In this document: positions 1-64,000 of the stretch, one piece after another
Layout of the letters: the number at the start of each line of letters is the position of its first letter
Numbering within the stretch: position 1 is the first letter of the stretch
Assembly: GCF_025526975.1 (NCBI RefSeq)
Contig: NW_026515704.1
Span: 1 to 64,000, forward strand
DNA: 64,000 bases
Direction of reading: 5' to 3'
DNA from: Fimicolochytrium jonesii
Taxonomy: Eukaryota
Made by a program: the position numbers and the translations under genes
Notes under the pieces: generated by a model
Seen by the model: the letters and a program-made list of their open reading frames with translations, nothing else
Told to the model about the DNA's origin: nothing
Database searches by the model: none

Positions 1-1
1 G

Positions 2-443
2 GGCGCAAACTCCTTGAAGCTTGTGCCGGTGGAAGAGTACTACAGTCTCATCAATGGCATCATGGACGCTGCCACCAGAGTTCTATTCAGAGGAGATCGC
101 AATAGACAGACTACTGTGACAGACTGTCAGCGCTTCCGAGATGTTCTCAACTCTTTTGGTTTCAATCCCGGATGGTTCAAAGGCATTGCACCCGTCATTG
201 ATCCTGCTCGTGCTTGGTGGGGTCATGGGGATGGGGAAGTGCCTGATGCTGCTCCCATTGGCAATATCCTGTGAACTCTTCCATCAGCATCGTGATCAGC
301 TTCAATGTCCCAACTGTGGAGGCTCAGCTTTTCATAGCATTGGCGGTCAGCATCGTTTCCGTCTCCGCTGCGCCAGGTACCCTGAGTGCCGTACGACTTT
401 TGGACAGAACCAAGTCCGTGACATGCTTGCGGAAGTCCTTTAG
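2..443 (+). pseudogene. 3' fragment of an unknown gene ending in a zinc-ribbon (CPNC...C..YPEC), apparently frameshifted near 270
   Basis: Frame open from the window edge to TGA at 272-274; a second frame continues ELFHQHRDQLQCPNCGGS...RLRCARYPECRTTF to a stop at 443. Confidence 0.3.
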
Positions 444-1479
444 TACTGTTGAATGTCGTTGATAACTTTACACCAAAACCCTTTTCTGAATGTGCGCTTT
501 TCCAATGTACTCTAAATCAATAAATGCAATACTACTTTCCACCATTTTAAATGTTCCATGACAGAGACAGTTTGGCTGAATTTAATAAGTGATCTGGGAA
601 ATCTCTAACCCCAACCCTCTCACTCTGCGTACCCTGCAAGCAAGCCCAGGTCACGTGCTCTAACCTGCATGGACAAACTGTAGAACACTGCTTTAAATGG
701 AAAATGTTTAACAGTTTTGGTAAATGACATTCCGCAACGGTCCTACAAACAGTCTACGATGCACAGCGGAATCACAAAATGTTTACTGGAGAACACAGCC
801 AAACCCCTTTGCCTGCACATACGTACTCGTGTCTTTTGTTAGGAGGTCTTGGGGGTCACTACTTGAGAATTGAAAAGGGGCCCTGTTCTTCAGCCAAAAG
901 CAAGGTTACACAAGATTTGCTACCACATCAGCTATGCAAACCATAAGCTACAATCAACTTTCATTAAGTGCCCTACACTGGATAGTCAGCCAGATGTTGA
1001 GATATCACCACATTTTCCAACTTTTTACCCCCCGTCGCGTGAAAATTTCGTTTTTCTAAGTTTCTGAAGCCGTTTCCGCACGGATTGCCAATCCGAGAGT
1101 ACTTCAATTAGAGAATATGATATGGGTCCAACTTTTCAATTAGGACGCCAACTCCGGATCGGCACTATAAGAATCCCAATTTGCACAAGTCCTATAACGT
1201 ATATATAACATATATGTCCCCTTTACATCAACCCCCCCCCCCCTATTGGCACCCCTGCCGCCCCCCGTACCCGCACCACCGCCCATATGACCCATCACTT
1301 GCCCTTGCACACCTAGTCCTCCCCGACTTGCCTAGGTGCGCAACACCCCCCCGCCACTACATCCCTCAGAGTCAAAAATTCGAACTGTAGAACACACCCA
1401 AAAGCCAGAAAACTCGAAAATTTCTAAGTCCCTAGGGTTCCAGGCAACCCAATAATAAAACCCAACCCAGGGGGTCTTG

Positions 1480-1539
1480 TAACCTACCCTAACCCTAACC
1501 CTAACCCTAACCCTAACCCTAACCCTAACCCTAACCCTA
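1480..1539 (+). repeat. Telomeric repeat tract (TAACCC)n, ~10 units
   Basis: Read directly; one variant unit. Confidence 0.97.
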
Positions 1540-1810
1540 TATTTCCCCTTTACACTCAACCCCTGCCCCGCATCCCCCCCATTTGCACCCCTCCCCGCTC
1601 CTGGCCACACCACCCGCACCCAACCCATCACTTACCCTTGCACACGTGGTCCCCTGTGACTTGCCTAGGTGCGCACCACCCCCGGCACCCTACCCCTTGG
1701 AACCTGGAATCTGAACTGTAGAACACTGCCCAAAACCAAAAAACTCGAAAATTTCTAAGTCCCTAGGGTTCCAGGCAACTCAATAATAAAACCCAACCCA
1801 GGGGGTCTTG

Positions 1811-1897
1811 TAACCCTAACCCTAACCCTAACCCTAACCCTAACCCTAACCCTTACCCTAACCCTAACCCTAACCCTAACCCTAACCCTAACCCTAA
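1811..1897 (+). repeat. Telomeric repeat tract (TAACCC)n, ~14 units
   Basis: Read directly; one TTACCC variant; abuts the fibre ORF. Confidence 0.97.
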
Positions 1898-4800
1898 GTA
1901 CCTGCCGAAACACCGAGCTGTAACGTCGTGAAACTTCCGGCAGAAAGGTTAGGAGCTCCTAAGTGCGACTGAACAATCGGTCCTGCCGAACTGATATTGC
2001 TGTAGATTGTACCCGCAACGGTCAAGTCCTTTCCTACGTTAACATTGCCTGCAAACCCGGCTCCACCTTTGACTTGAAATGCACCTGATGTCGAAGATGA
2101 GGAGTCTGCCGTGGATAGAATCTGCACACTTGGAACATTGCTATTGATCACGAAGTTTGCCGCTGACCCGGAATAGAGGAAAAAGTTTCCAGCATTGGGA
2201 GCACTTGTACCGGTTCCAGCATAACCAAAAGCGCCCACTACCGTTCCCGTGTTGTTCAAGAAGCCAATAGTGGAAAACCCCGATGCCGAAAGACTCTGGA
2301 TCTTGAGAACATCGGATGTTGTGGAGTTGGTTTGCAATGTCCCCAGAGATGTTATCCCTGGTTGACTTGCGTTCACACTGAAGGCGTTTCCAGTGCGTGT
2401 CAATCCTGTTCCAGCAGTATAAAGACCGTCTACGTAGGCTTTCGTTGCCGCATGCAAACTTAGGGTTGGTGTTGACACGGTGGCTGTTCCCCCAATGTTT
2501 AATACACCAGATATACTTGCATTCCCAGTGACATCAAGACCGCTTAGGCTGGAAGCACCAATTACATTCAAACTGGCGTTGACCGTCACGTCTTGTAGAT
2601 CGCTGCCCCCAGAGACAACAAGGTCAGACGCTTGGACTTGACCAAACTGACCGATGCCGTCTACGGTCAAGGCAGACGAGGTCAAGTCAGTGGAGGTTAG
2701 GTATAGACTGTTCAGCCATGCGTCTGGAACCAGAGATAGGGTCGTTCCTGATTTGCTGAGGTTGCTGCCAGCGGTTGTTGTCTGCGCATCAACATAAGCT
2801 TTGGTACTCACTTGCGAATCGAGGTTGGCGAGAGGCAACACTCCCGTCACGTCTGTTGTCAGAGTGATACTGTTCTTCAGCGCAGTAGAGCCTAGCCCGA
2901 GGGCGCTTCTAGAAGCGGCAGGACTGGTCGAGATGAAGTTTGTCCCATCTCCTACAAGGAAGTAGCTAGCAGTGGCAGTCGCGTTCGATATGGTGCTGAG
3001 CTTGCTATTCAGCGGTTGCGCTCCCGTCTGTGTGGTGTTGATCAATCCGTCAACGTATCCCTTTGATGCAGCGTGAGTAGGGTTACTAGGGGTGGCAGGA
3101 ACAGTCACCGCTCCACTAACTATTAGAGCCCTTGCAATAGTGACCGTCAGATCATTCCCATTGACGTTGAGAACCGGTGTAGACCCGCCTCCAGTGGTAT
3201 TCAAGAGCGAAAGGAACCCGGGACCCAGTGAATCACCGGTTACGGTCGAATATAACTGCCAGCAAGCCCCTCCGGTTGCCGTACTCGATAGATTCAGCGC
3301 CGGCTGCGACCCCTGCACAATGACACCCTGCGTCCGACTGTTACCAAGATCGGAAAGAGACCCGAGAGTCCCAACACTGGTGATGCCAGGCTGGGCGGCG
3401 TTGACACTGAATGCTGTGCCCGTCTTCGTCAAACCAGAGCCGGCGGTAACAACAAGCGAATCAACATAGGTCTTCCTGGCTATCAATGCGTCTATCCTTG
3501 GCTCCGGCAGGACACTTGTGCCGACGTCCAATGCTAGGTCCAGCGATGACTTGAGGGAAAAAGAGCCAAGTCCGAGCGCCGATCTAGCGTTCGTTGGGCT
3601 GGTCGAGGCATAATTAGTCCCGTCACCAACAAGGAAGTACGAAGCAGCCGCTGTACTTGCAGCGATTGTCGATAGCTTAGCATTCAGCGGTTGATAGGAG
3701 GTAGCAGCTGTGGCTGAGAGGAGATAGTTACTGAGCGTAGGTGAACTGATAGCTCCGGAAAAGGTAGCTGTTGTCCCTGTCAGGCCTCCAGAAAGGGTCA
3801 CTGTGCCGAGAGAAGTGATCTTGGTCGAGTCGAAAGTCACCGTGTCCGCTGCTCGTGTCAGCACAGGGGAAGGAGCGAAAGTGAGCTTCTTCTCGTAGAC
3901 GGAAAGGTCCGGTACGCCGCTCAGCTGGGCATAGGGAAGAATTCCTGTTTTGTCGAACTTGAGATCTATCTGAGGCTTGATTGCCGCAGTATGGTACTGT
4001 TTAAGGATGTCGAGATTGACGGCTTGTTGCGGGACTTCATTCAGTACCCCGCGGTACGAACAAACACTGGGAGTGTCAAATAATAACCTTGTAACATCAC
4101 AGGAGGTGTCGTCGGGTTTCGGCAGCGTCGAAATGATAACTTGCCAGCCGTCTTCTAGCACCGGGTTGTTGTTGGCGTCTATGATCGGATTCCCGCTAGC
4201 GTCTGTCTTATTCTTTTGTTCGCGTCCAAAAACAGATGCAAAGCCGCCTACAATGGTTGTTCCCCCAACAGCTCCCGCGAGAGCCCCAAGAGCGCCGAAG
4301 GCTGAGGTAGGCGCAACAGCCACACCACTGGCCAAAGGCCCTCCTATGAGCGACGCACCGCTGCTGAGAAGAAACCCGAGGGGGCCAGTCACACTGACAA
4401 CGGGAGAGGATCCAGAAGCGGTCAACGGGTCACTCTCTGCAAACGGATCAGACTCCTCTGTGTTCTCCTCCGGGTCAGAGTCCTGCTTCTTCTGCTTATA
4501 AGGCTGAACGCTGCTGATTACGTAACCGGTACTCTCAGAACCTGCCACTATAATTCCCGCCCCCCCAGAGATCACCAGCGGCTGCTTAGAGATATTGAAA
4601 TCCTTGTCAGCTCCGGTCACTATGATGGGAAGAGTGCCAGTTATTACTGTCGGCGCTTCGGGTTCGGGCTGGTACGTGCATGAGATCGTTGAGCCGCTTA
4701 TGCCAATGTTGTTTCCCGCTGTGTACGCTCCTGAGATCGTGTTCCCTGTGGGATGGACACCGTTGTTCGCTTGATAGTTTCCTTTCACTGAGTTCCCGGT

Positions 4801-6408
4801 AACGGTGACTGTGGAGTCTCCGGCCTGTAGGTCCAGTTGGAGATCATTCTCGACCCTCTTCACACCTTGGCTGGCGGTCAGCTTCTCTCCGAACGTGTTG
4901 TTCCCGTCAAAGGTTATGGCTCCGGAGACGGTAGGTGCAAGTTTGACCTGATTCTGGTTCTCTATCTTGAGACCGCCGTTTCCTGGCTGGAACGTGAGTC
5001 CGATACCGATCTTACCGTCAATCACTCGAACACCTTTGTTGTCCACCAATGGCGTAACGTTGACCCCCAACACCTGGTTCTCGACCGCCAAAGTAGCGTC
5101 CGTACGCAAACTCACCGTCCGCCTACATCCGCTCACTCCGCTGATATCAATAGGGGAGCCCGTATCGCTCTGATACAGCTGTTCCACATAGGCGCTTGTA
5201 GGAACTTCGTTGTTTGACGGGGAGAAGTTGCTGTTGACTATTACGTGCGGCGCTCTTAGTTCGTTCAGCGTCTCGTTATATGTGAAACCCGAGTCCGAGT
5301 TTAAGCCAGATATGGCGTTGTGGAAAGGTACCCACCCCCTTCCAGCTGAGCGGATCGCCAGGCGTCCATTTGTCTGCTGAAAATCCTCACTGGTTTTCAA
5401 GCGGATGACGCTCGCGTCCGCGTCAACATCATCATCCAGCAGCTCGCTGATGGTCGAATATCCGAGCTCCAAGTGATCATCCAGCGCCAGTGAGGAGGCT
5501 TTATCGCTGCTGACGGCTCCTCTGCCGAACACCACCTGGGAGATATTGGTACCCAATTCATTTTCGTCGGTTACTTCAAGACCCTTACCTAGGGAAATGC
5601 TCAAAGTTCCATCTTGGCGCGTCAAAGGCGCCTCAATGGCCTCTGGAACTACGCTCAAAGCCCCATCTAAAACATGGAGACTGCCATCCGTGTGCAAGGA
5701 CACGGTCTTGTCTGCTGTGGCAGATTCATGCAGAGGAGCTTCATAGTTTGTTGGGACGATGGCCAAAGCGCCCGTGGCGTCCACGGCGAAGTCATCCGTA
5801 TTCAATTTCAACCCTACGCCTGACCCGTCTCGCGTTAAGGGTTGCTTTAGCGGTTCCTTTGGGACGGACAAGTCTCCATTCGCCGTTACAACGAGCGTAG
5901 AATCGTGCCGCAATTCGATGCCATCCCTGTCTCGAATCAGAGGAGGCTGAAGTGTTTCTGGGGCAGGGAAGACTACGGAAAGCTCCCCATCATTGACCTT
6001 CAAGGTATCTTGGTCGTACGAGAGCGTCAGGCCCTCATCCGTGACCGTTAATGGATCCGTCCATTTCAGTGTAAGGCGGTTGTCCGTCTCATCTAGAGGC
6101 GCGATGACCTCAACTTTTGGCACGGGAGTTGTGCCGAGTTTACCAGTGACTCGGAGGGTCTCATCATGAACAAGGCTGACGGTTGCCAGCCCGGCTTCGG
6201 TCTTCGATTCCAGCGGCTCGGTGGCCCCTACGCGATTCACTTCCAACGGGCCATTCTCGTTGGACACGGCCCGAAACGCCGCTGAATCGAAGCCACTCAT
6301 AGACATTTTGTCGCCAGCAGCTTTGATCGAACTACTCACGGTGGGCGCTACCAGGTTGAGCCGATCCAGCGTCCTGATGCCGCTGCTTGTCCGAGAGTTG
6401 ATGTTCAT
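1894..6408 (-). CDS. Viral fibre/spike protein (1504 aa), probably C-terminally truncated by the telomere tract
   Basis: N-terminal repeats such as PLTRDGSGVGLKLN and APLTRQDGTLSISLGKGLEV resemble triple beta-spiral shafts. Later AGxGLTxTGxxFSV and HAATKAYVD motifs resemble phage/NCLDV fibres. The stop TAG is part of the first TTAGGG. Confidence 0.8.
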   Translation of the reverse strand: MNINSRTSSGIRTLDRLNLVAPTVSSSIKAAGDKMSMSGFDSAAFRAVSNENGPLEVNRVGATEPLESKTEAGLATVSLVHDETLRVTGKLGTTPVPKVEVIAPLDETDNRLTLKWTDPLTVTDEGLTLSYDQDTLKVNDGELSVVFPAPETLQPPLIRDRDGIELRHDSTLVVTANGDLSVPKEPLKQPLTRDGSGVGLKLNTDDFAVDATGALAIVPTNYEAPLHESATADKTVSLHTDGSLHVLDGALSVVPEAIEAPLTRQDGTLSISLGKGLEVTDENELGTNISQVVFGRGAVSSDKASSLALDDHLELGYSTISELLDDDVDADASVIRLKTSEDFQQTNGRLAIRSAGRGWVPFHNAISGLNSDSGFTYNETLNELRAPHVIVNSNFSPSNNEVPTSAYVEQLYQSDTGSPIDISGVSGCRRTVSLRTDATLAVENQVLGVNVTPLVDNKGVRVIDGKIGIGLTFQPGNGGLKIENQNQVKLAPTVSGAITFDGNNTFGEKLTASQGVKRVENDLQLDLQAGDSTVTVTGNSVKGNYQANNGVHPTGNTISGAYTAGNNIGISGSTISCTYQPEPEAPTVITGTLPIIVTGADKDFNISKQPLVISGGAGIIVAGSESTGYVISSVQPYKQKKQDSDPEENTEESDPFAESDPLTASGSSPVVSVTGPLGFLLSSGASLIGGPLASGVAVAPTSAFGALGALAGAVGGTTIVGGFASVFGREQKNKTDASGNPIIDANNNPVLEDGWQVIISTLPKPDDTSCDVTRLLFDTPSVCSYRGVLNEVPQQAVNLDILKQYHTAAIKPQIDLKFDKTGILPYAQLSGVPDLSVYEKKLTFAPSPVLTRAADTVTFDSTKITSLGTVTLSGGLTGTTATFSGAISSPTLSNYLLSATAATSYQPLNAKLSTIAASTAAASYFLVGDGTNYASTSPTNARSALGLGSFSLKSSLDLALDVGTSVLPEPRIDALIARKTYVDSLVVTAGSGLTKTGTAFSVNAAQPGITSVGTLGSLSDLGNSRTQGVIVQGSQPALNLSSTATGGACWQLYSTVTGDSLGPGFLSLLNTTGGGSTPVLNVNGNDLTVTIARALIVSGAVTVPATPSNPTHAASKGYVDGLINTTQTGAQPLNSKLSTISNATATASYFLVGDGTNFISTSPAASRSALGLGSTALKNSITLTTDVTGVLPLANLDSQVSTKAYVDAQTTTAGSNLSKSGTTLSLVPDAWLNSLYLTSTDLTSSALTVDGIGQFGQVQASDLVVSGGSDLQDVTVNASLNVIGASSLSGLDVTGNASISGVLNIGGTATVSTPTLSLHAATKAYVDGLYTAGTGLTRTGNAFSVNASQPGITSLGTLQTNSTTSDVLKIQSLSASGFSTIGFLNNTGTVVGAFGYAGTGTSAPNAGNFFLYSGSAANFVINSNVPSVQILSTADSSSSTSGAFQVKGGAGFAGNVNVGKDLTVAGTIYSNISSAGPIVQSHLGAPNLSAGSFTTLQLGVSAGT

Positions 6409-6475
6409 CTCGGAGGAAGCAGATGATTCCTAGATTGATAACAAGGGAGGGAAAAAAAAGCGATATGAGATCTGC

Positions 6476-6772
6476 TCAGGCCAGAGGAATGTTCTGCAGA
6501 TGCCCGAGGAATTGATCGCCTCCTTTGTGGTAAGCATCAACCTTCTTTAGCCCTAGATCAGCAAAGGAGCCTACCTTACGTGAAGCTTCCTTCACCTTGT
6601 CGTCGAAGATATCATTGGTTTCGACTCCCTGGTGGACATGAGTTAAGAGCTTGTGGCCAGTCCTGACACCCGAGACCGCTTGATCGAGGAATCCCCGAGC
6701 CTTCTGAATGTGACCTGGAACTTTCGAAAAGAAAGTGTTTGCTTTGCTTCGTGCTTTGTCAAAGAATCCCAT
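6476..6772 (-). CDS. Small basic amphipathic protein (98 aa), candidate virion membrane-lytic/internal protein
   Basis: MGFFDKARSKANTFFSKV: Gly2 followed by an amphipathic helix pattern; located between fibre and capsid genes. Confidence 0.55.
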   Translation of the reverse strand: MGFFDKARSKANTFFSKVPGHIQKARGFLDQAVSGVRTGHKLLTHVHQGVETNDIFDDKVKEASRKVGSFADLGLKKVDAYHKGGDQFLGHLQNIPLA

Positions 6773-6837
6773 CCGTGCTGCTTGCCGCCTGCGTTTCTTT
6801 TTCTCTTACTTAGCGCAAAGAGAAAAAGAAACCACAG

Positions 6838-8397
6838 ATGGTTGAATTCGACGACAGAAACGCTGGCCTGCCAACTGCTGCTGCTTTTACTTACCCAAAC
6901 CAGCCTATTCTCAACATCCATGCGAGACAGTACGGCTTCATCCGCGGTAAACCAGGGGCAACGTTCAACAGATTGTTCCATACAGGGTTTTACGTGCCAG
7001 GAAAGGGCGTGGTGAAAGATGTCTTCAACAGACCGCTCTCAGTTGCAGAGAAAGTCACCCTCCGAGCTGCTCCGTACCAAAGCAAGGTCGCTCGGGATGC
7101 GGTTGATGCTCTCCATGCCGTGGAGAAGGAACGGGCGAAGCAAGCTTATTTCGATGAGCTCGACGCCAATAATCTTTTCCCGCGTAGGGGCAGGACCATT
7201 GCCTTACCCAGATCGGTTGCATCCCAGACGAACTCAGACGGCTCAGCCACCATCTTCCACCAGCCGGCATGGGTGCGAACTCAGCAGAACCAATTTGTGG
7301 GGGATGTGACCAGCAACGTCCAGCGAGGCGGCGATTCGCATCTGCCAGAGAAGGGCAACAGCAATGCAGGAAAGCCCATCCTTGGAATCAATCCCGTTGT
7401 GACGAAACGCGATGATGGCGAGAGTCTGACCGACGAAATTGGGCGACTGGGAAAGGTGTCGGGAATCACTTTCGGAACTCAGACCAGTCCCGTCCTGTCT
7501 CCCCCCAAACATGCAGTTCGCGATATGCGTTCGGTGGCGTCGGAAACCAACATGCCTGACATTGGCAGAACCACATTGGACCTCATATTCGCAAACGGCG
7601 GCCGCTTCCAGACGTTCATGGACCAGCTGCGTTTCGGGAACGAGACGCTTCAGCAGCAGCTTCGGGGGCAGGAAGCCCAGCTGGGTAACATATCAGCTGC
7701 CACTATGTCCACATTCAAGAACATCCTCGTTTCCATGGGCTTCCAGGAAAGTAGCCTTCCTGCGACGATCAGTCCAGACGAGATGTTGCGTCTCGTGAAG
7801 CAGGTTGAGACAATTTCTCCGGTAGCAATCACCGAGATAGCAGCTATGCGAACCCTTATAGAGACTTTGAAGAAGCAGAGAACGCAGGAGGTTGCCGATA
7901 TGGGAACGCAGTACTCACCTCCTTCCACACCGGCAGCTGCCTCCAGTCGTCCCGTTCCTCCACCTATCCAGACCCAGTGGCAACCGAGGGGGTCACCGAC
8001 TCCATCCCTTCCATCCGTCGATTCTATCTTTGGTCAAAGCAGCCTGAATTCATCCCCAGAGCGGTATGGGCATAGCAGCGGGAGGTCTACACGACCTATG
8101 TCTATCTCTCCGGACGTAGCACCCCAGTTCTCTCCCGAACCCCAGCCTTCTGCTCCTGGTCCTAGCAGCTTGAAACGAACCGCAGATCCAACCCAGACGG
8201 AAATATTCGGCCCTGAATATACGGTGGAGGCCGACCAAGACACTCCGGTTGTCCCCTTACAAAAGGCAGCTAAAGGCAAAGGAAAGGCACCGGCCGTAAG
8301 ATCATCCAAGAGAGAAGCTGCAGCACCTGAGAAGTTGTCTGACGACGCTGGATTCAAACAGACCTCGACTCGGAAAGGGAAAGGGAAGGCTAAGTAA
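6838..8397 (+). CDS. Hypothetical viral protein (519 aa) with central coiled coil, P/S-rich region and basic C-terminus
   Basis: Long intact ATG ORF; ends STRKGKGKAK; no family recognised. Confidence 0.7.
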   Translation: MVEFDDRNAGLPTAAAFTYPNQPILNIHARQYGFIRGKPGATFNRLFHTGFYVPGKGVVKDVFNRPLSVAEKVTLRAAPYQSKVARDAVDALHAVEKERAKQAYFDELDANNLFPRRGRTIALPRSVASQTNSDGSATIFHQPAWVRTQQNQFVGDVTSNVQRGGDSHLPEKGNSNAGKPILGINPVVTKRDDGESLTDEIGRLGKVSGITFGTQTSPVLSPPKHAVRDMRSVASETNMPDIGRTTLDLIFANGGRFQTFMDQLRFGNETLQQQLRGQEAQLGNISAATMSTFKNILVSMGFQESSLPATISPDEMLRLVKQVETISPVAITEIAAMRTLIETLKKQRTQEVADMGTQYSPPSTPAAASSRPVPPPIQTQWQPRGSPTPSLPSVDSIFGQSSLNSSPERYGHSSGRSTRPMSISPDVAPQFSPEPQPSAPGPSSLKRTADPTQTEIFGPEYTVEADQDTPVVPLQKAAKGKGKAPAVRSSKREAAAPEKLSDDAGFKQTSTRKGKGKAK

Positions 8398-8461
8398 GTT
8401 TACTCATCCCATGTCTTCACTCGTTCTATGTATGTATGGGTTACTGCGCGTCTTATCGCCT

Positions 8462-8488
8462 GCGCCACCGTCTTATGTACGGTGGTGC
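8462..8488. terminator. Stem-loop between convergent viral genes (possible 3'-end signal)
   Basis: GCGCCACCGT-CTTATGT-ACGGTGGTGC, a 10 bp stem with one G-T pair. Confidence 0.35.
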
Positions 8489-8763
8489 GAACGAAGTCTT
8501 GTGTTTATCGATGAGATTATCGATGAGTATTGTGTTTATCGATAAACTCGACGGCCAGTTTGGGCCAGCAAAAATGTGCCGTATGGTTATCGTCCCCTGC
8601 GCTTCGCCGCAGCCTGTCGCTCCAACACGAATCTTCTTAACTGGGGAGGAATGACCCCCTTCTTAGGTTTCCCTGATCCTGTTCGTGCTGTTGTAAGTGC
8701 TAGTTTCCTCGCCATACGTTTATGAGTCTCGCTTCTGTCTCTACAACTAGAAAAAAATTGCTA

Positions 8764-9987
8764 CTATACGACGTCCACCGTGGACCCAATGAGGAGCGTG
8801 CGGTGGTTGTAGACAGTAGTTAGCAACAACACGGCCGTGCTTGGCGCCGGTAACGCGTGCGTTGTGATTACGCGGAGGTTACCGTCTGATCCGACAACGT
8901 TCAACGAAGACTCTGTGTCCTCATCAGATGACTGCCAGCTGTATCGCATGACAAACCGTTCGGTGAAGAAGTTTGTCAGATCCACATCTTCCGAGTAGTA
9001 ACTGGCGTTATCACTCATGGACAGGGCACCGATCATGACACTGTCAGACACGTCGAAGTCGTCTGTGAGAGGGAGACGCCAACCGCCTAGCTGAAATCGC
9101 CACGACTTCAAGTTAGCTGTGGTGTAGATACGCAACTTGTCTCCCGTGGTCGTTGCATAGGTGTTATCGTCCCGGAAGCGGTGAGTGAGACCAGTGACAC
9201 GGCTATTCGTCAATGGCAGGATGAAGTTGTTCTGAGACGCCCCACTGCAGGTATTGGACAGCTGGTTGACAGACACGAAGTCCATCTCCAGGTACTTGCC
9301 CGCCTGGATTCCCTTCCAGAGCGTGGAAAGATACTCGCTGCTTGGGGTGACAAGCTGGGCCACGTAGCGGAGGTTGCTCACGGTGAAGTAGGAACCGGCA
9401 GGAGCATCTGTGAACGCGCTTTGGGGGGTGTTGAGAGGCAAGGACAGCTCACAAGCTTGGTTAGGCAAGACGCACAGAGGCAGCGGTTGACCGTTCAGGG
9501 GCCTCATGCTCCCAAACTGAAGATGATGTTTGAAAGTGAAACCCCCAGCATCGTTTTTGAAAGCGTTTGGAGCCGCTACCCCTTCGTGGTATGCAGGATA
9601 CTTTCGCCTTTCCTTGTCCACGAATTGGTACAGGTCGGTCAAGAACAAGGGAAAATCGGTAATCTCATCTACAAGCTTCCCGCCGATTCTAATGGAAGCT
9701 GATCTGAAGCACCCCATTGCGCCAATGTCGGACACAGTGGCCGTCTTCAGAGCTGTCCCATCGGCGTTGAAAAGGGAGACGGTCCCACTCAGGTATGACC
9801 TTTGGGGCCGCAGGAACGACGAGTTACTGTCAATCACTACTTTGACACTATTTGCGCTTGTCCTCGAATCAAAATTTTCCTTGATCGGACGATAGATGGC
9901 GATGTTTTCACTCAGGGCGTCGCTATGCATCGAGAATTGCCTACTAGCGTACTGCCAGTTAGCAGGTACCACGGGATTTGTGCTCAT
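8764..9987 (-). CDS. Major capsid protein, PLV-type double jelly-roll (407 aa)
   Basis: SFLRPQRSYLSGTV and GAMGCFRSASIRIGGKLVDEITDF match the FLxPxxSYL and GAxxxIxxxxIxxGxxxxExI pattern of PLV MCPs; beta-rich; size and context fit. Confidence 0.82.
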   Translation of the reverse strand: MSTNPVVPANWQYASRQFSMHSDALSENIAIYRPIKENFDSRTSANSVKVVIDSNSSFLRPQRSYLSGTVSLFNADGTALKTATVSDIGAMGCFRSASIRIGGKLVDEITDFPLFLTDLYQFVDKERRKYPAYHEGVAAPNAFKNDAGGFTFKHHLQFGSMRPLNGQPLPLCVLPNQACELSLPLNTPQSAFTDAPAGSYFTVSNLRYVAQLVTPSSEYLSTLWKGIQAGKYLEMDFVSVNQLSNTCSGASQNNFILPLTNSRVTGLTHRFRDDNTYATTTGDKLRIYTTANLKSWRFQLGGWRLPLTDDFDVSDSVMIGALSMSDNASYYSEDVDLTNFFTERFVMRYSWQSSDEDTESSLNVVGSDGNLRVITTHALPAPSTAVLLLTTVYNHRTLLIGSTVDVV

Positions 9988-10067
9988 GTTTAGGTGTGCT
10001 TCACCACCTTCCCTCTACGTTACTTGGTTAGGGATTGAGAAAAAAAAGTTGCCAGCACATGCCAATC

Positions 10068-10625
10068 CTAACTCCAACGCGATCCGAAGATGCCCATGAA
10101 TTCGTCTACGCGTGTTGACTGGGCGGAAGGGCCATCCACAACCGTCTCTTCATCTTTGGAACTGTAAGCGATATCATCAGGTAACTCTGGGCTTGCAGCC
10201 CGACGTGAAGGTTGTGGCTTCTTAGCTGCCGTCTGCTTAGGTTGGACCCCTGCCATCTGATGGCGCTCAGCCTTTCTGGCAGCCCGTTCCTCCTTTGCTT
10301 TCAGTTTCGCTTTCTCCTTCTCCCGTTCGTACTTTTCTATGATCTTCCGAGCTCGTTCCTTTTCTGCTTCCTTCTGCTCCAGCTCCCGCCGCTTAGCCTC
10401 CTCCGCTTCCTGCTCTTTTTTCATCTTAGTCAGCTTCCGCAGGTTCTCCGCGCGTTTCTGCTGAGCACGCTTCAGTGCCTCCAGCTGGGCTGGTGTTCTG
10501 GGCTTCTTCTGACGCTCTTTGATGGTTGCGTCAAGGACCTCATCGAGACCATCGTCTGCCGCAGGGACTGGAGTAGGAGGCCGATTTGCGTTCTCCTGTA
10601 CTGGCCTATCCTTATAATCCTCCAT
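10068..10625 (-). CDS. K/E-rich coiled-coil viral protein (185 aa)
   Basis: KKPRTPAQLEALKRAQQKRAENLRK followed by a charged helix; lies between penton and MCP. Confidence 0.7.
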   Translation of the reverse strand: MEDYKDRPVQENANRPPTPVPAADDGLDEVLDATIKERQKKPRTPAQLEALKRAQQKRAENLRKLTKMKKEQEAEEAKRRELEQKEAEKERARKIIEKYEREKEKAKLKAKEERAARKAERHQMAGVQPKQTAAKKPQPSRRAASPELPDDIAYSSKDEETVVDGPSAQSTRVDEFMGIFGSRWS

Positions 10626-10683
10626 TGCAGCTTCTGTTATGAAGCTACCTGTAGAAAAAAATTCGTGAGGCTATTCATCTCGT

Positions 10684-11442
10684 CTACGCCACGCGATTCG
10701 GGAGCATGTCTGAGGGGTCATCGAAGATACCAATCGTGACTATCATAGGGCTATTGGTCTGAATCTCATGCAGCGTTGCGCTGTTGACTAGAGCGATGTC
10801 CACTTCGGTGAGAGTAGTGTCTTCAAGAGCATGGAAGCGGTCGCTTGGGTTCACCCATGTGATCACATCGTTGAAATTATCTGGAACAATGGCACAGAGA
10901 ATATTCATATCACTGTTGATCCCCGCTGGATAGAGGACAGCTCCGTTGGTTTGAAGCGTCCAGGATGTCAAGAGGATAGGTTGGGATGCAGAAAGGTTCA
11001 GCGTGTTTGGTAGCTCAAACGATGTGCCGTAGCCAGTCTCCGAAGCTTTGGAGATTCCAAGCTGTAAGTACGCGCTCGATCCGCGATTCCCTTCAAGAAT
11101 CTTGAACTGCTTTGTCCCAGTGGTTTTAACCCTTAACCGACGCGTGACTTCGTTGTATTCGCATTGATACGCTTGCGTACCCTTCGAAGTCAATGCGCTG
11201 GCCACAGCGTCCAGGATGCTGGCACTGCTGTAAGTTCCGGACGGAAGAGTCGCCTTGATGGGCGTCAAAGAGCCTTGCTCGACAAACATGATGGAACTGT
11301 TGGACACATCTGTGGCATCCATGTTTTGAAGGAAGCAGACACTTACGACTCGAAAACCATAGCAGGCTATAGGCGACATGCGAAAAGTGGCTTGATTCAG
11401 ATCAGCCAAGGTTCCCGTGTTCAGGATCAGCTCTCGGTACAT
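10684..11442 (-). CDS. Minor capsid protein / penton (252 aa)
   Basis: TLPSGTYSSASILDAVASAL matches the (I/L)PxGxY motif of PLV/virophage pentons; C-terminal LTEVDIALVN strand. Confidence 0.8.
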   Translation of the reverse strand: MYRELILNTGTLADLNQATFRMSPIACYGFRVVSVCFLQNMDATDVSNSSIMFVEQGSLTPIKATLPSGTYSSASILDAVASALTSKGTQAYQCEYNEVTRRLRVKTTGTKQFKILEGNRGSSAYLQLGISKASETGYGTSFELPNTLNLSASQPILLTSWTLQTNGAVLYPAGINSDMNILCAIVPDNFNDVITWVNPSDRFHALEDTTLTEVDIALVNSATLHEIQTNSPMIVTIGIFDDPSDMLPNRVA

Positions 11443-11511
11443 TGCTTAGCTGCGTGATGTCTACTGTTTATATTGGGTTGCTAAGAAAATAACACAAAGT
11501 GAGACGCCTGA

Positions 11512-12282
11512 GACGCCCCGGAAGTTTCTAAGGCTAAGGTACCAAAGGAGTTCGAGATCCATCTCAAGGATGAGACACCTCAAAGCTACCCGAGAAAGTT
11601 CTTTGCTTTGACAATGGTAGGGAGTTCGCGGAGTGGCAAGACAACCTCAATAGTCAACTTCATAGACAAACTGGCGCCCGTGTACAGTATAGTTGTTGTC
11701 TTCACGCCATCCAGTTCAGATGTAACTTGGACTGCCTTACGTAAGCACGAAAATGTATTAGTAGCAGATCTTATCTCAAATCACGTGCTCCATACCCTGT
11801 TCGAGCGCCAGACGAAGCTGTATGCGGCGAATAAGGAAGAGAATCATATGCTGATCGTCATCGACGACTTTGGTATCCTCAGTCAAGAGAAAGGACCAGA
11901 TATCGGAAAACCACCTAAGCAGCCTGAGCTTGTATCGAGCGGGATAAAGCAGATGCTCGATCTTCTCTATAGTCGACCTCCGCATCGAGGCTGCAGTCTG
12001 ATCGTGTCCTATCATGACTCCCTGCAAATGTCCCCTCTAGTTCGGGTCAATAGCACCCATTGGGTTCTGTACCGCCTCAATCTAAAGCAATATGAGAAGA
12101 TTGCACCGGAAGTCGCGTGTCATGTCTCGCAGAAGGAGTTCATCTCGCTTGCAGACGCGTATACCAAACAGCCATTCAATTTCATGTACGTGGATTTGAA
12201 GGCACATGAGAACAAGGATGTATTCAAACATGGCAAGCCAGCGCCGATGAAAGAAATTACTTCAACAAAGGCAAAGAAGTGA
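11512..12282 (+). CDS. A32/FtsK-like DNA packaging ATPase (start uncertain)
   Basis: Walker A GSSRSGKT, Walker B MLIVIDD, SPLVRVN motif. The frame is open from 11512 but has no ATG before 11614. The usual RGRH motif reads RPPH. Confidence 0.85.
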   Translation, partial: DAPEVSKAKVPKEFEIHLKDETPQSYPRKFFALTMVGSSRSGKTTSIVNFIDKLAPVYSIVVVFTPSSSDVTWTALRKHENVLVADLISNHVLHTLFERQTKLYAANKEENHMLIVIDDFGILSQEKGPDIGKPPKQPELVSSGIKQMLDLLYSRPPHRGCSLIVSYHDSLQMSPLVRVNSTHWVLYRLNLKQYEKIAPEVACHVSQKEFISLADAYTKQPFNFMYVDLKAHENKDVFKHGKPAPMKEITSTKAKK

Positions 12283-12293
12283 CAAGGAAGAAC

Positions 12294-13547
12294 ATGGCAG
12301 ATGAAGGCCCCCTGCCCGAGAGGCAGGACTACCACAAGGCAGTCACCGCGGCGGATGAGGCACGTTTGAAGCGCTTCTACTATGAAAAAAAAAACATCTT
12401 AGGCAGAGATCGGCTCTGGTTTTCTTTCCGCAAAGCCTTTCCCGATTCCACCATATCACAGCGAACGATTCTCTCGTGGCTCAAGAGACAGAAGATATGG
12501 CAGCAAACGACACCGCCGCATGGAAGTGGAGGCAGCATCCGTCCCATCCTTTCATCCTCACCTGGTGCTTTCCAGATCGATTGTATCAACCTCAGCGCGG
12601 TGGCGTTCGGCAGGTTCCGTTACATCGTGAACGCGGTTGACATATTCTCCAAACGCCTCTTCTCCATGGCCATGAAGACACAGGATCAGGCAAATGTGGT
12701 TCGCTTTCTCAACCAGATGAAAGCTACGCCTGGGGTCAAGCTTAGATCCTTCACGAGTGACAACGGGTCTGAATTCCAAGGTACTGTGCAAACGTGGGCG
12801 CGAGAGAAGGGGGTTACGTGGTCCTTCGGGAAGCCCGGTCGGCCAGGGACTCAGGGTCAAGTCGAGCGTATTAATGGCACTTTGAAGCGGTTGCTCTACG
12901 CCGGGATAAGACTTGGTGATAGAAACTGGCCGGCATCCCTGCCGCAGCTCGTCCAGAATGTCAACTCCACGAAAACGCGAACGACTGGAGTGTCCCCGTT
13001 GGAAGCAGAAGCAGCTGGAGAGGATGAGAAAGGTGAGATCTATCAGCGGCTGGTGACGGGCAAGACTAAGGGTAGGGGAATCAAGTTGCAGCCACCACTC
13101 AAGGTCGGGGATGTTGTTCGGATGCTGAAAGGAACCGGTGGGACTAACATCCAGCGACGGGCGAAAACGGGTTACTTTGGGGATGAGACGTACAGGGTGA
13201 TGCAGATGGTGAAGAGTAACTTTGCCAATTACTCAGCATCATACAAACTGTTCGATATAGGCCGGGGAGAGGTCATGAGAGGTCTCTATCCTGCATCCTC
13301 GCTGAGGCTAGTGCCGCCTGAAACAAACGAGGATCAAGGCTCGGTCCCGCTCCCCCCCGACGACAACGATGAATACGAGGTAGAAGCTTTGATCGGGAAG
13401 CGGACTAGACGCGTAAGGGGAAGGCAGGTTGTGGAGTACAGAGTCCTTTACGTAGGCTATCCTGAAAGTGAAAGCACCTGGGAGCCGCGAACGGAGCTGC
13501 TGGAAACAGCACCCGTTCTGGTTGAAGAGTACGACAATGCTCACTGA
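12294..13547 (+). CDS. Retroviral-type (rve) DDE integrase with C-terminal chromodomain
   Basis: FQIDCINL, VDIFSK, SDNGSEF and QGQVERINGTLK give the D,D,E triad; chromodomain EYEVEALIGKR...EYRVLYVGYPESESTWEP. Confidence 0.93.
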   Translation: MADEGPLPERQDYHKAVTAADEARLKRFYYEKKNILGRDRLWFSFRKAFPDSTISQRTILSWLKRQKIWQQTTPPHGSGGSIRPILSSSPGAFQIDCINLSAVAFGRFRYIVNAVDIFSKRLFSMAMKTQDQANVVRFLNQMKATPGVKLRSFTSDNGSEFQGTVQTWAREKGVTWSFGKPGRPGTQGQVERINGTLKRLLYAGIRLGDRNWPASLPQLVQNVNSTKTRTTGVSPLEAEAAGEDEKGEIYQRLVTGKTKGRGIKLQPPLKVGDVVRMLKGTGGTNIQRRAKTGYFGDETYRVMQMVKSNFANYSASYKLFDIGRGEVMRGLYPASSLRLVPPETNEDQGSVPLPPDDNDEYEVEALIGKRTRRVRGRQVVEYRVLYVGYPESESTWEPRTELLETAPVLVEEYDNAH

Positions 13548-13765
13548 ATGGCCATTGCTATGAGCCACGCTGCTGCAAAAGCTTCCTTGGGATTGGACTC
13601 GTGAACATGTCTCCATCCTTTTCGTGTCAAGAGCAGCAGGTCATTCCGTTCCCATAGTCTCCACACTTCGGCCATCCTTTTTAGCCGACGTAAAAGTAGA
13701 CGCGATTGGATGTCCCCGGACATAGATGTTTTTTTAAGTTACTTTACTAAGAAAGACGTTGACGG

Positions 13766-14023
13766 ATGGTTTATACAAGCTTAACGCAAGTACAGAGGGA
13801 CCGCATCCGACAGCAAGGTTGGGAACCGTTGAAGGAGAAACTCGCCAGCAACTCTCTATGGCTGATCCTTGACGAGACTGTCAGAGCGCGAATCTGGGGT
13901 AAACTGTATGAAGAAATCAGTGAAGATATCTTCTTAGAAACTGTCAGTGTGGTCTACCCGCCTTCACCAGCCAAAGGTAGGAAGCCGCAAGGCAAGAAAG
14001 CAGAAACAGAATCGACAAGCTGA
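13766..14023 (+). CDS. Hypothetical viral protein (85 aa)
   Basis: ATG ORF filling the intergenic space, with a basic tail. Confidence 0.5.
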   Translation: MVYTSLTQVQRDRIRQQGWEPLKEKLASNSLWLILDETVRARIWGKLYEEISEDIFLETVSVVYPPSPAKGRKPQGKKAETESTS

Positions 14024-14131
14024 TTTCGCATCGCGTTTATCGATAAACTCAGAGAGCAAACGCGTACATAAAAAGCCCTCGCATATACGGTGATGGAATG
14101 TATACATGTATGTAGCATTTATACATTCAAC

Positions 14132-14656
14132 ATGACTCCTTTCCCTCCGGAAATCATAAACAGGATCGTGGACTTTCTCCCACACAACGACCATCGGTCG
14201 CTCCTCTTCACTTTCGGACGCATGGACCTCCTACGTGCCAAGTTGGAGGCTCACATGACGAGCCGAGCCCGTCTTGAGTACGATTGGAACTACGACGACG
14301 CTGTCGTAGACGCCTGGCAACAAACAATCGGTGGAACCAGAGGGGTCATCCATTTGAGAACAAGAGTCTATCCTGATGGTCGTTGCGTTGATATCACGCA
14401 CGTCGGGGCGCTCGAAAAATGTCACCTCCAATACGTTGAGAACGCTAGCGGCGGGTACATTCGTCGTCACTACTGCTTTGAAAGGTATCTTGAAGTTGAT
14501 TGGGTCTGGGGAGAGTGTGCGTACCATCAAGAAGGATATTATCGATTCCCCCAAATGTGTAACTGGCGTTGCGGATGCCGAAGTCACATGTTGTGCATAC
14601 CAAGCTGGTGGCGCCTCTCCAACATGCCTCTCCGACAGGTTGAGGAGTATGTTTAA
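14132..14656 (+). CDS. F-box-like protein (174 aa)
   Basis: N-terminal PFPPEIINRIVDFLP fits the F-box consensus LPxEIxxxIxxxL. Confidence 0.6.
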   Translation: MTPFPPEIINRIVDFLPHNDHRSLLFTFGRMDLLRAKLEAHMTSRARLEYDWNYDDAVVDAWQQTIGGTRGVIHLRTRVYPDGRCVDITHVGALEKCHLQYVENASGGYIRRHYCFERYLEVDWVWGECAYHQEGYYRFPQMCNWRCGCRSHMLCIPSWWRLSNMPLRQVEEYV

Positions 14657-14705
14657 ATCGTGCGCGGCCAAAAGGACCTCACAGTGGAAGCGTAGATGGT
14701 AGTAC

Positions 14706-14928
14706 CTTATGCGTCTTAGAACCGCATATTATACCACCATTCCCGCATATAGCACCTCTCCATCATTGCTCAACTGGTACTCGTCCGAATCTGACCGTCT
14801 TATACTTCTTAGAACCTTTTTTGAGAAAGTGTTGAGAATAAGGAAGGAAAAAGGATGGTAGCTTAGAGATGAAAGGGCGGTACTGTGGGACTTTGCTGGA
14901 AACGGTATAATCATTCTAAGTGATCTAA
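14706..14928 (+). repeat. Left arm of a ~222 bp imperfect inverted repeat
   Basis: Reverse complement of 17957-18178; identical blocks TCTTATACTTCTTAGAACCTTTTTTGAGAAAG and GCGGTACTGTGGGACTTTGCTG. Confidence 0.93.
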
Positions 14929-15285
14929 GTTCTCCAATCACTGCCCGCGTCTATAAAAGGAGGTCATGTACAGAGCAACTTACTACGCTCAATCCTATAC
15001 GGCTAGCGACTCTGATACATTCCAGCCCTGGTAACCGCGCGAAGGACTGAATCTTTACTGATATTGAGAAGCATTGCTAAGTTTCGGATCGTATCGGCTG
15101 TGAAAGTCTTCTGGAAACCGCCGACATCGAGGTGAGCAGTGTATGTGTACTTCTGTGTCTTCATGGCGAGTCTTTGTCCTGTACCTATAGGCTGCCAACA
15201 TCATTTTTAATCTGCTGCGTTTCCCTGCGTTTGGATGCAGTTATCTCTTTTCTTGTCCTTATAACAGGACCGTGCTTAGGCCAGG

Positions 15286-17956
15286 ATGAGCAACACATTC
15301 AAGAAACCCCGTCTTTCCGAGTTTGATGCGAAAGGCATCTCAAAAGGGCAGCTGCTGGAGGCAGCGGAAGAGTATCAGAGGCAAGGATTCATCCCTGTGC
15401 CTGCCAAGGTAAAAGGCTACAAGTGGAACCAAGAGCTAGGAAAGTTCAAAAAGCAAATGACCTTCGAGAAGGAGTTCACGAGCACCACGCTTGATGATTG
15501 CCTTGAAAGATTCAAAGCCTTGACGAAAGTAAACGCGATCGCGTTGCTCTGTGGGCCTAAGAGTGACACTTTCGCAGTCGATGTTGACGACATAGCGAAG
15601 TTCGATTCTTGGTTGGAAGCTGAAGGCAAACCTATCGAGACAGCCGTTCAGCATCGGGGGTTGGACGACACTACCTGTTTCGGTCAGACGAGCGCCTTCG
15701 CGGCTTGGAAGGTCAGCAGAACATTTCCTTCCCGGGAGATATCAAGCTGGATGTTGACCTCCGAGGCGGGGATAAGTACACCATCCTCGTCGAACCGACA
15801 AAGCTTTGGAGTCCGGACAAACAGCATGTCTTTGAGTATCGGTGGGCAGTACCCCGCACACAGCTGCGAGCTTCGCTAAAGCCTACTCCCGACTGGCTCT
15901 ACAAGGCGATTGAGAGCAATAAGAAGGCACACAAGAAAAGCCCTTCATTTTCATCCTCGTCCTCTTCCTCGGTTGCACCCTCCTCAAAGGCGTCCTCATC
16001 CGAAAAGTGGGAACCTGAAGGACTTACGCAAGCTTCTTGTGATACCATTGCAAAAGTGTGTTCAGAGACTTTTCCAGAGTTCGACCAGACGGATTTCTTC
16101 CGCATCCAGTGGTACCGTACCTGCATCTTGGCACGGGTCCGGAGTTCGCACTGCCTTTTGAAGGAAAGCGATCACAATGATAAGCCCGGTCACGGCTACC
16201 TGGTCGTTGCTCGAACAAAATCATCTACCGGTGCTTTAGCACAAAGTACGCCGAGTGTTCTGGTGGGGAGATAAAGCGACCCATCGAGAAACAGGAAAGC
16301 GGACTGGCTATGACAAAACTTTACACCGACCATTCTCCCATGGCCGCACAATGTAGCGCGATCGTTACTAGCACCTTACCGATCGAAGATCGAGCGGTGG
16401 CGGAACTGGTGCTTAGTCAACTGGAAGGCACAGTCGTACGCACCACCGGGTCCGAACCGCTGAAATGGCACGCGTATAATGATGTTGCAGGAATTTGGGA
16501 AGTGAAGGACGCCGGGGTCATAGCACGCCTGATCTTCGACTCCATCGCGGAGGAGTCGAGACAGCTGCAGACGTACTATGAAGCTGAAAGGAAGAAGCTC
16601 GTTTCTGCAGATGCGGAGGGGACCGATGAAGCGCAGGGGAAACAAAACAAAAAGGAGCTCGATCGTCTAATCGGCCGGGCAAAGGCCTTGTACTCACACG
16701 TCAGTGCGAACCGAACAATGAGCTCAACACTGCGCAAACTACAAGATGACATATGTGATGACCGAGTCAGGAAGCTTTGGGATACGAGAGATGACCTTCT
16801 TCACTTTTCCAACGGAGTGTATGATTTCAGCAAGACGGAGTTCCGGAAGAGCAGCCCACAGGACTATTCCACTCGTGCATTGACTCTCGAATATGTCCCG
16901 TACGCACAGCACCCTCCTCACAAGAAGGCAGCCGTCAAGAAGTTCTTCTCCGACATAACTTTGGATAATCAAGAGCTGGAGGATTTTTTGCTGAAGATTC
17001 TGGCTTCTATTCTTCACGGAGATGACCCGAACCAGTTAGGTTTTTTCTTTGCCGGGTCAGGATCGAATGGGAAATCCGCCCTGATTCGACTTCTCAATCA
17101 CGCTCTTGGGCCCTATTGTACTTCGCTTTCCACTGCTTTATTGGGTTCCGAGCCCAACAACGGAAACGCTGCTAGCCCTGCTCTGATGCAACTTAAGGGC
17201 ATGCGAGGGGCCTTCGCTACTGAGTACGAGCGGCCAACCATGGAAACCGGCTTCATCAAATCTTGGATCGGACGTGACCAGCATACCGCCCGCGAGAACT
17301 ATGGTAGTAACGAGAACTTCACCATCAAAGCCACTTTCCTTCTCGCGTTGAATAACATGCCTATCATTCGCGACAAGACTCATGGCTTCTGGCGGAAGCT
17401 GTGCAAGATACCCTTCAATGCTGAGTTTGTCTCTCATACTCCTAACATGCCGAACGAACGGGAATCTTCACCCGACTTTGAGAAGAAGCACCTGCTACCT
17501 GCAGCAGACACATTCTTGGCGTTACTAGTGGATGTATACTACCCGAGATATGAAAGCGAAGGGATGAAACGATCCGTCTGGCCGCAATGCGTCATAGACG
17601 CAACGGACGAGTATCGTCACACCCAAAACACCGCGGCGGAGTTCTTCGAAAACTATGTGAGACCCCCAACGAGTCAAGAACACTACATTACCTGCTCCGC
17701 CTTCGATGCGCTTTTCGTAAAGTTCTGTGAAAAGAAAGGCATCCCATCAGGCAAGCACATCGTAGGTCTGCGTGACTTGATGGACAAGAAGTACCTTCCT
17801 GGCAAAGACCCCAAAGATAAGAATTGCCACAACTTTCATGTCCCTCCTTCTTTCGGGGAGGCTAAGGGCAAGACCATCCGCGGCTGGAAATGTGTTGTAA
17901 GCCAGGAATGGAAGGTTGAAGACCCGAAGGATGCCGAAGAGCCCGGGGAGCGATGA
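15286..17956 (+). pseudogene. Prim-Pol primase + zinc finger + D5-like SF3 helicase; one gene with two frameshifts (~15650, ~16215)
   Basis: Primase: NAIALLCG..FAVDVD, then after a shift SGVGRHYLF and DVDLRGG..VEPT. Zn finger: HCLLKESDH..HGYL, then after a shift IYRCF..EC. D5_N: LLHFSNGVYDF. Walker A: GSGSNGKS; also GFWRKL. Confidence 0.88.
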
Positions 17957-18178
17957 TTAGACCATTTAGAACAATTATACCGTTTTCAGCAAAGTCCCAC
18001 AGTACCGCTCCTTCATCTTGTAGCTACATCCTTTTCCTTCTTTTATCCTCAAACCTTTCTCAAAAAAGGTTCTAAGAAGTATAAGATGTACAGTTCCGGA
18101 CGATTACCGGTTGGTTAACGACGGAGAGGTGCTATATGCGGAAATGGCGGTATAATATGCGGGTATAAGACGCATAAG
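17957..18178 (-). repeat. Right arm of the inverted repeat
   Basis: Starts on the base after the helicase stop codon; reverse complement of 14706-14928. Confidence 0.93.
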
Positions 18179-18188
18179 CTGAAACCAT

Positions 18189-18905
18189 CTACGCCTCCAC
18201 GGTGAGGGTCCGTTTCGCCCCACATGGTCTGCAGTACCTCTGCATTAGGAGAATCGTAGCTATGTCACATCCTTGGCAAGCGCGGAAACGCGGGACGATG
18301 CTCATCCTTTTACAAACGCAGTTGTAACAGGTTCCAGGCGATACATCCTTCGCCAGGCACTTTGCCCCAGACGGTAAAGTCACCTTTCGCTCGCCTTCGG
18401 CGAACCGGTACTTCCTCTGGCACCCTTTACAATCAGCGAGAGACCGATAGAAGGCGACCTGACCTTTGGCGACGACATCTTGCTCTTTGAACCATCTAAC
18501 GCAATCATTCCCCATTCTGATCAGACGTCTCGTCTTCTCGTTCCAGAGATAATACACAGATCGGATCAGATGCATGCATACACAGGCGTCCTCAGAATCA
18601 ATGTGCTCGATATGCTCCCCGTTGTCCTTTCTCAGCCCATTACATACTTCAGCAAAATCATAGACGCCTTGAACGCCAAACCTCTGGTAGAAGGTTCTGA
18701 TCGCCATGATCTCTAACCTCCCGTCAACCGTTGTCTCCACCTCTTCTGCTACCCCATCCGCGAGTTAGGTATGACCCACTACCTTCCATTCCCCCCGTGC
18801 CGAATGGAAGTTGTCCGCTAAGGATGCCAGTGGGACCTTCTTTTGCAAGATCTCTCGATGATGTTTTGCGACCTCCTTCATCATCATCTTTGTCCTAGAC
18901 ACCAT
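18189..18905 (-). pseudogene. Cys-rich zinc-binding viral protein with an in-frame TAA at 18765-18767
   Basis: Same frame from ATG 18905 (..SARGEWKV..) through CVCMHLI..WNEKT..MGNDCVRWF and several CxxC pairs; the pattern resembles proteins of large DNA viruses. Confidence 0.6.
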
Positions 18906-18913
18906 AAAATTAT

Positions 18914-19252
18914 TTACTGTTCTCCAAAGCATGCCACGAGGTGGCTATGTTTGCTGGACATGTCACTGGCAACGATCACCACGACTTTCCCTCCATGATA
19001 CGCGATTCCAAGATATCCACTTCTCCGAATCTCGAACATGGCCCTCCGTCTCTTTCCCAATCCTCCCTTGAAGCTACAAATGCTTCCGAGTGTCTCGAAA
19101 ATGTGTCTATTCTCCTCCGTCAAAGCTACGTAAAACATGAACTTCTCCTTCCCTCTGACGGCGCGGCAGAGCTCCCCGAGATCTTCCAAGGAAGCGCATT
19201 TCGAGTTGTACAGCGTATGACCCGCTACCACTCGAATCCGCGATCGCGACAT
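18914..19252 (-). CDS. Hypothetical viral protein (112 aa)
   Basis: ATG ORF tightly packed in a minus-strand run, with TATATA upstream. Confidence 0.5.
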   Translation of the reverse strand: MSRSRIRVVAGHTLYNSKCASLEDLGELCRAVRGKEKFMFYVALTEENRHIFETLGSICSFKGGLGKRRRAMFEIRRSGYLGIAYHGGKVVVIVASDMSSKHSHLVACFGEQ

Positions 19253-19295
19253 CGTTACTAGAGTATATACAAAGGGCGCGGTTTATATAGGGCTC

Positions 19296-19649
19296 CTATG
19301 TCTCTGACGCTTCCATGGAGATATCGGGGCTCGGCTGGTTTGTCGTAGCGTCCTCGGCGGGCGCAGGAACATAGGGAGGTAGATTCTCCCTGGGGCGAAC
19401 ATGGAGTATCGCATGCCTTCGCGCCAGGATTTGGCCTCGTAGCTCCTCGAACTTGAAAGCCATCTTATGCGCTTCGCGCAACATATCGTTCAGAAGTTCC
19501 ACGATTTCTTCTACGCTATTGCAGCACTCAACATTGCTCGCAGCGCCTCTGTAGGCGTCCAGGAGAGCGTGAAAAGCCGCATCGTGCTGCAACTTGATTT
19601 GGGGGTCAGACAGCTCGTCAAAAAAGGTTGTGAGTTCCTCCGCGTTCAT
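19296..19649 (-). CDS. Hypothetical helical viral protein (~117 aa)
   Basis: ORF from MNAEELTTFF; upstream start possible. Confidence 0.5.
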   Translation of the reverse strand: MNAEELTTFFDELSDPQIKLQHDAAFHALLDAYRGAASNVECCNSVEEIVELLNDMLREAHKMAFKFEELRGQILARRHAILHVRPRENLPPYVPAPAEDATTNQPSPDISMEASET

Positions 19650-20697
19650 CTTTCGTCGTTGTCTATTCTTGATCCGGGAATGGCGGGAGGGCTGGCCCTT
19701 TATCAAGGTCATCAGGTCTCATTTTTCGCCCTACGGCACCACTTTCATGAGCTTCCGTCATTCCTACTTTCCACCGCGCGTGTCGCATTTCTATTGGTCC
19801 ACTAGCGCTCCTACAGAGTTACTGCATGACCAGCGGTAACAGACTGCAATCAAGTCCCTGACCCGTGATCCTTATCGGGATCACATCCAGGTCATCCTTT
19901 CGTCATCAGCAGCTGGCTGTCCGATATGAGTCGGCTACGGCCATCAACATCTCTATAGGCACCATGAGATATCGTCGGCGTCCCCTCGTGTCTGTTGTAG
20001 TCTTAGACCCGTCGTACAAAACGGGCGCAATGATCAGCGTTGTGAGTAGTACCCTTTGCTCCCGGATCGTTATCGCCATGGCTGCATTCTTGCTAAGTCC
20101 TTGCTGCCGAATACGGCAAGACGATCATGCCTTCCAGTAGGAATGCAGGACGTATCTATCGTTTGAACGACGTCCCATATAGAAGCTATTTACGCTTCCC
20201 ATAGGGTTCTGTCAAGTCCTGAAAACGAAAGCGAGTTTGTCTCCTGAGACGATAGGTGAGTGTTGACTGCTGCGTTGCTGTAGCCCGGTCGAAGCGCGAG
20301 AGGTGCGGGATGTACGGATGTCTGGGTCGTCACTGTGCCAGACAAATACGTTTGGTGCTACGGAGTCGATGGCAGAGAGGTTTCTGTGCTTATATGTGTG
20401 TCGAGGATGGTCGAGTCGTTTAGATGTACGGGAGGGGAAGGAAAGGATGTGCGGGAGAGAAAAGGATGTACGGGAGGGAAAAGGATGCCAGACGCAGTAC
20501 TTATGTATTCAGTATATTTCAGATACGAAACTTGCAAGATACAACTCTCGTCTCGGTCCCTGCGATCAACTCAACTCAACTCACGAGTTTGCGATAAACA
20601 CAAAATCTTATCGATAAACTCGCGACTTCATTGACTCGGCCCCCGAAATCACGTGTGACAAGAACGCGAAAACGCCACGCGACACAGCTCACGCGAC

Positions 20698-22290
20698 ATG
20701 AGTGATTCCGACAGCGAGACGCGCCAGACAGAGCTGGTCATCAACTTGCAATCCTGCGACGTCCCTGGGATGATCCGCACGTACATCGACAGCCCGTACA
20801 ATACCAATCGCGTGAATGAGAGAACACGCCGTTTGGCAAATGTGAGCCAATACTGGTTCGCCGGCCTGCTAGTCGACCTATCCAGGCGGGAGCAGCTCAG
20901 AGCTGCCATCTTGGCCCGCAACCCGCGCCTCGGTAACAACACCCTCGGTCAATACCTTGGCTATGTTTCAACTTTCCTTGAAAACATACTTGAGCATCCC
21001 GACCTCGTCGCTCAGGTGGCTCTTGCCCTCCATGCCAAAACTGCGCAAACAAGGCTTGCCCTCAAAAGGGATGCGACAGCGCTGAGGATCTTTGCCAATA
21101 GGATCCAAGCGGGACTTCCCAACCCCCAAGCAGCGATGGCGGTTCCGTCTGTTCAAGGCATCGACGCAGAGACCACCGCGGACGCCGATGCGCAACAAAC
21201 GGCCGCAGTGAACCATCGCGAACGAAACGACTTCAGCGAGGATGAGTGGGAGATAGTCAAGGACATTAAGCTTGACAGACTCTTCCCACAAATCGTTTAA
21301 GGTGGAATAGAGCGAGTACGACGCTTTTCCGACGGATTGGCTGCCGACCGTCGATACCAGGTGGAGCTAGGCATCCACTTGATCCGCTACGGTTGCGAGC
21401 CCAATTGTCGCTCCGCTCATATCAAGGAGAAGCACGACATTGCTTCTGCTGGAAACGAGGACTCATTGGCCTTGTTTTCGCAGCTTGGGGAGGTTCACTC
21501 CTACCATGCAAGGGCCAAGCATCAAGAGCGCGTGATAACCCAGCTCGGCAACATCTCTGCCCACTACCAGACCGACTTCTACAAGATGTTCCGCAAAGAT
21601 CTGCCTCTGGGTGAAACCGAGGGGTGCCTCTTCACGAACAAGGATGACCGACCTTGGGACGCAAACGAGTTCCGCGACGTCATGAACCGTCTTCTGCAGG
21701 AGCTGACGGGTCACAACGTCACCCTCAATCTCCTTCGGATCCTTGAGATCACCTTGAACCGCCCGCCCGACATGACCAACGAGGTAGAGCGCCGGTTCGC
21801 GCACGTTCGTGGCCATACCGTCGAGGAAAATCGTTGGTACGACCGTTGGAGCGGCAAGCTTCGTCTAGAGCAGTATCAAGCTGAACAGGCTGCGCTGCAA
21901 GCTCGACCCTTAGAGGACCCCACTCCACCTCCCGCGGCGCAGCGACTTCGGGTTACTGGTCCGAACTTTCCCGACCTGGCGGTTACCGTCAACCAGATTG
22001 TGCAGCGTCTTATGCCTGGATTAGTCACCAATATCGTCGCCCAGCTGCAAGACCGGCCTGAGCACGAGGACGGCGCTCACTCTGCAGGTGACGATCAAAG
22101 GACCGGATCGGTTGTAGCGGACGATCCAGTATTTACTTATGGCATGGAACCAGAAGTGATTGCGGCCAGCGACGGACCGTTTGCCGAGACGGTTCAAGTT
22201 GCGCTGATCAAAGATGCGGTGGTCAACAAGGCTGAAGATGCGTCGGCTGACAAAGAAGAAGGCCTTGAACTTGTCCCTGTTGACCCTTGA
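20698..22290 (+). pseudogene. Tyrosine recombinase-like gene with one in-frame TAA at 21298-21300
   Basis: ORFs 20698-21300 and 21337-22290 share a frame. YGCEPNCR (catalytic R), CLFTNKD, TLNLLRI and FAHVRGHTVEENRWY give an R..xxxR..GH..Y arrangement. Confidence 0.7.
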
Positions 22291-22394
22291 GAGAGGTGAC
22301 GAATGGCAGCTTGGATGTACAGCGGGTCGTGAGATTCTTGTAGGCTAGCGTGTTTGTGTGTCCAAATAGGATCTGTATGTATATGGAATAGTGT

Positions 22395-22950
22395 CAATTC
22401 ATCGCATCGCATCGCGTCGCCCGTAAGGACGCGTTGAGGTGAATAGAATCCATCCGTTCGTTCAGACATGAGATGGAGACTTCATCGCATTGCGTTGCAT
22501 GTCCGTGATGCGATGGAGAGAGATGGACTTGTCACGTGACGCGCGAATAGAATCCATCGCGTCGTTCAGACATGAGATGAAACATGGCCTTCATTGCATT
22601 GCGTTGCATGTCCGTGATGAGATGAAGACATGAGATGGATGGATGGAGCTGTCACGTGACGCGCGAATAGAATCCATCGCGTCGTTCAGACATGAGATGA
22701 AACATGGCCTTCATTGCATTGCGTTGCATGTCCGTGATGAGATGAAGACATGAGATGGATGGATGGAGCTGTCACGTGACGGGTGAATAGAATCCATCGC
22801 GTCGTTCAGACATGAGATGAAACATGGACTTCATCGCATTGCGTCGCATGTCCGTGATGCGATGGAGGCAGAGTTGGAGGCAGGGATGGAGTTGTCACGT
22901 GACGCGCGAATAGAATCCATCGCGTCGTTCAGACATGAGATGAAACATGG
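22395..22950. repeat. ~120 bp tandem repeat, ~4.5 copies, four of them with the palindrome GTCACGTGAC
   Basis: GTCACGTGAC at 22531, 22651, 22771 and 22894, each followed by GxGxGAATAGAATCCATCGCGTCGTTCAGACATGAGATG. Confidence 0.95.
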
Positions 22951-23072
22951 CCGATGCGACTAGCGACGGCAGGATGGAAGGATGGGAGGGTGTGTTTGAA
23001 GACAGTGAAGAGAAGAGGAAGGAGACAGAAGGAGGCGGACGTAGTCGCCAAGTAGAGTCTCTAGCGACGAGT

Positions 23073-23407
23073 ATGGCAGCAATGGTAGCGGGGCAGCGGG
23101 TTTGGTCAAGCTGGCCCCAACGCATTTTATGGCTTCATCGCCGAGGGCGTTCTCATCGATAAACTCACCGGGGTAACCAGTATGTAACTGATACAGGGAC
23201 TTGGGAGGAACGGACATGTAGCGAAGGAATAACGGGAAAGTGGCAGCAATGGTAGCGGGCGGCGGGTTAGTCAAGCTGGCCCCATCGCATTTTCCATGGC
23301 TTGATCGGCGAGGCCGTTGTTATCGATAAACTCGCCGATTAAGCAGTATATAACTGCTACAAAGACCTAGGAGTAACGGGCATGTAGCGAAGGAATAACG
23401 GGAAAGT
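23073..23407. repeat. ~168 bp tandem repeat, 2 diverged copies
   Basis: TGGCAGCAATGGTAGCGGG...ATCGATAAACTC...CATGTAGCGAAGGAATAACGGGAAAG occurs twice. Confidence 0.92.
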
Positions 23408-23533
23408 AGCACCTATGAATCAGCGGCGTAACTGGGACGTAATGCATACATACTATGTACTGTAATGGTTATGACCAGTATACAGACCAGTTATGCACCG
23501 AATACACCACAGTTACATAACCAGAAAATAGCA

Positions 23534-23579
23534 GTGTCGTAGTGCAGGTGTAATTTAAATTACACCTGCACTACGACAC
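23534..23579. repeat. Perfect 46 bp palindrome
   Basis: GTGTCGTAGTGCAGGTGTAATTT|AAATTACACCTGCACTACGACAC. Confidence 0.97.
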
Positions 23580-23644
23580 ACGCCACCTGGGTGAGAGCCA
23601 GGTGTCGTAACCACTAAGCCAAAATGTGTGTGTTCCCGTTACAG

Positions 23645-24376
23645 TGTTGGAGGTATCATCCTCCCGAGTCCTTAGTTAGGGTTCCCGTAGTTGAGTCCCT
23701 AGTTAGGGTTTCTACTAGTTAAGTTCCCCTTGTGACTCACCTCCCGCTTACGCCACGCTTACGCGTACGGGAGTTCACTCCTTTCTTCCCCCTCGGACCT
23801 CACGTCCGTTTTCTACACACAAGACTTCAATACATACTTCACAGTACTACATCTCACACAACATAGAGTTCGCTCAGTCATCTGCTTCCTCTGCCGACTA
23901 CTGCTAAGTAGTCCAGCCAAAGCGACGGCTATCTGGTACTCTAGATGAAGAAGCCTGTCTTCCTGCTTGATAGGAATATACCCTTCCTGATTGGGATCCA
24001 TTGGGTCCATCAAGAAGGGGTTGTCGGTTCCCGCGGGTCCGCAAAATTTGGGCGCATTCACACACGTCGTGGTTGCGTCTTCCAACTCTGCAATAGACTT
24101 TTCCCCCTTCCTCTCTTCCACATATCCACCGGGCATTTAGTCGGCGGCAGCGGGTTCGGGAGAGCTCTTCCTGAGTTTGGTTGTTGAATCCAAGTTGACA
24201 ATTGGCGACGGGAGACCGAGAGTTCTTTATGCTGACTCGTCCGCTAGTTGCGGGCGGAGCCAGGGCTCATAACCACTTACCAGTAGTCGGCAGAGGGAGC
24301 AGATGACTGAGCGAACTCTATGTGATGGGGAGACGAAGCCCTTGTCTGTGTATGAAGATATATAGAGAAGTCTAGT
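23645..24376. mobile_element. Relics of an older LTR family (C), two fragments in opposite orientation
   Basis: TGTTGGAGGTATCATCCTCCCGAGTCC at 23645 is the reverse complement of the sequence ending at 49883. 23862-23909 is inverted relative to ~24275-24322, and 24255-24360 resembles 49615-49720. Confidence 0.6.
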
Positions 24377-25225
24377 TGTAATGAGGTGCTGCAGGTGTCA
24401 CCTTAGTGCGGGGAGCGCGTAGGGCATGAGATCATGTGTAGCATAGATTATATTGGAGTTCTACGCTCTGGGGTGACTCACAAAGGAAAGAAAAGCCTTC
24501 GGGCGGCGCCCTGGCAGGTAGAAACTCTAGAATTCTTTCAATACATCCAGCGGAGACAGAACTAGCCTCTGGCAACGGACCTAGCATTATTACATGGTAG
24601 CACCACCCTTCAAGATCTCTCCGCCAACCTACGATGAGCAACTCTCAGGCTGTTATGATCTCGACGACGGAGGCGGAAGCGAAGTAGAGAAGACAGGGCG
24701 AGAGTGATAGGCGACAAGAGATTGTATTGGCGAAACAAGAAACAAGGACTAGAACAGGAGATGAGAAGAACTGGTGTTGATCTGCTGGGGAGGAAGGGAA
24801 CGGACGAAGAGAGGCCGGCTATTTATAGATAGGCAACCCAGCAGATCAGAGAACAACAACAACAAGAGGGGACTGGGGGGGCGCCAGCTATGCTCCTAGA
24901 GCGTGCGTGGCGAGCGTAGAGAGCATTGCTACAGCTGCTGGCTATGGGGAAGTAGTGGGGGGTGTAGAGAAGCCGAGGGGGGATTGGCGAAATGAGAGGA
25001 GAGAGGAGGAGTGACAATATTGCAAGAGGATTGGCAAAATGAGAGGAGAGAGGGGGAGTGGCATTGGCATTGACATTGACACTGACATTGACATTGACAT
25101 TGACACTGACATTGACACTGACATTGACATTGACATTGGCGTTTGACATTTGGCGGTTGACATTGGCGGCTGTCAGTAGGTAAGCTTATGGTATGGGCGC
25201 GTCGTCCATAACAGCACCCCTCTCT

Positions 25226-28200
25226 TTAGCGGCGGCGGCGGCGGCGTGGAGTTTGGTGTGGCCGCAGAGGAGGTGCTACGGGGACAGAGGAAGGCTTGTT
25301 GGGGTACGCGCTGTGGAAGTCCTGGAGGAGTGCGTAGGTATGGGTGAGGTGTTCCACGGGTTCCCAGGTGTTCTCGGAGTCAGGCCAGCCCTGCCATTTG
25401 ACCAAGTACTGAAGGCGACGACAATGGATGCGAGAGTCAAGAATGGCTTCGACAACCCACTCTTCTTGACCCTCAACGGTCTCTGGGCGCGCGGGTTCGG
25501 GTTCGTGTCGTTCGGGGATGGTGAAGCGGGGTTTGAGGAGCGAGACATGGAAGAATTTGTGGATTTTGTACGTAGGCGGGAGCTTGAGCCGGTAGGCGAC
25601 GGGATTGATTTTTTCAACGATGGGGAATGGCCCAATCTTGCGATGGTCGAGTTTCTGAGAGGGCCGGGTTGTATGGAGGTTTTTGCGGAGGAGCCAGACG
25701 TGGTCGCCAGGCTTGAAGTCCGGTCCAGGAATTCGTTTGGCGTCGGCGTAGCGCTTCATTTGATCTTGGGCTTCCTTGAGCTCGAGGGCGAGCTGTTCAT
25801 GGACTTCCCTGATTTGTTTAGCGCGGGCTTCAGCGGCGGGGTTGACGGATTTGGAGGTAGCAGAGGCCGCGAAACTGAAGCGGGGGTGGAGACCCTTGTT
25901 GGCGTAGAAGGGGGTGGTCTGGGAGGCGGACTGATGGGTGTTGTTGTAGGCGAACTCGGCGGACGACAGAAGCTGTTTCCAGTTGTCCTGTTGGTGGTTG
26001 CAAAAGCATCGGAGATACTGCTCCAGGATCTGGTTGGTGCGTTCCGTCTGGCCATCGCTCTGGGGGTGGAAGGCCGAGGAGAGGTTGGCTTTTGCCCCAA
26101 GGAGTTTGAGAAGTTGACGCCAGAACCGGGACTTAAACTGGGGTCCTCGGTCAGAGATGACGTCGTCAGGGAGGCCGTGGAGACGGATGATGCTGTGGAA
26201 GACTAGGTCGGCGGTGGATTCGGCGGATTCTGACTTGCTGCAGGCGATGAAGTGGGCCATCTTGGTGAGGCGACAGTTGACGTTCAGGATGGAGTCGTAC
26301 CCGTCCACGGGAGGCAGGCCGGTAATAAAGTCCAGGGACCAAGATCCCCAAGGGCGGGTAGGGATACTGTTGGGCTGGAGTAGGCCATATGGTTTGTGTC
26401 GACTGGATTTCGCTTGGCTACAGGTATCGCAGGACTTGACGTAGGCCTTGACGAAGCGCCACTGGCTGGGCCACCAGTAGTTGCGGGAGGCGAGTTCGAG
26501 CGTCTTGGACATCCCAAAGTGGCCGACTAGGGGTGTATCGTGCATGTCGTGGCAGACTTCAGCTCGGAGCTCGTTGGTGGGGACATAGACCAGGTTATCG
26601 TGCAGCAGGATCCCATCTTCATCTGAGAACCGCTTGATACGATCTTGGGTTTCCTCAGTTCGTTGGGCGAGGGGTATCTTGAGCTTTTCGCGAATGGTCT
26701 TAGCGAGGGGATTAGAGGCCTGGGCGGCCTTAATCTTGTCAAGCAGCGTGGTATCCATGGGTGTGATGTAGGCAGCCGCGAGTCGAAGGCGTTCGGGAGT
26801 CAAAATTGTGGTTGCCTGGGAGCGGAACGCTTCTTCCCCCTCTTTTAGCTCATGTTCGGAGCGTCGGGAGAGGGCATCGGCTTGGTGCTGCTGGGGACCG
26901 GGGCGATAGGTAATGACAAAGTCAAAATCCGAGAAGAATATCGACCAGCGGGCTTGGCGGCGGTTCCAGGGTGCGGGTTGTCATGAAGTACTGAAGGTTT
27001 TTGTGGTCGGAGGAAACGGTGATCTTGTGACGGGCGCCAATGAGATGGTGGCGCCACTGGGCAAAGGAGTCTTGGATGGCCAGAAGTTCCTTGTCGTATA
27101 TCTCGTAGTTGATCTCTTCGGCCGTGAATTTGCGAGAGTGGAAGGCCACGGGGTGGAGCTGATTGTCCTGGTCAGGTTGGAGGAGAACTGCGCCAAGAGC
27201 GAAGTCGGAGGCGTCAGTTTCGACGACGAAGGGCTTCTCTGGGTCAGGGTGAGCAAGGATGGGGGCGGTGGTGAATGCTTTCTTCAGGTTCTCGAAGGCG
27301 GTGTTTGCGGCGGGTGTCCAGGCGTACGGGATGTCTTTCCGGGTCAGGGCTGTGAGCGGGGTAGCGATCTTGGAATAACCTTGGATGAATCGGCGATAGA
27401 AGTTGGCAAAGCCGAGGAACCGCTGGACGCCTTTGACATTCTTGGGAGGTTCCCAATCCGTGATGGCAGCGATCTTCTTGGGGTCCATCTGGATGCCTTT
27501 CTTGGAGATGATGAAGCCTAGGAACTCAACGGATTCGCGGTTGAATTCGCACTTCTCTGGTTTGGCGTACAACCCATGCTGTCGGAGGCGGGACAAGACT
27601 TTGCGGACATGTTTGGGGTGATCTTCGGGGTTCTTGGAGAATATCAGGATATCGTCGAGGTAGACGACAACAAACACATCGAGAATGTCGCGGAAGATGT
27701 CGTTCATCAGGTACTGGAAGACGCCAGGAGCATTGCTGAGTCCAAAGGGCATGACATTGTATTCAAATAGGCCGTAGCGGCAGCGGAAGGCGGTCTTCCA
27801 TTCATCGCCCGGGCGCATGCGTAAGAGGTTATAAGCGCCGCGGAGGTCGATCTTGGTGAGACGGCGGGCGCCGCGCAAACAATCCATGATACCGTTGATC
27901 AGGGGCAGGGGGGTAGCGATTCTTCACCGTGATGCTGTTCAGGCCTCGATAATCGACGCAGAGGCGGAGAGAACCGTCCTTTTTTTCACGAATAAGACTG
28001 GTGCACCGGCAGGGGACTTTGAGGGTTTGATGAATCCTTTGGCGAGGTTTTCTTCGAGGTATTCGCAGAGTGCCTTCATTTCTGGTTCGCTGAGGCTGTA
28101 GATCAGGCCGAAAGGTGGCTGCTTGCCTTCTTCCAGATCGATTGGACAGTCGTAGGGCCGGTGCTCGGGGAGAGTGTCAGCATTTCTCTTTTTCGAAAAC

Positions 28201-29135
28201 GTCGGCGAAGTCTCGATACTCAGGGGGCAGGAAGTCTTTGATGTCTTTCTCGGGTGTCGGGGGTTTACTGGGGCTAGGCGAGGCTGGGAGATCGGGTTTC
28301 GCAGGGTTGGCGTAGGCGACAAAGACCTGGTCATGCCTTGCTGCGACCCGGAAGGCTGGGGCGGAGATGAACGAGACTCGGAGCGGCGTGGGAGCCGGTC
28401 CTGGGGCGCTGAAGCGAGATACCTTGGGTACTGGAATCGACCATGTTTCGTCGACGGGGACTTCATCCTGGGGGATGCGGATCAAGGGCTCGGGGGTTCT
28501 GGCGGGTGCTGGGCTCGGGGGTGCTGGAGAGTTGTCCCAATTCGCGAATTCATGGTACAGACAGTCGCAACGGAAACCGACCTAAAGGTTCTTGAAGTCA
28601 AGGTTAATGTCGTGGAGGCGGAGCCAGGGGAGACCGAGGAGGATCGGAGCATGGGGTGATTTGGTGACATGGAAGACGAGTTCTTCGAAGTGGTCGTCGA
28701 CCCACATGCCTACTGGTTGGGTGTGATGGGTGATTGGCCCAGCAGAGCTGGGTTGACCGTCAACAAGTTCGATCGTCAGTGGACGCTGATGCGGGACTAG
28801 AGCGATGCGGTGTTTGCGGGCAAAGTCTCTGTCAATGAAGCAGGACAGGGCACCATTGTCGATCATGGCTGAGGTAGGTATTGGGGCGCGGCTGGATGAT
28901 ACCATGATGGTAACGGGGTAGTTGAAGCGTTCGAGGGGACCCAGCGCAAGCATGGCGCGGGGGTTAATTTCGGAGTTTTCGACATGGGCAGCGGCTAGGA
29001 GGGTTGTGTCGGCTATAACGGAGTCGGGAACCAGGGGGGTTGCCTCTCCCGTTGCAGGAGCTGTGAGGTTAGGAGGCCCGGGGCGGTGTGTGTTGTCCAG
29101 TCGCTGGGGCTTTACTGCGGCTGGACTTTGGGAAA
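25226..29135 (-). pseudogene. pol: A1 pol (protease, RT, RNase H, integrase, chromodomain), several frameshifts
   Basis: [64 protein letters not shown], split across ORFs. Confidence 0.93.
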
Positions 29136-30105
29136 ACCCTGTTCGGTGGAGGGTTCTTTGATGTCAACGTTGGCGGCACGGGTGGTGGTCTTGTTCTTGA
29201 CGGGGCAGACTTTTGCAATGTGCCCCGCACCACCGCAGTAAAGGCAGAGGCTGTTGGAAATGCGGCGTTGGCGTTCCTGAGGGCTCAGAGGGCCGCGGGG
29301 ACGAGCGGCGTCAATCTGCATAGGCTCGCTGTGGTCGACAGTGGTGGTAGTAGTAAACGAGGTATGGGGAACCGGGAAGGTCTGGCAGCTTCTGTTTCGC
29401 TCCAGGCGGCGCTCAAACAGCCGGTTATCGCACTGGATAGCCTGCTCCATCACCACATCAATGGTGGCCGCAGGGGGCATCGTGAGCATCTTTGACGTCT
29501 TCTTTGAGGCCACGGCGGAAGGTAGCGATCAGGGCCTGGTCGTTCCAGGAGACATCGCATTGTAGCTGGCGGAACTCAGCGACGTACTCGGTTGCTGCAC
29601 GGGTTTGGCGAAGGTTCTGGAGCTTGTTTTCAGAGGTGCAGACCCTGTGGCTGTCTCCGAAGACCGATTGCATCTGACTGATAAAACTATCGAAGTCCTG
29701 AAGGCTGTGATCTTGGCGTTCGACTAGGGGCGCCATCCAGGCTTGCGCAGTACCGGTGAGGTAGGTGCCAATAGTTTGGATCTTGATGATGTTGCTGGGG
29801 TAGCGGTCGGGCTGGAGAGCAAACATCAACCGGATGTTGTTCAACCACCCACGGAATTTGCTGCGGGTACCATCAAACTTCTCGGGCGAGCTGATTCTTG
29901 GCTCCAGAGCAGGGTTGGTGGCTTGGGGACGGGTGTACGTATTGGCTTGAACCTGGGCGGCGATGCTCTGGGCAGCTTGTGCGTCGGCTTGGGCTTGCGC
30001 TAGGTTGGCCTGCAAGTTGGCGTTTTGGCTTTGCAAGGCGGCGATGGCTTGGCACATATCGTTCCATTGCTTGGCGGTGAAAGGTACGGATTCGGGTTGG
30101 GACAT
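29112..30105 (-). pseudogene. gag: A1 gag, frameshifted by a 5 nt deletion near 29490
   Basis: PEKFDG, EPMQID, zinc knuckle [14 protein letters not shown]; the intact version is in A2. Confidence 0.92.
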
Positions 30106-30742
30106 GGCGAAAAAGGTCTGTCGGATGCAGGGCTGGACGGGTTCTGAACTTCGCAGTGTTGGAGCAGATCAAACTGTTATGATCTCGACGACGGAGGCGG
30201 AAGCGAAGTAGAGAAGACAGGGCGAGAGTGATAGGCGACAAGAGATTGTATTGGCGAAACAAGAAACAAGGACTAGAACAGGAGATGAGAAGAACTGGTG
30301 TTGATCTGCTGGGGAGGAAGGGAACGGACGAAGAGAGGCCGGCTACTTATAGATAGGCAACCAGCAGATCAGAGAACAACAACAACAAGAGGGGACTGGG
30401 GGGGCGCCAGCTATGCTCCTAGAGCGTGCGTGGCGAGCGTACTAGAGCATTGCTACAGCTGCTGGCTATGGAGAAGTAGTGGGGGGTGTGGAGAAGCCCA
30501 GGGGGGATTGGCGAAATGAGAGGAGAGAGGAGGAGTGACGATATTGCAAGAGGATTGGCGAAATGAGAGGAGAGAGGGGGAGTGGCATTGGCACTGACAT
30601 TGACACTGACATTGACATTGACATTGACACTGACATTGACACTGACATTGACATTGACATTGGCGTTTGACATTTGGCGGTTGACATTGGCGGCTGTCAG
30701 TAGGTAAGCTTATGGTATGGGCGCGTCGTCCATAACACAGGC

Positions 30743-33700
30743 GGGTGCTAATACCGCCGTTAGATATGCGATAGTCAACAATGACCGCTTAGAACTTGAT
30801 CCATTTGAAAACCCGCATCGAAGGGCGCAACGGCTCGACGGCGACCAACGCCAAGGAAACGGCCCCGCAGAGCGTAACCGCCCCTTGCACAGGCGCAGGG
30901 GGGTACCCCCGTGGTCGTCACCTGGAAGGAGGCACTCCCGCTCACGCTCACCTCGTCGACGTCTAAGCCCGGACCCCCGACGCCGGAAATGGACGCCAGA
31001 GGGATACAGGCGCGGCTAGCGAAGAGCGTCAGCGCAAGGCGGCCGCCGAGAAGGAGTTCCGAACCACCTTGGCTAAGATGCTGACCAAGTTTGATGGTAA
31101 GGCTAACGGTAAAGACATGGTCGCCAAACTGGAAGAGTTCGTCGACGCCCACCTACGCTATCTGGAAGCCACCAAATTCAGAACGGAGGACGGGGACGTG
31201 AAACACTTCATAGCCCACTTGTCGGGAGACGCCGCTGAGTGGTGAAAGCTCGAGGCTCGCTCCAGAGAGCCTCCCGCCACCCGGGAACGGTTCCGGAAGG
31301 CACTCAGGCGCAGATTCTACCCCGCCAACCTCCGTAATTCAGTCGAGGCGAAACTGGCCCCCCCTGAAGTTCAAAGACAGCATGTCAGACTACGTTTTGG
31401 CCTTCAACGCACTGACCACACAGATCGCTATCCTCCCCGAAAAGGAACATCTCACGCCGCGACAGGAACTTGAGTACTTCCTGAATGGGCTGACCTTCCA
31501 CCAGGTCGGACGTCGCATCCGTGAGCAGTGTTACCAGTTCATCCTACAACAGGGCAACGAGGACGAAGACACCGCCATCAAGACCCTTCAGGAAGCCGCC
31601 CAGAGGGCCTTCCGCATCGGGGGTTATGCCGACGGGATCGCCCGCATTTCGTAAGACGGCAAACGGATCCAACCCGCTACGGCCACTCCGGCCCAGGCTC
31701 GCGACAAGCGCGATACACCCCGCACCTTCAACTCCAACCGGGGACCCCTTGGGAAGGAGAGGAAAACTCAGCGAGGCAAATGTCACACTTGCGGCAGCAA
31801 TGACCACTACGCCCGAGCGTGCCCTAAGAACCCGGACTGACTCAAGATCTCGGCGGCGCCCGCCGAGGCCTTCGACGATGACAACGACGAGTTCCATTTG
31901 GCCGCGGAGGAGCCCCCAAGCCCCGCATACTCCTCCCACAGTCAGGATTTTCTCCCCAGGGCCTGACCGCCTGCAGCGCCTCAGCGTCAAGACAACCCGA
32001 GGGACCTACCGGACCCTGACTGCAGGACACCATTCCGGAATACCGCCCCGGGCCCGTCATCGACAAGCACACGTTCATGGTCCATAGACGTGTTGGCGGC
32101 ATCTTCTGCCGCATCCTCATAGACACTGGTTGCAATACCATGCTCATCAGCGACTCATTCGCCCATCGCCATGATATTAACACGTACGACTGTCCCACGC
32201 CGCTTGAGGTGCGCTGGGGTGACAAAGCCGGATCATACGGCGCCACGCGAATGATTTGTGCCGACCTCTCCGTCTTCACGGAGGAACAAATACCTCATAA
32301 GACCCCTTGGGTCCCGTTCGTCGTGGCCCCAATCCGCGCGGATGTTATCCTAGGGCTACCCTACATTCCTGGACCTTGACCTCCTACGCTTATGGCGCGA
32401 CAATGGGTTCCCGGCGCTTCAATTCGAGGCTAATGCAACCGTACTAACTTTCCGAGCTCAAACTACCACCCGCCGATGGCAACAACCCAGCGCTTGCGCA
32501 GCCCGGTTACTCGAACCTCATACGGGCCCTTGCCCCCGCCATTTCTACCCAAAGCGCGTGGCCTTGAATGAGGAGGGCTTCCTCACGGCCAAACAATTCA
32601 AGCGAGCGATCAAGAGGGATAAGACCACCGAGGTCTATACTGCATGGGTCTCACGCACGGACACGGGGGTGGACCTGGCCACAGACGACGCCCTCACGGA
32701 CGTCGCCGAAGCCGAGGCTAACTTCGTTCGCACGGTCAAGGCGAAGAAACGTGCGATCCTTGCGGACCGAAAGGCAACGGCCACTCCGGATACCACCCCA
32801 GAGGATCCACTCGCGTCGGTCGCCGCCGACCACCCTCTTCGCCCCACGTTGGAACAGTTTACAGAAACCCTCTTCACGGAACAGACCGGCCTCCCGCCGG
32901 ACCGCGGCGACGACAACTTCAGCATTAATCTGAAGCCCGGCTCCAAGCCTGTCATGCTCCCACTCCGCCACTTGGCCCCCGATGAACTCGACAAGCTACG
33001 GCAGCAACTCGAGCGCCTATCATCCCGCGGGTGGATCTCCCACTCTAAGAGCCCCTTGGGGGCACCCATACTGTTTGCCCTGAAGAAGGACGGTGGCCTC
33101 CGCTGCTGCATCAACTACCGGGCCGCCTCAACAAGATGACCCATAAGGACGCCACACCCCTCCCAAACCTCAACGAGCTTCGGGACCGCCTCGTCGGCAT
33201 GAAGGTCTTCACCCCTATCGACATCCACGATGCCTACCACTGCATCCTCATTTGGGAGGAAGACCGTGAGAAGACTGCCTTCCGGACGCGCTTCGGCCAC
33301 TTCCAGTACAACGTATTACCCTTTGGGCTGACGAACGCGCCCGCGACGTTCCAACGCCTCACGAACAAACTCCTGGGTGACAAGTACGATTCATACCTCA
33401 TCTCTTACCTTGATGACATCCTTATTTTCAGCCCCAACATGGACTCACACATCGGGCATGTCAGTGAAGTGCTGAAGACCCTCTCGTCTCACCGCCTCCA
33501 CGTGAAACCGTCCAAATGTCAGTGGGCAGTGGACCAGGTCGAGTTCTGCAGGCACATGGTCGGTAAGGACGGCCTCTCCATCGCCCCGTCCAAGGTCGAG
33601 GCTGTCCGCACTCGACCCGAACCCACCAGCGCCCTCGAGCTCCTCTCCGTTATGGGGCTAGTCAACTATGTCAAGGAATACATTCCGCATTATGCTGATA

Positions 33701-35969
33701 CAGCCCTCCTACTGACGAACCTTCCATCCGGCACGCGCCCGTGGGAGTGGGGCGCCGAGGAACAAGCAGCATTCGACACCATCAAGGCGCGCGTCGCCGA
33801 TGCCCCTTGCCTGGCGTTGTTTGACCCCGATAAGTTCCCCTACGTCTTCTCTGACGCGTCGGGCTTCGCCGTAGGGGGCTGGATTGGTCAGGGCAGGGAC
33901 GGCAACTTTCCCAAGCCGAATCCACTGCCCACCACAAAAAAGGGCCTCAATAACCTTCCGCGCCTCCGCGTCATCTCATATTACTCACGCAAGATGGCTC
34001 CGGCCGAAACCCGATACCCCGTGCACGAACAGGAGCTCCTCGCATTGGTCAAAGTGATCCGCGCTAACCGCCACTACCTCGTTGATCGCCAATTCTGTGC
34101 ATTCGTCGACCACGAATCCCTCATATACCTCCAGAATCAGCCTCATCTCTCCCGGCGCCAACTGGATGGGTGGAGTTCCTTCAGGACTACAACTTCACCA
34201 TCGAATACCTCTCCGGCGAGTTCAATCACATCGCCGACATACTCAGCCGCACACGGCTGTACGCCCCAAAGTGCGCCAGCTGTCAGATGAAGGTCGAAGT
34301 GTTCTCCATTGTCACCGGGACACCTCTACCGGACATCACCGGCCGCCTCCCTACTGACGCCAAGTGGCTCACTGCGCTCGACGATGACAAGTTCTGCAAG
34401 GACGCCCTCGCCCACCTGCAGACCACCGAGACGAACCCCGACGACCCCTCTACCCTCTCGGGTTTTGCCCGCCGCCTCACGCGCGACGACCGCGGCTTCC
34501 TTTTGTACCATGGCCGCCGCTATGTCCCCGAGGGCCTTCGGGGCCCCCTCCTCAGGTTCTATCATGACTCCCTGGCCAACGGCGGCCACTCGGGTGTCCA
34601 GCGCACCGTCGCCAAACTCCTCGCGCTCTACTACTGGCCCCGCCTCAAGCGCAAGGTCCACCAGTACGTCTGGACTTGTCCTGACTGCCAACGCAACAAG
34701 CAGGCTTCCAACTTCGGGCTCCTACGCAGCATTCCGGTCCCCAACGAGCGCTGGTGTTGCGTCGGCTTGGACATCTACTTCCCCACGGCAAACTCTAAGG
34801 GGGGGGAAGCAGGAGACGAGTCCGTCATGGACAAGGGTTAGGGTTTTAGGGTTAGGGTTAGGGTTAGCCGTCCTCATCCTGGTGGACTACTTATCCAGCT
34901 GCGTAATCCTCATCGAGACCCACGCCAAGGCGACGGCAAAGGAACTCGCCCCGCTGTTCTTCGACCAGGCCTTCCGCATCACGGGCATGCCCCACACGAT
35001 CATCAGCGATTGGGACACCAAATGGACCGGCGCCTTTTGGAAGCACCTCCTGAAGTGCGCCGGCGTAGAGCAGGAACTCTCGTCGGCACGCCACCAACAG
35101 ACCAACGGCAAGACGGAGAACGTCATCAAGACAATCAAGAAGATGATGGTCCCCTACCTGAACTACACCGGCTCAAACTGGCGCAAGATGCTTCCCCTCC
35201 TCGAGTACAACTACAACAGGACGCCCCAGACCTCCACGGGCATGTCCCCGTACGAGATCGACATCGGGTACATCCCGAAGGTACCAGACCAATGGGGTAC
35301 CAGCGACCCAACAGAGCAACTGAAACAGGCCGATCAAAAGTGCATTGAGGAGCGCATGCAACAACTGACCGAGGTGAGCCGCATCGTTCAGCACAGACTC
35401 CGAGAGGCCCAGGACAGGCAGGCAAGATACTATGACAGGAACAAGAATACGGACGCGTTCGTAGTAGGCGACCAGGTCCTGCTGAACCGCGAAGGCATCC
35501 AGATCAAGAGTATCTCGGCCCGAAACAAGAAGCTGTCCACGCTATGGATCGGGCCCTTCACCGTCAGCGGAAAAGGGCCCCACCCGCACACCTACGAGCT
35601 GGAGCTCTCCCACGAGTTCAGTGGACTACACCCGGTGTTACACGTCATCATCCTACGCAGGTACAACCCTCCGGAGAACGGCCCATACCGGAAAGTGGAC
35701 GCACCACCCCCCCCAGAGGAGTCAACGGCGAACTCGAACACCAAGTTGAAGACATCCTCGACTCCAAGTGGGTACGCAACACCGAGATGTTCCTGGTCAA
35801 ATGGGCCGGCTACGACGTGTCCCAGAACACCTGGGAGCCACTCCGACACGTCCATGACACCTCGGCCCACAAGCGATATGTCCGAAAGCAAGCCGCCAAA
35901 CGCCAGGAGACTCGGGAGACCAAGGCGAAGGAGAGAGCGGCAGTCTCTCGTCGCCGTAAACGTATCTGA
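30743..35969 (+). pseudogene. B1 gag-pol remainder (gag, protease, RT, RNase H, integrase, chromodomain), disrupted
   Basis: KFDG, CHTCGSNDHYARAC knuckle, [56 protein letters not shown]; multiple stops and frameshifts. Confidence 0.92.
34838..34865 (+). repeat. 28 nt telomeric insertion inside the B1 integrase
   Basis: ACAAGGG[TTAGGGTTTTAGGGTTAGGGTTAGGGTT]AGCCGTC versus the empty site ACAAGGGAGCCGTC in B2 (~44190-44203, minus strand). Confidence 0.95.
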
Positions 35970-36032
35970 ACCTTGTACATACGTGAAAACAGAGTTTCTA
36001 CTATCCGAAATGATCATTACCGTTACGGACTC

Positions 36033-36220
36033 ATGCGGGTGGGTACTAGTACCAAGGCCTATGATGCGGGCGGGTACATAGTACCAGGGCCTATGATGCG
36101 GGCGGGTACGTGGTCCCAGGGCCTATGCGAGCGGGCAAGCAAGGTGTCAGGGCTCATGCGGGCGGGTATGCAATACCAAGGCCTAGGATGCGAGCGAATG
36201 CGAGGCACCAGGGCTCAGGA
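36033..36220. repeat. ~33 bp degenerate tandem repeat (~5-6 copies) downstream of B1 pol
   Basis: Recurring ATGCGGGCGGGTAC..GTACCAGGGCCTATG. Confidence 0.8.
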
Positions 36221-36305
36221 CGATCGGTGAAGTACCAAAGGGAAACCCTCCAACGGGATCAAATTCAACAAAATATATACAAGAAAGAAGAACGACGACG
36301 CCAGG

Positions 36306-39300
36306 CTAAATACCAGCCTGTTTGGCGAAAGACCATTGGCAACGTGAGCCGTGGCAGGCGGTCCCCATGCCACAACGCAGCGGGACGAACTGCTGGACCT
36401 TCATCTGGCTAGATGGAGCGCATCACGTCAGTGGCGGGACCTGTCGGAAATTCACGACTGTTGTACTTACGCGCGGACATGCCCCATACACTGGATGTGG
36501 TCGCAAGGGAAGACCCGCACGTCCTCGGCCAGACAATCGCAGTCGGGCCACACACAGGTGCAGGGTAGCGCCTGGCAGAAGAGCGGCGCTTCACACTCCT
36601 CCCCGAAACCGTCCACGTACCCACACGTGAACTCCCTGATGGGCGTGTCGGTCTGTCGGGAAGAGACGTGAGCTGTCAGTCACCCCTCGGGAACCGCCCA
36701 TGACATGCGGTTCCTTACGGTGTTATCACAGAGCGGGAGGATGCAAGGCCGGCATATAACGTGCTGGCACGCCAAGAGGAACATCTTGCGGGGGCGGTAC
36801 ATATTGCAGTTCCAACACGTAGGTCGGGCCAGTGGAGCCGGGGGCTCCGGGGTACTGTCCGAGTGCACCTCGGGGGTGTCCTGAGATAGAATTGGTCAAA
36901 CCACGTAAGTTCAGTCAATCTGTTATGATCTCGACGACGGAGGCGGAAGCGAAGTAGAGAAGACAGGGCGAGAGTGATAGGCGACAAGAGATTGTATTGG
37001 CGAAAACAAGAAATAAGGACTAGAACAGGAGATGAGAAGAACTGGTGTTGATCTGCTGGGGAGGAAGGGAACGGACGAGGAGAGGCCGGCTATTTATAGA
37101 TAGGCAACCCAGCAGATCAGAGAACAACAACAACAAGAGGGGACTGGGGGGGCGCCAGCTATGCTCCTAGAGCGTGCGTGGCGAGCGTAGAGAGCATTGC
37201 TACAGCTGCTGGCTATGGGGAAGTAGTGGGGGGTGTGGAGAAGCCGAGGGGGGATTGGCGAAATGAGAGGAGAGAGGAGGAGTGGCGATATTGCAAGAGG
37301 ATTGGCGAAATGAGAGGAGAGAGGGGGAGTGGCATTGACATTGACATTGACACTGACATTGACATTGACATTGACACTGACATTGACACTGACATTGACA
37401 TTGGCGTTGACATTGGCGTTTGACATTTGGCGGTTGACATTGGCGGCTGTCAGTAGGTAAGCTTATGGTATGGGCGCGTCGTCCATAACATCACCCCTCT
37501 CTTTAGCGGCGGCGGCGGCGGCGTCGAGTTTGGTGTGGCCGCAGAGGAGGTGCTACGGGGACAGAGGAGGGCTTGTTGGGGTACGCGCTGTGGAAGTCCT
37601 GGAGGAGTGCGTCGGTATGGGTGAGGTGTTCCACGGGCTCCCAGGTGTTCTCGGAGTCAGGCCAGCCCTGCCATTTGACCAAGTACTGAAGGCGACGACA
37701 ATGGATGCGAGAGTCAAGGATGGCTTCGACAACCCACTCTTCTTGACCCTCAACGGTCTCTGGGGGCGCGGGTTCGGGTTCGTGTCTTTCGGAGATGGTG
37801 AAGCGGGGTTCAAGGAGCGAGACATGGAAGACATCGTGGATTTTGTACGTAGGCGGGAGCTTGAGCCGGTAGGCGACGGGATTGATTTTTTCAACGATGG
37901 GGAATGGCCCAATCTTGCGATGGTCGGGTTTCTGAGAGGGCTGGGTTGTATGGAGGTTTTTGCGGAGGAGCCAGACGTGGTCGCCAGGCTTGAAGTCCGG
38001 TCCAGGAATTCGTTTGGCGTCGGCGTAGCGCTTCATTTGATCTTGGGCTTCCTTGAGCTCGAGGGCGAGCTGTTCATGGACTTCCCTGATTTGTTTAGCG
38101 CGGGCTTCAGCGGCGGGGTTGACGGATTCGGAGGTAGCAGAGGCCGCAAAACTGAAGCGGGGGTGGAGACCCTTGTTGGCGTAGAAGGGGGTGGTCTGGG
38201 AGGCCGACTGATGGGTGTTGTTGTAGGCGAACTCGGCGGACGACAGAAGCTGTTTCCAGTTGTCCTGTTGGTGGTTGCAAAAGCATCGGAGATACTGCTC
38301 CAGGATCTGGTTGGTGCGTTCCGTCTGGCCATCGCTCTGGGGGTGGAAGGCCGAGGAGAGGTTGGCTTTTGCCCCAAGGAGTTCGAGAAGTCGACGCCAG
38401 AACCGGGACTTAAACTGGGGTCCTCGGTCAGAGATGACGTCGTCGGGGAGGCCGTGGAGACGGATGATGTTGTGGAAGACTAGGTCGGCGGTGGATTCGG
38501 CGGATTCTGACTCGCTGCAGGCGATGAAGTGGGCCATCTTGGTGAGGCGACAGTTGACGTTCAGGATGGAGTCGTACCCGTCCACGGGAGGCAGACCGGT
38601 GATAAAGTCCAGGGACCAAGATCCCCAAGGGCGGGTAGGGATACTGTTGGGCTGGAGTAGGCCGTATGGTTTGTGTCGACTGGATTTCGCTTGGCTACAG
38701 GTATCGCAGGACTTGACGTAGGCCTTGACGAAGCGCCACTGGCTGGGCCACCAGTAGTTGCGGGAGGCGAGTTCGAGCGTCTTGGACATCCCAAAGTGGC
38801 CGGCTAGGGGAGTATCGTGCATGTCGTGGCAGACTTCAGCTCGGAGCTCGTTGGTGGGGACATAGACCAGGTTATCGTGCAGCAGGATCCCATCTTCATC
38901 TGAGAACCGCTTGATACGATCTTGGGTTTCCTCAGTTCGTTGGGCGAGGGGTATCTTGAGCTTTTCGCGAATGGTCTTAGCGAGGGGATCAGAGGCCTGG
39001 GCGGCCTTAATCTTGTCAAGCAGCGTGGTATCCATGGGTGTGAGGTAGGCAGCCGCGAGTCGAAGGCGTTCGGGAGTCAAAATTGTGGTTGCCTGGGAGC
39101 GGAACGCTTCTTCCCCCTCTTTTAGCTCATGTTCGGAGCGTCGGGAGAGGGCATCGGCTTGGTGCTGCTGGGGACCGGGGCGATAGGTAATGACAAAGTC
39201 AAAATCCGAGATGAATATCGACCAGCGGGCTTGGCGGCGGTTCAGGGTGCGGGTGGTCATGAAGTACTGAAGGTTTTTGTGGTCGGAGTAAACGGTGATC

Positions 39301-42300
39301 TTGTGACGGGCGCCAATGAGATGGTGGCGCCACTGGGCAAAGGAGTCTTGGATGGCCAGAAGTTCCTTGTCGTAGATCTCGTAGTTGATCTCTTCGGCCG
39401 TGAATTTGCGAGAGTGGAAGGCCACGGGGTGGAGCTGATTGTCCTGGTCAGGTTGGAGGAGAACTGCGCCAAGAGCGAAGTCGGAGGCGTCAGTTTCGAC
39501 GACGAAGGGCTTCTCTGGGTCAGGGTGAGCAAGGATGGGGGCGGTGGTGAATGCTTTCTTCAGGTTCTCGAAGGCGGTGTTTGCGGCGGGTGTCCAGGCG
39601 TACGGGATGTCTTTCCGGGTCAGGGCTGTGAGCGGGGTAGCAATCTTGGAATAACCTTGGAGGAATCGGCGATAGAAGTTGGCAAAGCCGAGGAAATGCT
39701 GGACGCCTTTGACATTCTTGGGGGGCTCTCAATCCGTGATGGCAGCGATCTTCTTGGGGTCCATCTGGATGCCTTTCTTGGAGATGATGAAGCCTAGGAA
39801 CTCAACGGATTTGCGGTTGAATTTGCACTTCTCTGGTTTGGCGTACAACCCATGGTGTCGGAGGCGGGACAAGACTTCGCGGACATGTTTGGGGTGATCT
39901 TCGGGGTTCTTGGAGAATATCAGGATATCGTCGAGGTAGACGACAACAAACACATCGAGAATGTCGCGGAAGATGTCGTTCATCAGGTACTGGAAGACGC
40001 CAGGAGCATTGCTGAGTCCAAAGGGCATGACATTGTATTTCGAATAGGCCTGTAGCGGCAGCGGAAGGCGGTCTTCCATTCATCGCCCGGGCGCATGCGT
40101 AAGAGGTTATAAGCGCCGCGGAGGTCAATCTTGGTGAGACGGCGGGCGCCGCGCAAACGATCCATGATACCGTTGATCAGGGGCAGGGGGTAGCGATTCT
40201 TCACAGTGATGCTGTTCAGGCCTCGATAATCGACGCAGAGGCGGAGAGAACCGTCCTTTTTCTTCACGAATAAGACTGGCGCACCGGCAGGGGACTTTGA
40301 GGGTTTGATGAATCCTTTGGCGAGGTTTTCTTCGAGGTATTCGCAGAGTGCCTTCATTTCTGGTTCGCTGAGGCTGTAGATCGGGCCGAAAGGTGGCTGC
40401 TTGCCTTCTTCCAGATCGATTGGACAGTCGTAGGGCCGGTGCTCGGGGAGAGTGTCAGCATTTCTCTTTTCGAAAACGTCGGCGAAGTCTTGATACTCGG
40501 GGGGCAGGAAGTCTTTGATGTCTTTCTCGGGTGTCGGGGAGTTACTGGGGCTAGGCGAGGCTGGGTGATCGGGTTTCGCAGGGTTGGCGTAGGCAACAAA
40601 GACCTGGTCATGCCTTGCTGCGACCCGGAAGGCTGGGGCGGAGATGAACGAGACTCGGAGCGGCGTGGGAGCCGGTCCTGGGGTGCTGAAGCGAGATACC
40701 TTGGGTACTGGAATCGACCATGTTTCGTCGACGGGGACTTCATCCTGGGGGATGCGGATCAAGGGCTCGGGGGTTCTGGCGGGTGCTGGGCTCGGGGGTG
40801 CTGGAGAGTTGTCCCAATTCGCAAATTCATGGTACAGACAGTCGCAACGGAAACCGACCGAAAGGTTCTTGAAGTCAAGGTTAATGTCGTGGAGGCGGAG
40901 CCAGGGGAGACCAAGGAGGATTGGAGCATTGGGTGATTTGGTGACATGGAAGACGAGTTCTTCGAAGTGGTCGTCGACCCACATGCCTACTGGTTGGGTG
41001 TGATGGGTGATTGGCCCAGCAGAACTGGGTTGACCGTCAACGAGTTGGATCGTCAGGGGACGCTGATGTTGGACTAGGGGGATGCGGTGTTTGCGGGCAA
41101 AGTCTCTGTCGATGAAGCAGGACAGGGCACCATTGTCGATCATGGCTGAGGTAGGTATTGGGGCGCGGCTGGATGATACCATGATGGTAACGGGGTAGTT
41201 GAAGGGTTCGAGGGGACCCAGCGCAAGCATGGCGCGGGGGTTAATTTCGGAGTTTTCGACATGGGCAGCGGCTAGGAGGGTTGTGTCGGCTATGACGGAG
41301 TCGGGAACCAGGGGGGTGGCCTCTCCCGTTGCAGGAGCTGTGAGGTTAGGAGGCCCGGGGCGGTGTGTGTTGTCCAGTCGCTGGGGCTTTACTGCGGCTG
41401 GACTTTGGGAAAACCCTGTTCGGTGGAGGGTTCTTTGATGTCGACGTTGGCGGCACGGGTGGTGGTCTTGTTCTTGACGGGGCAGACTTTTGCAATGTGC
41501 CCTGCACCACCGCAGTAAAGGCAGAGGCTGCTGGAAATGCGGCGTTGGCGTTCCTGAGGGCTCAGAGGGCCGCGGGGACGAGCGGCGTCAATCAGCATAG
41601 GCTCGCTGTGGTCGACAGTGGTGGTAGTAGTAAACGAGGTATGGGGCACTGGGAAGGTCTGGCGGCTTCTGTTTCGCTCCAGGCGGCGCTCAAACAGCCG
41701 GTTATTGCACTGGATAGCCTGTTCCATCACTACATCAATGGTGGCCGCAGGGGGCATCGTGAGCATCAGGTCTTTGACGTCTTCTTTGAGGCCACAGCGG
41801 AAGGTAGCGATCAGGGCCTGGTCGTTCCAGGAGACATCGCATTGAAGCTGGCGGAACTCAGCGACGTACTCGGTTGCTGCACGGGTTTGGCGAAGGTTCT
41901 GGAGCTTGTTTTCAGAGGTGCGGACCCTGTCGCTGTCTCCGAAGACCGATTGCATCTGACTGATAAAACTATCGAAGTCCTGAAGGCTGTGATCTTGGCG
42001 TTCGACTAGGGGCGCCATCCAGGCTTGCGCAGTGCCGGTGAGGTAGGTGCCAATGGTTTGGATCTTGATGATGTCGCTGGGGTAGCGGTCGGGCTGGAGA
42101 GCAAACATCAACCGGATGTTGTTCAACCACCCACGGAATTTGCTGCGGGTACCATCAAACTTCTCGGGCGAGCTGATTCTTGGCTCCAGAGCAGGGTTGG
42201 TGGCTTGGGGACGGGTGTACGTATCGGCTTGAACCTGGGCGGCGATGCTCTGGGCAGCTTGTGCGTCGGCTTGGGCTTGGGCTAGGTTGGCCTGCAAGTT

Positions 42301-43175
42301 GGCGTTTTGGCTTTGCAAGGCGGCGATGGCTTGGCACATATCATTCCATTGCTTGGCGGTGAAAGGTACGGATTCGGGTTGGGACATGGCGAAAAAGGTT
42401 TGTCGGATGCAGGGCTGGACGGGTTCTGAACTTCGCAGTGTTGGAGCAGATCAAACTGTTATGATCTCGACGACGGAGGCGGAAGCGAAGTAGAGAAGAC
42501 AGGGCGAGAGTGATAGGCGACAAGAGATTGTATTGGCGAAAACAAGAAACAAGGACTAGAACAGGAGATGAGAAGAACTGGTGTTGATCTGCTGGGGAGG
42601 AAGGGAACGGACGAAGAGAGGCCGGCTATTTATAGATAGGCAACCCAGCAGATCAGAGAACAACAACAACAAGAGGGGACTGGGGGGGCGCCAGCTATGC
42701 TCCTAGAGCGTGCGTGGCGAGCGTAGAGAGCATTGCTACAGCTGCTGGCTATGGGGAAGTAGTGGGGGGTGTGGAGAAGCCGAGGGGGGATTGGCGAAAT
42801 GAGAGGAGAGAGGAGGAGTGGCGATATTGCAAGAGGATTGGCAAAATGAGAGGAGAGAGGGGGAGTGGCATTGACATTGACATTGACACTGACATTGACA
42901 TTGACATTGACACTGACATTGACACTGACATTGACATTGGCGTTGACATTGGCGTTTGACATTTGGCGGTTGACATTGGCGGCTGTCAGTAGGTAAGCTT
43001 ATGGTATGGGCGCGTCGTCCATAACACAATCGGGCAACCTCCGTGGACTCACCACTCGCTGTCGCTTGAGAGCCTTCTTCAGGCTGTCCCCTTTGGTGGG
43101 GCCCTTGCCTACTTTCTTCTTGCCCGATGACGGGCCGGCGGCAATGGGCTTGGCAGGAGGAGCTACGCTGGCCAT
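36306..43175 (-). CDS. Four-exon antisense cargo gene of element B: 189 aa tandem RING-like zinc-finger protein. Exons 43175-43053, 36880-36719, 36652-36471, 36408-36306; intron 1 interrupted by A2
   Basis: Donors GTGAGT, GTAAGG, GTAAGT; acceptors CAG, CAG, TAG; introns of 61 (without A2), 66 and 62 nt; CTGAC branch points in introns 2 and 3. Phases join into one open frame. TATAAAA at 43283-43277. Confidence 0.8.
37503..41416 (-). pseudogene. pol: A2 pol, frameshifted in RT (~40050, ~39730)
   Basis: Same domains as A1; [13 protein letters not shown]; integrase-chromodomain ORF 37503-39425. Confidence 0.93.
41389..42387 (-). CDS. gag: A2 Gag (332 aa), intact
   Basis: PEKFDG, retrotransposon gag core, CX2CX4HX4C knuckle. 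Confidence 0.93.
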
Positions 43176-43700
43176 AGTGAAGAGGGGAACGGCGACGGTG
43201 AGAGGTTACGAGATTGGGAGCAAGAAACGTAAGTCCGGGGACTGACGGGAAGGTGCCGAGGGGACTACTGCCTTCCTTTTATATGCCGCAGGGACAAGGA
43301 CCATAGCGCCCCACAACCAGCTGCGGCCGAATCATCTCTACCTCATATCGGCGTGGATCTGATTGCCATCGTGGTGACCACCGGTGATGCCAGCCGCACC
43401 AGTAGAGCCATGCGCACCCCTCATGGCCGACACCTGTGTCAGCTTCACATCAAGTAACAGCGGGGAGCGACTGACAGGTGCAGTCGGTGTCGGAGTGACA
43501 CTTGGCTCTAAGGGGGGTGTAATGAGGTGCTGCAGGTGTCACCTTAGTGCGGGGAGCGCGTAGGGCATGAGATCACGTGTAGCATAGATTATATTGGAGT
43601 CTTACGCTCTGGGGTGACTCCCAAAGGGAAGAAAAGCCTTCGGGCACCGCCCTGGGAGGTAGAAACTCTAGAAGTCTTTCAATAGATCGAGTGGAGACAG

Positions 43701-46700
43701 TTGCATGCGCTCCTCAATGCACTTTCGATCAGCCTGTTTCAGTTGCTCCGTTGGGTCGCTGATACCCCATTGGTCTGGTACCTTCGGGATGTACCCGATG
43801 TCGATCTTGTACGGGGACATGCCCGTGGAGGTCTGGGGCGTCCTGTTGTAGTTGTACTCGAGGATGGGAAGCATCTCGCGCCAGTTCGAGCCGGTGTAGT
43901 TCAGGTAGGGGAGCATCATCTTCTTGATTGTCTTGATGACGTTCTCCGTCTTGCCGTCAGTCTGTTGGTGTCGTGCTGCCAAGAGTTCTTGCTCTACGCC
44001 GGCGCACTTCAGGAGGTGCTTCCAAAAGGCGCCGGTCCTCTTGGTGTCCCGGTCGCTGACGATCGTGTGGGGCATGCCCGTGATGCGGAAGGCCTGGTCG
44101 AAAAACAGCTGGGCGAGTTCCTTTGCCGTCGCCTTGGCGTGGGTCTCGAGGAGGTTTACGCGGCTGGATAAGTAGTCCACCAGGATGAGGACGGCTCCCT
44201 TGTCCATGACGGATTCGTCTCCCGCTTCCCCCCCCTTAGAGTTTGTCGTGGGGAAGTAGATGTCTAAGCCGATGCAACGCCAGCGCTCGTCGGGGACCGG
44301 AATGCTGCGTAGGAGCCCGAAGTTGGAAGCCTGCTTGTTGCGTTGGCAGTCAGGACAAGTCCGGACGTACTGGTGGACCTCGCGCTTGAGGCGGGGCCAG
44401 TAGTAGAGCGCGAGGAGTTTGGCGACGGTGCGCTGGACACCCGAGTGGCCGCCGTTGGCCAGGGAGTCGTGATAGAACCTGAGGAGGGGGCCCCGAAGGC
44501 CCTCGGGGACATAGCGGCGGCCATGGTACAAAAGGAAGCCGTGGTCGTCGCGCGTGAGGCGGCAGGCAAAACCCGAGAGGGTAGAGGGGTCGTCGGGGTT
44601 CGTCGCGGTGGTCTGCAGGTGGGAAAGGGTGTCCTTGCAGAACTTGTCATCGGCAAGCGCAGTGAGCCACTCGGCGTCGGTAGGAGGCGGCCGGTGATGT
44701 ACGGTAGAGGTGTCCCGGTGACAATGGAGAACACTTCGACCTTCAACTGACAGCTGGCGCACTTCGGGGCGTACAGCCGTGTGCGGCTGAGTATGTCGGC
44801 GATGTGATTGAACTCGCCGGGGAGGCATTCGATAGTGAAGTCGTAGTCCTGAAGGAACTCCACCCAGCCAGCCTGGCGCAGGGAGAGATGAGGCTGATTC
44901 TGGAGGCATATGAGGGATTCGTGGTCGACGAATGCACGGAATTGGCAACCAATGAGGTAATGGCGGTTAGCGCGGATCACTTTGACCAATGCGAGGAGCC
45001 CCTGTTCGTGCACGGGGTATCGGGTTTCGGCCGGAGCCATCTTGCGTGAGTAATATGAGATGACGCGGAGGCGCGGAAGGTTATTGAGGCCCTTTTTTGT
45101 GGTGGGCAGTGGATTCGGCATGGGAAAGTTGCCGTCCCTGCCCTGACGATTCCAGCCCCCTACGGCGAAGCCCGACGCGTCAGAGAAGACGTAGGGGAAC
45201 TTATCGGGGTCAAACAACGCCAGGCAAGGGGCATCGGCGACGCGCGCCTTGATGGTGTCGAATGCTGCTTGTTCCTCGGCGCCCCACTGCCACGGGCGGG
45301 TGCCGGATTGAAGGTTGGTCAGTGGGAGGGCTGTGTCAGCATAATGCGGAATGTATTCCTTGACATAGTTGACTAGCCCCATAACGGAGAGGAGCTCGAG
45401 GGTGCTGGTGGGTTCGGGTCGAGCGCAGACAGCCTCGACCTTGGACGGGGCGATGGAGAGGCCGTCCTTACCGACCATGTGCCTGCAGAACTCGACCTGG
45501 TCCACTGCCCACTGACATTTGGACGGTTTCACGTGGAGGCGGTGAGACGAGAGGGTCTTGAGCACTTCACTGACATGCCCGCTGTGTGAGTCCATGTTGG
45601 GGCTGAAAATAAGGATGTCATTAAGGTAAGAGATGAGGTATGAATCGTACTTGTCACCCAGGAGTTTGTTCGTGAGGCGTTGGAACGTCGCGGGCGCGTT
45701 CGTCAGCCCAAAGGGTAATACGTTGTACTGGAAGTGGCCGAAGCGCGTCCGGAAGGCAGTCTTCTCACGGTCTTCCTCCCAAATGAGGATGCAGTGGTAG
45801 GCATCGTGGATGTCGATAGCGGTGAAGACCTTCATGCCGACGAGGCGGTCCCGAAGCTCGTTGAGGTTTGGGAGGGGTGTGGCGTCCTTATGGGTCATCT
45901 TGTTGAGGCGGCCCGGTAGTTGATGCAGCAGCGGAGGCCACCGTCCTTCTTCAGGGCAAACAGTATGGGTGCCCCCAAGGGGCTCTTAGAGTGGGAGATC
46001 CACCCGCGGGATGATAGGCGCTCGAGTTGCTGCCGTAGCTTGTCAAGTTCATCGGGGGCCAAGTGGCGGAGTGGGAGCATGACAGGCTTGGAGCCGGGCT
46101 TCAGATTAATGCTGAAGTTGTCGTTGCCGCGGTCCGGCGGGAGGCCGGTCTGTTCCGTGAAGAGGGTTTCTGTAAACTGTTCCAACGTGGGGCGAAGAGG
46201 GTGGTTGGCGGCGACCGACGCGAGTGGATCCTGTGGGGTGGTATCCAGAGTGGGCGTTGCCTTTCGGTCCGCAAGGATCGCACGTTTCTTCGCCTTGACC
46301 GTGCAAACAAAGTTAGCCTCGGCTTCGGCGACGTCCGTGAGGGCGTCGTCTGTGGCCAGGTCCACCCCCGTGTCCGTGCGTGAGACCCATGCAGTATAGT
46401 CTTCGGTGGTCTTATCCCTCTTGATCGCTCGCTTGAATTGTTTGGCCGTGAGGAAGCCCTCCTCATTCAAGGCCACGCGCTTTGGGTAGAAATGGCAGGG
46501 GCAAGGGCCGTATGAGGTTCGAGTAACCGGGCTGCGCAAGCGCTGGGTTGTTGCCATCGGCGGGTGGTAGGTTGAGCTCGGAAAGTTAGTACGGTTGCAT
46601 TAGCCTCGAATTGAGGCGCCGGGAATCCATTGTCGCGCCATAAGCGTATGAGGTCAAGGTCCAGGATGTAGGGTAGCCCTAGATTAACATCCGCGCGGAT

Positions 46701-48846
46701 TGGGGCCACGACGAACGGGACCCAAGGGGTCTTATGAGGTATTCGTTCCTCCGTGAAGACGGAGAGGTCGGCACAAATCATTTGTGTGGCGCCGTATGAT
46801 CCGGCTTTGTCACCCCAGCGCACCTCAAGCGGCGTGGGACAGTCGTACGTGTTAATATCATGGCGATGGGCGAATGAGTCGCTGATGAGCATGGTATTGC
46901 AACCAGTGTCTATGAGGATGCGGCAGAAGATACCGCCAACACGTCCATGGACCATGAACGTGTGCTTGTCGATGACGGGCCCCGGGCGGTATTCCGGAAT
47001 GGTGTCCTGCAGTCAGGGTCCAGTAGGTCCCTCGGGTTGTCTGGACGCTGAGGCGCTGCAGGCGGTCAGGCCCTGGGGAGAAAATCCTGACTGTGGACGG
47101 AGTATGCGGGGCTCGGGGGCTCCTCCGCGGCCAAATGGAACTCGTCATTGTCATCGTCGAAGGCCTCGGCGGGCGCTGCCGAGATCTTGAGTCGGTCCGG
47201 GTTCTTAGGGCACGCTCGGGCGTAGTGGTCCTTGCTGCCGCAAGTGTGACATTTGCCTCGCTGAGTTTTCCTCTCCTTCCCAAGGGGTACTCGGTTGGAG
47301 TTGAAGGTGCGGGGCGTATCGCGCTTGTCGCGAGCCTGGGACGGAGTGGCCGTAGCGGGTTGGATCCGTTTGCCATCTTACGAAATGCGGGCGATCCCGT
47401 CGGCATAACCCCCGATGCGGAAGGCCCTCTGGGCGGCTTCCTGAAGGGTCTTGATGGCGGTGTCTTCGTCCTCGTTGCCCTGTTGTAGGATGAACTGGTA
47501 ACACTGCTCACGGATGCGACGTCCGACCTGGTGGAAGGTCAGCCCGTTCAGGAAGTACTCACGTTCCTGTCGCGGCGTGAGATGTTCCTTTTTGGGGAGG
47601 ATAGCGATCTGTGTGGTCAGTGCGTTGAAGGCCAAAACGTGGTCTGACATGCTGTCTTTGAACTTCAGGGCGGCCAGTTTCGCCTCGACTGAATTACGGA
47701 GGTTGGCGGGGTAGAACCTGCGCCTGAGCGCTTTCAGGAACCGTTCCTGGGTGGCGGGAGGCTCTCCAGAGCGAGCCTCGAGCTTCCACCACTCAGCGGC
47801 GTCTCCCGACAAGTGGGCTACGAAGTGTTTCACGTCCCCGTCCTCCGTTCTGAATTCGGTGGCTTCCAGATAGCGTAGGTGGGCGACGACGAACTTGTCC
47901 AGTTTGGCGACCATGTCTTTACCGTTAGCCTTACCGTCGAACTTGGTCAGCATCTTAGCCAAGGTGGTTCGGAACTCCTTCTCGGCGGCCGCCTTGCGCT
48001 TACGCTCTTCGCTAGCCGCCAAATGGTCCTCGCGGCTAACATGTACTCCAGCAAAGGGGCTGTCATCTGGGCGGTCCCTCTCCAGGCGCTCGAATCGCTG
48101 CTGGAGTTGGGCGTTGGTGTTGGCCAGCTGGGCTAGGATTTGGAGGATTGTTGCCTGTCCGTTCTCTTGTCAGGCTGGGGTACGGCTCCTGCGCCGCATC
48201 GGGGAGCGGCTTCGGGTCCTTGCCAGGGAGCGGCTGCGGTAGCGGCTTGCTGAGCGGCCCCTTTGACAGGGTGGGGAGATGCTCCTGCGACCTTGTCGTC
48301 CGCGCCTGTATCGCTCTGGCATCCGATTCCGGCGTCGGGGGTCCGGGCTTTGACGTCGACGAGGTGAGCATGAGCAGGAGTGCCTCCTTCCAGGTGGCGA
48401 CCACGGGGTGACTCCCTGCGCCTGTGCAAGGGGCGGTTACGCTGTTCGGGGCCGTTGCCTTGGCGTTGGTCGCCGTCGAGCCATTGCGCCCTTCGATGCG
48501 GGTGTTCAAATGGATCAAGTTCTAAGCGGTCATTGTTGACTATCGCATATCTGACGGCGGTATTAGCACCCGCCTGAGAGTTGCTCATTGTAGGTTGCCG
48601 GAGAGATCTTGAAGGGTGGTGCTACCATGTAAAAATGCTAGGTCCGTTGCCAGAGGCTAGTTCTGTCTCCGCTCAATGTATTGAAAGAATTCTAGAGTTT
48701 CTACCTCCCGGGGCGCCGCCCGAAGGCTTTTCTTCCCTTTGGGAGTCACCCCAGAGCGTAGGACTCCAATATAATCTATGCTACACATGATCTCATGCCC
48801 TACGCGTTTCCCCGCGCTATGGTGACACCTGCAGCACCTCATTACA
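43701..48846 (-). mobile_element. Family B copy B2, inverted, 3'-truncated within integrase
   Basis: 5' LTR 48628-48846, PBS, gag from ATG 48588, protease, RT (YLND), RNase H and partial integrase; fused to the B1 3' LTR at ~43700. Confidence 0.93.
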
Positions 48847-49609
48847 GAAACTGATGGATGGATGGATGCCGGGGGTTGCCACCGGTAACTAGGGAAATCG
48901 CTATAGCCACGCGGAAAGTTGTGGGAATGGTGCAGAATGCTCAAAAGTGGTACACCACGCATGGACGAAGCGGACGGACGCTGGGGGGGGGGATACTCTT
49001 GCGGTTGTGACGACGGTGTGTGTGTTCCCAAAACACCTATGTACTTCCCATTCTTCCCCAGAATGAGGTAGGCAGGGTTATATAGATGTACATTGGGTGA
49101 AGAAGAAAAGAGGAAGCCGGCGCCAGTTGCGCGCGGATATGTACAAGTATCAAAACACAACAACAAGTCATGTGACTGAGGGATATAAACTAGCTAGTGG
49201 GTTAGGGTTACCGCTGGGAGCTAGGGTTACCGTAGAGAGCTAGGGTTGCGGAAATATGACTCGGCTCCCTACCACACCACAACTGCACCCTAGACAACAT
49301 TCTTGACGCAATTGTCGCCAGATACCCTACCACCCCCCCGGACTTACCCCCACACCCACATCCTCCTACGCTCAAGGCCAACATTAAACTCTCCTTGCAG
49401 CAACTCCTCTGGTACAAGGACATCATCCCTCTCCCCGACTCCACCGCGCCTGCAGCAATCCTCAACTGGTGGCTTGGAGGGCTTGCCAGCTGCTAAGGCG
49501 GCAGAGCATGCTTTCTGATTTTGGTTTGTTGAATCCTTCGGCTGCATGGTGCTTTCTGAAGGAACCGGCAAGGGGATACCCAGCTCTCTATTCTAGATTC
49601 ATATGCGAA

Positions 49610-49883
49610 TAGGGGGCGAAGCCAGGGCTCATAACCTGTTAGCCATAGTTGGCAAAGGAATATAGATCGAGAATGGAACCCGTGTAGGGAAGACGAAGCC
49701 CTATATTGTATGAAGTGTATACAGTCTTGTCTGAAGACCGAAAGGAGGACGCAAGGTCCGGGGCAGTAAGAAAAGGGAGAAGTCACATACGCGGAAGCAT
49801 GGCGTAAGCGGAAGTGAAGTCACGTGAGGAAATAAACTATGGGAACCCCTAACCGGGGACTCGGGAGGATGATACCTCCAACA
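49610..49883 (-). mobile_element. Relic LTR of family C
   Basis: Reverse complement begins TGTTGGAGGTATCATCCTCCCGAGTCC, as at 23645. Confidence 0.6.
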
Positions 49884-50241
49884 AAGCAATCTCACGGACA
49901 CGGGGCCACAGAAGGGCTGAAACGTGGCCGCGATGTCGCTAGTAGGACTATCTTATCACTCGCGCTGAGGGCGAGCGCCATGTTATTACCCGTGCCATGT
50001 CCATCCACCACCCGCACGGGCTATGAATTGCGATGGCATACCCGTCTGACCCTCTATTTGTTAGCATGTCTCCGGAACCACCAAAGTCCTGCTCGAATAT
50101 TCAGCCTACGGTACGCACAAAATACAACAGAGGCATCTGAATTTCATTATCTAGTCTATTACTACACCCAAAAAGTACAGTACGCCGTGTCCAATTGAAC
50201 ATTGCTCCCAGAGCGTGCCTTCCATAACTCCACTCCAGTCA

Positions 50242-50904
50242 CTATACAAGTGCATCCGTCAGGAACTGCCCACCGCCCAACCCCGAGTCCACAAAGTCAT
50301 TCACGGAATACGCGAACGCAGCCGGATCCAAAATCTTGATCACTTCCGCCATCTTCAACCTCACAACAAGCTTAGTATTCTTCTTCCGGACATCATCAGG
50401 CAGGATCGAATTGTGCTCGTAGTACAGCGCGCCCTCCACCTCGACAACCGTGCAAGTGGCCGGCTCAATCGTGTCCGTGCTTATCTGCACAACCAGCTCC
50501 GGGTTGACAGCCACAACTCGTGGGATGCCGTTAACAGGCGGGGTTGCGAGCGGTAGGATGCGGAAGGAGGGGAGGTAGCGCGGAACGAACTGGTGGAAGG
50601 TGAGGCCCTTGGGGATTAAGCACATGGCGCCGTGGTAGCCGACGGTTGGCATGCTGATTCGACGGTCGTTTTGCACACTGGAGATTTGGCTCCGGTTGAC
50701 GAACTTCAGGTCGGGGCCGCCGTTGATTTTGATTTGAACCGGGATGAGGCGGGGTACCGGTGCTGGTGCCGGGTTAAACGGGGGATCGGGACGGGAAGGA
50801 ACTGCAGGAGCGTGTGATGCGGACGCAGGTGAAGCTCTCCCGCCGGCGCTGTGGAGCGAAATCGCTTCGACGTCTTGGTACGAGGGAAGTGTTTCCTTTG
50901 TCAT
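50242..50904 (-). CDS. Hypothetical host protein (220 aa) with an N-terminal LPSY motif
   Basis: ATG ORF MTKETLPSYQDVE..., low-complexity N-terminus followed by a globular-looking region. Confidence 0.6.
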   Translation of the reverse strand: MTKETLPSYQDVEAISLHSAGGRASPASASHAPAVPSRPDPPFNPAPAPVPRLIPVQIKINGGPDLKFVNRSQISSVQNDRRISMPTVGYHGAMCLIPKGLTFHQFVPRYLPSFRILPLATPPVNGIPRVVAVNPELVVQISTDTIEPATCTVVEVEGALYYEHNSILPDDVRKKNTKLVVRLKMAEVIKILDPAAFAYSVNDFVDSGLGGGQFLTDALV

Positions 50905-51774
50905 TGGTGGGTGGTTGGAAGTGGAAAAAAAGCCGAGTGATGCAGTCGGTCGTTGTACTGGTGGAAACTGAAAGAGACAACGCCTTCCCGCCGTAGGTTT
51001 AAGTAGATCTCCTCGAGTGAGAGGGTTGTGCCTGTCCCTACAGTACTGTATTTCCAGACGTCGGATGCTGACCTCCATGGCCAAGTGCCCAAAGTTGCCG
51101 TTGTCTTTTCCTTAAAAAAATTGCGGCCGAAAATCTGAGGCGGTGATGGGGACCGCAGATCTTTGACAGCGGCGTGATCGGCAAAGCACTGTCACTTCTA
51201 TTTCCACAGTTTCAGCATTTTACTGTTTCGAATGGAAGATATGCTGGGTCCTGATCCACCGTCCTGATTCCTGAATCCTTGAGCCAAAAGGGCTTTATTT
51301 AGGCCTTGTAGCGGAAAACTTATGACTGAGAAGGTCCTGTCAATTGTCGCTCTGATGTGGTCCTGGTCAGTTGTGACGCTCATATCAATGGTTCGGCTTG
51401 GCCACAGACGGAAAGGCCTATCCGTTATGTCTGGCTGAAGGCGCACGTGTGGCCTATCGATCAAATTAATTCATTTCATGGACATCACTGGGGAATCATC
51501 GCTTCACATCATTCATTGATTTCGCGGGTTTTTTGCTATTTAGAAACACTGGAAACCCCCACCCCAACGTAAGACAACCCATGAGAAAGGAAAATTAAAA
51601 ACACACACAAGCACTACAAAAGGGAAAGAATCTCAACGACGAACGGGGCGCTATTCCCTCTCCGCAACGTTCCCGCCCCCATTCGCTTCACTGGCATTTT
51701 TCGTTCGGTTTTGCTTTATCGGCTCCCAAGACTATTGTGGTCGGCAAGTTCCCCGTCACTCTTCGGGCGTCTAT

Positions 51775-53369
51775 CTAACCGAGGGCGTTGGCGAGGGCCA
51801 AGTTCACGCCGTTGGTGGCGGGGACTGGTAGTGCGGCGGCCTGTCCTGGCTGTGTATCAATGTCCATGCCGCCCTGTGATGATCGATGCCAAGTGTGAGT
51901 GAGGCGACTTGAGGACCAATTGCCATTGCGCATAGATTATCCTTACATCATCTTTCATGTAAGCTTCCATCTCCGCATCAAGTTCATCTTGCGTCTTGGG
52001 CGCCTTCTTGTGGGTAGCTCCAACACCCCCCGCGCCACGACGGCGGTCTCCTCGGCGTCCACTAGGGGTTCCGTTACGACTGATTCCGATGGACATGGTA
52101 AGTTTACGACAATGATGGCATTAACGCCCCGGTGAACACATACCCCGCTCTTGGCGTTCCATTTCCAGCTCCTCCCTGACGACGAGGTGGGTTTCCCGTG
52201 CCACCAGCTTGACGAGCGATGGGCGCAGCGGCAGCGTCAGCCCGGACGATGAGCTCAATCTTCATTGGCTTGTTATCGAGAGCGCGGTTGTGGTATTCGC
52301 GGATGGCAGTGGCGGCGTCTCGCGCACGGTTGAAGATGACTGTGGCGACACCTTTCGAGCGTCCTTGAGCGTCGTAGTTGAGTTGCGCTGATCTGACGGG
52401 ACCTGGCAGATTGTGAGAAAACTACGTATCAGGAGTTGCTCCCGATATCGATGAAAGCGAAGTACGTAAAAAACTCACCAATCCGCGTGAACAATTCATG
52501 CACATCTTCCTGAGTCACCCCCTTTGCGAGGTTGGAGACAACGATTTTGTCGGAGAGTGCGGCAGGCGTTTGCTGTGCTGTTCCACCGGTATTCCTCGAT
52601 CCTGTAGATCCGTACGGGCTAGGACGGTTTCCCCGTCCACCTGGGCGACGGCTACGATCAGCTCCACCACCACCACCACCGTTGCGCCTTCCACCCCGGG
52701 GCTTGGCTTCAATCTGTTGTGTCAGAGGAAAGATTTGGCGAAAGCGAGGGACGTCAGGTATAAGAACAAGGTGCGGGTTGGCGAGCGCGTGCGTGAGGGA
52801 AAATAAGAGGGAGAAGGAGGGGGGCAGTTGTGCGATCAGCGAATGTTTTTCGAAATAGTCGGGCGCGGGATATCACAGAGGGAGCTCAGAGTGCAGCATC
52901 CAGGAAAGGAACGGTGCCTGTTTCCCACAGAGACCCAGGGAAACGGTTTGCGGAGGAGATCGTACGGCCCGCGAGAGGGACAATGATGTGAAAGACCAGT
53001 AAAGGCCCCTCAGACAATTGTGCCGTCCTCGCCTTCCATCCGGGCCGAAGTCCTGAAGGCGACTTGATCTCTCGCGAGTATGACACGTTGCCATTCCGCC
53101 AGCCTGCACGCCGGATCCGCGTTCTGAGTCCGTTGTCCCTTCCTCGCCAAGAGGGAGACATGCTGGGTCTCCTCTGCTCCCTCGATACCCAGGCAGGTTC
53201 CTCGCCGTTTGGCAACACCGGGAACAGCCCGTGTGCGAGGGGGGGGTACTCAACGGATCAAGAAGGGGTACTTATTTGTTTGTTATGCGCGACGACGTAC
53301 AATTTGATCCAAGGACATGTCGAGCAGACCGTCGAGACGCTGGTTGGCGGCGGGGGTTGTGGCGGCCAT
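51775..53369 (-). CDS. YRA1: mRNA export adaptor Yra1/ALYREF (THOC4). Exons 53369-53301, 52713-52479, 52402-52144, 52079-51947, 51873-51775
   Basis: N-box LDMSLDQI, RG-rich region, RRM (KIVVSNL...GRSKGVATVIF...YHNRALDNKPMKIEL), C-box KTQDELDAEMEAYM; GT-AG introns in phase. Confidence 0.92.
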
Positions 53370-54631
53370 CATATCGAATTTAACGGGGCGTCTTGGGTTG
53401 GTTATAGGTGAAGAAGAGGGTACGGTGACCTGGGGGATTGTGATCGTTTGTGTTCTGTTGTTGCGAGATTGCGTGTGCGCTCAACGTCGTCGATCTTGAG
53501 GGATTCGCCACTCCGAAGCGGGAAGATACATACAGTATCGGTGGGAACGTGTTTTGTGACTGTTATCTATCTATTGGTTTCAATTCTTTCGAAGCGGGTA
53601 AATCACTTCTCCAAACGCGATAGGCCCGCAACACCTCCCGTCTTCCTTTTATACTCTTCCTTCTCCTAGTACTATCGTCTGTCCTATCTATTGCGACGCT
53701 AATTATGGGGCTTGCGTGAGGAACCGAGTAAGTGGGCAAGTTTGTGGTGGGCTACGTGGGCTATTCCTGGCGGGGAAGCAACCGAGCCATCCCGAAGAGC
53801 TATCTTTGGGTTTATCCCACGTCATGTGACTAAACGGTTTTGGTTTTTCCCAAATCAAAGCTGCCCGAGCGTTTAAACATTCAGGCTGGAACCCAACAAA
53901 ATGACTATTAAACCACTCCGGATGTGTGTTGGAAATTAAGGGATGGCAACGGATATAAATAAAAGGAACAGGAACTAAACATTCCATCCATCCGCATTGA
54001 CGGGCGGATCGGATACGTGAGTACTACTAGATACTACAAGGTGGTAAGATGGAACAGATTGACGATGATGGTGGCAATGCAAAGAGAGCGATCGTGTCTA
54101 TGTGCAAGTTGTTTGTGTGCAAGCCGCCAGACCGTGCCTCAAAACACGTTTATTCGTAGATGACATCGCATGGTCATAGACGAACCTGTGCTGTGCCGCC
54201 GTGCCCGGAACCGTGGAAAGACTGAAAACGGCTGCCCGTAACGTGTGTCGCGCAGCGAATTTCTGTGCAGAGGGTAACAGCGCCCGGTAGAGCAACCTTG
54301 TCCTTGCGAAATCGATTTGTATCCACATATTCACAAATGTCCGTCATCCAAATTGCTACCCATCTCGCCCCTGTGGCCTCCCCCACATCACAACTATCCA
54401 CAAACTCCGCCCCAACACTGCCATCTCCACAGATTTCTATCCAAGTATCGAGCGTCCGAAGTAGGTAAAAGGGGAGAAGAAGCCACTAGGTTTTGCGGTC
54501 CAAAAGAATGATGCAATGCGAAAGAGCTACTGTGTCGCGTAAGCGATGGCTGTAACGCATGTTGTCGTAGCAGTGGGATGTGACGATGTTTTTGGTCGTG
54601 CAGGGCGAGCTGAGGTCGACGATGAGTTCCC

Positions 54632-55916
54632 TTACTCCTCCTCCTCATCGTTCGAATCCCCACAACTGCTCCCCAGGGCCGAGTCCGAATGCCATTCGGT
54701 CGACTCGGCACGTTTCAGTGTGGTGGTTCCCCCTGGGGGAGTATTTACCAACGTCACGGTGCCTGAGCGTGCACGGCGTCGGACTGCCGTTGTCTTCAAC
54801 GAGTGCGAGGACGTCTGTACCGTCGAGGAGATGGACTCGGGCTCGATGAGATCCACAATGTCAGTGATGGGACCGAGCTCGGGTGAAGATGATGGCGAGG
54901 ATTGTTGGGCTTTTGCGAGGGCTTTCTTCTGCATTGCCATTTCGTAGTCCGTGCCCATCCAGACATCCCAGAACGTGAAGAATGGCTGAATGGATTTGAT
55001 TAGGTTCGAGGTCGTCCTACCTCTCAACATGATGCAGAAAAGACAGTCACCTGAGAGAAGTTGTACAATCGCCCTTTTCCCCAGTGATGGATGTCATGAT
55101 ACACAGCATTGTTCCTGAAGAACCTCTGGAAAGGGTCCCAAGGTAATGCATATCCGCAGTGGTCATCCACCGTCTTCAATGTCGCGAGACAGAAAAAGAT
55201 CGTTGCCGTCCACGGGTGCATGTCCAAGATCAAGGCAGGAACACCTGAACCGATCGAGTCCATCAGGAAGCCTTCGACGGGGTGGTTGTAAAGCGCTCCG
55301 TATGCGTAGAGAACGGTGAGCTCGTGATGGACGCTGTGGAAGGTCCTGTACAGCCATCGGTTTGTGTGCATCCACCTATGCATCCAGTACTGTAGGGTAA
55401 CAGAGATCGACAATAAGCTCATGGAGCAATTGCAAACTGTTTGACTCGAAATTGCCGAGCCCTCACCTGATAGGAATCCAGCATGAGCGCGGCTGCTACG
55501 AGTTTCATTACGACGACCGGTACGCTCTCCATCTTTCTCGCCCCTCCCTCCCCATCCTCCGTCGTCAAGATCGCAAGCACGTACGCAACAAGCGCTTGCA
55601 ACGCATGTTGCACCGCAACCTGTTTCAAAACATGGCTGACGGTAATTTTGTTTTTCGGTCTCATTTTCTGGTCCGTGGGTATCTTGTGCAGCTCGATGGT
55701 CGTTATCTTCATGTACGACAGCACGAACAGGAACGTGGAGTATATCCAGTAGACTGCGATAGGGAGGACTATCATGCACCAATCGGCTGTTGAGAGCGTC
55801 GGAAGTGCGTCGTATGTGCATTGCAGGTATAGGAACGGGTGGGAAAGCGCATTGACGTTATCGCAAGTGTAATTCGCAGGGGAGTCGGAGTTTTGTGTTG
55901 TTGTCGGGGAGGACAT
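54632..55916 (-). CDS. SUR2: Sphinganine C4-hydroxylase (fatty acid hydroxylase superfamily). Exons 55916-55467, 55389-55051, 54985-54632
   Basis: His boxes HRWMH, HSVHH, HDIHH; YAYGALYNHPVEG, KTVDDHCGY, NFSQPFFTFWD. Confidence 0.93.
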
Positions 55917-56951
55917 TGTGAAGTCGGTAGCGGTGCTCGTGAACCACTTTGCACACAGCGTGGCGAGGCCGAAAGGGAAGTCGGCGAGCAAGCGAGCGGC
56001 AGCTGTCCCTGATGCTGCGTGGTGATGGAGGTTGGGAGGATAGCCTTCCATTGCGTCGTTGGCTTGGGTGAGTGACAGCGAGGAATGCGATGCGGTGAAG
56101 GCTTGAAGGAGTGTCTCGGCAGTGATACAGACTGCTCGGCCGAGTGCAAGCTTTGGCTTTCTGCTCTCTCCTCTGGGAATGCCAGTTGCGGGGGTGTTGG
56201 TGGGACTGTTGGTTATATTGGTTACCGACGATTCCAGTGCACTTTACGAACTGCGTCAGAGCCTTCGCCTTTCCGAGGGCTCGTTTAATTACAGTATGTC
56301 TTTTTCCCGTGAGTTGTTGACCGTGTGGGTTGGCTTTCTCCGCTCGCTTCACGGAACTCCCGCGTAACTGACTAAGTGGGCGCACAAAAACCGGCGTAAA
56401 CCTTTGATGACGAAGCCCGGTTGCGGGCACTTGGGCAGGCGAGGCTTTTCCACTTTCTCCCACGCTTTTCGGCGTTTTCGCCAAGCCCTTGTTGGAACTT
56501 GGACCCAACCGAGTTACTGACGCCGGCTCAACCAAAACCTTCTCGATTGCCCTTTTTGACACCTTTTCGCGCGCAGCCTCTCTCTTCGCGCATGCACAGT
56601 GGTGAGCGCAGAATCGATGGATGTGATGGTTGGATCTGTCTTCGCCGTTGCTGTTCCTCTTGTTCCTCACTCTGGTCTGTCTGTCTGTGTGGGCTCTCGC
56701 CTGGCAGATACTGTATCTCTCTTTGACCTGTTCTTTTTCAAATCCATGTCCATGTCAACGTCAAGGGGATCCGAGGAAGCGAAGAGCCGGACGCGTTTTT
56801 AAGCGCAGACGGCAGCCAATCATATGAAGGGTCGGATTACATATCCTGCTGCTTATCGGATTTTTTCGTGCGGTTTATTCCCCTCCCCAGGGCCCGTGGG
56901 CTCATGTGACGCAGATTTCGACGGCCATGAAAGCCTTTACCATTATGAGTA

Positions 56952-57604
56952 CAGTCTGTTGCCATAAAGCAGGTCGCGCCTGGCCGTGCGCAGTCGGCCC
57001 CTCGGGTGCTTCGGACACACTGGACAGCCCTTCACAGTGCCGCAATTGCGAGATCATCTTCCCCATTCCCACACCGACAATGCCGAAACCCCTCACCCCC
57101 CAAAAGAGGGCAGCCATTGTTGCGTTGAGCAACGCTGGCAAGACACCCAGAGAGATTGCAGAGCAAGAGTCTGTCCCTGCAGAACCGTTCAGAGAACCCT
57201 GAGGAGGTTCCAGAATGCAAATTGCGACAACCCCAACGCATTCAAGTCAACAAAACCCAGGAGCAGACCAGTTAAGTATCAACCCTCAGCAGACGAGCTT
57301 GCTGAACTTCGCAACGCTGAACTGGATTGTGCAGAATGTCTGGCAGACAATGGATGTTCATTTAGAGAGACTTATTGGTTGAATGCCTGGACGCATGGCC
57401 GCTGTCATTGCCGCAAACGGGGGACTTACAAAATATTAGGAACCCAGATCTAGTTTAGATTAGAGGTCCCAATACCGTGATTAGGAACCCAGATCGAGTT
57501 TTAGATTAGGGGTCCTAATACCGTGATTAGGGAGTCGGGACCATGATCAGCCGCGAGGACAGTGACTTAATTTCAGGCGCGACCTGCTTTATGGCAACAG
57601 ACTG
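56952..57604 (+). mobile_element. Non-autonomous Tc1/mariner DNA transposon (internally deleted)
   Basis: Perfect 31 bp TIRs CAGTCTGTTGCCATAAAGCAGGTCGCGCCTG at 56952-56982 and 57574-57604, with TA on both sides. Frameshifted HTH remnant MPKPLTPQKRAAIVAL..PREIAE../RTVQRTLRRF from 57080. Confidence 0.92.
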
Positions 57605-58923
57605 TACAGTTGAATTGAACATAGAGCTGGCATGTGGAAGCATGTCGTAATTTGCCTCGGTCGAGCATGGAGTTGACGGGCCACCGAGTCGGTTAGCCTG
57701 CTTTGCCTGCGGGTGGAAGTGATGGTTGGCATGTAATTGAATGGCCGGGAGTTCATCATCTGCGTCAGAAACATGTATTCGTGAATGATCTTCGAATTAT
57801 CGACTGAATACTGTCTCGGTTGCCGGGTCTTTACCCGGGCATGCCCCTCAGCATTGTACAGTATTCTTACTTATTGGGGCTCTGCATCGTGCCGGGCCTG
57901 ACAAAAGCCCGGAGCACTGGGTTAGAAGTCCTTGGGCGGAGTCCTGGGCGGAGTCGGACCCCTGGTAAACGTGCTAGGCACTCTTAGGTAAGCAGCGACG
58001 CGCTAACTCCGCTCACTTCGACAGTTACTTTGAAGATAAAGAAATTGACAGGAAGTCTATCCCCCGAATCGCACAGTGACTCTCGCACTGTCGAGGACCA
58101 CAAAAGACGCAACGAACATCATCGTATACATCTCCTTCGAAAACCCTCATCTACCGTGGGATGTTAGAAGCGCTCCAAATTGCGGCTGTGCACGGCCGTG
58201 ATCCTTGATTCTGGCACGACCGGCAGCGCTGTCAACTGATAGACCACGCCCTAGCTCCCCCTGACTTTCTTCTGGAAAAAAGCAAAGAGACGTCCCTTTC
58301 GCGCCGCACATGCGCTTTCGAAAGAGATGAGCTTCTAGGGAGTAGGGATGGAGTTTTCTTCGGCTGAGTTCATGTGTGCGGGCTCAATGGAAGCAACCAG
58401 AAAGAAAAGGGAGTGTGCCCCTGACTGCGACTCCGTGTGGAATTCGAGAACATCTGCAAATGCTCGTTTGTTTTGCCGGCGCTTGAGGTCGGATAATGGG
58501 TGATAGTCCTAGCACGCAACAGTATTTGCAATCTTTCCCGGAGCGGAGTTTGGATATGGTTTGACACTACCGGGCCCTGCGCGAGCCCACAGATTTGACA
58601 GCGAGCTCCAGCGACCCCAGGCTTGAAGTCCGCATAAAAGACCTGTGCGGATATTCGGGCTATCCTCCTCTTTTCCTGATTCTTTCTTTTGCTTGGTTGT
58701 CCCTGCCCTGGTTTTCAGCGACTCTTGCAGATCCGTCGTTCTCGCAAAACGAAGCCCGACACTCTTCGATTCCACGCGTCCTCTTCTGCGTGAGACGAGT
58801 CCGGCATCAGCGAGTGATTCGTCGGAGGAGACACGAAATTATAAAGTGGGCGACATACTCAGACGCAGAAACGAAAACGGAACCGCGAGAGGTAGCAAAC
58901 AGTGCCCAAGGATATTTTTCGCG

Positions 58924-61900
58924 ATGCAATTGTTGTACCCCAGCGCCGTGGCCAAGTCGGCATGGTGCTTTGCCGCGCTGGCTTTGGCCGGCTTGGCATC
59001 GGCACAGACGTCGCCTAACAGCTTGGGCCTTACCGGACCTAGCTCTAGGTGAGTCTCTCCACCTGAGCAGCGATGGAGATTACTGCAGGAGAAATGCAAC
59101 CGCCAATCCTCTAGTTGCTGATTGGTTCCGTTTCTGTTACCTTCTCATGTGCACAGTTCTACTTGCGACTACATTCTTCTGCAACCAAACAATCTTCCGG
59201 CCAATGTCCCGGCCAATGTTCGATACATGTATGTCTTCCCTTCCCATATCATCTCACCGGGGATGTTTGTCTTCAGCCCACATTTTGTAACTAATGACAT
59301 TATTTTCTAGATGGACGGTAGACCCTGCATCGCAGGTCCAGCTCACCCCTGAGGGTGTTGCCAACCTGACTGCTGGTCTTTACGGTAACGCTTTTGTGAG
59401 GATTCCACCGAATGGTATGCTATGAATTGTCATTTATGTCCGCGCTTTCGTCGAAAATTCGTTCGTCCTCTGTATGACTTTCTATCCACACCACATTGTT
59501 AATCTCCACGCTTTCGCCTGTTTGGTTTCACTACTAGCCCGGAGCGCGGAGAAAAACAACGGAACACTTCTCGTCGACCTTACGATCCAGTACAATGTGA
59601 CGAGCAAGGCTCCCGTCCAATCGTCCACTTCCAAGGTGGCATCTTCCACTTCTACCTCCGTTTCCGCTATTTCAACTCCTTGGTCAACCATCACAGACAT
59701 CAGTGCGACCACCACTGGAACACCGGCCTCCGCCACGATATCGACCGCGCCCACGACTTCAGGCAATTCCGCTACTGCTAGTGCCACTTCGGCCTCCACC
59801 TCTTCGACCAGTTCCGGCGCTGTTGCGAGCGGGAGCACCAGCTCGACATCCGCGGGTGCCAGTGCCACGGGCGCTACTAGTGCGACGTCGACGACCAGTG
59901 CTCCTACCTCCTCTGCGACAATCAGCAATTCTGTTTCGAGTACCAGTACTGCAGTGACGCCCTCTGCGACCAGCGCGGCCACGACCAGCTCCGCTGCCAC
60001 GAGCGCGACTACTGCGACTTCTACGCCCAGTGCTGTTACCTCTTCTACAACCGCCACGATTTCGGCTGCGAGTACCAGCACTGCAGTGACGCCCTCTGCA
60101 ACCAGCGCGGCCACGACCAGCTCCGCTGCCACGAGCGCGACTACTGCGACTTCTACGCCCAGTGCTGTTACCTCTTCTACAACCGCCACGATTTCGGCTG
60201 CGAGTACCAGCACTGCAGTGACGCCCTCTGCGACCAGCGCGGCCACGACCAGCTCCGCTGCCACGAGCGCGACTACTGCGACTTCTACGCCCAGTGCTGT
60301 TACCTCTTCTACAACCGCCACGATTTCGGCTGCGAGTACCAGCACTGCAGTGACGTCCTCTGCGACTACACCCTCCTCGAGCAGCACAAACACCGGCAGC
60401 GCCAGTGTCACTACTACCAGTCCCGCTGTCACGAGCAACACCGCTTCAGTTACATCCTCGTTGAGCAGCACGGACACAGTGAGCAGCAGTGCCACCGCTA
60501 CTAGCTCCGCTGCGACGAGCAGCAGCGCGGAGGCCACGACGTCCTCTAGCAGCGCGGACACCAGCAGCAGCAGCAGTGCTGCTCCTACGAGCTCTTCTGA
60601 TACGAGCACGAGCGCGGCGGCCACAACGTCCTCGAGCAGCACCAATAATGATAGCAGCAGCAGCAGCGCCACTGACGTGTCGACTTCATCTTTGGCGACG
60701 TCCAACACCGATGTGACGACAAGCTCGAGCTCCAGCGCCGAGGCGACCACCACCTCGGGCACCGAGGCTTCGTCAAGCACTGAAGCGGGGACCTCCTCGA
60801 GTACCGATGTGTCGTCGAGCACCGATTCTAACATTGCAACGACGACGAGCACAGACACTTCGACAACTGAAGCCAGCAGCACTGATAGTTCCACCGATAG
60901 TTCCACGGTCAGCTCCACCGCCGATGAACCCACCACCACGAGCACGGACAGTTCCACTACTGAGGCGTCCACAAGCTCGACCGAGGAGCCGTCCACAAGC
61001 TCAACCGAGGAGCCGTCCACAAGCTCGACTGAAGAACCGTCAACTAGCTCGACCGAGGAGCCTACCACAACCTCGACTGAGGAGTCGTCCACAAGTTCGA
61101 CCGAGGAGCCATCCACAAGCTCGTCTGAGGAACCATCAACCAGCTCGACCGAGGAGCCTACCACAACCTCGACTGAGGAGTCGTCCACAAGTTCGACCGA
61201 GGAGCCGTCTACCTCGACTGAGGAGTCGTCTACCTCGACCGAAGAGCCTACCACTACCTCGACTGAGGAGTCGTCCACAAGTTCGACCGACGAGCCGTCC
61301 ACAAGCTCGTCTGAGGAACCAACCAGCTCGACGGAAGAGCCTACCACTACATCGACTGAGGAGTCGTCTACCTCGACTGAGGAGTCGTCTACAAGCTCGA
61401 CCGAGGAGACAAGTTCGACTGAGGAACCGTCAACTACCTCGACCGAAGAAACAACTACAAGCTCAGCTACCGAAGAGCCAAGTCCTGTGTCGCCCGCACC
61501 TTTCCGTCGGCGGGGGCGTCTGGGACTCTGGGAGACGAACAAGGTGGGCCGCCTCAGCAAGCGCCAGGACACCATCACGAGCTACAATGCGTCCACATCC
61601 ATCAGCGTCTCTGTGGTCTCTACTGCTCAGCCATCCATCTCCATCGGCGCCACCGTCGCATATACGGGTGCCGGTACCGCCCTTACCCTCATCGCTAAAG
61701 GCGCCTTCACGTCCTGCACGGATAACAGCAGCAATACTCTGACGTACCGGTGGACCACGAGTGTACCAGGAGGTTTCCCGTCGGGGAGCGTCACCAACAC
61801 CGCCCAGCTGTACGTGCCTAGCGGTATCACCTTGACAAGCAACCAGACCGTCACTGCCACCGTGACGACCAGCGGAGGATTGACTGCGAGTACTACGATC

Positions 61901-64000
61901 CCATTGCTACCTATTGCCCCTCGTCTTCGTGTTGTCGTATCTCCCAGCGGCGATGCCACCATCGGTGCAACCCAACCTTTGCTGCTTGACGCCTCTTCCA
62001 GCTCCGATGCGGCTTACCCCGGCGCTCGCCTAAGCTTCTTGTGGACTTGCACCGCGACCATCGGCGATTGTCCTACTGACATTACGCAGTCGACTGCTGA
62101 CCACATCTACGTCAATCCGGGCACATTCAAGGCCGGCTCGACTTACAATATTACCGTCACTGTCTCCGAGACAAACCCGTCTGCCTCGGTCAGCAAGAGC
62201 ACGGTTATTACGGTCAGCGACGAGGCAAAGTTTGGATGCTGGTTGTTTTACGACGCTACCAATACTCCTCGTAACGCCATAACCAGGAACTCCGTCGTCG
62301 GCTTCTTCGTCAACTGCTTCGGAGTTGAGGCCGCTGAGAAGGCTTCCGCAACCTACACCTGGACCATCGACGACCCCGATGTTAACCTCCAGGCGGCTGG
62401 CGTGTTCGCCGCCGGTGGCCAGAACCAGCCCTACATCTACCTCAACCCCGGCATCTTGAGCAGCGGTGGAGACTACAACTTCACCGTGACGGCAACGACC
62501 AACACAGGCAAAACGGCTTCGGACAGCGACCAGATCTCTGTTTTGGGTGCTCCGTCCGGTGGACGCACGAACTGCAACCCGAGTTCTGGAACCGCCTTCG
62601 TGGACGAGTTCAGTATCTCCGCTCCCGGATGGGTGTCCAGCGCTGGTGATGACTCATCCCTCACCTACCTTTTCGTTATCGTCGATGCTGCTGGTTCCGA
62701 GTATCCCTTGGGCACTAGTTCGTCGGTCAGCACCATCCTTACCTCTATCCCGGCTATTGGAGACAACCTCATCGTTCGCGTGTACGTCACAGACGAGTTC
62801 GGCTCACAGACCATTAGCAACTTGCCTGGCATCACCGCCGGCCAGATCAGCGACGTCCAGATCGACAATGCCGTGGCCAGTCAGGCTCTCGCTGTCACGG
62901 CCGCTTTGGCGAGCGGTGATATCTCGGCGCTTTTGGCTGCAAGTTTCGCGAGCGCTGCTTTGGTTGGTCAGTCCAACGCGGCTGGTTACGCCGACGATGC
63001 CGCGGAAAAGCGAGCGGCAGAAAGGCAGACGGTGGTTGTCGACGCTATGGTTAGTTTCGCTGCGAGCGCCAAGACCGCCGACGCTTGTACTCAAGGTGCC
63101 AAAGCCTTGTTGAGGAACGACATCTCTATTATGTCAACGTAAGTACTTTCACAGTTCACAGTTCTAGTTTCTTCTTCGTCTTGTAAGAGACTTCATACTC
63201 ACCCCACCCCTACGCTCTTATTATTCTATAGTACAGCGCAAGCGAGCGCTCTCGGGGCTTTGGGTACCTTCGCTGCCAACTTGTTGGCCGACACATCTCC
63301 GACCGCTAAGCCGTTGGACCGCGGCGTCGTTGGTTCGACCTGCAACACCCTCGGCAACATCTTCCCTAGGTTTTCCTCCAGCCGCAACACCCTCCGCAGA
63401 CGTGCGGACACCCCCAGCTCCGGCGCGATCACCTACCCACCCAAATTCGGCGCAACGGCTCTCCCCGACGACACCGTACAAACCTCAGCCCTGGCCGCGG
63501 TCCACCAAAGCGGCGCGGCAATGGTTAAAGGCCAAAGCTGTGACACCGCCAGCGTCCCTATCACCGTCTCGGGCGCGACCTCGCTCGCCTCCAATGTGGT
63601 CCCGCTGTTCCTCAACGGCAGCGCCACGGCCATCGGGTACAAGAACGCCCGCGTGATTCACCCGCTCATCGGTCCAGAGGTATCCAACAACGATCAGTCC
63701 AAAATCGACGAGCAGCCCGCGGCATCCCGCTCGTCCTTCCGAGGGTGCATCTCGTCCACCTCCGTCGTTATCCCCTCCCTGCACGGTGCGGTCGCGTCGC
63801 AGAACTACAGCAGTCAGGTTCTTTCCGTTTCCTACGCGCGTCCATCCGAGATCATCTACAACGGCCTGGGCGGCGTCAACATCGACATCTGGATCCCCGA
63901 AGAAACGTCCGCGTACACGTCCCAGACAACCAAACCCGAATGTCGCGTGTGGAATGGAAGTGCGTTCAGTGCGGCGGGATGCAAGACGCTCGAGAGCACG
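58924..64000 (+). CDS. Large multi-exon surface protein: signal peptide, S/T mucin stalk, REJ/PKD-like module, GPS motif (polycystin-1-like); runs off the window
   Basis: Signal MQLLYP..FAALALAGLASA; LLLDASSSSD, FLWTC, PSGG..CNPSSGTAF..F.ISAPGW..LTYLF (REJ-like); terminal ECRVWNGSAFSAAGC (GPS start). Small 5' exon boundaries are approximate. Confidence 0.8.
59939..60360 (+). repeat. Three near-identical 132 bp coding repeats (44 aa, S/T/A-rich)
   Basis: STSTAVTPSATSAATTSSAATSATTATSTPSAVTSSTTATISAA x3. Confidence 0.95.
60955..61480 (+). repeat. 21-24 bp coding minisatellite (STEEPSTS)n
   Basis: Recurring TCGACxGAGGAG units. Confidence 0.92.

Follow-up and report, generated by a model that had tools for sequence, protein, structure and literature searches.

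Positions 1894-23579 of the window, by which we mean the whole 64,000-nt stretch of Fimicolochytrium jonesii DNA analysed here (contig NW_026515704.1), are confirmed as an endogenous Polinton-like virus (PLV) of this chytrid. The surviving element is at least 21.7 kb long, has a coding share of 80%, and behaves as a PLV in the features compared, carrying a double jelly-roll major capsid protein (MCP), an A32-like packaging ATPase and an integration gene (an rve integrase, likely accompanied by a tyrosine recombinase, YR). We consider it very probable that the locus is a decayed PLV integrated in its chytrid host; its own retroviral-type integrase likely inserted it, and a later cut within the fibre gene was likely capped with host telomere repeats. 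A sequence-only reading had proposed that a fungal dsDNA virus of PLV type is integrated here; every part that it named was recovered in its place, and this central proposal is supported.

The MCP gene (8764-9987, minus strand) encodes 407 aa in an intact frame. For this protein the sequence-only reading had suggested a double jelly-roll, and this is the fold shown by the predicted model (AF2, built with 16 homologs; pLDDT 79, pTM 0.80). The model matched the PBCV-1 capsid protein with a Foldseek E-value of 1.6e-19 and, in VIA, with a Z of 28.0 and an rmsd of 3.0 over 344 residues. After PBCV-1, the VIA order ran through faustovirus, ASFV, Sputnik (Z 20.3), PRD1 and mavirus (Z 18.1), and the best 13 rows were viral capsid or capsid-scaffold proteins throughout. 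The protein deviates at 5 of 82 conserved columns, not more than its homologs do, and the NCLDV capsid Pfam profile gave no match to it.

Upstream of the MCP gene, a 252-aa ORF (10684-11442, minus strand) is a putative penton or minor capsid protein, as suggested by its position, its size and a resemblance by eye to the "possible mCP" row in the consulted part of Table S2 of PMC7805220; it had no match in the Pfam, PHROG or NCBIfam libraries or in a PDB sequence search. A 185-aa charged helical ORF (10068-10625, minus strand) separates this candidate from the MCP gene, and the same order of the three genes is retained in Geranomyces. Directly after the MCP gene lies a 42-aa basic ORF (8587-8715, minus strand; 31% K+R), a candidate genome-condensing core peptide with no match in the PDB sequence search; an impression by eye that it resembles a histone H3 tail found no database support. 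The structural block further contains a 98-aa ORF (6476-6772, minus strand) of unassigned function. No family match was obtained for a 519-aa ORF (6838-8397, plus strand) or for three small ORFs of 172 aa (Cys-rich), 112 aa and 138 aa at 18189-19712 (minus strand).

The A32-like packaging ATPase (11512-12282, plus strand) reaches 26.3 bits against Pox_A32 (cutoff 22.8) when the 34 codons upstream of its first ATG are included, and 11 of its 13 homologs carry PF04665; against PDB sequences, its profile gave weak PilT matches alone. No start codon precedes the Walker A strand in frame. It lacks the N-terminal Met present in all 13 homologs, with a 9-bp tandem duplication at that site, and has Pro at the position of the R-G/A-R-H motif where 12 of the 13 have Arg. 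The rve (DDE) integrase gene (12294-13547, plus strand) retains an intact frame of 417 aa with a C-terminal chromodomain (rve, 9.8e-15; Chromo, 2.4e-11) and an intact catalytic triad, D96-D156-E191 (D-D35-E). Because this integrase is 22% identical to the adjoining Gypsy integrases, it does not represent a fragment of the retrotransposon nest.

The primase-polymerase/D5 (SF3) helicase gene (15286-17956, plus strand) is split across three frames by two frameshifts. The profile phrog_1156 matched the three successive frames collinearly, at profile positions 10-86, 111-251 and 389-786, with weak matches for the two N-terminal pieces (E 7.5e-4 and 0.024), and TIGR01613 exceeded its cutoff. The gene is bracketed by the arms of a 265-bp internal inverted repeat (14666-14928 and 17957-18219; 84%). 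No pPolB match was found in the ORFs scanned across the surviving 21.7 kb, the left part of the element being lost. These profile results agree with the earlier proposal that a primase-helicase replaces pPolB, and on the evidence of its surviving part the element is not a Polinton/Maverick in the strict sense.

The gene at 20698-22290 (plus strand), which contains one in-frame stop, likely encodes a divergent tyrosine recombinase. Tyrosine recombinases share the catalytic pattern R-K-(H)xxR-H/W-Y, and the corresponding residues here are R238, K274, R347, H373 and Y381. An exhaustive phmmer search returned eight matches, five of which are proteins of 284-418 aa that cover the whole domain. These five and the YR form a six-row alignment, which leaves out the window's own gene model and two matches dropped as spurious, a PAS protein and a 4529-aa PKD protein. 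R238, K274, R347 and Y381 are invariant in all six rows and H373 is present in four (Q in two), while the first His position holds N in the present copy, R in four of the five homologs and A in the fifth. Of the nine Atlas structures listed, seven carry a YR name or PF00589, all of them under the bar for naming, with TM-scores of 0.37-0.46 for a poor query model; a separate single-sequence model reached a pLDDT of 35. Pfam, PHROG, NCBIfam and PDB searches gave no match, the YR profile likewise found none in PDB, and tblastn against phages produced four matches at chance level. Nor did a telomere resolvase appear among Pfam or PDB matches of the YR and its homologs; the Atlas rows were of the Xer/integrase type or unnamed. 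The pairing of two unrelated recombinases claimed by the sequence-only reading is thus supported, the rve integrase by profile and the YR as a likely member of its family from conserved residues and weak fold matches.

At the right end, the YR is followed by subterminal repeats (22438-23417; a 120-bp unit in 3.6 copies and a unit of about 170 bp in two), which likely form the body of that end's terminal repeat, and then by a perfect 46-bp palindrome (23534-23579) that forms the right boundary. Its arm measures 23 bp, whereas the other five of the six perfect palindromes in the window with an arm of at least 7 have an arm of 7, and its folding z is -6.7. The inner 44 bp read TG...CA, and CA is the terminal dinucleotide needed by retroviral-type integrases. 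Because an imperfect second hairpin follows at 23580-23610, the precise position of the right end is known only to within about 30 bp. An LTR-like element starts 65 bp past the palindrome.

The left boundary is a telomere junction within the fibre gene, and the left end of the virus has been lost. The fibre ORF (1894-6408, minus strand; 1504 aa) has adenovirus-type shaft repeats near its N-terminus and matches Av_adeno_fibre, the avian-adenovirus fibre domain, with 39.4 bits (cutoff 22.7); its Atlas neighbours are phage fibre proteins with lead-level scores, and the PDB sequence search gave no match. The frame enters a (TTAGGG)14.5 array that begins in its last codons and has the orientation of a chromosome end. 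Since the first telomere repeat forms the stop codon, the fibre is likely truncated. Seen on the plus strand, the junction belongs to two units of about 330 bp (1211-1897; 82% identical), each closing with a (CCCTAA)n array, of 9 copies at 1486-1539 and 14.5 copies at 1811-1897. Beyond them, positions 1-1210 are non-viral, with a CpG observed/expected ratio of 0.65 against about 0.95 elsewhere and short plus-strand ORFs (2-274, with an open 5' end, and 120-443, with a weak zinc ribbon), and may come from the 3' end of an element attached to the telomere. An Rfam scan of 1-24500 found no hammerhead and no other family, which leaves a Penelope/Coprina reading of the left flank unsupported. The simplest reading is a break within the provirus that was mended either by adding telomere repeats or by capturing the end of another chromosome, after which the end grew further. 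Healing by telomerase alone does not explain everything, because beyond the first array there are a second one and at least 1.2 kb of further sequence. No left-side or inverted partner of the right terminal repeat was found in the window, and with the left end gone, the target-site duplication and the left terminal repeat lie beyond the surviving sequence. PLV genomes measure 14-40 kb and are bounded by terminal repeats with target-site duplications; of this one, at least 21.7 kb remain.

Taken together, the frameshifts, the stop and the ATPase losses mean that the present copy is dead. Two frameshifts interrupt the primase-helicase and an in-frame stop the YR, and the ATPase is without its start codon and one conserved Arg; the frames of the MCP and integrase are intact. 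The NCBI F. jonesii gene model matches the window in spliced pieces and splices out the YR stop, and a search for introns that might account for the frameshifts or the stop returned no GT-AG candidates under the motif filter used. The frameshifts could be assembly errors. An extracellular stage had been proposed for the virus; with ATPase, primase-helicase, recombinase and fibre all damaged, the present copy by itself has none. The sequence-only reading was silent on the broken genes, on the telomere junction in the fibre gene and on the 46-bp palindrome.

The element is flanked on the right by nested Ty3/Gypsy LTR retrotransposons (23645-49883), past which lie fungal genes, including a fatty-acid hydroxylase (55.0-55.9 kb) and a REJ/PKD protein (from 59.4 kb). 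Its relatives are chytrid as well: all 12 of the 16 MCP homologs with an organism name, and all 6 of the 13 ATPase homologs with one, come from chytrids. The MCP set represents Gaertneriomyces, Geranomyces, Phlyctochytrium arcticum and Powellomyces, which we take to be Spizellomycetales. MCP or ATPase relatives are thus present in four further chytrid genera, often in multiple copies. In Gaertneriomyces semiglobifer the ATPase is found on seven contigs, five of which also carry the MCP, with neighbouring locus tags on at least three; P. arcticum has the MCP on six contigs of 0.4-1.7 Mb, and P. hirtus the ATPase on three. Scans of viral contig and metagenome contig collections returned no related loci. 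Trees built from the homologs found, which leave the clade unplaced among PLV references, separate the copies of each genome into several lineages, and some genomes hold near-identical copies, which indicates recent movement of the family. Judged from these sequences, the family apparently consists of still mobile chytrid PLVs, of which the present copy is a fossil.

Several other origins were weighed against that of a decayed PLV. There is a very small chance that an endogenous giant virus (Mycodnaviridae) left this block behind as a fragment: NCLDV capsids are the best structural matches of the MCP, and Polinton-like integrases are known on Mycodnaviridae contigs from the literature available to us. 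The NCLDV-first ranking says little, however, because no PLV capsid is among the PDB rows listed, and the MCP lacks a match to the NCLDV capsid profile and has no giant-virus protein among its 16 homologs. Genomes of giant viruses exceed 100 kb; the ORFs scanned within the 21.7 kb contain none of the giant-virus core genes PolB, VLTF3, YqaJ and RNR, and the block is compact, has a palindromic end, recurs as multi-copy elements and is flanked by LTR elements and fungal genes. It is equally improbable that a free virus or contaminant was mis-joined to host DNA during assembly. The GC content of the block (about 0.51) is indeed lower than that of the LTR nest (0.55-0.60), but multiple inactivating lesions are hard to square with a replicating virus, a viral gene is joined internally to host telomere repeats, and homologs lie on Mb-scale contigs in other chytrids. 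That the YR alone is foreign to this virus, having arrived within or beside its right end as a separate Crypton-like or different YR element or as a remnant of another virus, has somewhat more in its favour and is still unlikely. Beyond the window's own model it has no close relative among chytrid gene models, its distant matches being 24-39% identical, whereas the MCP and ATPase do have close relatives there; the stretch of about 1 kb before it holds no clear ORF; and in the cryptophyte PLVs covered by the consulted part of PMC12220804, RVE and YR occurred together only through nested retrotransposons. Against a foreign origin, all ten matches of ATCGATAAAC fall inside the virus: they precede the YR (at 20610) and a 187-aa ORF, and are also found in the intergenic region on the MCP side and in the terminal repeats. 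Moreover, no repeats bracket the YR, and the subterminal repeats and palindrome come directly after it. The decayed PLV with its own YR is the reading that we carry forward.

For an intact relative of this PLV, the gene content suggests the following life cycle. The fibre, mounted on the penton vertices, would bind the host cell. A linear genome with palindromic ends could form hairpins which, together with the primase-helicase and a polymerase of the host or a helper virus, would replace protein priming; alternatively, replication without pPolB may be primed by the primase rather than by the hairpins. The rve integrase would join the terminal CA to host DNA, with its chromodomain steering insertion to repeat-rich chromatin, and the A32 ATPase would package DNA into capsids. 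The tyrosine recombinase may resolve replication junctions or offer a second integration route, for example into a giant virus. A second target of this kind has been proposed for virophages in the available parts of two sources (bioRxiv 10.64898/2026.07.28.741278; PMC8547959).

Nine of the 15 viral ORFs, among them the whole structural block of seven, are preceded by a T-rich tract at a distance of 37-61 nt, a count reached in none of 3000 shuffles with a threshold that was set after inspection. This indicates a shared signal, for which promoter, terminator and splice acceptor all fit. One lifestyle that would accommodate these tracts is that of a virophage-like parasite of fungal giant viruses (Mycodnaviridae), with the rve integrase serving the host genome, the YR serving the giant-virus genome, and the helper transcribing the structural genes. 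It is compatible with a decayed PLV, to which it adds a lifestyle, and we hold it as a tentative and rather unlikely possibility. Mid-GC EMALE virophages are laid out in the same way, with rve, YR and a long primase-helicase but no pPolB (as described in the consulted part of PMC8547959), and the T tracts fit a shared late signal. A giant-virus MCP gene has been reported in F. jonesii, where it stands alone, and in G. semiglobifer, according to the accessible literature, which makes helper dependence plausible. On the other hand, no adenain-like cysteine protease or virophage maturation protease matched the scanned ORFs of the surviving part, several of which have no family, and the MCP is not nearer to virophage MCPs (Z 18-20) than to those of NCLDV (Z 20-28). 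The AG that follows the T tracts would also suit host splice acceptors or promoter pyrimidine tracts, the post hoc threshold applying here too, and the element has its own long fibre, a feature tied to independent entry in the part of PMC12220804 consulted. A joint reading goes further and is improbable: genomes would be hairpin-ended, the YR would act as a telomere resolvase on the palindrome, the rve enzyme would integrate, and a giant virus would read the T tract as a late signal. If true, it would describe a virophage-like parasite and a possible antiviral defence of the fungus, with many recent copies in culturable chytrids.

Whatever its lifestyle, the decayed PLV belongs to a multi-copy family in culturable soil chytrids, with at least seven loci in G. 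semiglobifer, six in P. arcticum and three in P. hirtus. Together with the reported giant-virus MCP genes, this makes helper dependence of fungal PLVs, and the roles of the palindrome and the second recombinase, open to experiment. The present copy is a fossil whose own interest lies in the telomere junction within a viral gene, which makes visible one way in which the end of a host chromosome can disable a provirus. To our knowledge, few dsDNA viruses of fungi have been described, and we know of no particles of a fungal PLV-type virus. The rarity on which the sequence-only reading dwelt must nevertheless be tempered, as chytrid PLVs are already in print (Bellas 2021; Starrett 2021; a 2026 preprint). 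So too are palindromic ends of PLVs and, from Powellomyces, viruses that pair adenovirus fibres with non-PolB replicases. Its view of the giant fibre as unusual does not hold either: fibres of more than 1000 aa are common among PLVs, and long fibres with avian-adenovirus domains are likewise described as common in the available part of the same survey (PMC12220804). Our literature search, which also took in the accessible portions of 10.1101/2025.04.19.649669, 10.1101/2023.10.16.562556 and PMC8557442, found no description of this element and no protelomerase role in PLVs among the papers listed; the supplements of the bioRxiv preprints may list the element.

Among known systems, two concern chytrids. 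In the portions of Starrett et al. 2021 (PMC8502044) available to us, six Powellomyces viruses are described with adenovirus-like fibres and PolB or non-PolB replicases. These MELD viruses share with our element a chytrid host of the same group, an adenovirus-like fibre and, in several cases, a non-PolB replicase, and P. hirtus has homologs of our MCP and ATPase, none of the matches being labelled as one of the six viruses. The six are known as assembled genomes, whereas the present element is a broken provirus. By description rather than by sequence, the two may belong to the same clade. Bellas and Sommaruga 2021 (PMC7805220, consulted part) reported PLVs in Spizellomyces punctatus and Allomyces. 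PLVs of the S. punctatus group are likewise integrated in a soil chytrid and carry MCP, mCP and ATPase. However, no S. punctatus protein was among the 16 MCP matches (word-seeded search) or the 13 ATPase matches, and the lake-virus MCP that is 51% identical to SPPG_00925 measures 554 aa in that source against 407 aa here. A further contrast with that group, as there described, is that no chitinase was seen in the element. The element probably belongs to another clade, and the accessible text of a 2026 preprint divides chytrid A32 genes into two clades.

Resemblances in replication and integration reach beyond fungi. For Halocafeteria seosinensis, the available part of bioRxiv 10.64898/2026.07.28.741278 describes terminal palindromes in virophages and one PLV subtype, linked to replication without pPolB and to RVE, and a hairpin-priming model. 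Its elements share with ours palindromes of roughly the same length (52 nt in one subtype), replication without pPolB, and RVE; they differ in their stramenopile host and in having RVE with YR in some virophages "but not PLVs", whereas ours combines them without the set of virophage genes. In Cafeteria burkhardae, mid-GC EMALE virophages (PMC8547959, as far as consulted) share rve, YR, a long primase-helicase and the absence of pPolB, but have a mavirus-type MCP and a maturation protease, neither of which was found in the element; in the same text, mavirus-type virophages depend on CroV. Two recombinases of its own seem uncommon in a single PLV. Since RVE and YR were not both own genes of PLVs in the two surveys, as far as their consulted parts extend (the Halocafeteria preprint and PMC12220804), their co-occurrence is the least ordinary feature of the F. 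jonesii element.

T-rich tracts lie 37–61 nt upstream of the start codon in 9 of the 15 viral ORFs (window positions 6459, 6798/6827, 8757, 10047, 10661, 11490, 13729 and 15245), and in most cases a CT(A/T)AG-like word comes next. T7–8 runs make up four of the tracts, and these same four also fall within 45 nt downstream of a stop codon. As in other structural genes, a T tract precedes an unannotated, Lys/Arg-rich ORF of 42 aa (8587–8715, minus strand) located directly after the major capsid protein (MCP) gene; we regard this ORF as encoding a candidate core peptide.

The motif ATCGATAAAC has 10 matches with at most one mismatch (8503–8547, 14035–14048, 16283, 20610, 23155 and 23322), every one within the virus. 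This count, for a motif picked after inspection and with 4 of the 10 matches forming two palindromic pairs, exceeds the chance mean of 2.4 and was reached in none of 100 shuffles.

The arms of a 265-bp inverted repeat (84%; 14666–14928 and 17957–18219) exactly flank the primase-helicase cassette, so placed that they could be a target for a recombinase or the sign of a replication module that was inverted or exchanged. At the right boundary, an imperfect second hairpin (23580–23610) abuts the perfect palindrome on its far side and shares its GTGTCGT end.

Fungal gene predictors fused or spliced the viral ORFs P0006, P0035 and P0018 into false models, and the protein collection searched yielded no exact entries for the window's MCP, penton, ATPase or integrase. 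This chytrid family of Polinton-like viruses is thus hidden in databases.

To the left, positions 1–1897 contain two telomere arrays, each with AATAATAAA a short way upstream, a duplicated unit of ~330 bp between them, and plus-strand ORF remnants with a weak zinc-ribbon match, possibly representing a telomere-attached retroelement or a subtelomeric repeat. To the right lies a nest of Ty3/Gypsy chromoviruses (24377–48846) comprising two families with two copies each, 96–98% identical; the insertion at 24650–30737 carries a 5-bp TSD, and the two copies of the second family are in opposite orientation to each other. Beyond it, a large plus-strand host gene (59426–64000) encodes a polycystin-like surface protein in which REJ and PKD domains come after tandem repeats rich in Ser and Thr.

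What the first reader, a model, noticed from the sequence alone, without database searches (positions are those of the whole stretch)
14706..18178. Primase-helicase cassette bracketed by ~222 bp inverted repeats inside the virus
Seen: the two arms (roughly 80% identical by eye, with identical blocks of 32 and 22 bp) enclose only the replication gene and its upstream region, and the right arm starts on the base after the stop codon. Inference, three options: an invertible segment flipped by the element's tyrosine recombinase (analogous to Flp/FRT amplification of the yeast 2-micron plasmid), paired replication origins, or a mobile replication module that displaced the ancestral PolB.
Basis: partly seen in the sequence, partly recalled or inferred. 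Interest (0 to 1): 0.75.

Follow-up and report, generated by a model that had tools for sequence, protein, structure and literature searches.

The report
Paired iteron origins around viral primase-helicase
In an integrated DNA virus whose closest relatives lie in chytrid fungi, the DNA-copying gene sits between two mirror-image 263-base arms that each carry eight short, evenly spaced repeats facing an easily melted centre, so the arms are likely two copies of the start site that this enzyme would bind to begin replication, and less likely the ends of a recombinase-flipped switch.

Summary
The arms are real and longer than reported: 14666-14928 and 17957-18219, 84% identical, with no third copy in the window. 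They enclose one primase-polymerase/D5 helicase gene with two frameshifts, in a Polinton-like virus with chytrid relatives. Each arm holds eight 7-bp repeats (TTA[GT]A[AC]C-like, mostly 9-bp spacing): three face inward from the gene side, five face back. The centres are the first and third easiest-melting 60-mers of the virus. This is the SaPI origin layout, and the helicase model aligns to SaPI PriRep5 into its C-terminal domain. Facing 9-bp repeats follow 19 of 90 distant D5 genes against 13 of 219 controls. The left arm also carries a synonymously diverged copy of the right neighbour's last 11 codons, so it is probably an old duplicate of origin plus gene tail. Flp/FRT-like flipping is weak: only a chance-level dyad. 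No target duplication was found. Orientation in sister copies could not be tested. The scan noted the same layout before in giant viruses (unchecked notes). Verdict: likely paired origins, a new variant of a known replicon design.

The parts
14666..14928 (-). Left arm (inverted copy of the origin-like element); weak homology extends to 14661
   Evidence: 84% identical to the right arm
14661..14695 (+). Diverged copy of the last 11 codons and stop of ORF 18189-18707(-), with a 1-bp gap
   Evidence: 5 synonymous and 1 non-synonymous differences, 1 indel
14707..14737 (+). Left arm, outer three repeat units (14707 degenerate, 14716, 14729)
14800..14817 (+). Left arm, middle two repeat units (14800, 14809), inside the 32-bp identical block
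14797..14860 (.). Left melting centre: third least stable 60-bp window of the virus, 68% AT
14902..14928 (-). Left arm, three tandem 9-bp units on the gene side, ending 23 bp before the TATA box
14952..14957 (+). TATAAA, predicted promoter of the primase-helicase gene (one of 2 plus-strand TATAAA in 1894-23600); predicted leader intron 15132-15267
   Evidence: function inferred
15286..17956 (+). Primase-polymerase / D5-family SF3 helicase gene, about 890 codons, two frameshifts (near 15645-15660 and 16202-16214)
17957..18219 (+). Right arm (origin-like element at the canonical place, directly after the stop codon); weak homology to 18224
17957..17983 (+). Right arm, three tandem 9-bp units starting on the base after the stop
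18031..18092 (.). Right melting centre: least stable 60-bp window of the virus, 70% AT; holds two reversed units (5' ends 18075, 18084) and a 7-bp stem with a 6-nt loop
18147..18177 (-). Right arm, outer three reversed units (5' ends 18155, 18168, 18177 degenerate)
18189..18707 (-). 172-aa Cys-rich ORF whose last codons and stop lie in the right arm; no homologue found
   Evidence: (weak Atlas lead)
14093..14656 (+). 187-aa ORF ending just outside the left arm (F-box-like start recalled from memory; no Pfam hit)
20698..22290 (+). Probable tyrosine recombinase gene, in-frame stop at 21298-21300
   Evidence: Atlas 0.94, PF00589 on 29% of members: a lead; no Pfam or PHROG hit to a recombinase family
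23534..23579 (.). Perfect 46-bp palindrome at the probable right end of the virus
1894..13547 (.). Rest of the virus: fibre-like ORF 1894-6408(-), putative major capsid 8764-9987(-), A32-like ATPase 11614-12282, rve integrase with chromodomain 12294-13547
   Evidence: the capsid label is inferred from context and size, not from a family hit or fold

Best explanation
The two arms are inverted copies of one repeat-array element that is likely the replication origin of the enclosed primase-helicase, and the left arm is likely an old duplicate that the virus probably kept in use. Shown: each arm has three 9-bp-spaced units on the gene side, five units facing back and an easily melted centre; the right arm begins on the base after the stop codon; the left arm ends 23 bp before a TATA box and carries a copy of the right neighbour's last codons. 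Inferred by analogy with SaPI PriRep5: the C-terminal winged-helix domain of the hexameric D5 helicase binds the units, the ring loads itself and melts the centre, and the fused primase-polymerase starts synthesis, which would replace a PolB. Inferred history: a block of origin plus neighbouring gene was duplicated in inverted orientation (or came from a sister virus); the left gene copy stayed coding long enough to diverge synonymously and was later replaced by another ORF. Inferred role of the left copy: second loading site and/or operator for the primase-helicase promoter. Any inversion would be an occasional by-product of homologous recombination at the 32- and 22-bp blocks, not a recombinase switch. 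This copy, as assembled, has two frameshifts.
For: (1) A motif taken only from the three gene-side units of the right arm finds 3 more units in the distal part of each arm, all on the opposite strand; dinucleotide shuffles P 0.0003 and 0.0007; 2 matches in the other 21,178 bp of the virus. (2) Repeat cores differ at 4 of 56 positions, the rest at 31 of 176 (Fisher p 0.039); one unit switches between two variants of the motif (TTAGAAC / TTATACC). (3) The centres rank 1 and 3 among the least stable 60-bp windows of 1894-23600. (4) SaPI origins have 6-12 iterons directly after rep, at least two on each side of an AT-rich centre in opposite directions, bound by a winged-helix CTD (PMC9371898, passages; about 300 bp, 10.64898/2026.10.17.759575, introduction). 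(5) The helicase model (pLDDT 77) aligns to SaPI5 PriRep 7om0 at Z 27.1, rmsd 5.3, 408 residues, model 9-533 to chain 318-764; that entry's CTD is 676-790. (6) Facing 9-bp-period repeats lie after 19 of 90 distant D5 genes against 13 of 219 other long ORFs in the same loci (p 1.6e-4; period 8 p 0.03, the five other periods not significant). (7) Gene tail: 5 synonymous, 1 non-synonymous change (p 0.006 if both copies were neutral); the non-coding arm outside the repeat cores has diverged less (31 of 176) than these synonymous sites (p 0.015-0.039).
Against: No binding or replication data. No sister copy, close relative or read set could be examined, so conservation of the pair is untested. Tight bracketing of the gene by long arms was found in 0 of 59 adequately flanked distant D5 loci, so two arms are not the family norm. 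The strict periodicity test used on those loci is met by the left arm but not the right, which needs a looser setting. The 90 loci are not independent (11 near-identical pairs among all loci fetched), and several clear examples look bacterial or phage-like. The left arm's conservation could date from a donor virus, not from use at this place. If only the left gene tail was neutral, the synonymous bias is borderline (p 0.05-0.08), and it rests on 6 changes. Clustering of identity is borderline (p 0.05-0.10). The centre is only 68-70% AT. The C-terminal domain folded alone gave a low-confidence model (pLDDT 51) and was not searched.
Confidence: 0.5

Rival explanations
1. Only the right arm is a working origin. 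The left arm is the leftover origin of a related D5 replication module that was replaced when two sister viruses recombined (capsid and rve half joined to a primase-helicase and YR half).
For: The left arm carries a gene tail with mostly synonymous changes and only one non-synonymous change and one indel, as expected if it left a coding context recently. The virus has both rve and a probable YR. Replication modules are often swapped in these viruses (PMC11296320 sections 8-9; PMC8502044 passages; 10.64898/2026.06.19.733378 passages). A single origin after the gene is the usual state.
Against: No remnant of a second helicase beside the left arm (only noise, best E 0.03). The inner boundary matches the first repeat unit exactly and abuts the TATA box, a tight fit for a random join. 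All eight units are retained.
Confidence: 0.22
2. The arms plus gene are a self-contained one-gene replicon that moves between viruses without a transposase, by replicating from its own arms and recombining through them, and takes over replication of the virus it enters.
For: The unit is minimal: arm, 23 bp, TATA, leader, gene, arm. Unchecked notes of this scan describe 2.8-2.9-kb units of the same design in several copies in giant viruses (e1-5355798, e1-5329255). Repeat-flanked accessory D5-like helicases are proposed to be mobile in entomopoxviruses (PMC11296320 section 9). The closest full-length relative, P0069, sits on a 3,285-bp contig, a lead only.
Against: No target-site duplication at the outer ends. 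The outer end of the arm is the coding tail of a resident ORF with a synonymous bias. GC and dinucleotide content match the rest of the virus (0.509 against 0.519). No second copy in the window or in the collections scanned.
Confidence: 0.18
3. The element's tyrosine recombinase flips the cassette at a core inside the arms, as Flp does at FRT, to switch forks into amplification.
For: A probable YR is encoded. A weak dyad with an identical 6-7-bp spacer lies in the 32-bp identical block (14808-14836; 7-bp stem in the right arm, 4-bp in the left). The genes on both sides point toward the cassette, so a flip would break no ORF.
Against: The dyad pairs only 7 of 11 or 8 of 13 bases in both arms; shuffles give a mean best of 0.70, and 25 of 200 reach the right arm's best. 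FRT has 13-bp binding elements around an 8-bp spacer that must be identical (PMC1635253 passages). The other stem has spacers that differ. Repeated flipping would be expected to homogenise the arms (inference), yet they differ by 16%. The arms share no match over 9 bp (best E 1.1) with the terminal region beside the YR, where a perfect 46-bp palindrome offers another substrate.
Confidence: 0.07
4. Assembly artefact joining two proviruses or folding a read back.
For: Both frameshifts lie near short homopolymer runs; two retrotransposon copies in the window differ by nine 1-bp gaps, so some sequencing error is possible. No reads could be checked.
Against: A fold-back would give near-identical arms; these differ by 16% with a synonymous pattern.
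Confidence: 0.03

Closest known systems
SaPI/PICI replication module, SaPI5 PriRep (PDB 7OLA, 7OM0) with its iteron origin (PMC9371898; 10.64898/2026.10.17.759575)
   Same: Fused primase and SF3 helicase; repeat array directly after the stop codon; units in opposite directions on both sides of an AT-richer centre; 8 units (SaPI 6-12); about 260 bp (SaPI about 300); fold match extends into the CTD.
   Different: [quoted passage not shown]
Satellite phage P4 alpha protein with ori1 and crr (recalled; search gave no source that I read)
   Same: One primase-helicase and two separate cis sites with the same repeat, one just after the gene (recalled).
   Different: As recalled, P4's two sites are not full-length inverted copies that bracket the gene.
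PLV end module and replicon-replacement model (PMC11296320, sections 8 and 9 part 1 read)
   Same: Primase-helicase, YR and inverted repeats proposed as origin; repeat-flanked D5-like helicases proposed to be mobile.
   Different: There the repeats are the terminal ones, on one side of the gene; here they are internal, bracket the gene alone and resolve into iteron arrays; the probable terminus is a separate palindrome 5.4 kb away.
Powellomyces MELD viruses and other chytrid PLVs (PMC8502044 passages; 10.64898/2026.06.19.733378 passages)
   Same: Chytrid host group, adenovirus-like fibre, varied non-PolB replicases.
   Different: The passages read mention no internal origin or arms around the replicase; the genome records and supplements were not seen.
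Yeast 2-micron plasmid Flp/FRT (PMC1635253 passages; amplification model recalled)
   Same: Long inverted repeats and a tyrosine recombinase in one replicon.
   Different: No strong 13-8-13 dyad; arms 16% diverged; the arms themselves look like origins.

Membership tests
SaPI/P4-type iteron origin of a primase-SF3 helicase | Array lies directly after the rep gene | tested here: met
   First unit starts at 17957, the base after the stop
SaPI/P4-type iteron origin of a primase-SF3 helicase | 6-12 short repeats, at least two on each side of the centre, in opposite directions | tested here: met
   8 units per arm, 3 forward and 5 reverse; shuffle P 0.0003 and 0.0007
SaPI/P4-type iteron origin of a primase-SF3 helicase | AT-rich, easily melted centre | tested here: met
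   Ranks 1 and 3 for instability in the virus, 68-70% AT; modest in absolute terms and overlapping the middle units
SaPI/P4-type iteron origin of a primase-SF3 helicase | Helicase with a C-terminal winged-helix domain | tested here: inconclusive
   Three helices and two strands at 441-526; the whole-model match to 7om0 runs to chain residue 764; the domain alone folded poorly and was not searched
SaPI/P4-type iteron origin of a primase-SF3 helicase | Protein binds the repeats and replication starts there | not testable with these tools
   Needs binding and replication assays
Flp/FRT-like YR invertible segment | Dyad of 11-14-bp binding elements around a 6-8-bp spacer | tested here: not met
   Best shared dyad 7 of 11 or 8 of 13 pairs, at shuffle level
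Flp/FRT-like YR invertible segment | Identical spacer in both sites | tested here: inconclusive
   Identical for the weak dyad in the 32-bp block; different for the 6-bp stem at 14707-14727
Flp/FRT-like YR invertible segment | Both orientations occur | not testable with these tools
   No genome, no runs listed
TIR-bounded mobile element | Target-site duplication at the outer ends | tested here: not met
   Only 4-5-bp matches, at positions that do not fit the arm ends
TIR-bounded mobile element | Further copies or empty sites | tested here: inconclusive
   None in the window or in the scanned collections; the rest of the genome was not available
Polinton-like virus | Packaging ATPase, capsid genes, integrase and replicase in 15-30 kb | tested here: met
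   A32-like hit below cut-off, rve and chromo above, D5, fibre repeats; the putative capsid has 15 relatives, 11 of them named from chytrid genomes; capsid fold not tested
Polinton-like virus | Terminal inverted repeats on both ends | tested here: inconclusive
   Right end has tandem repeats and a palindrome; the left end stops at telomere-type repeats inside the fibre-like ORF

The most novel reading that the evidence does not exclude
The 3.55-kb unit is a member of an undescribed class of one-gene replicons: a primase-polymerase/D5 helicase between two inverted arms that are its own origins. It spreads among eukaryotic DNA viruses without a transposase, can sit in either orientation, and drives the turnover of replication genes seen in Polinton-like viruses.
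Probability: 0.18. Interest if true: 0.8.

Novelty: new variant of a known kind. Interest (0 to 1): 0.5.

Why it matters
How most Polinton-like viruses replicate is stated to be unknown (abstract start of 10.64898/2026.07.28.741278), and their terminal repeats have been proposed as origins (PMC11296320). This locus gives a base-level candidate for an internal origin, with named repeat units, a melting centre and a natural second copy that shows which bases are kept. It can be tested with one protein domain and a 260-bp probe. If both arms work, it is a two-origin design around the initiator gene, possibly self-regulating. A search for 'polinton-like' with 'iteron' found 0 papers in the held library; searches found no description of such arms. 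These searches do not cover most subscription journals.

Tried and rejected
Whole genome: none held. Sequencing runs: none was listed for 9000-18900, so no reads were laid; this is no evidence either way. Related loci: helicase alone or in small alignments in viral contigs, capsid alignment in viral and metagenome contigs and helicase alignment in prokaryote genomes gave no relative; the 98 loci are distant (23-33% identity), none from the chytrid clade, and none encodes a relative of the other ten viral ORFs tested. Arm DNA: one 18-bp match in a 162-kb viral contig with no further similarity, taken as chance; none. Rfam: one chance-level match inside the coding region (E 0.75). Single-strand folding of the arms is not better than shuffles (z 0.26 and -1.36), so a hairpin or RNA element was rejected. 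Arms as protein-coding: all six frames have stops; only the outer 35 bp show a coding pattern. Weak inverted matches around D5 genes in L015 and L022 were rejected as AT-rich low-complexity matches; the near relative L014 shows none. ORF 14376-14702 is not a paralogue of the 172-aa ORF beyond the shared tail. The 172-aa ORF has no homologue. The helicase C-terminal domain alone gave pLDDT 51. Supplements and genome maps of the MELD and PLV papers were not read and may show such arms.
Full report
Observation. The repeat finder lists two inverted segments at 14677-14928 and 17957-18207. A local alignment joins them into arms 14666-14928 and 17957-18219, 223 of 265 columns identical, with perfect blocks of 32, 22 and 19 bp and no third copy in the window. 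The right arm starts on the base after the stop codon at 17954-17956.

Context. The arms lie in a virus-like region from 1894 to about 23580: fibre repeats, an A32-like ATPase (below the Pfam cut-off), an rve integrase with chromodomain and a D5 helicase. The putative capsid ORF has 15 relatives, 11 named from Gaertneriomyces, Geranomyces, Phlyctochytrium and Powellomyces. Of the ten closest helicase clusters looked up, eight are named from chytrid genomes and two are unnamed. A probable tyrosine recombinase with one in-frame stop (a lead; no recombinase hit) precedes tandem repeats and a perfect 46-bp palindrome at 23534-23579. Ty3 retrotransposons follow. No whole genome or run was available.

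The enclosed gene. The 861-aa relative P0069 matches three consecutive frames from 15334 to 17899 (combined E 7e-97), so this is one primase-polymerase/D5 gene with two frameshifts; both lie near short homopolymer runs and may be sequencing errors. The helicase part folds with mean pLDDT 77. It matches ASFV PrimPol best (Z 30.6), and SaPI5 PriRep 7om0 at Z 27.1, rmsd 5.3, over model 9-533 and chain 318-764, which runs into the CTD at 676-790. The C-terminal domain folded alone was low-confidence.

What the arms are. Read in the gene's direction, each arm opens with three tandem 9-bp units. A 7-bp motif defined from these three units of the right arm alone finds three more in the distal part of each arm, all on the opposite strand (shuffle P 0.0003 and 0.0007), against two in the other 21,178 bp of the virus; a relaxed motif gives eight units per arm, three forward and five reverse. 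Cores differ at 4 of 56 positions, other positions at 31 of 176 (p 0.039). The arm centres are the first and third least stable 60-bp windows of the virus, 70% and 68% AT. The strands do not fold better than shuffles. SaPI origins are described as 6-12 iterons directly after rep, in opposite directions on both sides of an AT-rich centre, bound by a winged-helix CTD (PMC9371898, passages; 10.64898/2026.10.17.759575, abstract and introduction). The match of layout is close; function is inferred.

Comparison with distant D5 genes. Searches gave 98 loci at 23-33% identity, none from the chytrid clade. Of the 90 with at least 150 bases after the stop, 19 have facing repeats with a 9-bp period, against 13 of 219 regions after other long ORFs (p 1.6e-4); period 8 gave p 0.03 and the five other periods were not significant. 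The loci are not independent (11 near-identical pairs). Under this strict test the left arm scores and the right arm does not unless the setting is loosened. Tight bracketing by long arms was seen in 0 of 59 adequately flanked loci; six of them have looser or more distant bracketing repeats. L063, left out of the 59 for its short flank, has its repeat array 62 bp after the stop and a perfect inverted copy one gene upstream. So a repeat array after a D5 gene is common, and a full second inverted copy hugging the gene is not.

Origin of the left arm. The outer 35 bp of the right arm are the last codons and stop of ORF 18189-18707(-). The left arm has a copy with five synonymous changes, one non-synonymous change and a 1-bp gap (p 0.006 if both copies were neutral, 0.05-0.08 if only the left was). 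That ORF has no homologue but shows the three-frame pattern of the other viral genes. The non-coding arm outside the repeat cores has diverged less than these synonymous sites (p 0.015-0.039; small numbers). I infer that origin and gene were copied together long ago or came from a sister virus, and that the arm was constrained or homogenised since. No remnant of a second helicase lies beside the left arm. The left arm ends 23 bp before a TATAAA, so its three inner units sit where an operator would.

Rivals. Recombinase flipping: the best dyad shared by both arms with an identical spacer lies in the 32-bp block but pairs only 7 of 11 or 8 of 13 bases, at shuffle level; the better 6-bp stem has different spacers; FRT needs 13-bp elements and an identical 8-bp spacer (PMC1635253, passages). 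It is weak but not excluded, because orientation could not be tested. Mobile module: no target-site duplication and no compositional contrast, but the unit is minimal, repeat-flanked helicases are proposed to be mobile in PMC11296320 (sections 8 and 9 part 1), and unchecked notes of this scan describe the same design in giant viruses, read there as mobile (e1-5355798, e1-5329255) or as a duplicated origin (e1-5534484). I reached the iteron reading before seeing those notes; they raised my odds for the mobile reading and I could not test their claims. Relic of a module swap remains open; replicase exchange is reported for Powellomyces MELD viruses (PMC8502044, passages) and PLVs in general.

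Verdict. The arms are real. They are most likely two inverted copies of a SaPI-type iteron origin for the enclosed primase-helicase (about 0.8 for the origin reading of the right arm; 0.5 that both were in use). The design is known from bacterial satellites; its presence inside a fungal Polinton-like virus, doubled around the gene, was not found in the held library. Other papers seen: 10.64898/2026.07.28.741278 (passages), PMC10120064 (passages). P4 ori1/crr, the 2-micron amplification model and the F-box label are recalled and come from no call.

Noticed in passing
window 23534-23579: Perfect 46-bp palindrome without a spacer after the tandem repeats at the probable virus end; a possible substrate for the nearby recombinase (hairpin-telomere resolution as in phage N15 is recalled) or a priming hairpin as proposed in 10.64898/2026.07.28.741278.
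   Followed up: partly
window 8504, 8536, 14037, 20608, 23153, 23320: Recurring motif TTATCGATAAACTC (with variants) between genes and in the terminal repeats; possible viral promoter or regulator site.
   Followed up: no
window 1348-1900: Two 331-bp-spaced units with CCCTAA runs; the 1,504-aa fibre-like ORF takes its stop codon from the telomere-type repeat, so the left part of the virus is probably cut off or interrupted there.
   Followed up: no
window 15132-15267: Canonical splice donor and acceptor in the leader of the primase-helicase gene; a predicted 5' untranslated intron in a viral gene.
   Followed up: no
window 12294-13547 and 20698-22290: The virus encodes both an rve integrase with chromodomain and a probable tyrosine recombinase.
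   Followed up: partly
L063 1-123 and 3084-3206; L058 1-123 and 6949-7070: Two bacterial-looking contigs with D5-family genes are bounded at both ends by the same 122-123-bp iteron element in inverted orientation; in L058 it is detached from the helicase gene, as if the origin-like element had multiplied on its own.
   Followed up: partly
window 24377-48846: Nested Ty3 chromovirus-type retrotransposons in both orientations directly after the virus end; two copies differ by 110 substitutions and 11 gaps over 5.8 kb.
   Followed up: no
window 23861-24323 and 56949-57607: Short elements bounded by 52-bp and 34-bp inverted repeats, MITE-like.
   Followed up: no
window 59474-63142: Long Ser/Thr-rich repeat ORF, mucin- or adhesin-like host gene.
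   Followed up: no

Follow-up and report, generated by a model that had tools for sequence, protein, structure and literature searches.

Does a chromodomain Ty3/gypsy element of the chytrid Fimicolochytrium jonesii carry, on the strand opposite to gag-pol, a spliced gene of its own, and what might the product do? The question arises in the window, a 64,000-nt stretch of contig NW_026515704.1 that we analysed as a whole. Our best explanation is that a three-intron antisense gene for a basic protein with two RING-like units is a regular accessory gene of this gypsy family, and that its product would be a nuclear RING-type ligase or adaptor that works against host silencing. We give this reading a probability of roughly 50%.

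Comparison of the window with itself, together with Pfam, revealed nested chromodomain Ty3/gypsy elements of two families, A and B (Table 1). Family A has two full-length minus-strand copies, A1 and A2; the LTRs of A2 differ at 3 of 570 sites, and a CAATC target-site duplication flanks it on both sides. The frames of the family-B copies B1 and B2 (identified with Pfam and by tblastn to intact pols) cover gag, RT-RNase H-integrase, and a C-terminal chromodomain. The gag-pol of B1 is broken: it has frameshifts, lacks 284 nt that B2 retains, and contains a 28-nt TTAGGG insert. B2 is an inverted copy that is 96.6% identical to B1, and as it is cut within the integrase, it lacks the region that would be expected to hold the gene. 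Both an LTR pair with TG..CA ends and a polypurine tract (PPT) before the 3' LTR are present for the family-B element. The best named relative of the B pol, among the 120 matches listed, is from Powellomyces hirtus (73% identical), and it is the sister of B1 and B2 in a tree of 28 rows (support of 99/98, with the bootstrap not fully settled), a placement that makes a host among the Spizellomycetales chytrids probable. The same window contains a MELD-like element, 14 kb from the gene.

Table 1. Features of the family-B locus in the window, in order of position.
Feature	Coordinates	Strand	Remarks
5' LTR of family-B element B1	24377..24558	+	182 nt, TG..CA; left flank CTAGT
Nested family-A chromovirus A1	24651..30737	-	at start of B1 gag; CAGGC target-site duplication
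B1 gag-pol	30743..35969	+	RT, RNase H, H2C2, integrase, SH3, chromodomain
Repeat array, ~32-nt unit	36032..36214	+	between pol and 3' end of antisense gene
Exon 4	36306..36408	-	completes RING-like unit 2; stop codon at 36306, AT-rich 3' region beyond
Intron 3	36409..36470	-	62 nt, phase 2, GTAAGT..ACTGAC..TAG
Exon 3	36471..36652	-	final ligand pair of unit 1 and first six ligands of unit 2
Intron 2	36653..36718	-	66 nt, phase 0, in-frame stop, GTAAGG..ACTGAC..CAG
Exon 2	36719..36880	-	first six ligands of RING unit 1
Intron 1, 3' part	36881..36920	-	includes one CAATC copy (36916-36920)
Nested family-A chromovirus A2	36921..43026	-	within intron 1, same orientation as gene; LTRs 36921-37490 and 42457-43026
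Intron 1, 5' part	43027..43052	-	donor GTGAGT and second CAATC copy (43027-43031)
Exon 1, coding part	43053..43175	-	41 aa, ATG at 43175; NLS-like
Putative TATA box TATAAAAG	43276..43283 (43283-43276 on minus strand)	-	~108 nt upstream of ATG; function inferred
Polypurine tract AAGGGGGG	43510..43517	+	immediately 5' of LTR
Family-B 3' LTR	43518..43699	+	93.4% identical to B1 5' LTR; followed on the right by B2 pol, inverted
Family-B copy B2	43700..48846	-	ends in integrase exactly at LTR end

With A2 and one copy of its duplication removed by script, the minus strand has a four-exon gene with a 189-aa frame, antisense to gag-pol and between pol and the PPT and 3' LTR. This is the gene of the preliminary description, and both our reconstruction and the homologues described below agree with it; the protein motifs quoted there are all present. 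Its introns measure 61, 66, and 62 nt, and a TATA-like motif lies upstream. The three introns are GT-AG, with a CTGAC branch motif in introns 2 and 3 and TTGAC in intron 1 (which runs GTGAGT..CAG for 61 nt once A2 is taken out). The third-position GC of the frame is 0.76. The PPT lies 1428 nt from the pol stop and about 330 nt from the ATG.

On comparative grounds, the gene model is more than chance, because the product of the spliced frame has a match in P. hirtus, the independent protein P0123. The acceptor of intron 3 at 36408 is the only one of four tested that carries this match into exon 4; the other three acceptors were rejected because the match fails to reach that exon. A profile built from Powellomyces proteins alone, run against 3352 six-frame segments, found exon 2 (E = 4e-18) and exon 3 (E = 3e-9), while exon 4 scored 0.26 and exon 1 was missed. 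A2 stretches intron 1 to about 6.2 kb, and this copy of the gene is probably dead, since a 6.1-kb element in the same orientation sits within what was a 61-nt intron.

We compared the region of exons 2 and 3 with 1.84 billion representatives and obtained four matches, of which three are real homologues, all from Powellomyces (P0122, P0123, and P0124). We excluded the fourth, P0125 (E = 7e-4), as a double RING of generic type. The preliminary description had asked for a paralogue in the host outside of transposable elements; this search does not point to a broad host family. The closest match, P0122, is DAC81638.1, the "oncoid" of Powellomyces chytrid fungus MELD virus 1 (a record of 21,205 nt), and the other two are proteins of P. 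hirtus, so that P. hirtus and its MELD virus are the sole named holders of the gene in this search. A search with a single protein returned P0123 and P0124 alone among 223 candidates. The cluster of P0123 adds two adjacent identical genes and one partial gene on a contig of 7,022 nt; altogether, P. hirtus has five annotated related gene models on four contigs, one of which is that short contig. Their accessions are KAI8911323, KAI8921334/5, KAI8904226, and KAI8903067. These models are 91-97% identical to each other, and multiple copies of such similarity would suit a mobile family.

The intact 178-aa proteins of P. hirtus align to the window's product across all three splice junctions, and P0123 and P0127 do so without gaps at the junctions and with 42-44% identity over residues 35-185. 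For P0123, the identity over these residues is 42% (two-sequence E = 6e-42), and 19 of 23 Cys/His residues are retained, versus 49 of 153 other positions. Because of this retention and the conserved splice positions, the protein appears to be conserved under selection.

The viral protein P0122 is 40% identical to the window's product over 145 aligned positions and keeps 15 of 19 Cys/His residues. It has about 25 extra residues at the position of intron 1 and 25 at that of intron 2, both ending in Gln as CAG would encode, and its ORF ends exactly at the start of intron 3. Judging from the protein itself, the simplest reading of these insertions and this stop is that P0122 is the same three-intron gene translated without splicing. 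DAC81638.1 is a true homologue, and it differs from the gene in the window in that it is in a dsDNA virus record, is annotated as a single unspliced ORF, and is named for oncogene-like motifs. According to the accessible part of the source, there are six Powellomyces MELD viruses and their "oncoids" are defined by short motifs (Starrett et al., PMC8502044). Neither P0122 nor P0123 contains an LxCxE Rb-binding motif.

How widely is the gene spread? Among the sequencing runs listed, two DNA metagenomes match with small shares, and no RNA run does. The two contain 151-nt pieces, about 93-97% identical, that cover the pol end, the repeats, and three of the exons (2, 3, and 4); none of the pieces spans pol and the gene together. 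The copy number of the ~32-nt repeat varies among the reads, and there is a 1-nt deletion within intron 2. Five of the six listed coding differences are non-synonymous, which, as these are single reads, is not a selection test; all six leave the conserved ligands untouched, and in two cases the new residue is the one that P0122 has. At 19 metagenome loci from more distant members of the clade (integrase identity of 24-46%), the gene was never found behind pol (0/19), and in the 8 of 12 inspected loci that show the next gag frame, the gap after pol including the LTR is about 0.1-1.1 kb, which is shorter than here. These distant loci indicate that the gene is limited to a narrow branch. Exon 3 as the sole query returned no longer homologue and no metagenome locus among 148 candidates. 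Searches of viral contigs for relatives of the B integrase, the RING alignment, or the 407-aa ORF of the MELD-like element found none, and the phage collection gave no match. We view three hits as chance: L021, the sole PPT-LTR pattern match in the viral contigs; L020, a prokaryote locus; and L012 (E = 1.7e-4), which is antisense inside an integrase and lacks the first CxxC.

A first alternative is that the gene is native to the Polinton-like MELD viruses of chytrids and was acquired once, or recently, by the retrotransposon lineage, where it would be a passenger. To this reading belong the identity of the closest match, which is the oncoid of that 21,205-nt virus record, the distant clade members without the gene, and the MELD-like element 14 kb away; also, no B-like pol is named for a MELD virus among the 120 pol matches listed. 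It counts against our own explanation that the sole homologue whose setting is named comes from the record of a DNA virus and not from a retrotransposon. This alternative nevertheless seems unlikely: the MELD-like element of the window has no homologue of the gene, and the gene fits neatly between the pol and repeats on one side and the PPT on the other, antisense and with its own putative TATA box. Also, the MELD record may itself contain a nested or broken retrotransposon.

We return to the accessory-gene reading and its protein. As had been described, the N-terminus is basic and is followed by two RING-like Cys/His arrays, and both of these features are conserved in the Powellomyces homologues. 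Exon 1 encodes 11 Lys/Arg and 1 acidic residue in 41 aa; the homologues have 7-9 Lys/Arg in the first 45 residues, and the N-terminus is basic in all that we counted. The eight ligands of unit 1 (C63, C66, C79, H81, C84, C87, C105, and C115) are all conserved and have a C3HC4-like spacing, with C-x2-C, C-x-H, C-x2-C, and C-xn-C as in RING-HC. The last loop is widened (x9 here and x4 in Powellomyces, versus x2 in RING-HC). Unit 2 has C-x4-C, C-x-H-x2-C-x2-H, and C-x5-C, with a further conserved His and Cys, and its similarity to unit 1 is undetectable (hhalign E = 0.14). It is very likely that these are two zinc-binding units, the first C3HC4-like and the second C3HCHC2-like with two extra conserved ligands.

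Whether to call them RING domains is a separate question: the spacing of unit 1 is RING-HC-like and the database leads point to RING or RBR proteins, while every RING profile score falls under the Pfam cut-off. Pfam zf-RING_5 matches exon 2 (E = 1.2e-4) and all four of the Powellomyces proteins scanned (E = 8e-5 to 4e-3), in each case under the cut-off, and the best RING score was 22-23 bits versus the 27.9 required. The best match to a solved structure is the RING of PCGF5 (E = 0.067). In the Atlas, P0123 has mainly RING/IBR clusters as neighbours (0.82-0.87, all below 0.9). The predicted folds are poor, with pLDDT of 33.7, or of 53.2 when generic RINGs were included in the alignment and biased the better model. 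Foldseek with this biased model (pLDDT 53) gave weak matches that were mostly RING domains (about 50 columns at 2.5-3.5 A), none of them at E ≤ 0.001.

The nearest known domains are RING-HC and the RING1 of RBR E3 ligases: the C3HC4-like spacing is common to unit 1 and both of these, and the last loop is widened as in RBR RING1. The protein differs from RING E3 ligases in scoring under all of the Pfam cut-offs, and the RBR architecture of RING1-IBR-RING2 was not found, with no Pfam IBR match in any of the four Powellomyces proteins. It also lacks most of the residues that contact the E2. The hallmarks of this contact are a hydrophobic residue at Cys1+2, a Leu or Trp in the helix, a Pro after Cys7, and a linchpin Arg. 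As read from the alignments, RING1 keeps one of these four, the helix Leu, and has Asn/Lys, Gly, and Glu/Gly at the other three positions. This makes ligase activity uncertain.

A second possibility is that the family does carry the gene, and that the protein is a zinc finger that binds DNA or RNA or acts as a scaffold. It would control how the element itself is transcribed, exported as RNA, or integrated, and would have nothing to do with ubiquitin or silencing. The loss of most E2-contact residues from RING1 and the atypical unit 2, with its two extra conserved ligands, would be expected for such a protein, and the products of plant antisense ORFs are, in the accessible parts of the papers cited below, nuclear and proposed to work like retroviral regulators. 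We consider this improbable because the spacing of unit 1 is RING-HC-like and because all of the database leads are RING or RBR proteins.

The accessory-gene reading also requires that the gene belong to the element. The preliminary description placed it in B1 between pol and the PPT and 3' LTR. That position holds: the gene lies inward of an intact PPT and follows pol and a short array of repeats. The ends of B1, however, do not match. As a single insertion, B1 has no matching target-site duplication (CTAGT on the left versus GTTGC on the right), and its LTRs are 93.4% identical. The GTTGC is inverted B2 pol, which the 3' LTR meets exactly at its CA. So B1 is not a clean insertion and its ends are chimeric. 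Because the right flank is inverted B2 pol, the 3' LTR was probably brought by a third copy of family B, which landed in B2. That the LTR at 43518 belongs to a separate insertion had been named beforehand as grounds for refuting the observation; this is probably so and goes part of the way toward that refutation, although the PPT still keeps the gene internal. The best account is that the third copy entered B2 and later recombined with B1, which deleted the 3' half of B2. The layout of the family would be preserved by this, provided that the crossover was homologous.

Finally, the gene could be an ordinary host gene, or a piece of another element, that was trapped between two broken family-B halves by local rearrangement, as the mismatched duplications, the 93.4% LTRs, the truncated and inverted B2, and the lack of a contig that bridges pol and the gene might suggest, but this is very unlikely because it needs two precise breaks (just after pol and just before an intact PPT), because plain homologous recombination of one B copy with another accounts for the ends, and because the homologues are multi-copy and near-identical and form no broad host family (all three real matches among the 1.84 billion representatives are from Powellomyces). 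That P. hirtus has both the sister pol and several near-identical copies of the gene fits carriage by the family, and we think it likely that the gene is present family-wide.

The layout itself, with an antisense gene between pol and the 3' LTR, is already known from Botrytis brtn and from the antisense ORFs of plants. Zhao et al. 2011 are said to have described brtn of Boty-like elements. In the portions of the sources available, brtn is an antisense gene of the Boty-like Ty3/gypsy elements of Botrytis cinerea (PMC7264820, PMC8365987, PMC4227169), so the earlier remark that such a gene is unusual for fungal Ty3/gypsy elements is weakened. Like the gene in the window, brtn is an additional gene of a fungal chromodomain Ty3/gypsy element, is antisense, and follows pol on the way to the 3' LTR. 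It differs in that its host is from another phylum and in that the tandem RING-like cargo is found here, and we liken the two by layout, not by sequence.

The plant aORF-3R genes (gene23 of maize Grande, those of rice RIRE2, and TRP28 of Retand) are likewise antisense between pol and the 3' LTR, with tandem repeats nearby (accessible parts of PMC7264820 and PMC11963269). According to these parts, they have their own internal promoter and a nuclear product, both of which are only predicted for our gene; they belong to non-chromovirus lineages and have TRP28 or SMC-like domains, with no RING or introns described. The available portions of PMC3248453 and PMC5408684 make no mention of RING. Our literature search, which had subscription journals and Repbase outside its reach, turned up neither an antisense RING gene in any LTR element nor tandem RING-like cargo common to a retrotransposon and a dsDNA virus. 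By that search, what is new is this cargo in a probable chytrid element, along with a DNA-virus record of a homologue whose splice positions match.

How might such a gene work? Since the genomic RNA of a retrotransposon is the sense strand, introns of the opposite strand stay in place, and the entire gene is reverse-transcribed. A spliced mRNA would arise from the gene's own internal TATA promoter, in the ~330 nt between the PPT and the ATG; our model for this promoter is gene23 of maize Grande (PMC7264820, in the part accessible). The Lys/Arg-rich exon 1 would then direct the protein to the nucleus, and import by this route is probable. There, the RING-like units might bind a factor of host chromatin or silencing, with the protein serving as either a ligase or an adaptor. 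We suggest only tentatively that the protein acts on such a factor through ubiquitin, and we find it somewhat unlikely that it does so as a non-catalytic adaptor. Viral RING proteins with anti-silencing activity exist, such as ICP0 of herpesvirus, and the protein here resembles this type in having a RING-like unit and a basic N-terminus.

We know of no function for any antisense extra gene of an LTR retrotransposon. The accessible part of a review likewise gives them no origin and no relatives outside of the elements (PMC7264820). The gene described here has a recognisable type of domain and is open to assay, and a homologue that shares its splice positions is recorded from another class of mobile element. 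Together, these hint at where the gene may have come from and make a counter-silencing factor encoded by a fungal retrotransposon directly testable. They also suggest that the "oncoid" entered in GenBank for Powellomyces MELD virus 1 is a spliced double-RING gene whose splicing the annotation missed. The boldest form of our proposal, which we rate as a long shot, is that a single double-RING gene with introns serves as a mobile weapon against silencing, and that chytrid LTR retrotransposons and integrating Polinton-like dsDNA viruses have passed it between them without loss of the introns. If true, a retrotransposon would encode an ICP0-like ubiquitin ligase that is common to both sides of the divide between RNA and DNA mobile elements.

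The left part of the window holds an endogenous MELD/Polinton-like virus, which encodes an A32-like ATPase, a chromodomain-bearing integrase, a D5-type primase-helicase, and a fibre-like ORF of 1504 aa (Pfam Av_adeno_fibre, E = 5.6e-10). Two further ORFs of this element, of 407 and 252 aa, received no Pfam name and may be capsid proteins. Inverted repeats (265 nt, 84% alike) enclose the D5 primase-helicase region, an arrangement that suggests a replication module able to move on its own or to invert.

Features of the window
Feature	Position	Strand	Remarks
CCCTAA arrays	1487-1897		inside a 331-nt repeat, left side of the MELD-like element
MELD/Polinton-like virus	1894-22290		ORFs and Pfam
D5 primase-helicase region	14666-18219		between inverted repeats
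Cys-rich ORF, 172 aa	18189-18707	-	in the MELD-like element
Repeat remnant, left	23645-24367
Inverted repeat, 52 nt	23861-24323		within the left remnant
TTAGGG insert, 28 nt	34834-34861		interrupts B1 integrase
Repeat remnant, right	49567-49883
1238-aa frame	59426-63142	+	contains 132-nt and 24-nt repeats

TTAGGG or CCCTAA repeats occur both at the left of this element and in B1, a chromodomain Ty3/gypsy copy; the B1 insert is missing in B2, the inverted copy of the same family. Remnants of a further repeat family (70-74% alike) flank the cluster of family-A and family-B retrotransposons on either side. The 1238-aa frame had no Pfam match; its repeats encode Ser/Thr/Glu-rich units, and it resembles a surface glycoprotein.

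The RING-like protein is the 189-aa product of the spliced antisense gene in B1. On comparison, the Cys-rich ORF proved unrelated to it. At another locus, L012 (4263-3982, minus strand), a frame antisense within an integrase is similar to the middle of the RING-like protein's first Cys/His array (RING unit 1; E = 1.7e-4), but it is missing the first CxxC and we took it as a chance match.

Judging from its sequence, the viral homologue, the GenBank "oncoid" of Powellomyces chytrid fungus MELD virus 1 (DAC81638.1), appears to be a three-intron gene that was read without splicing. If so, this entry would need re-annotation.
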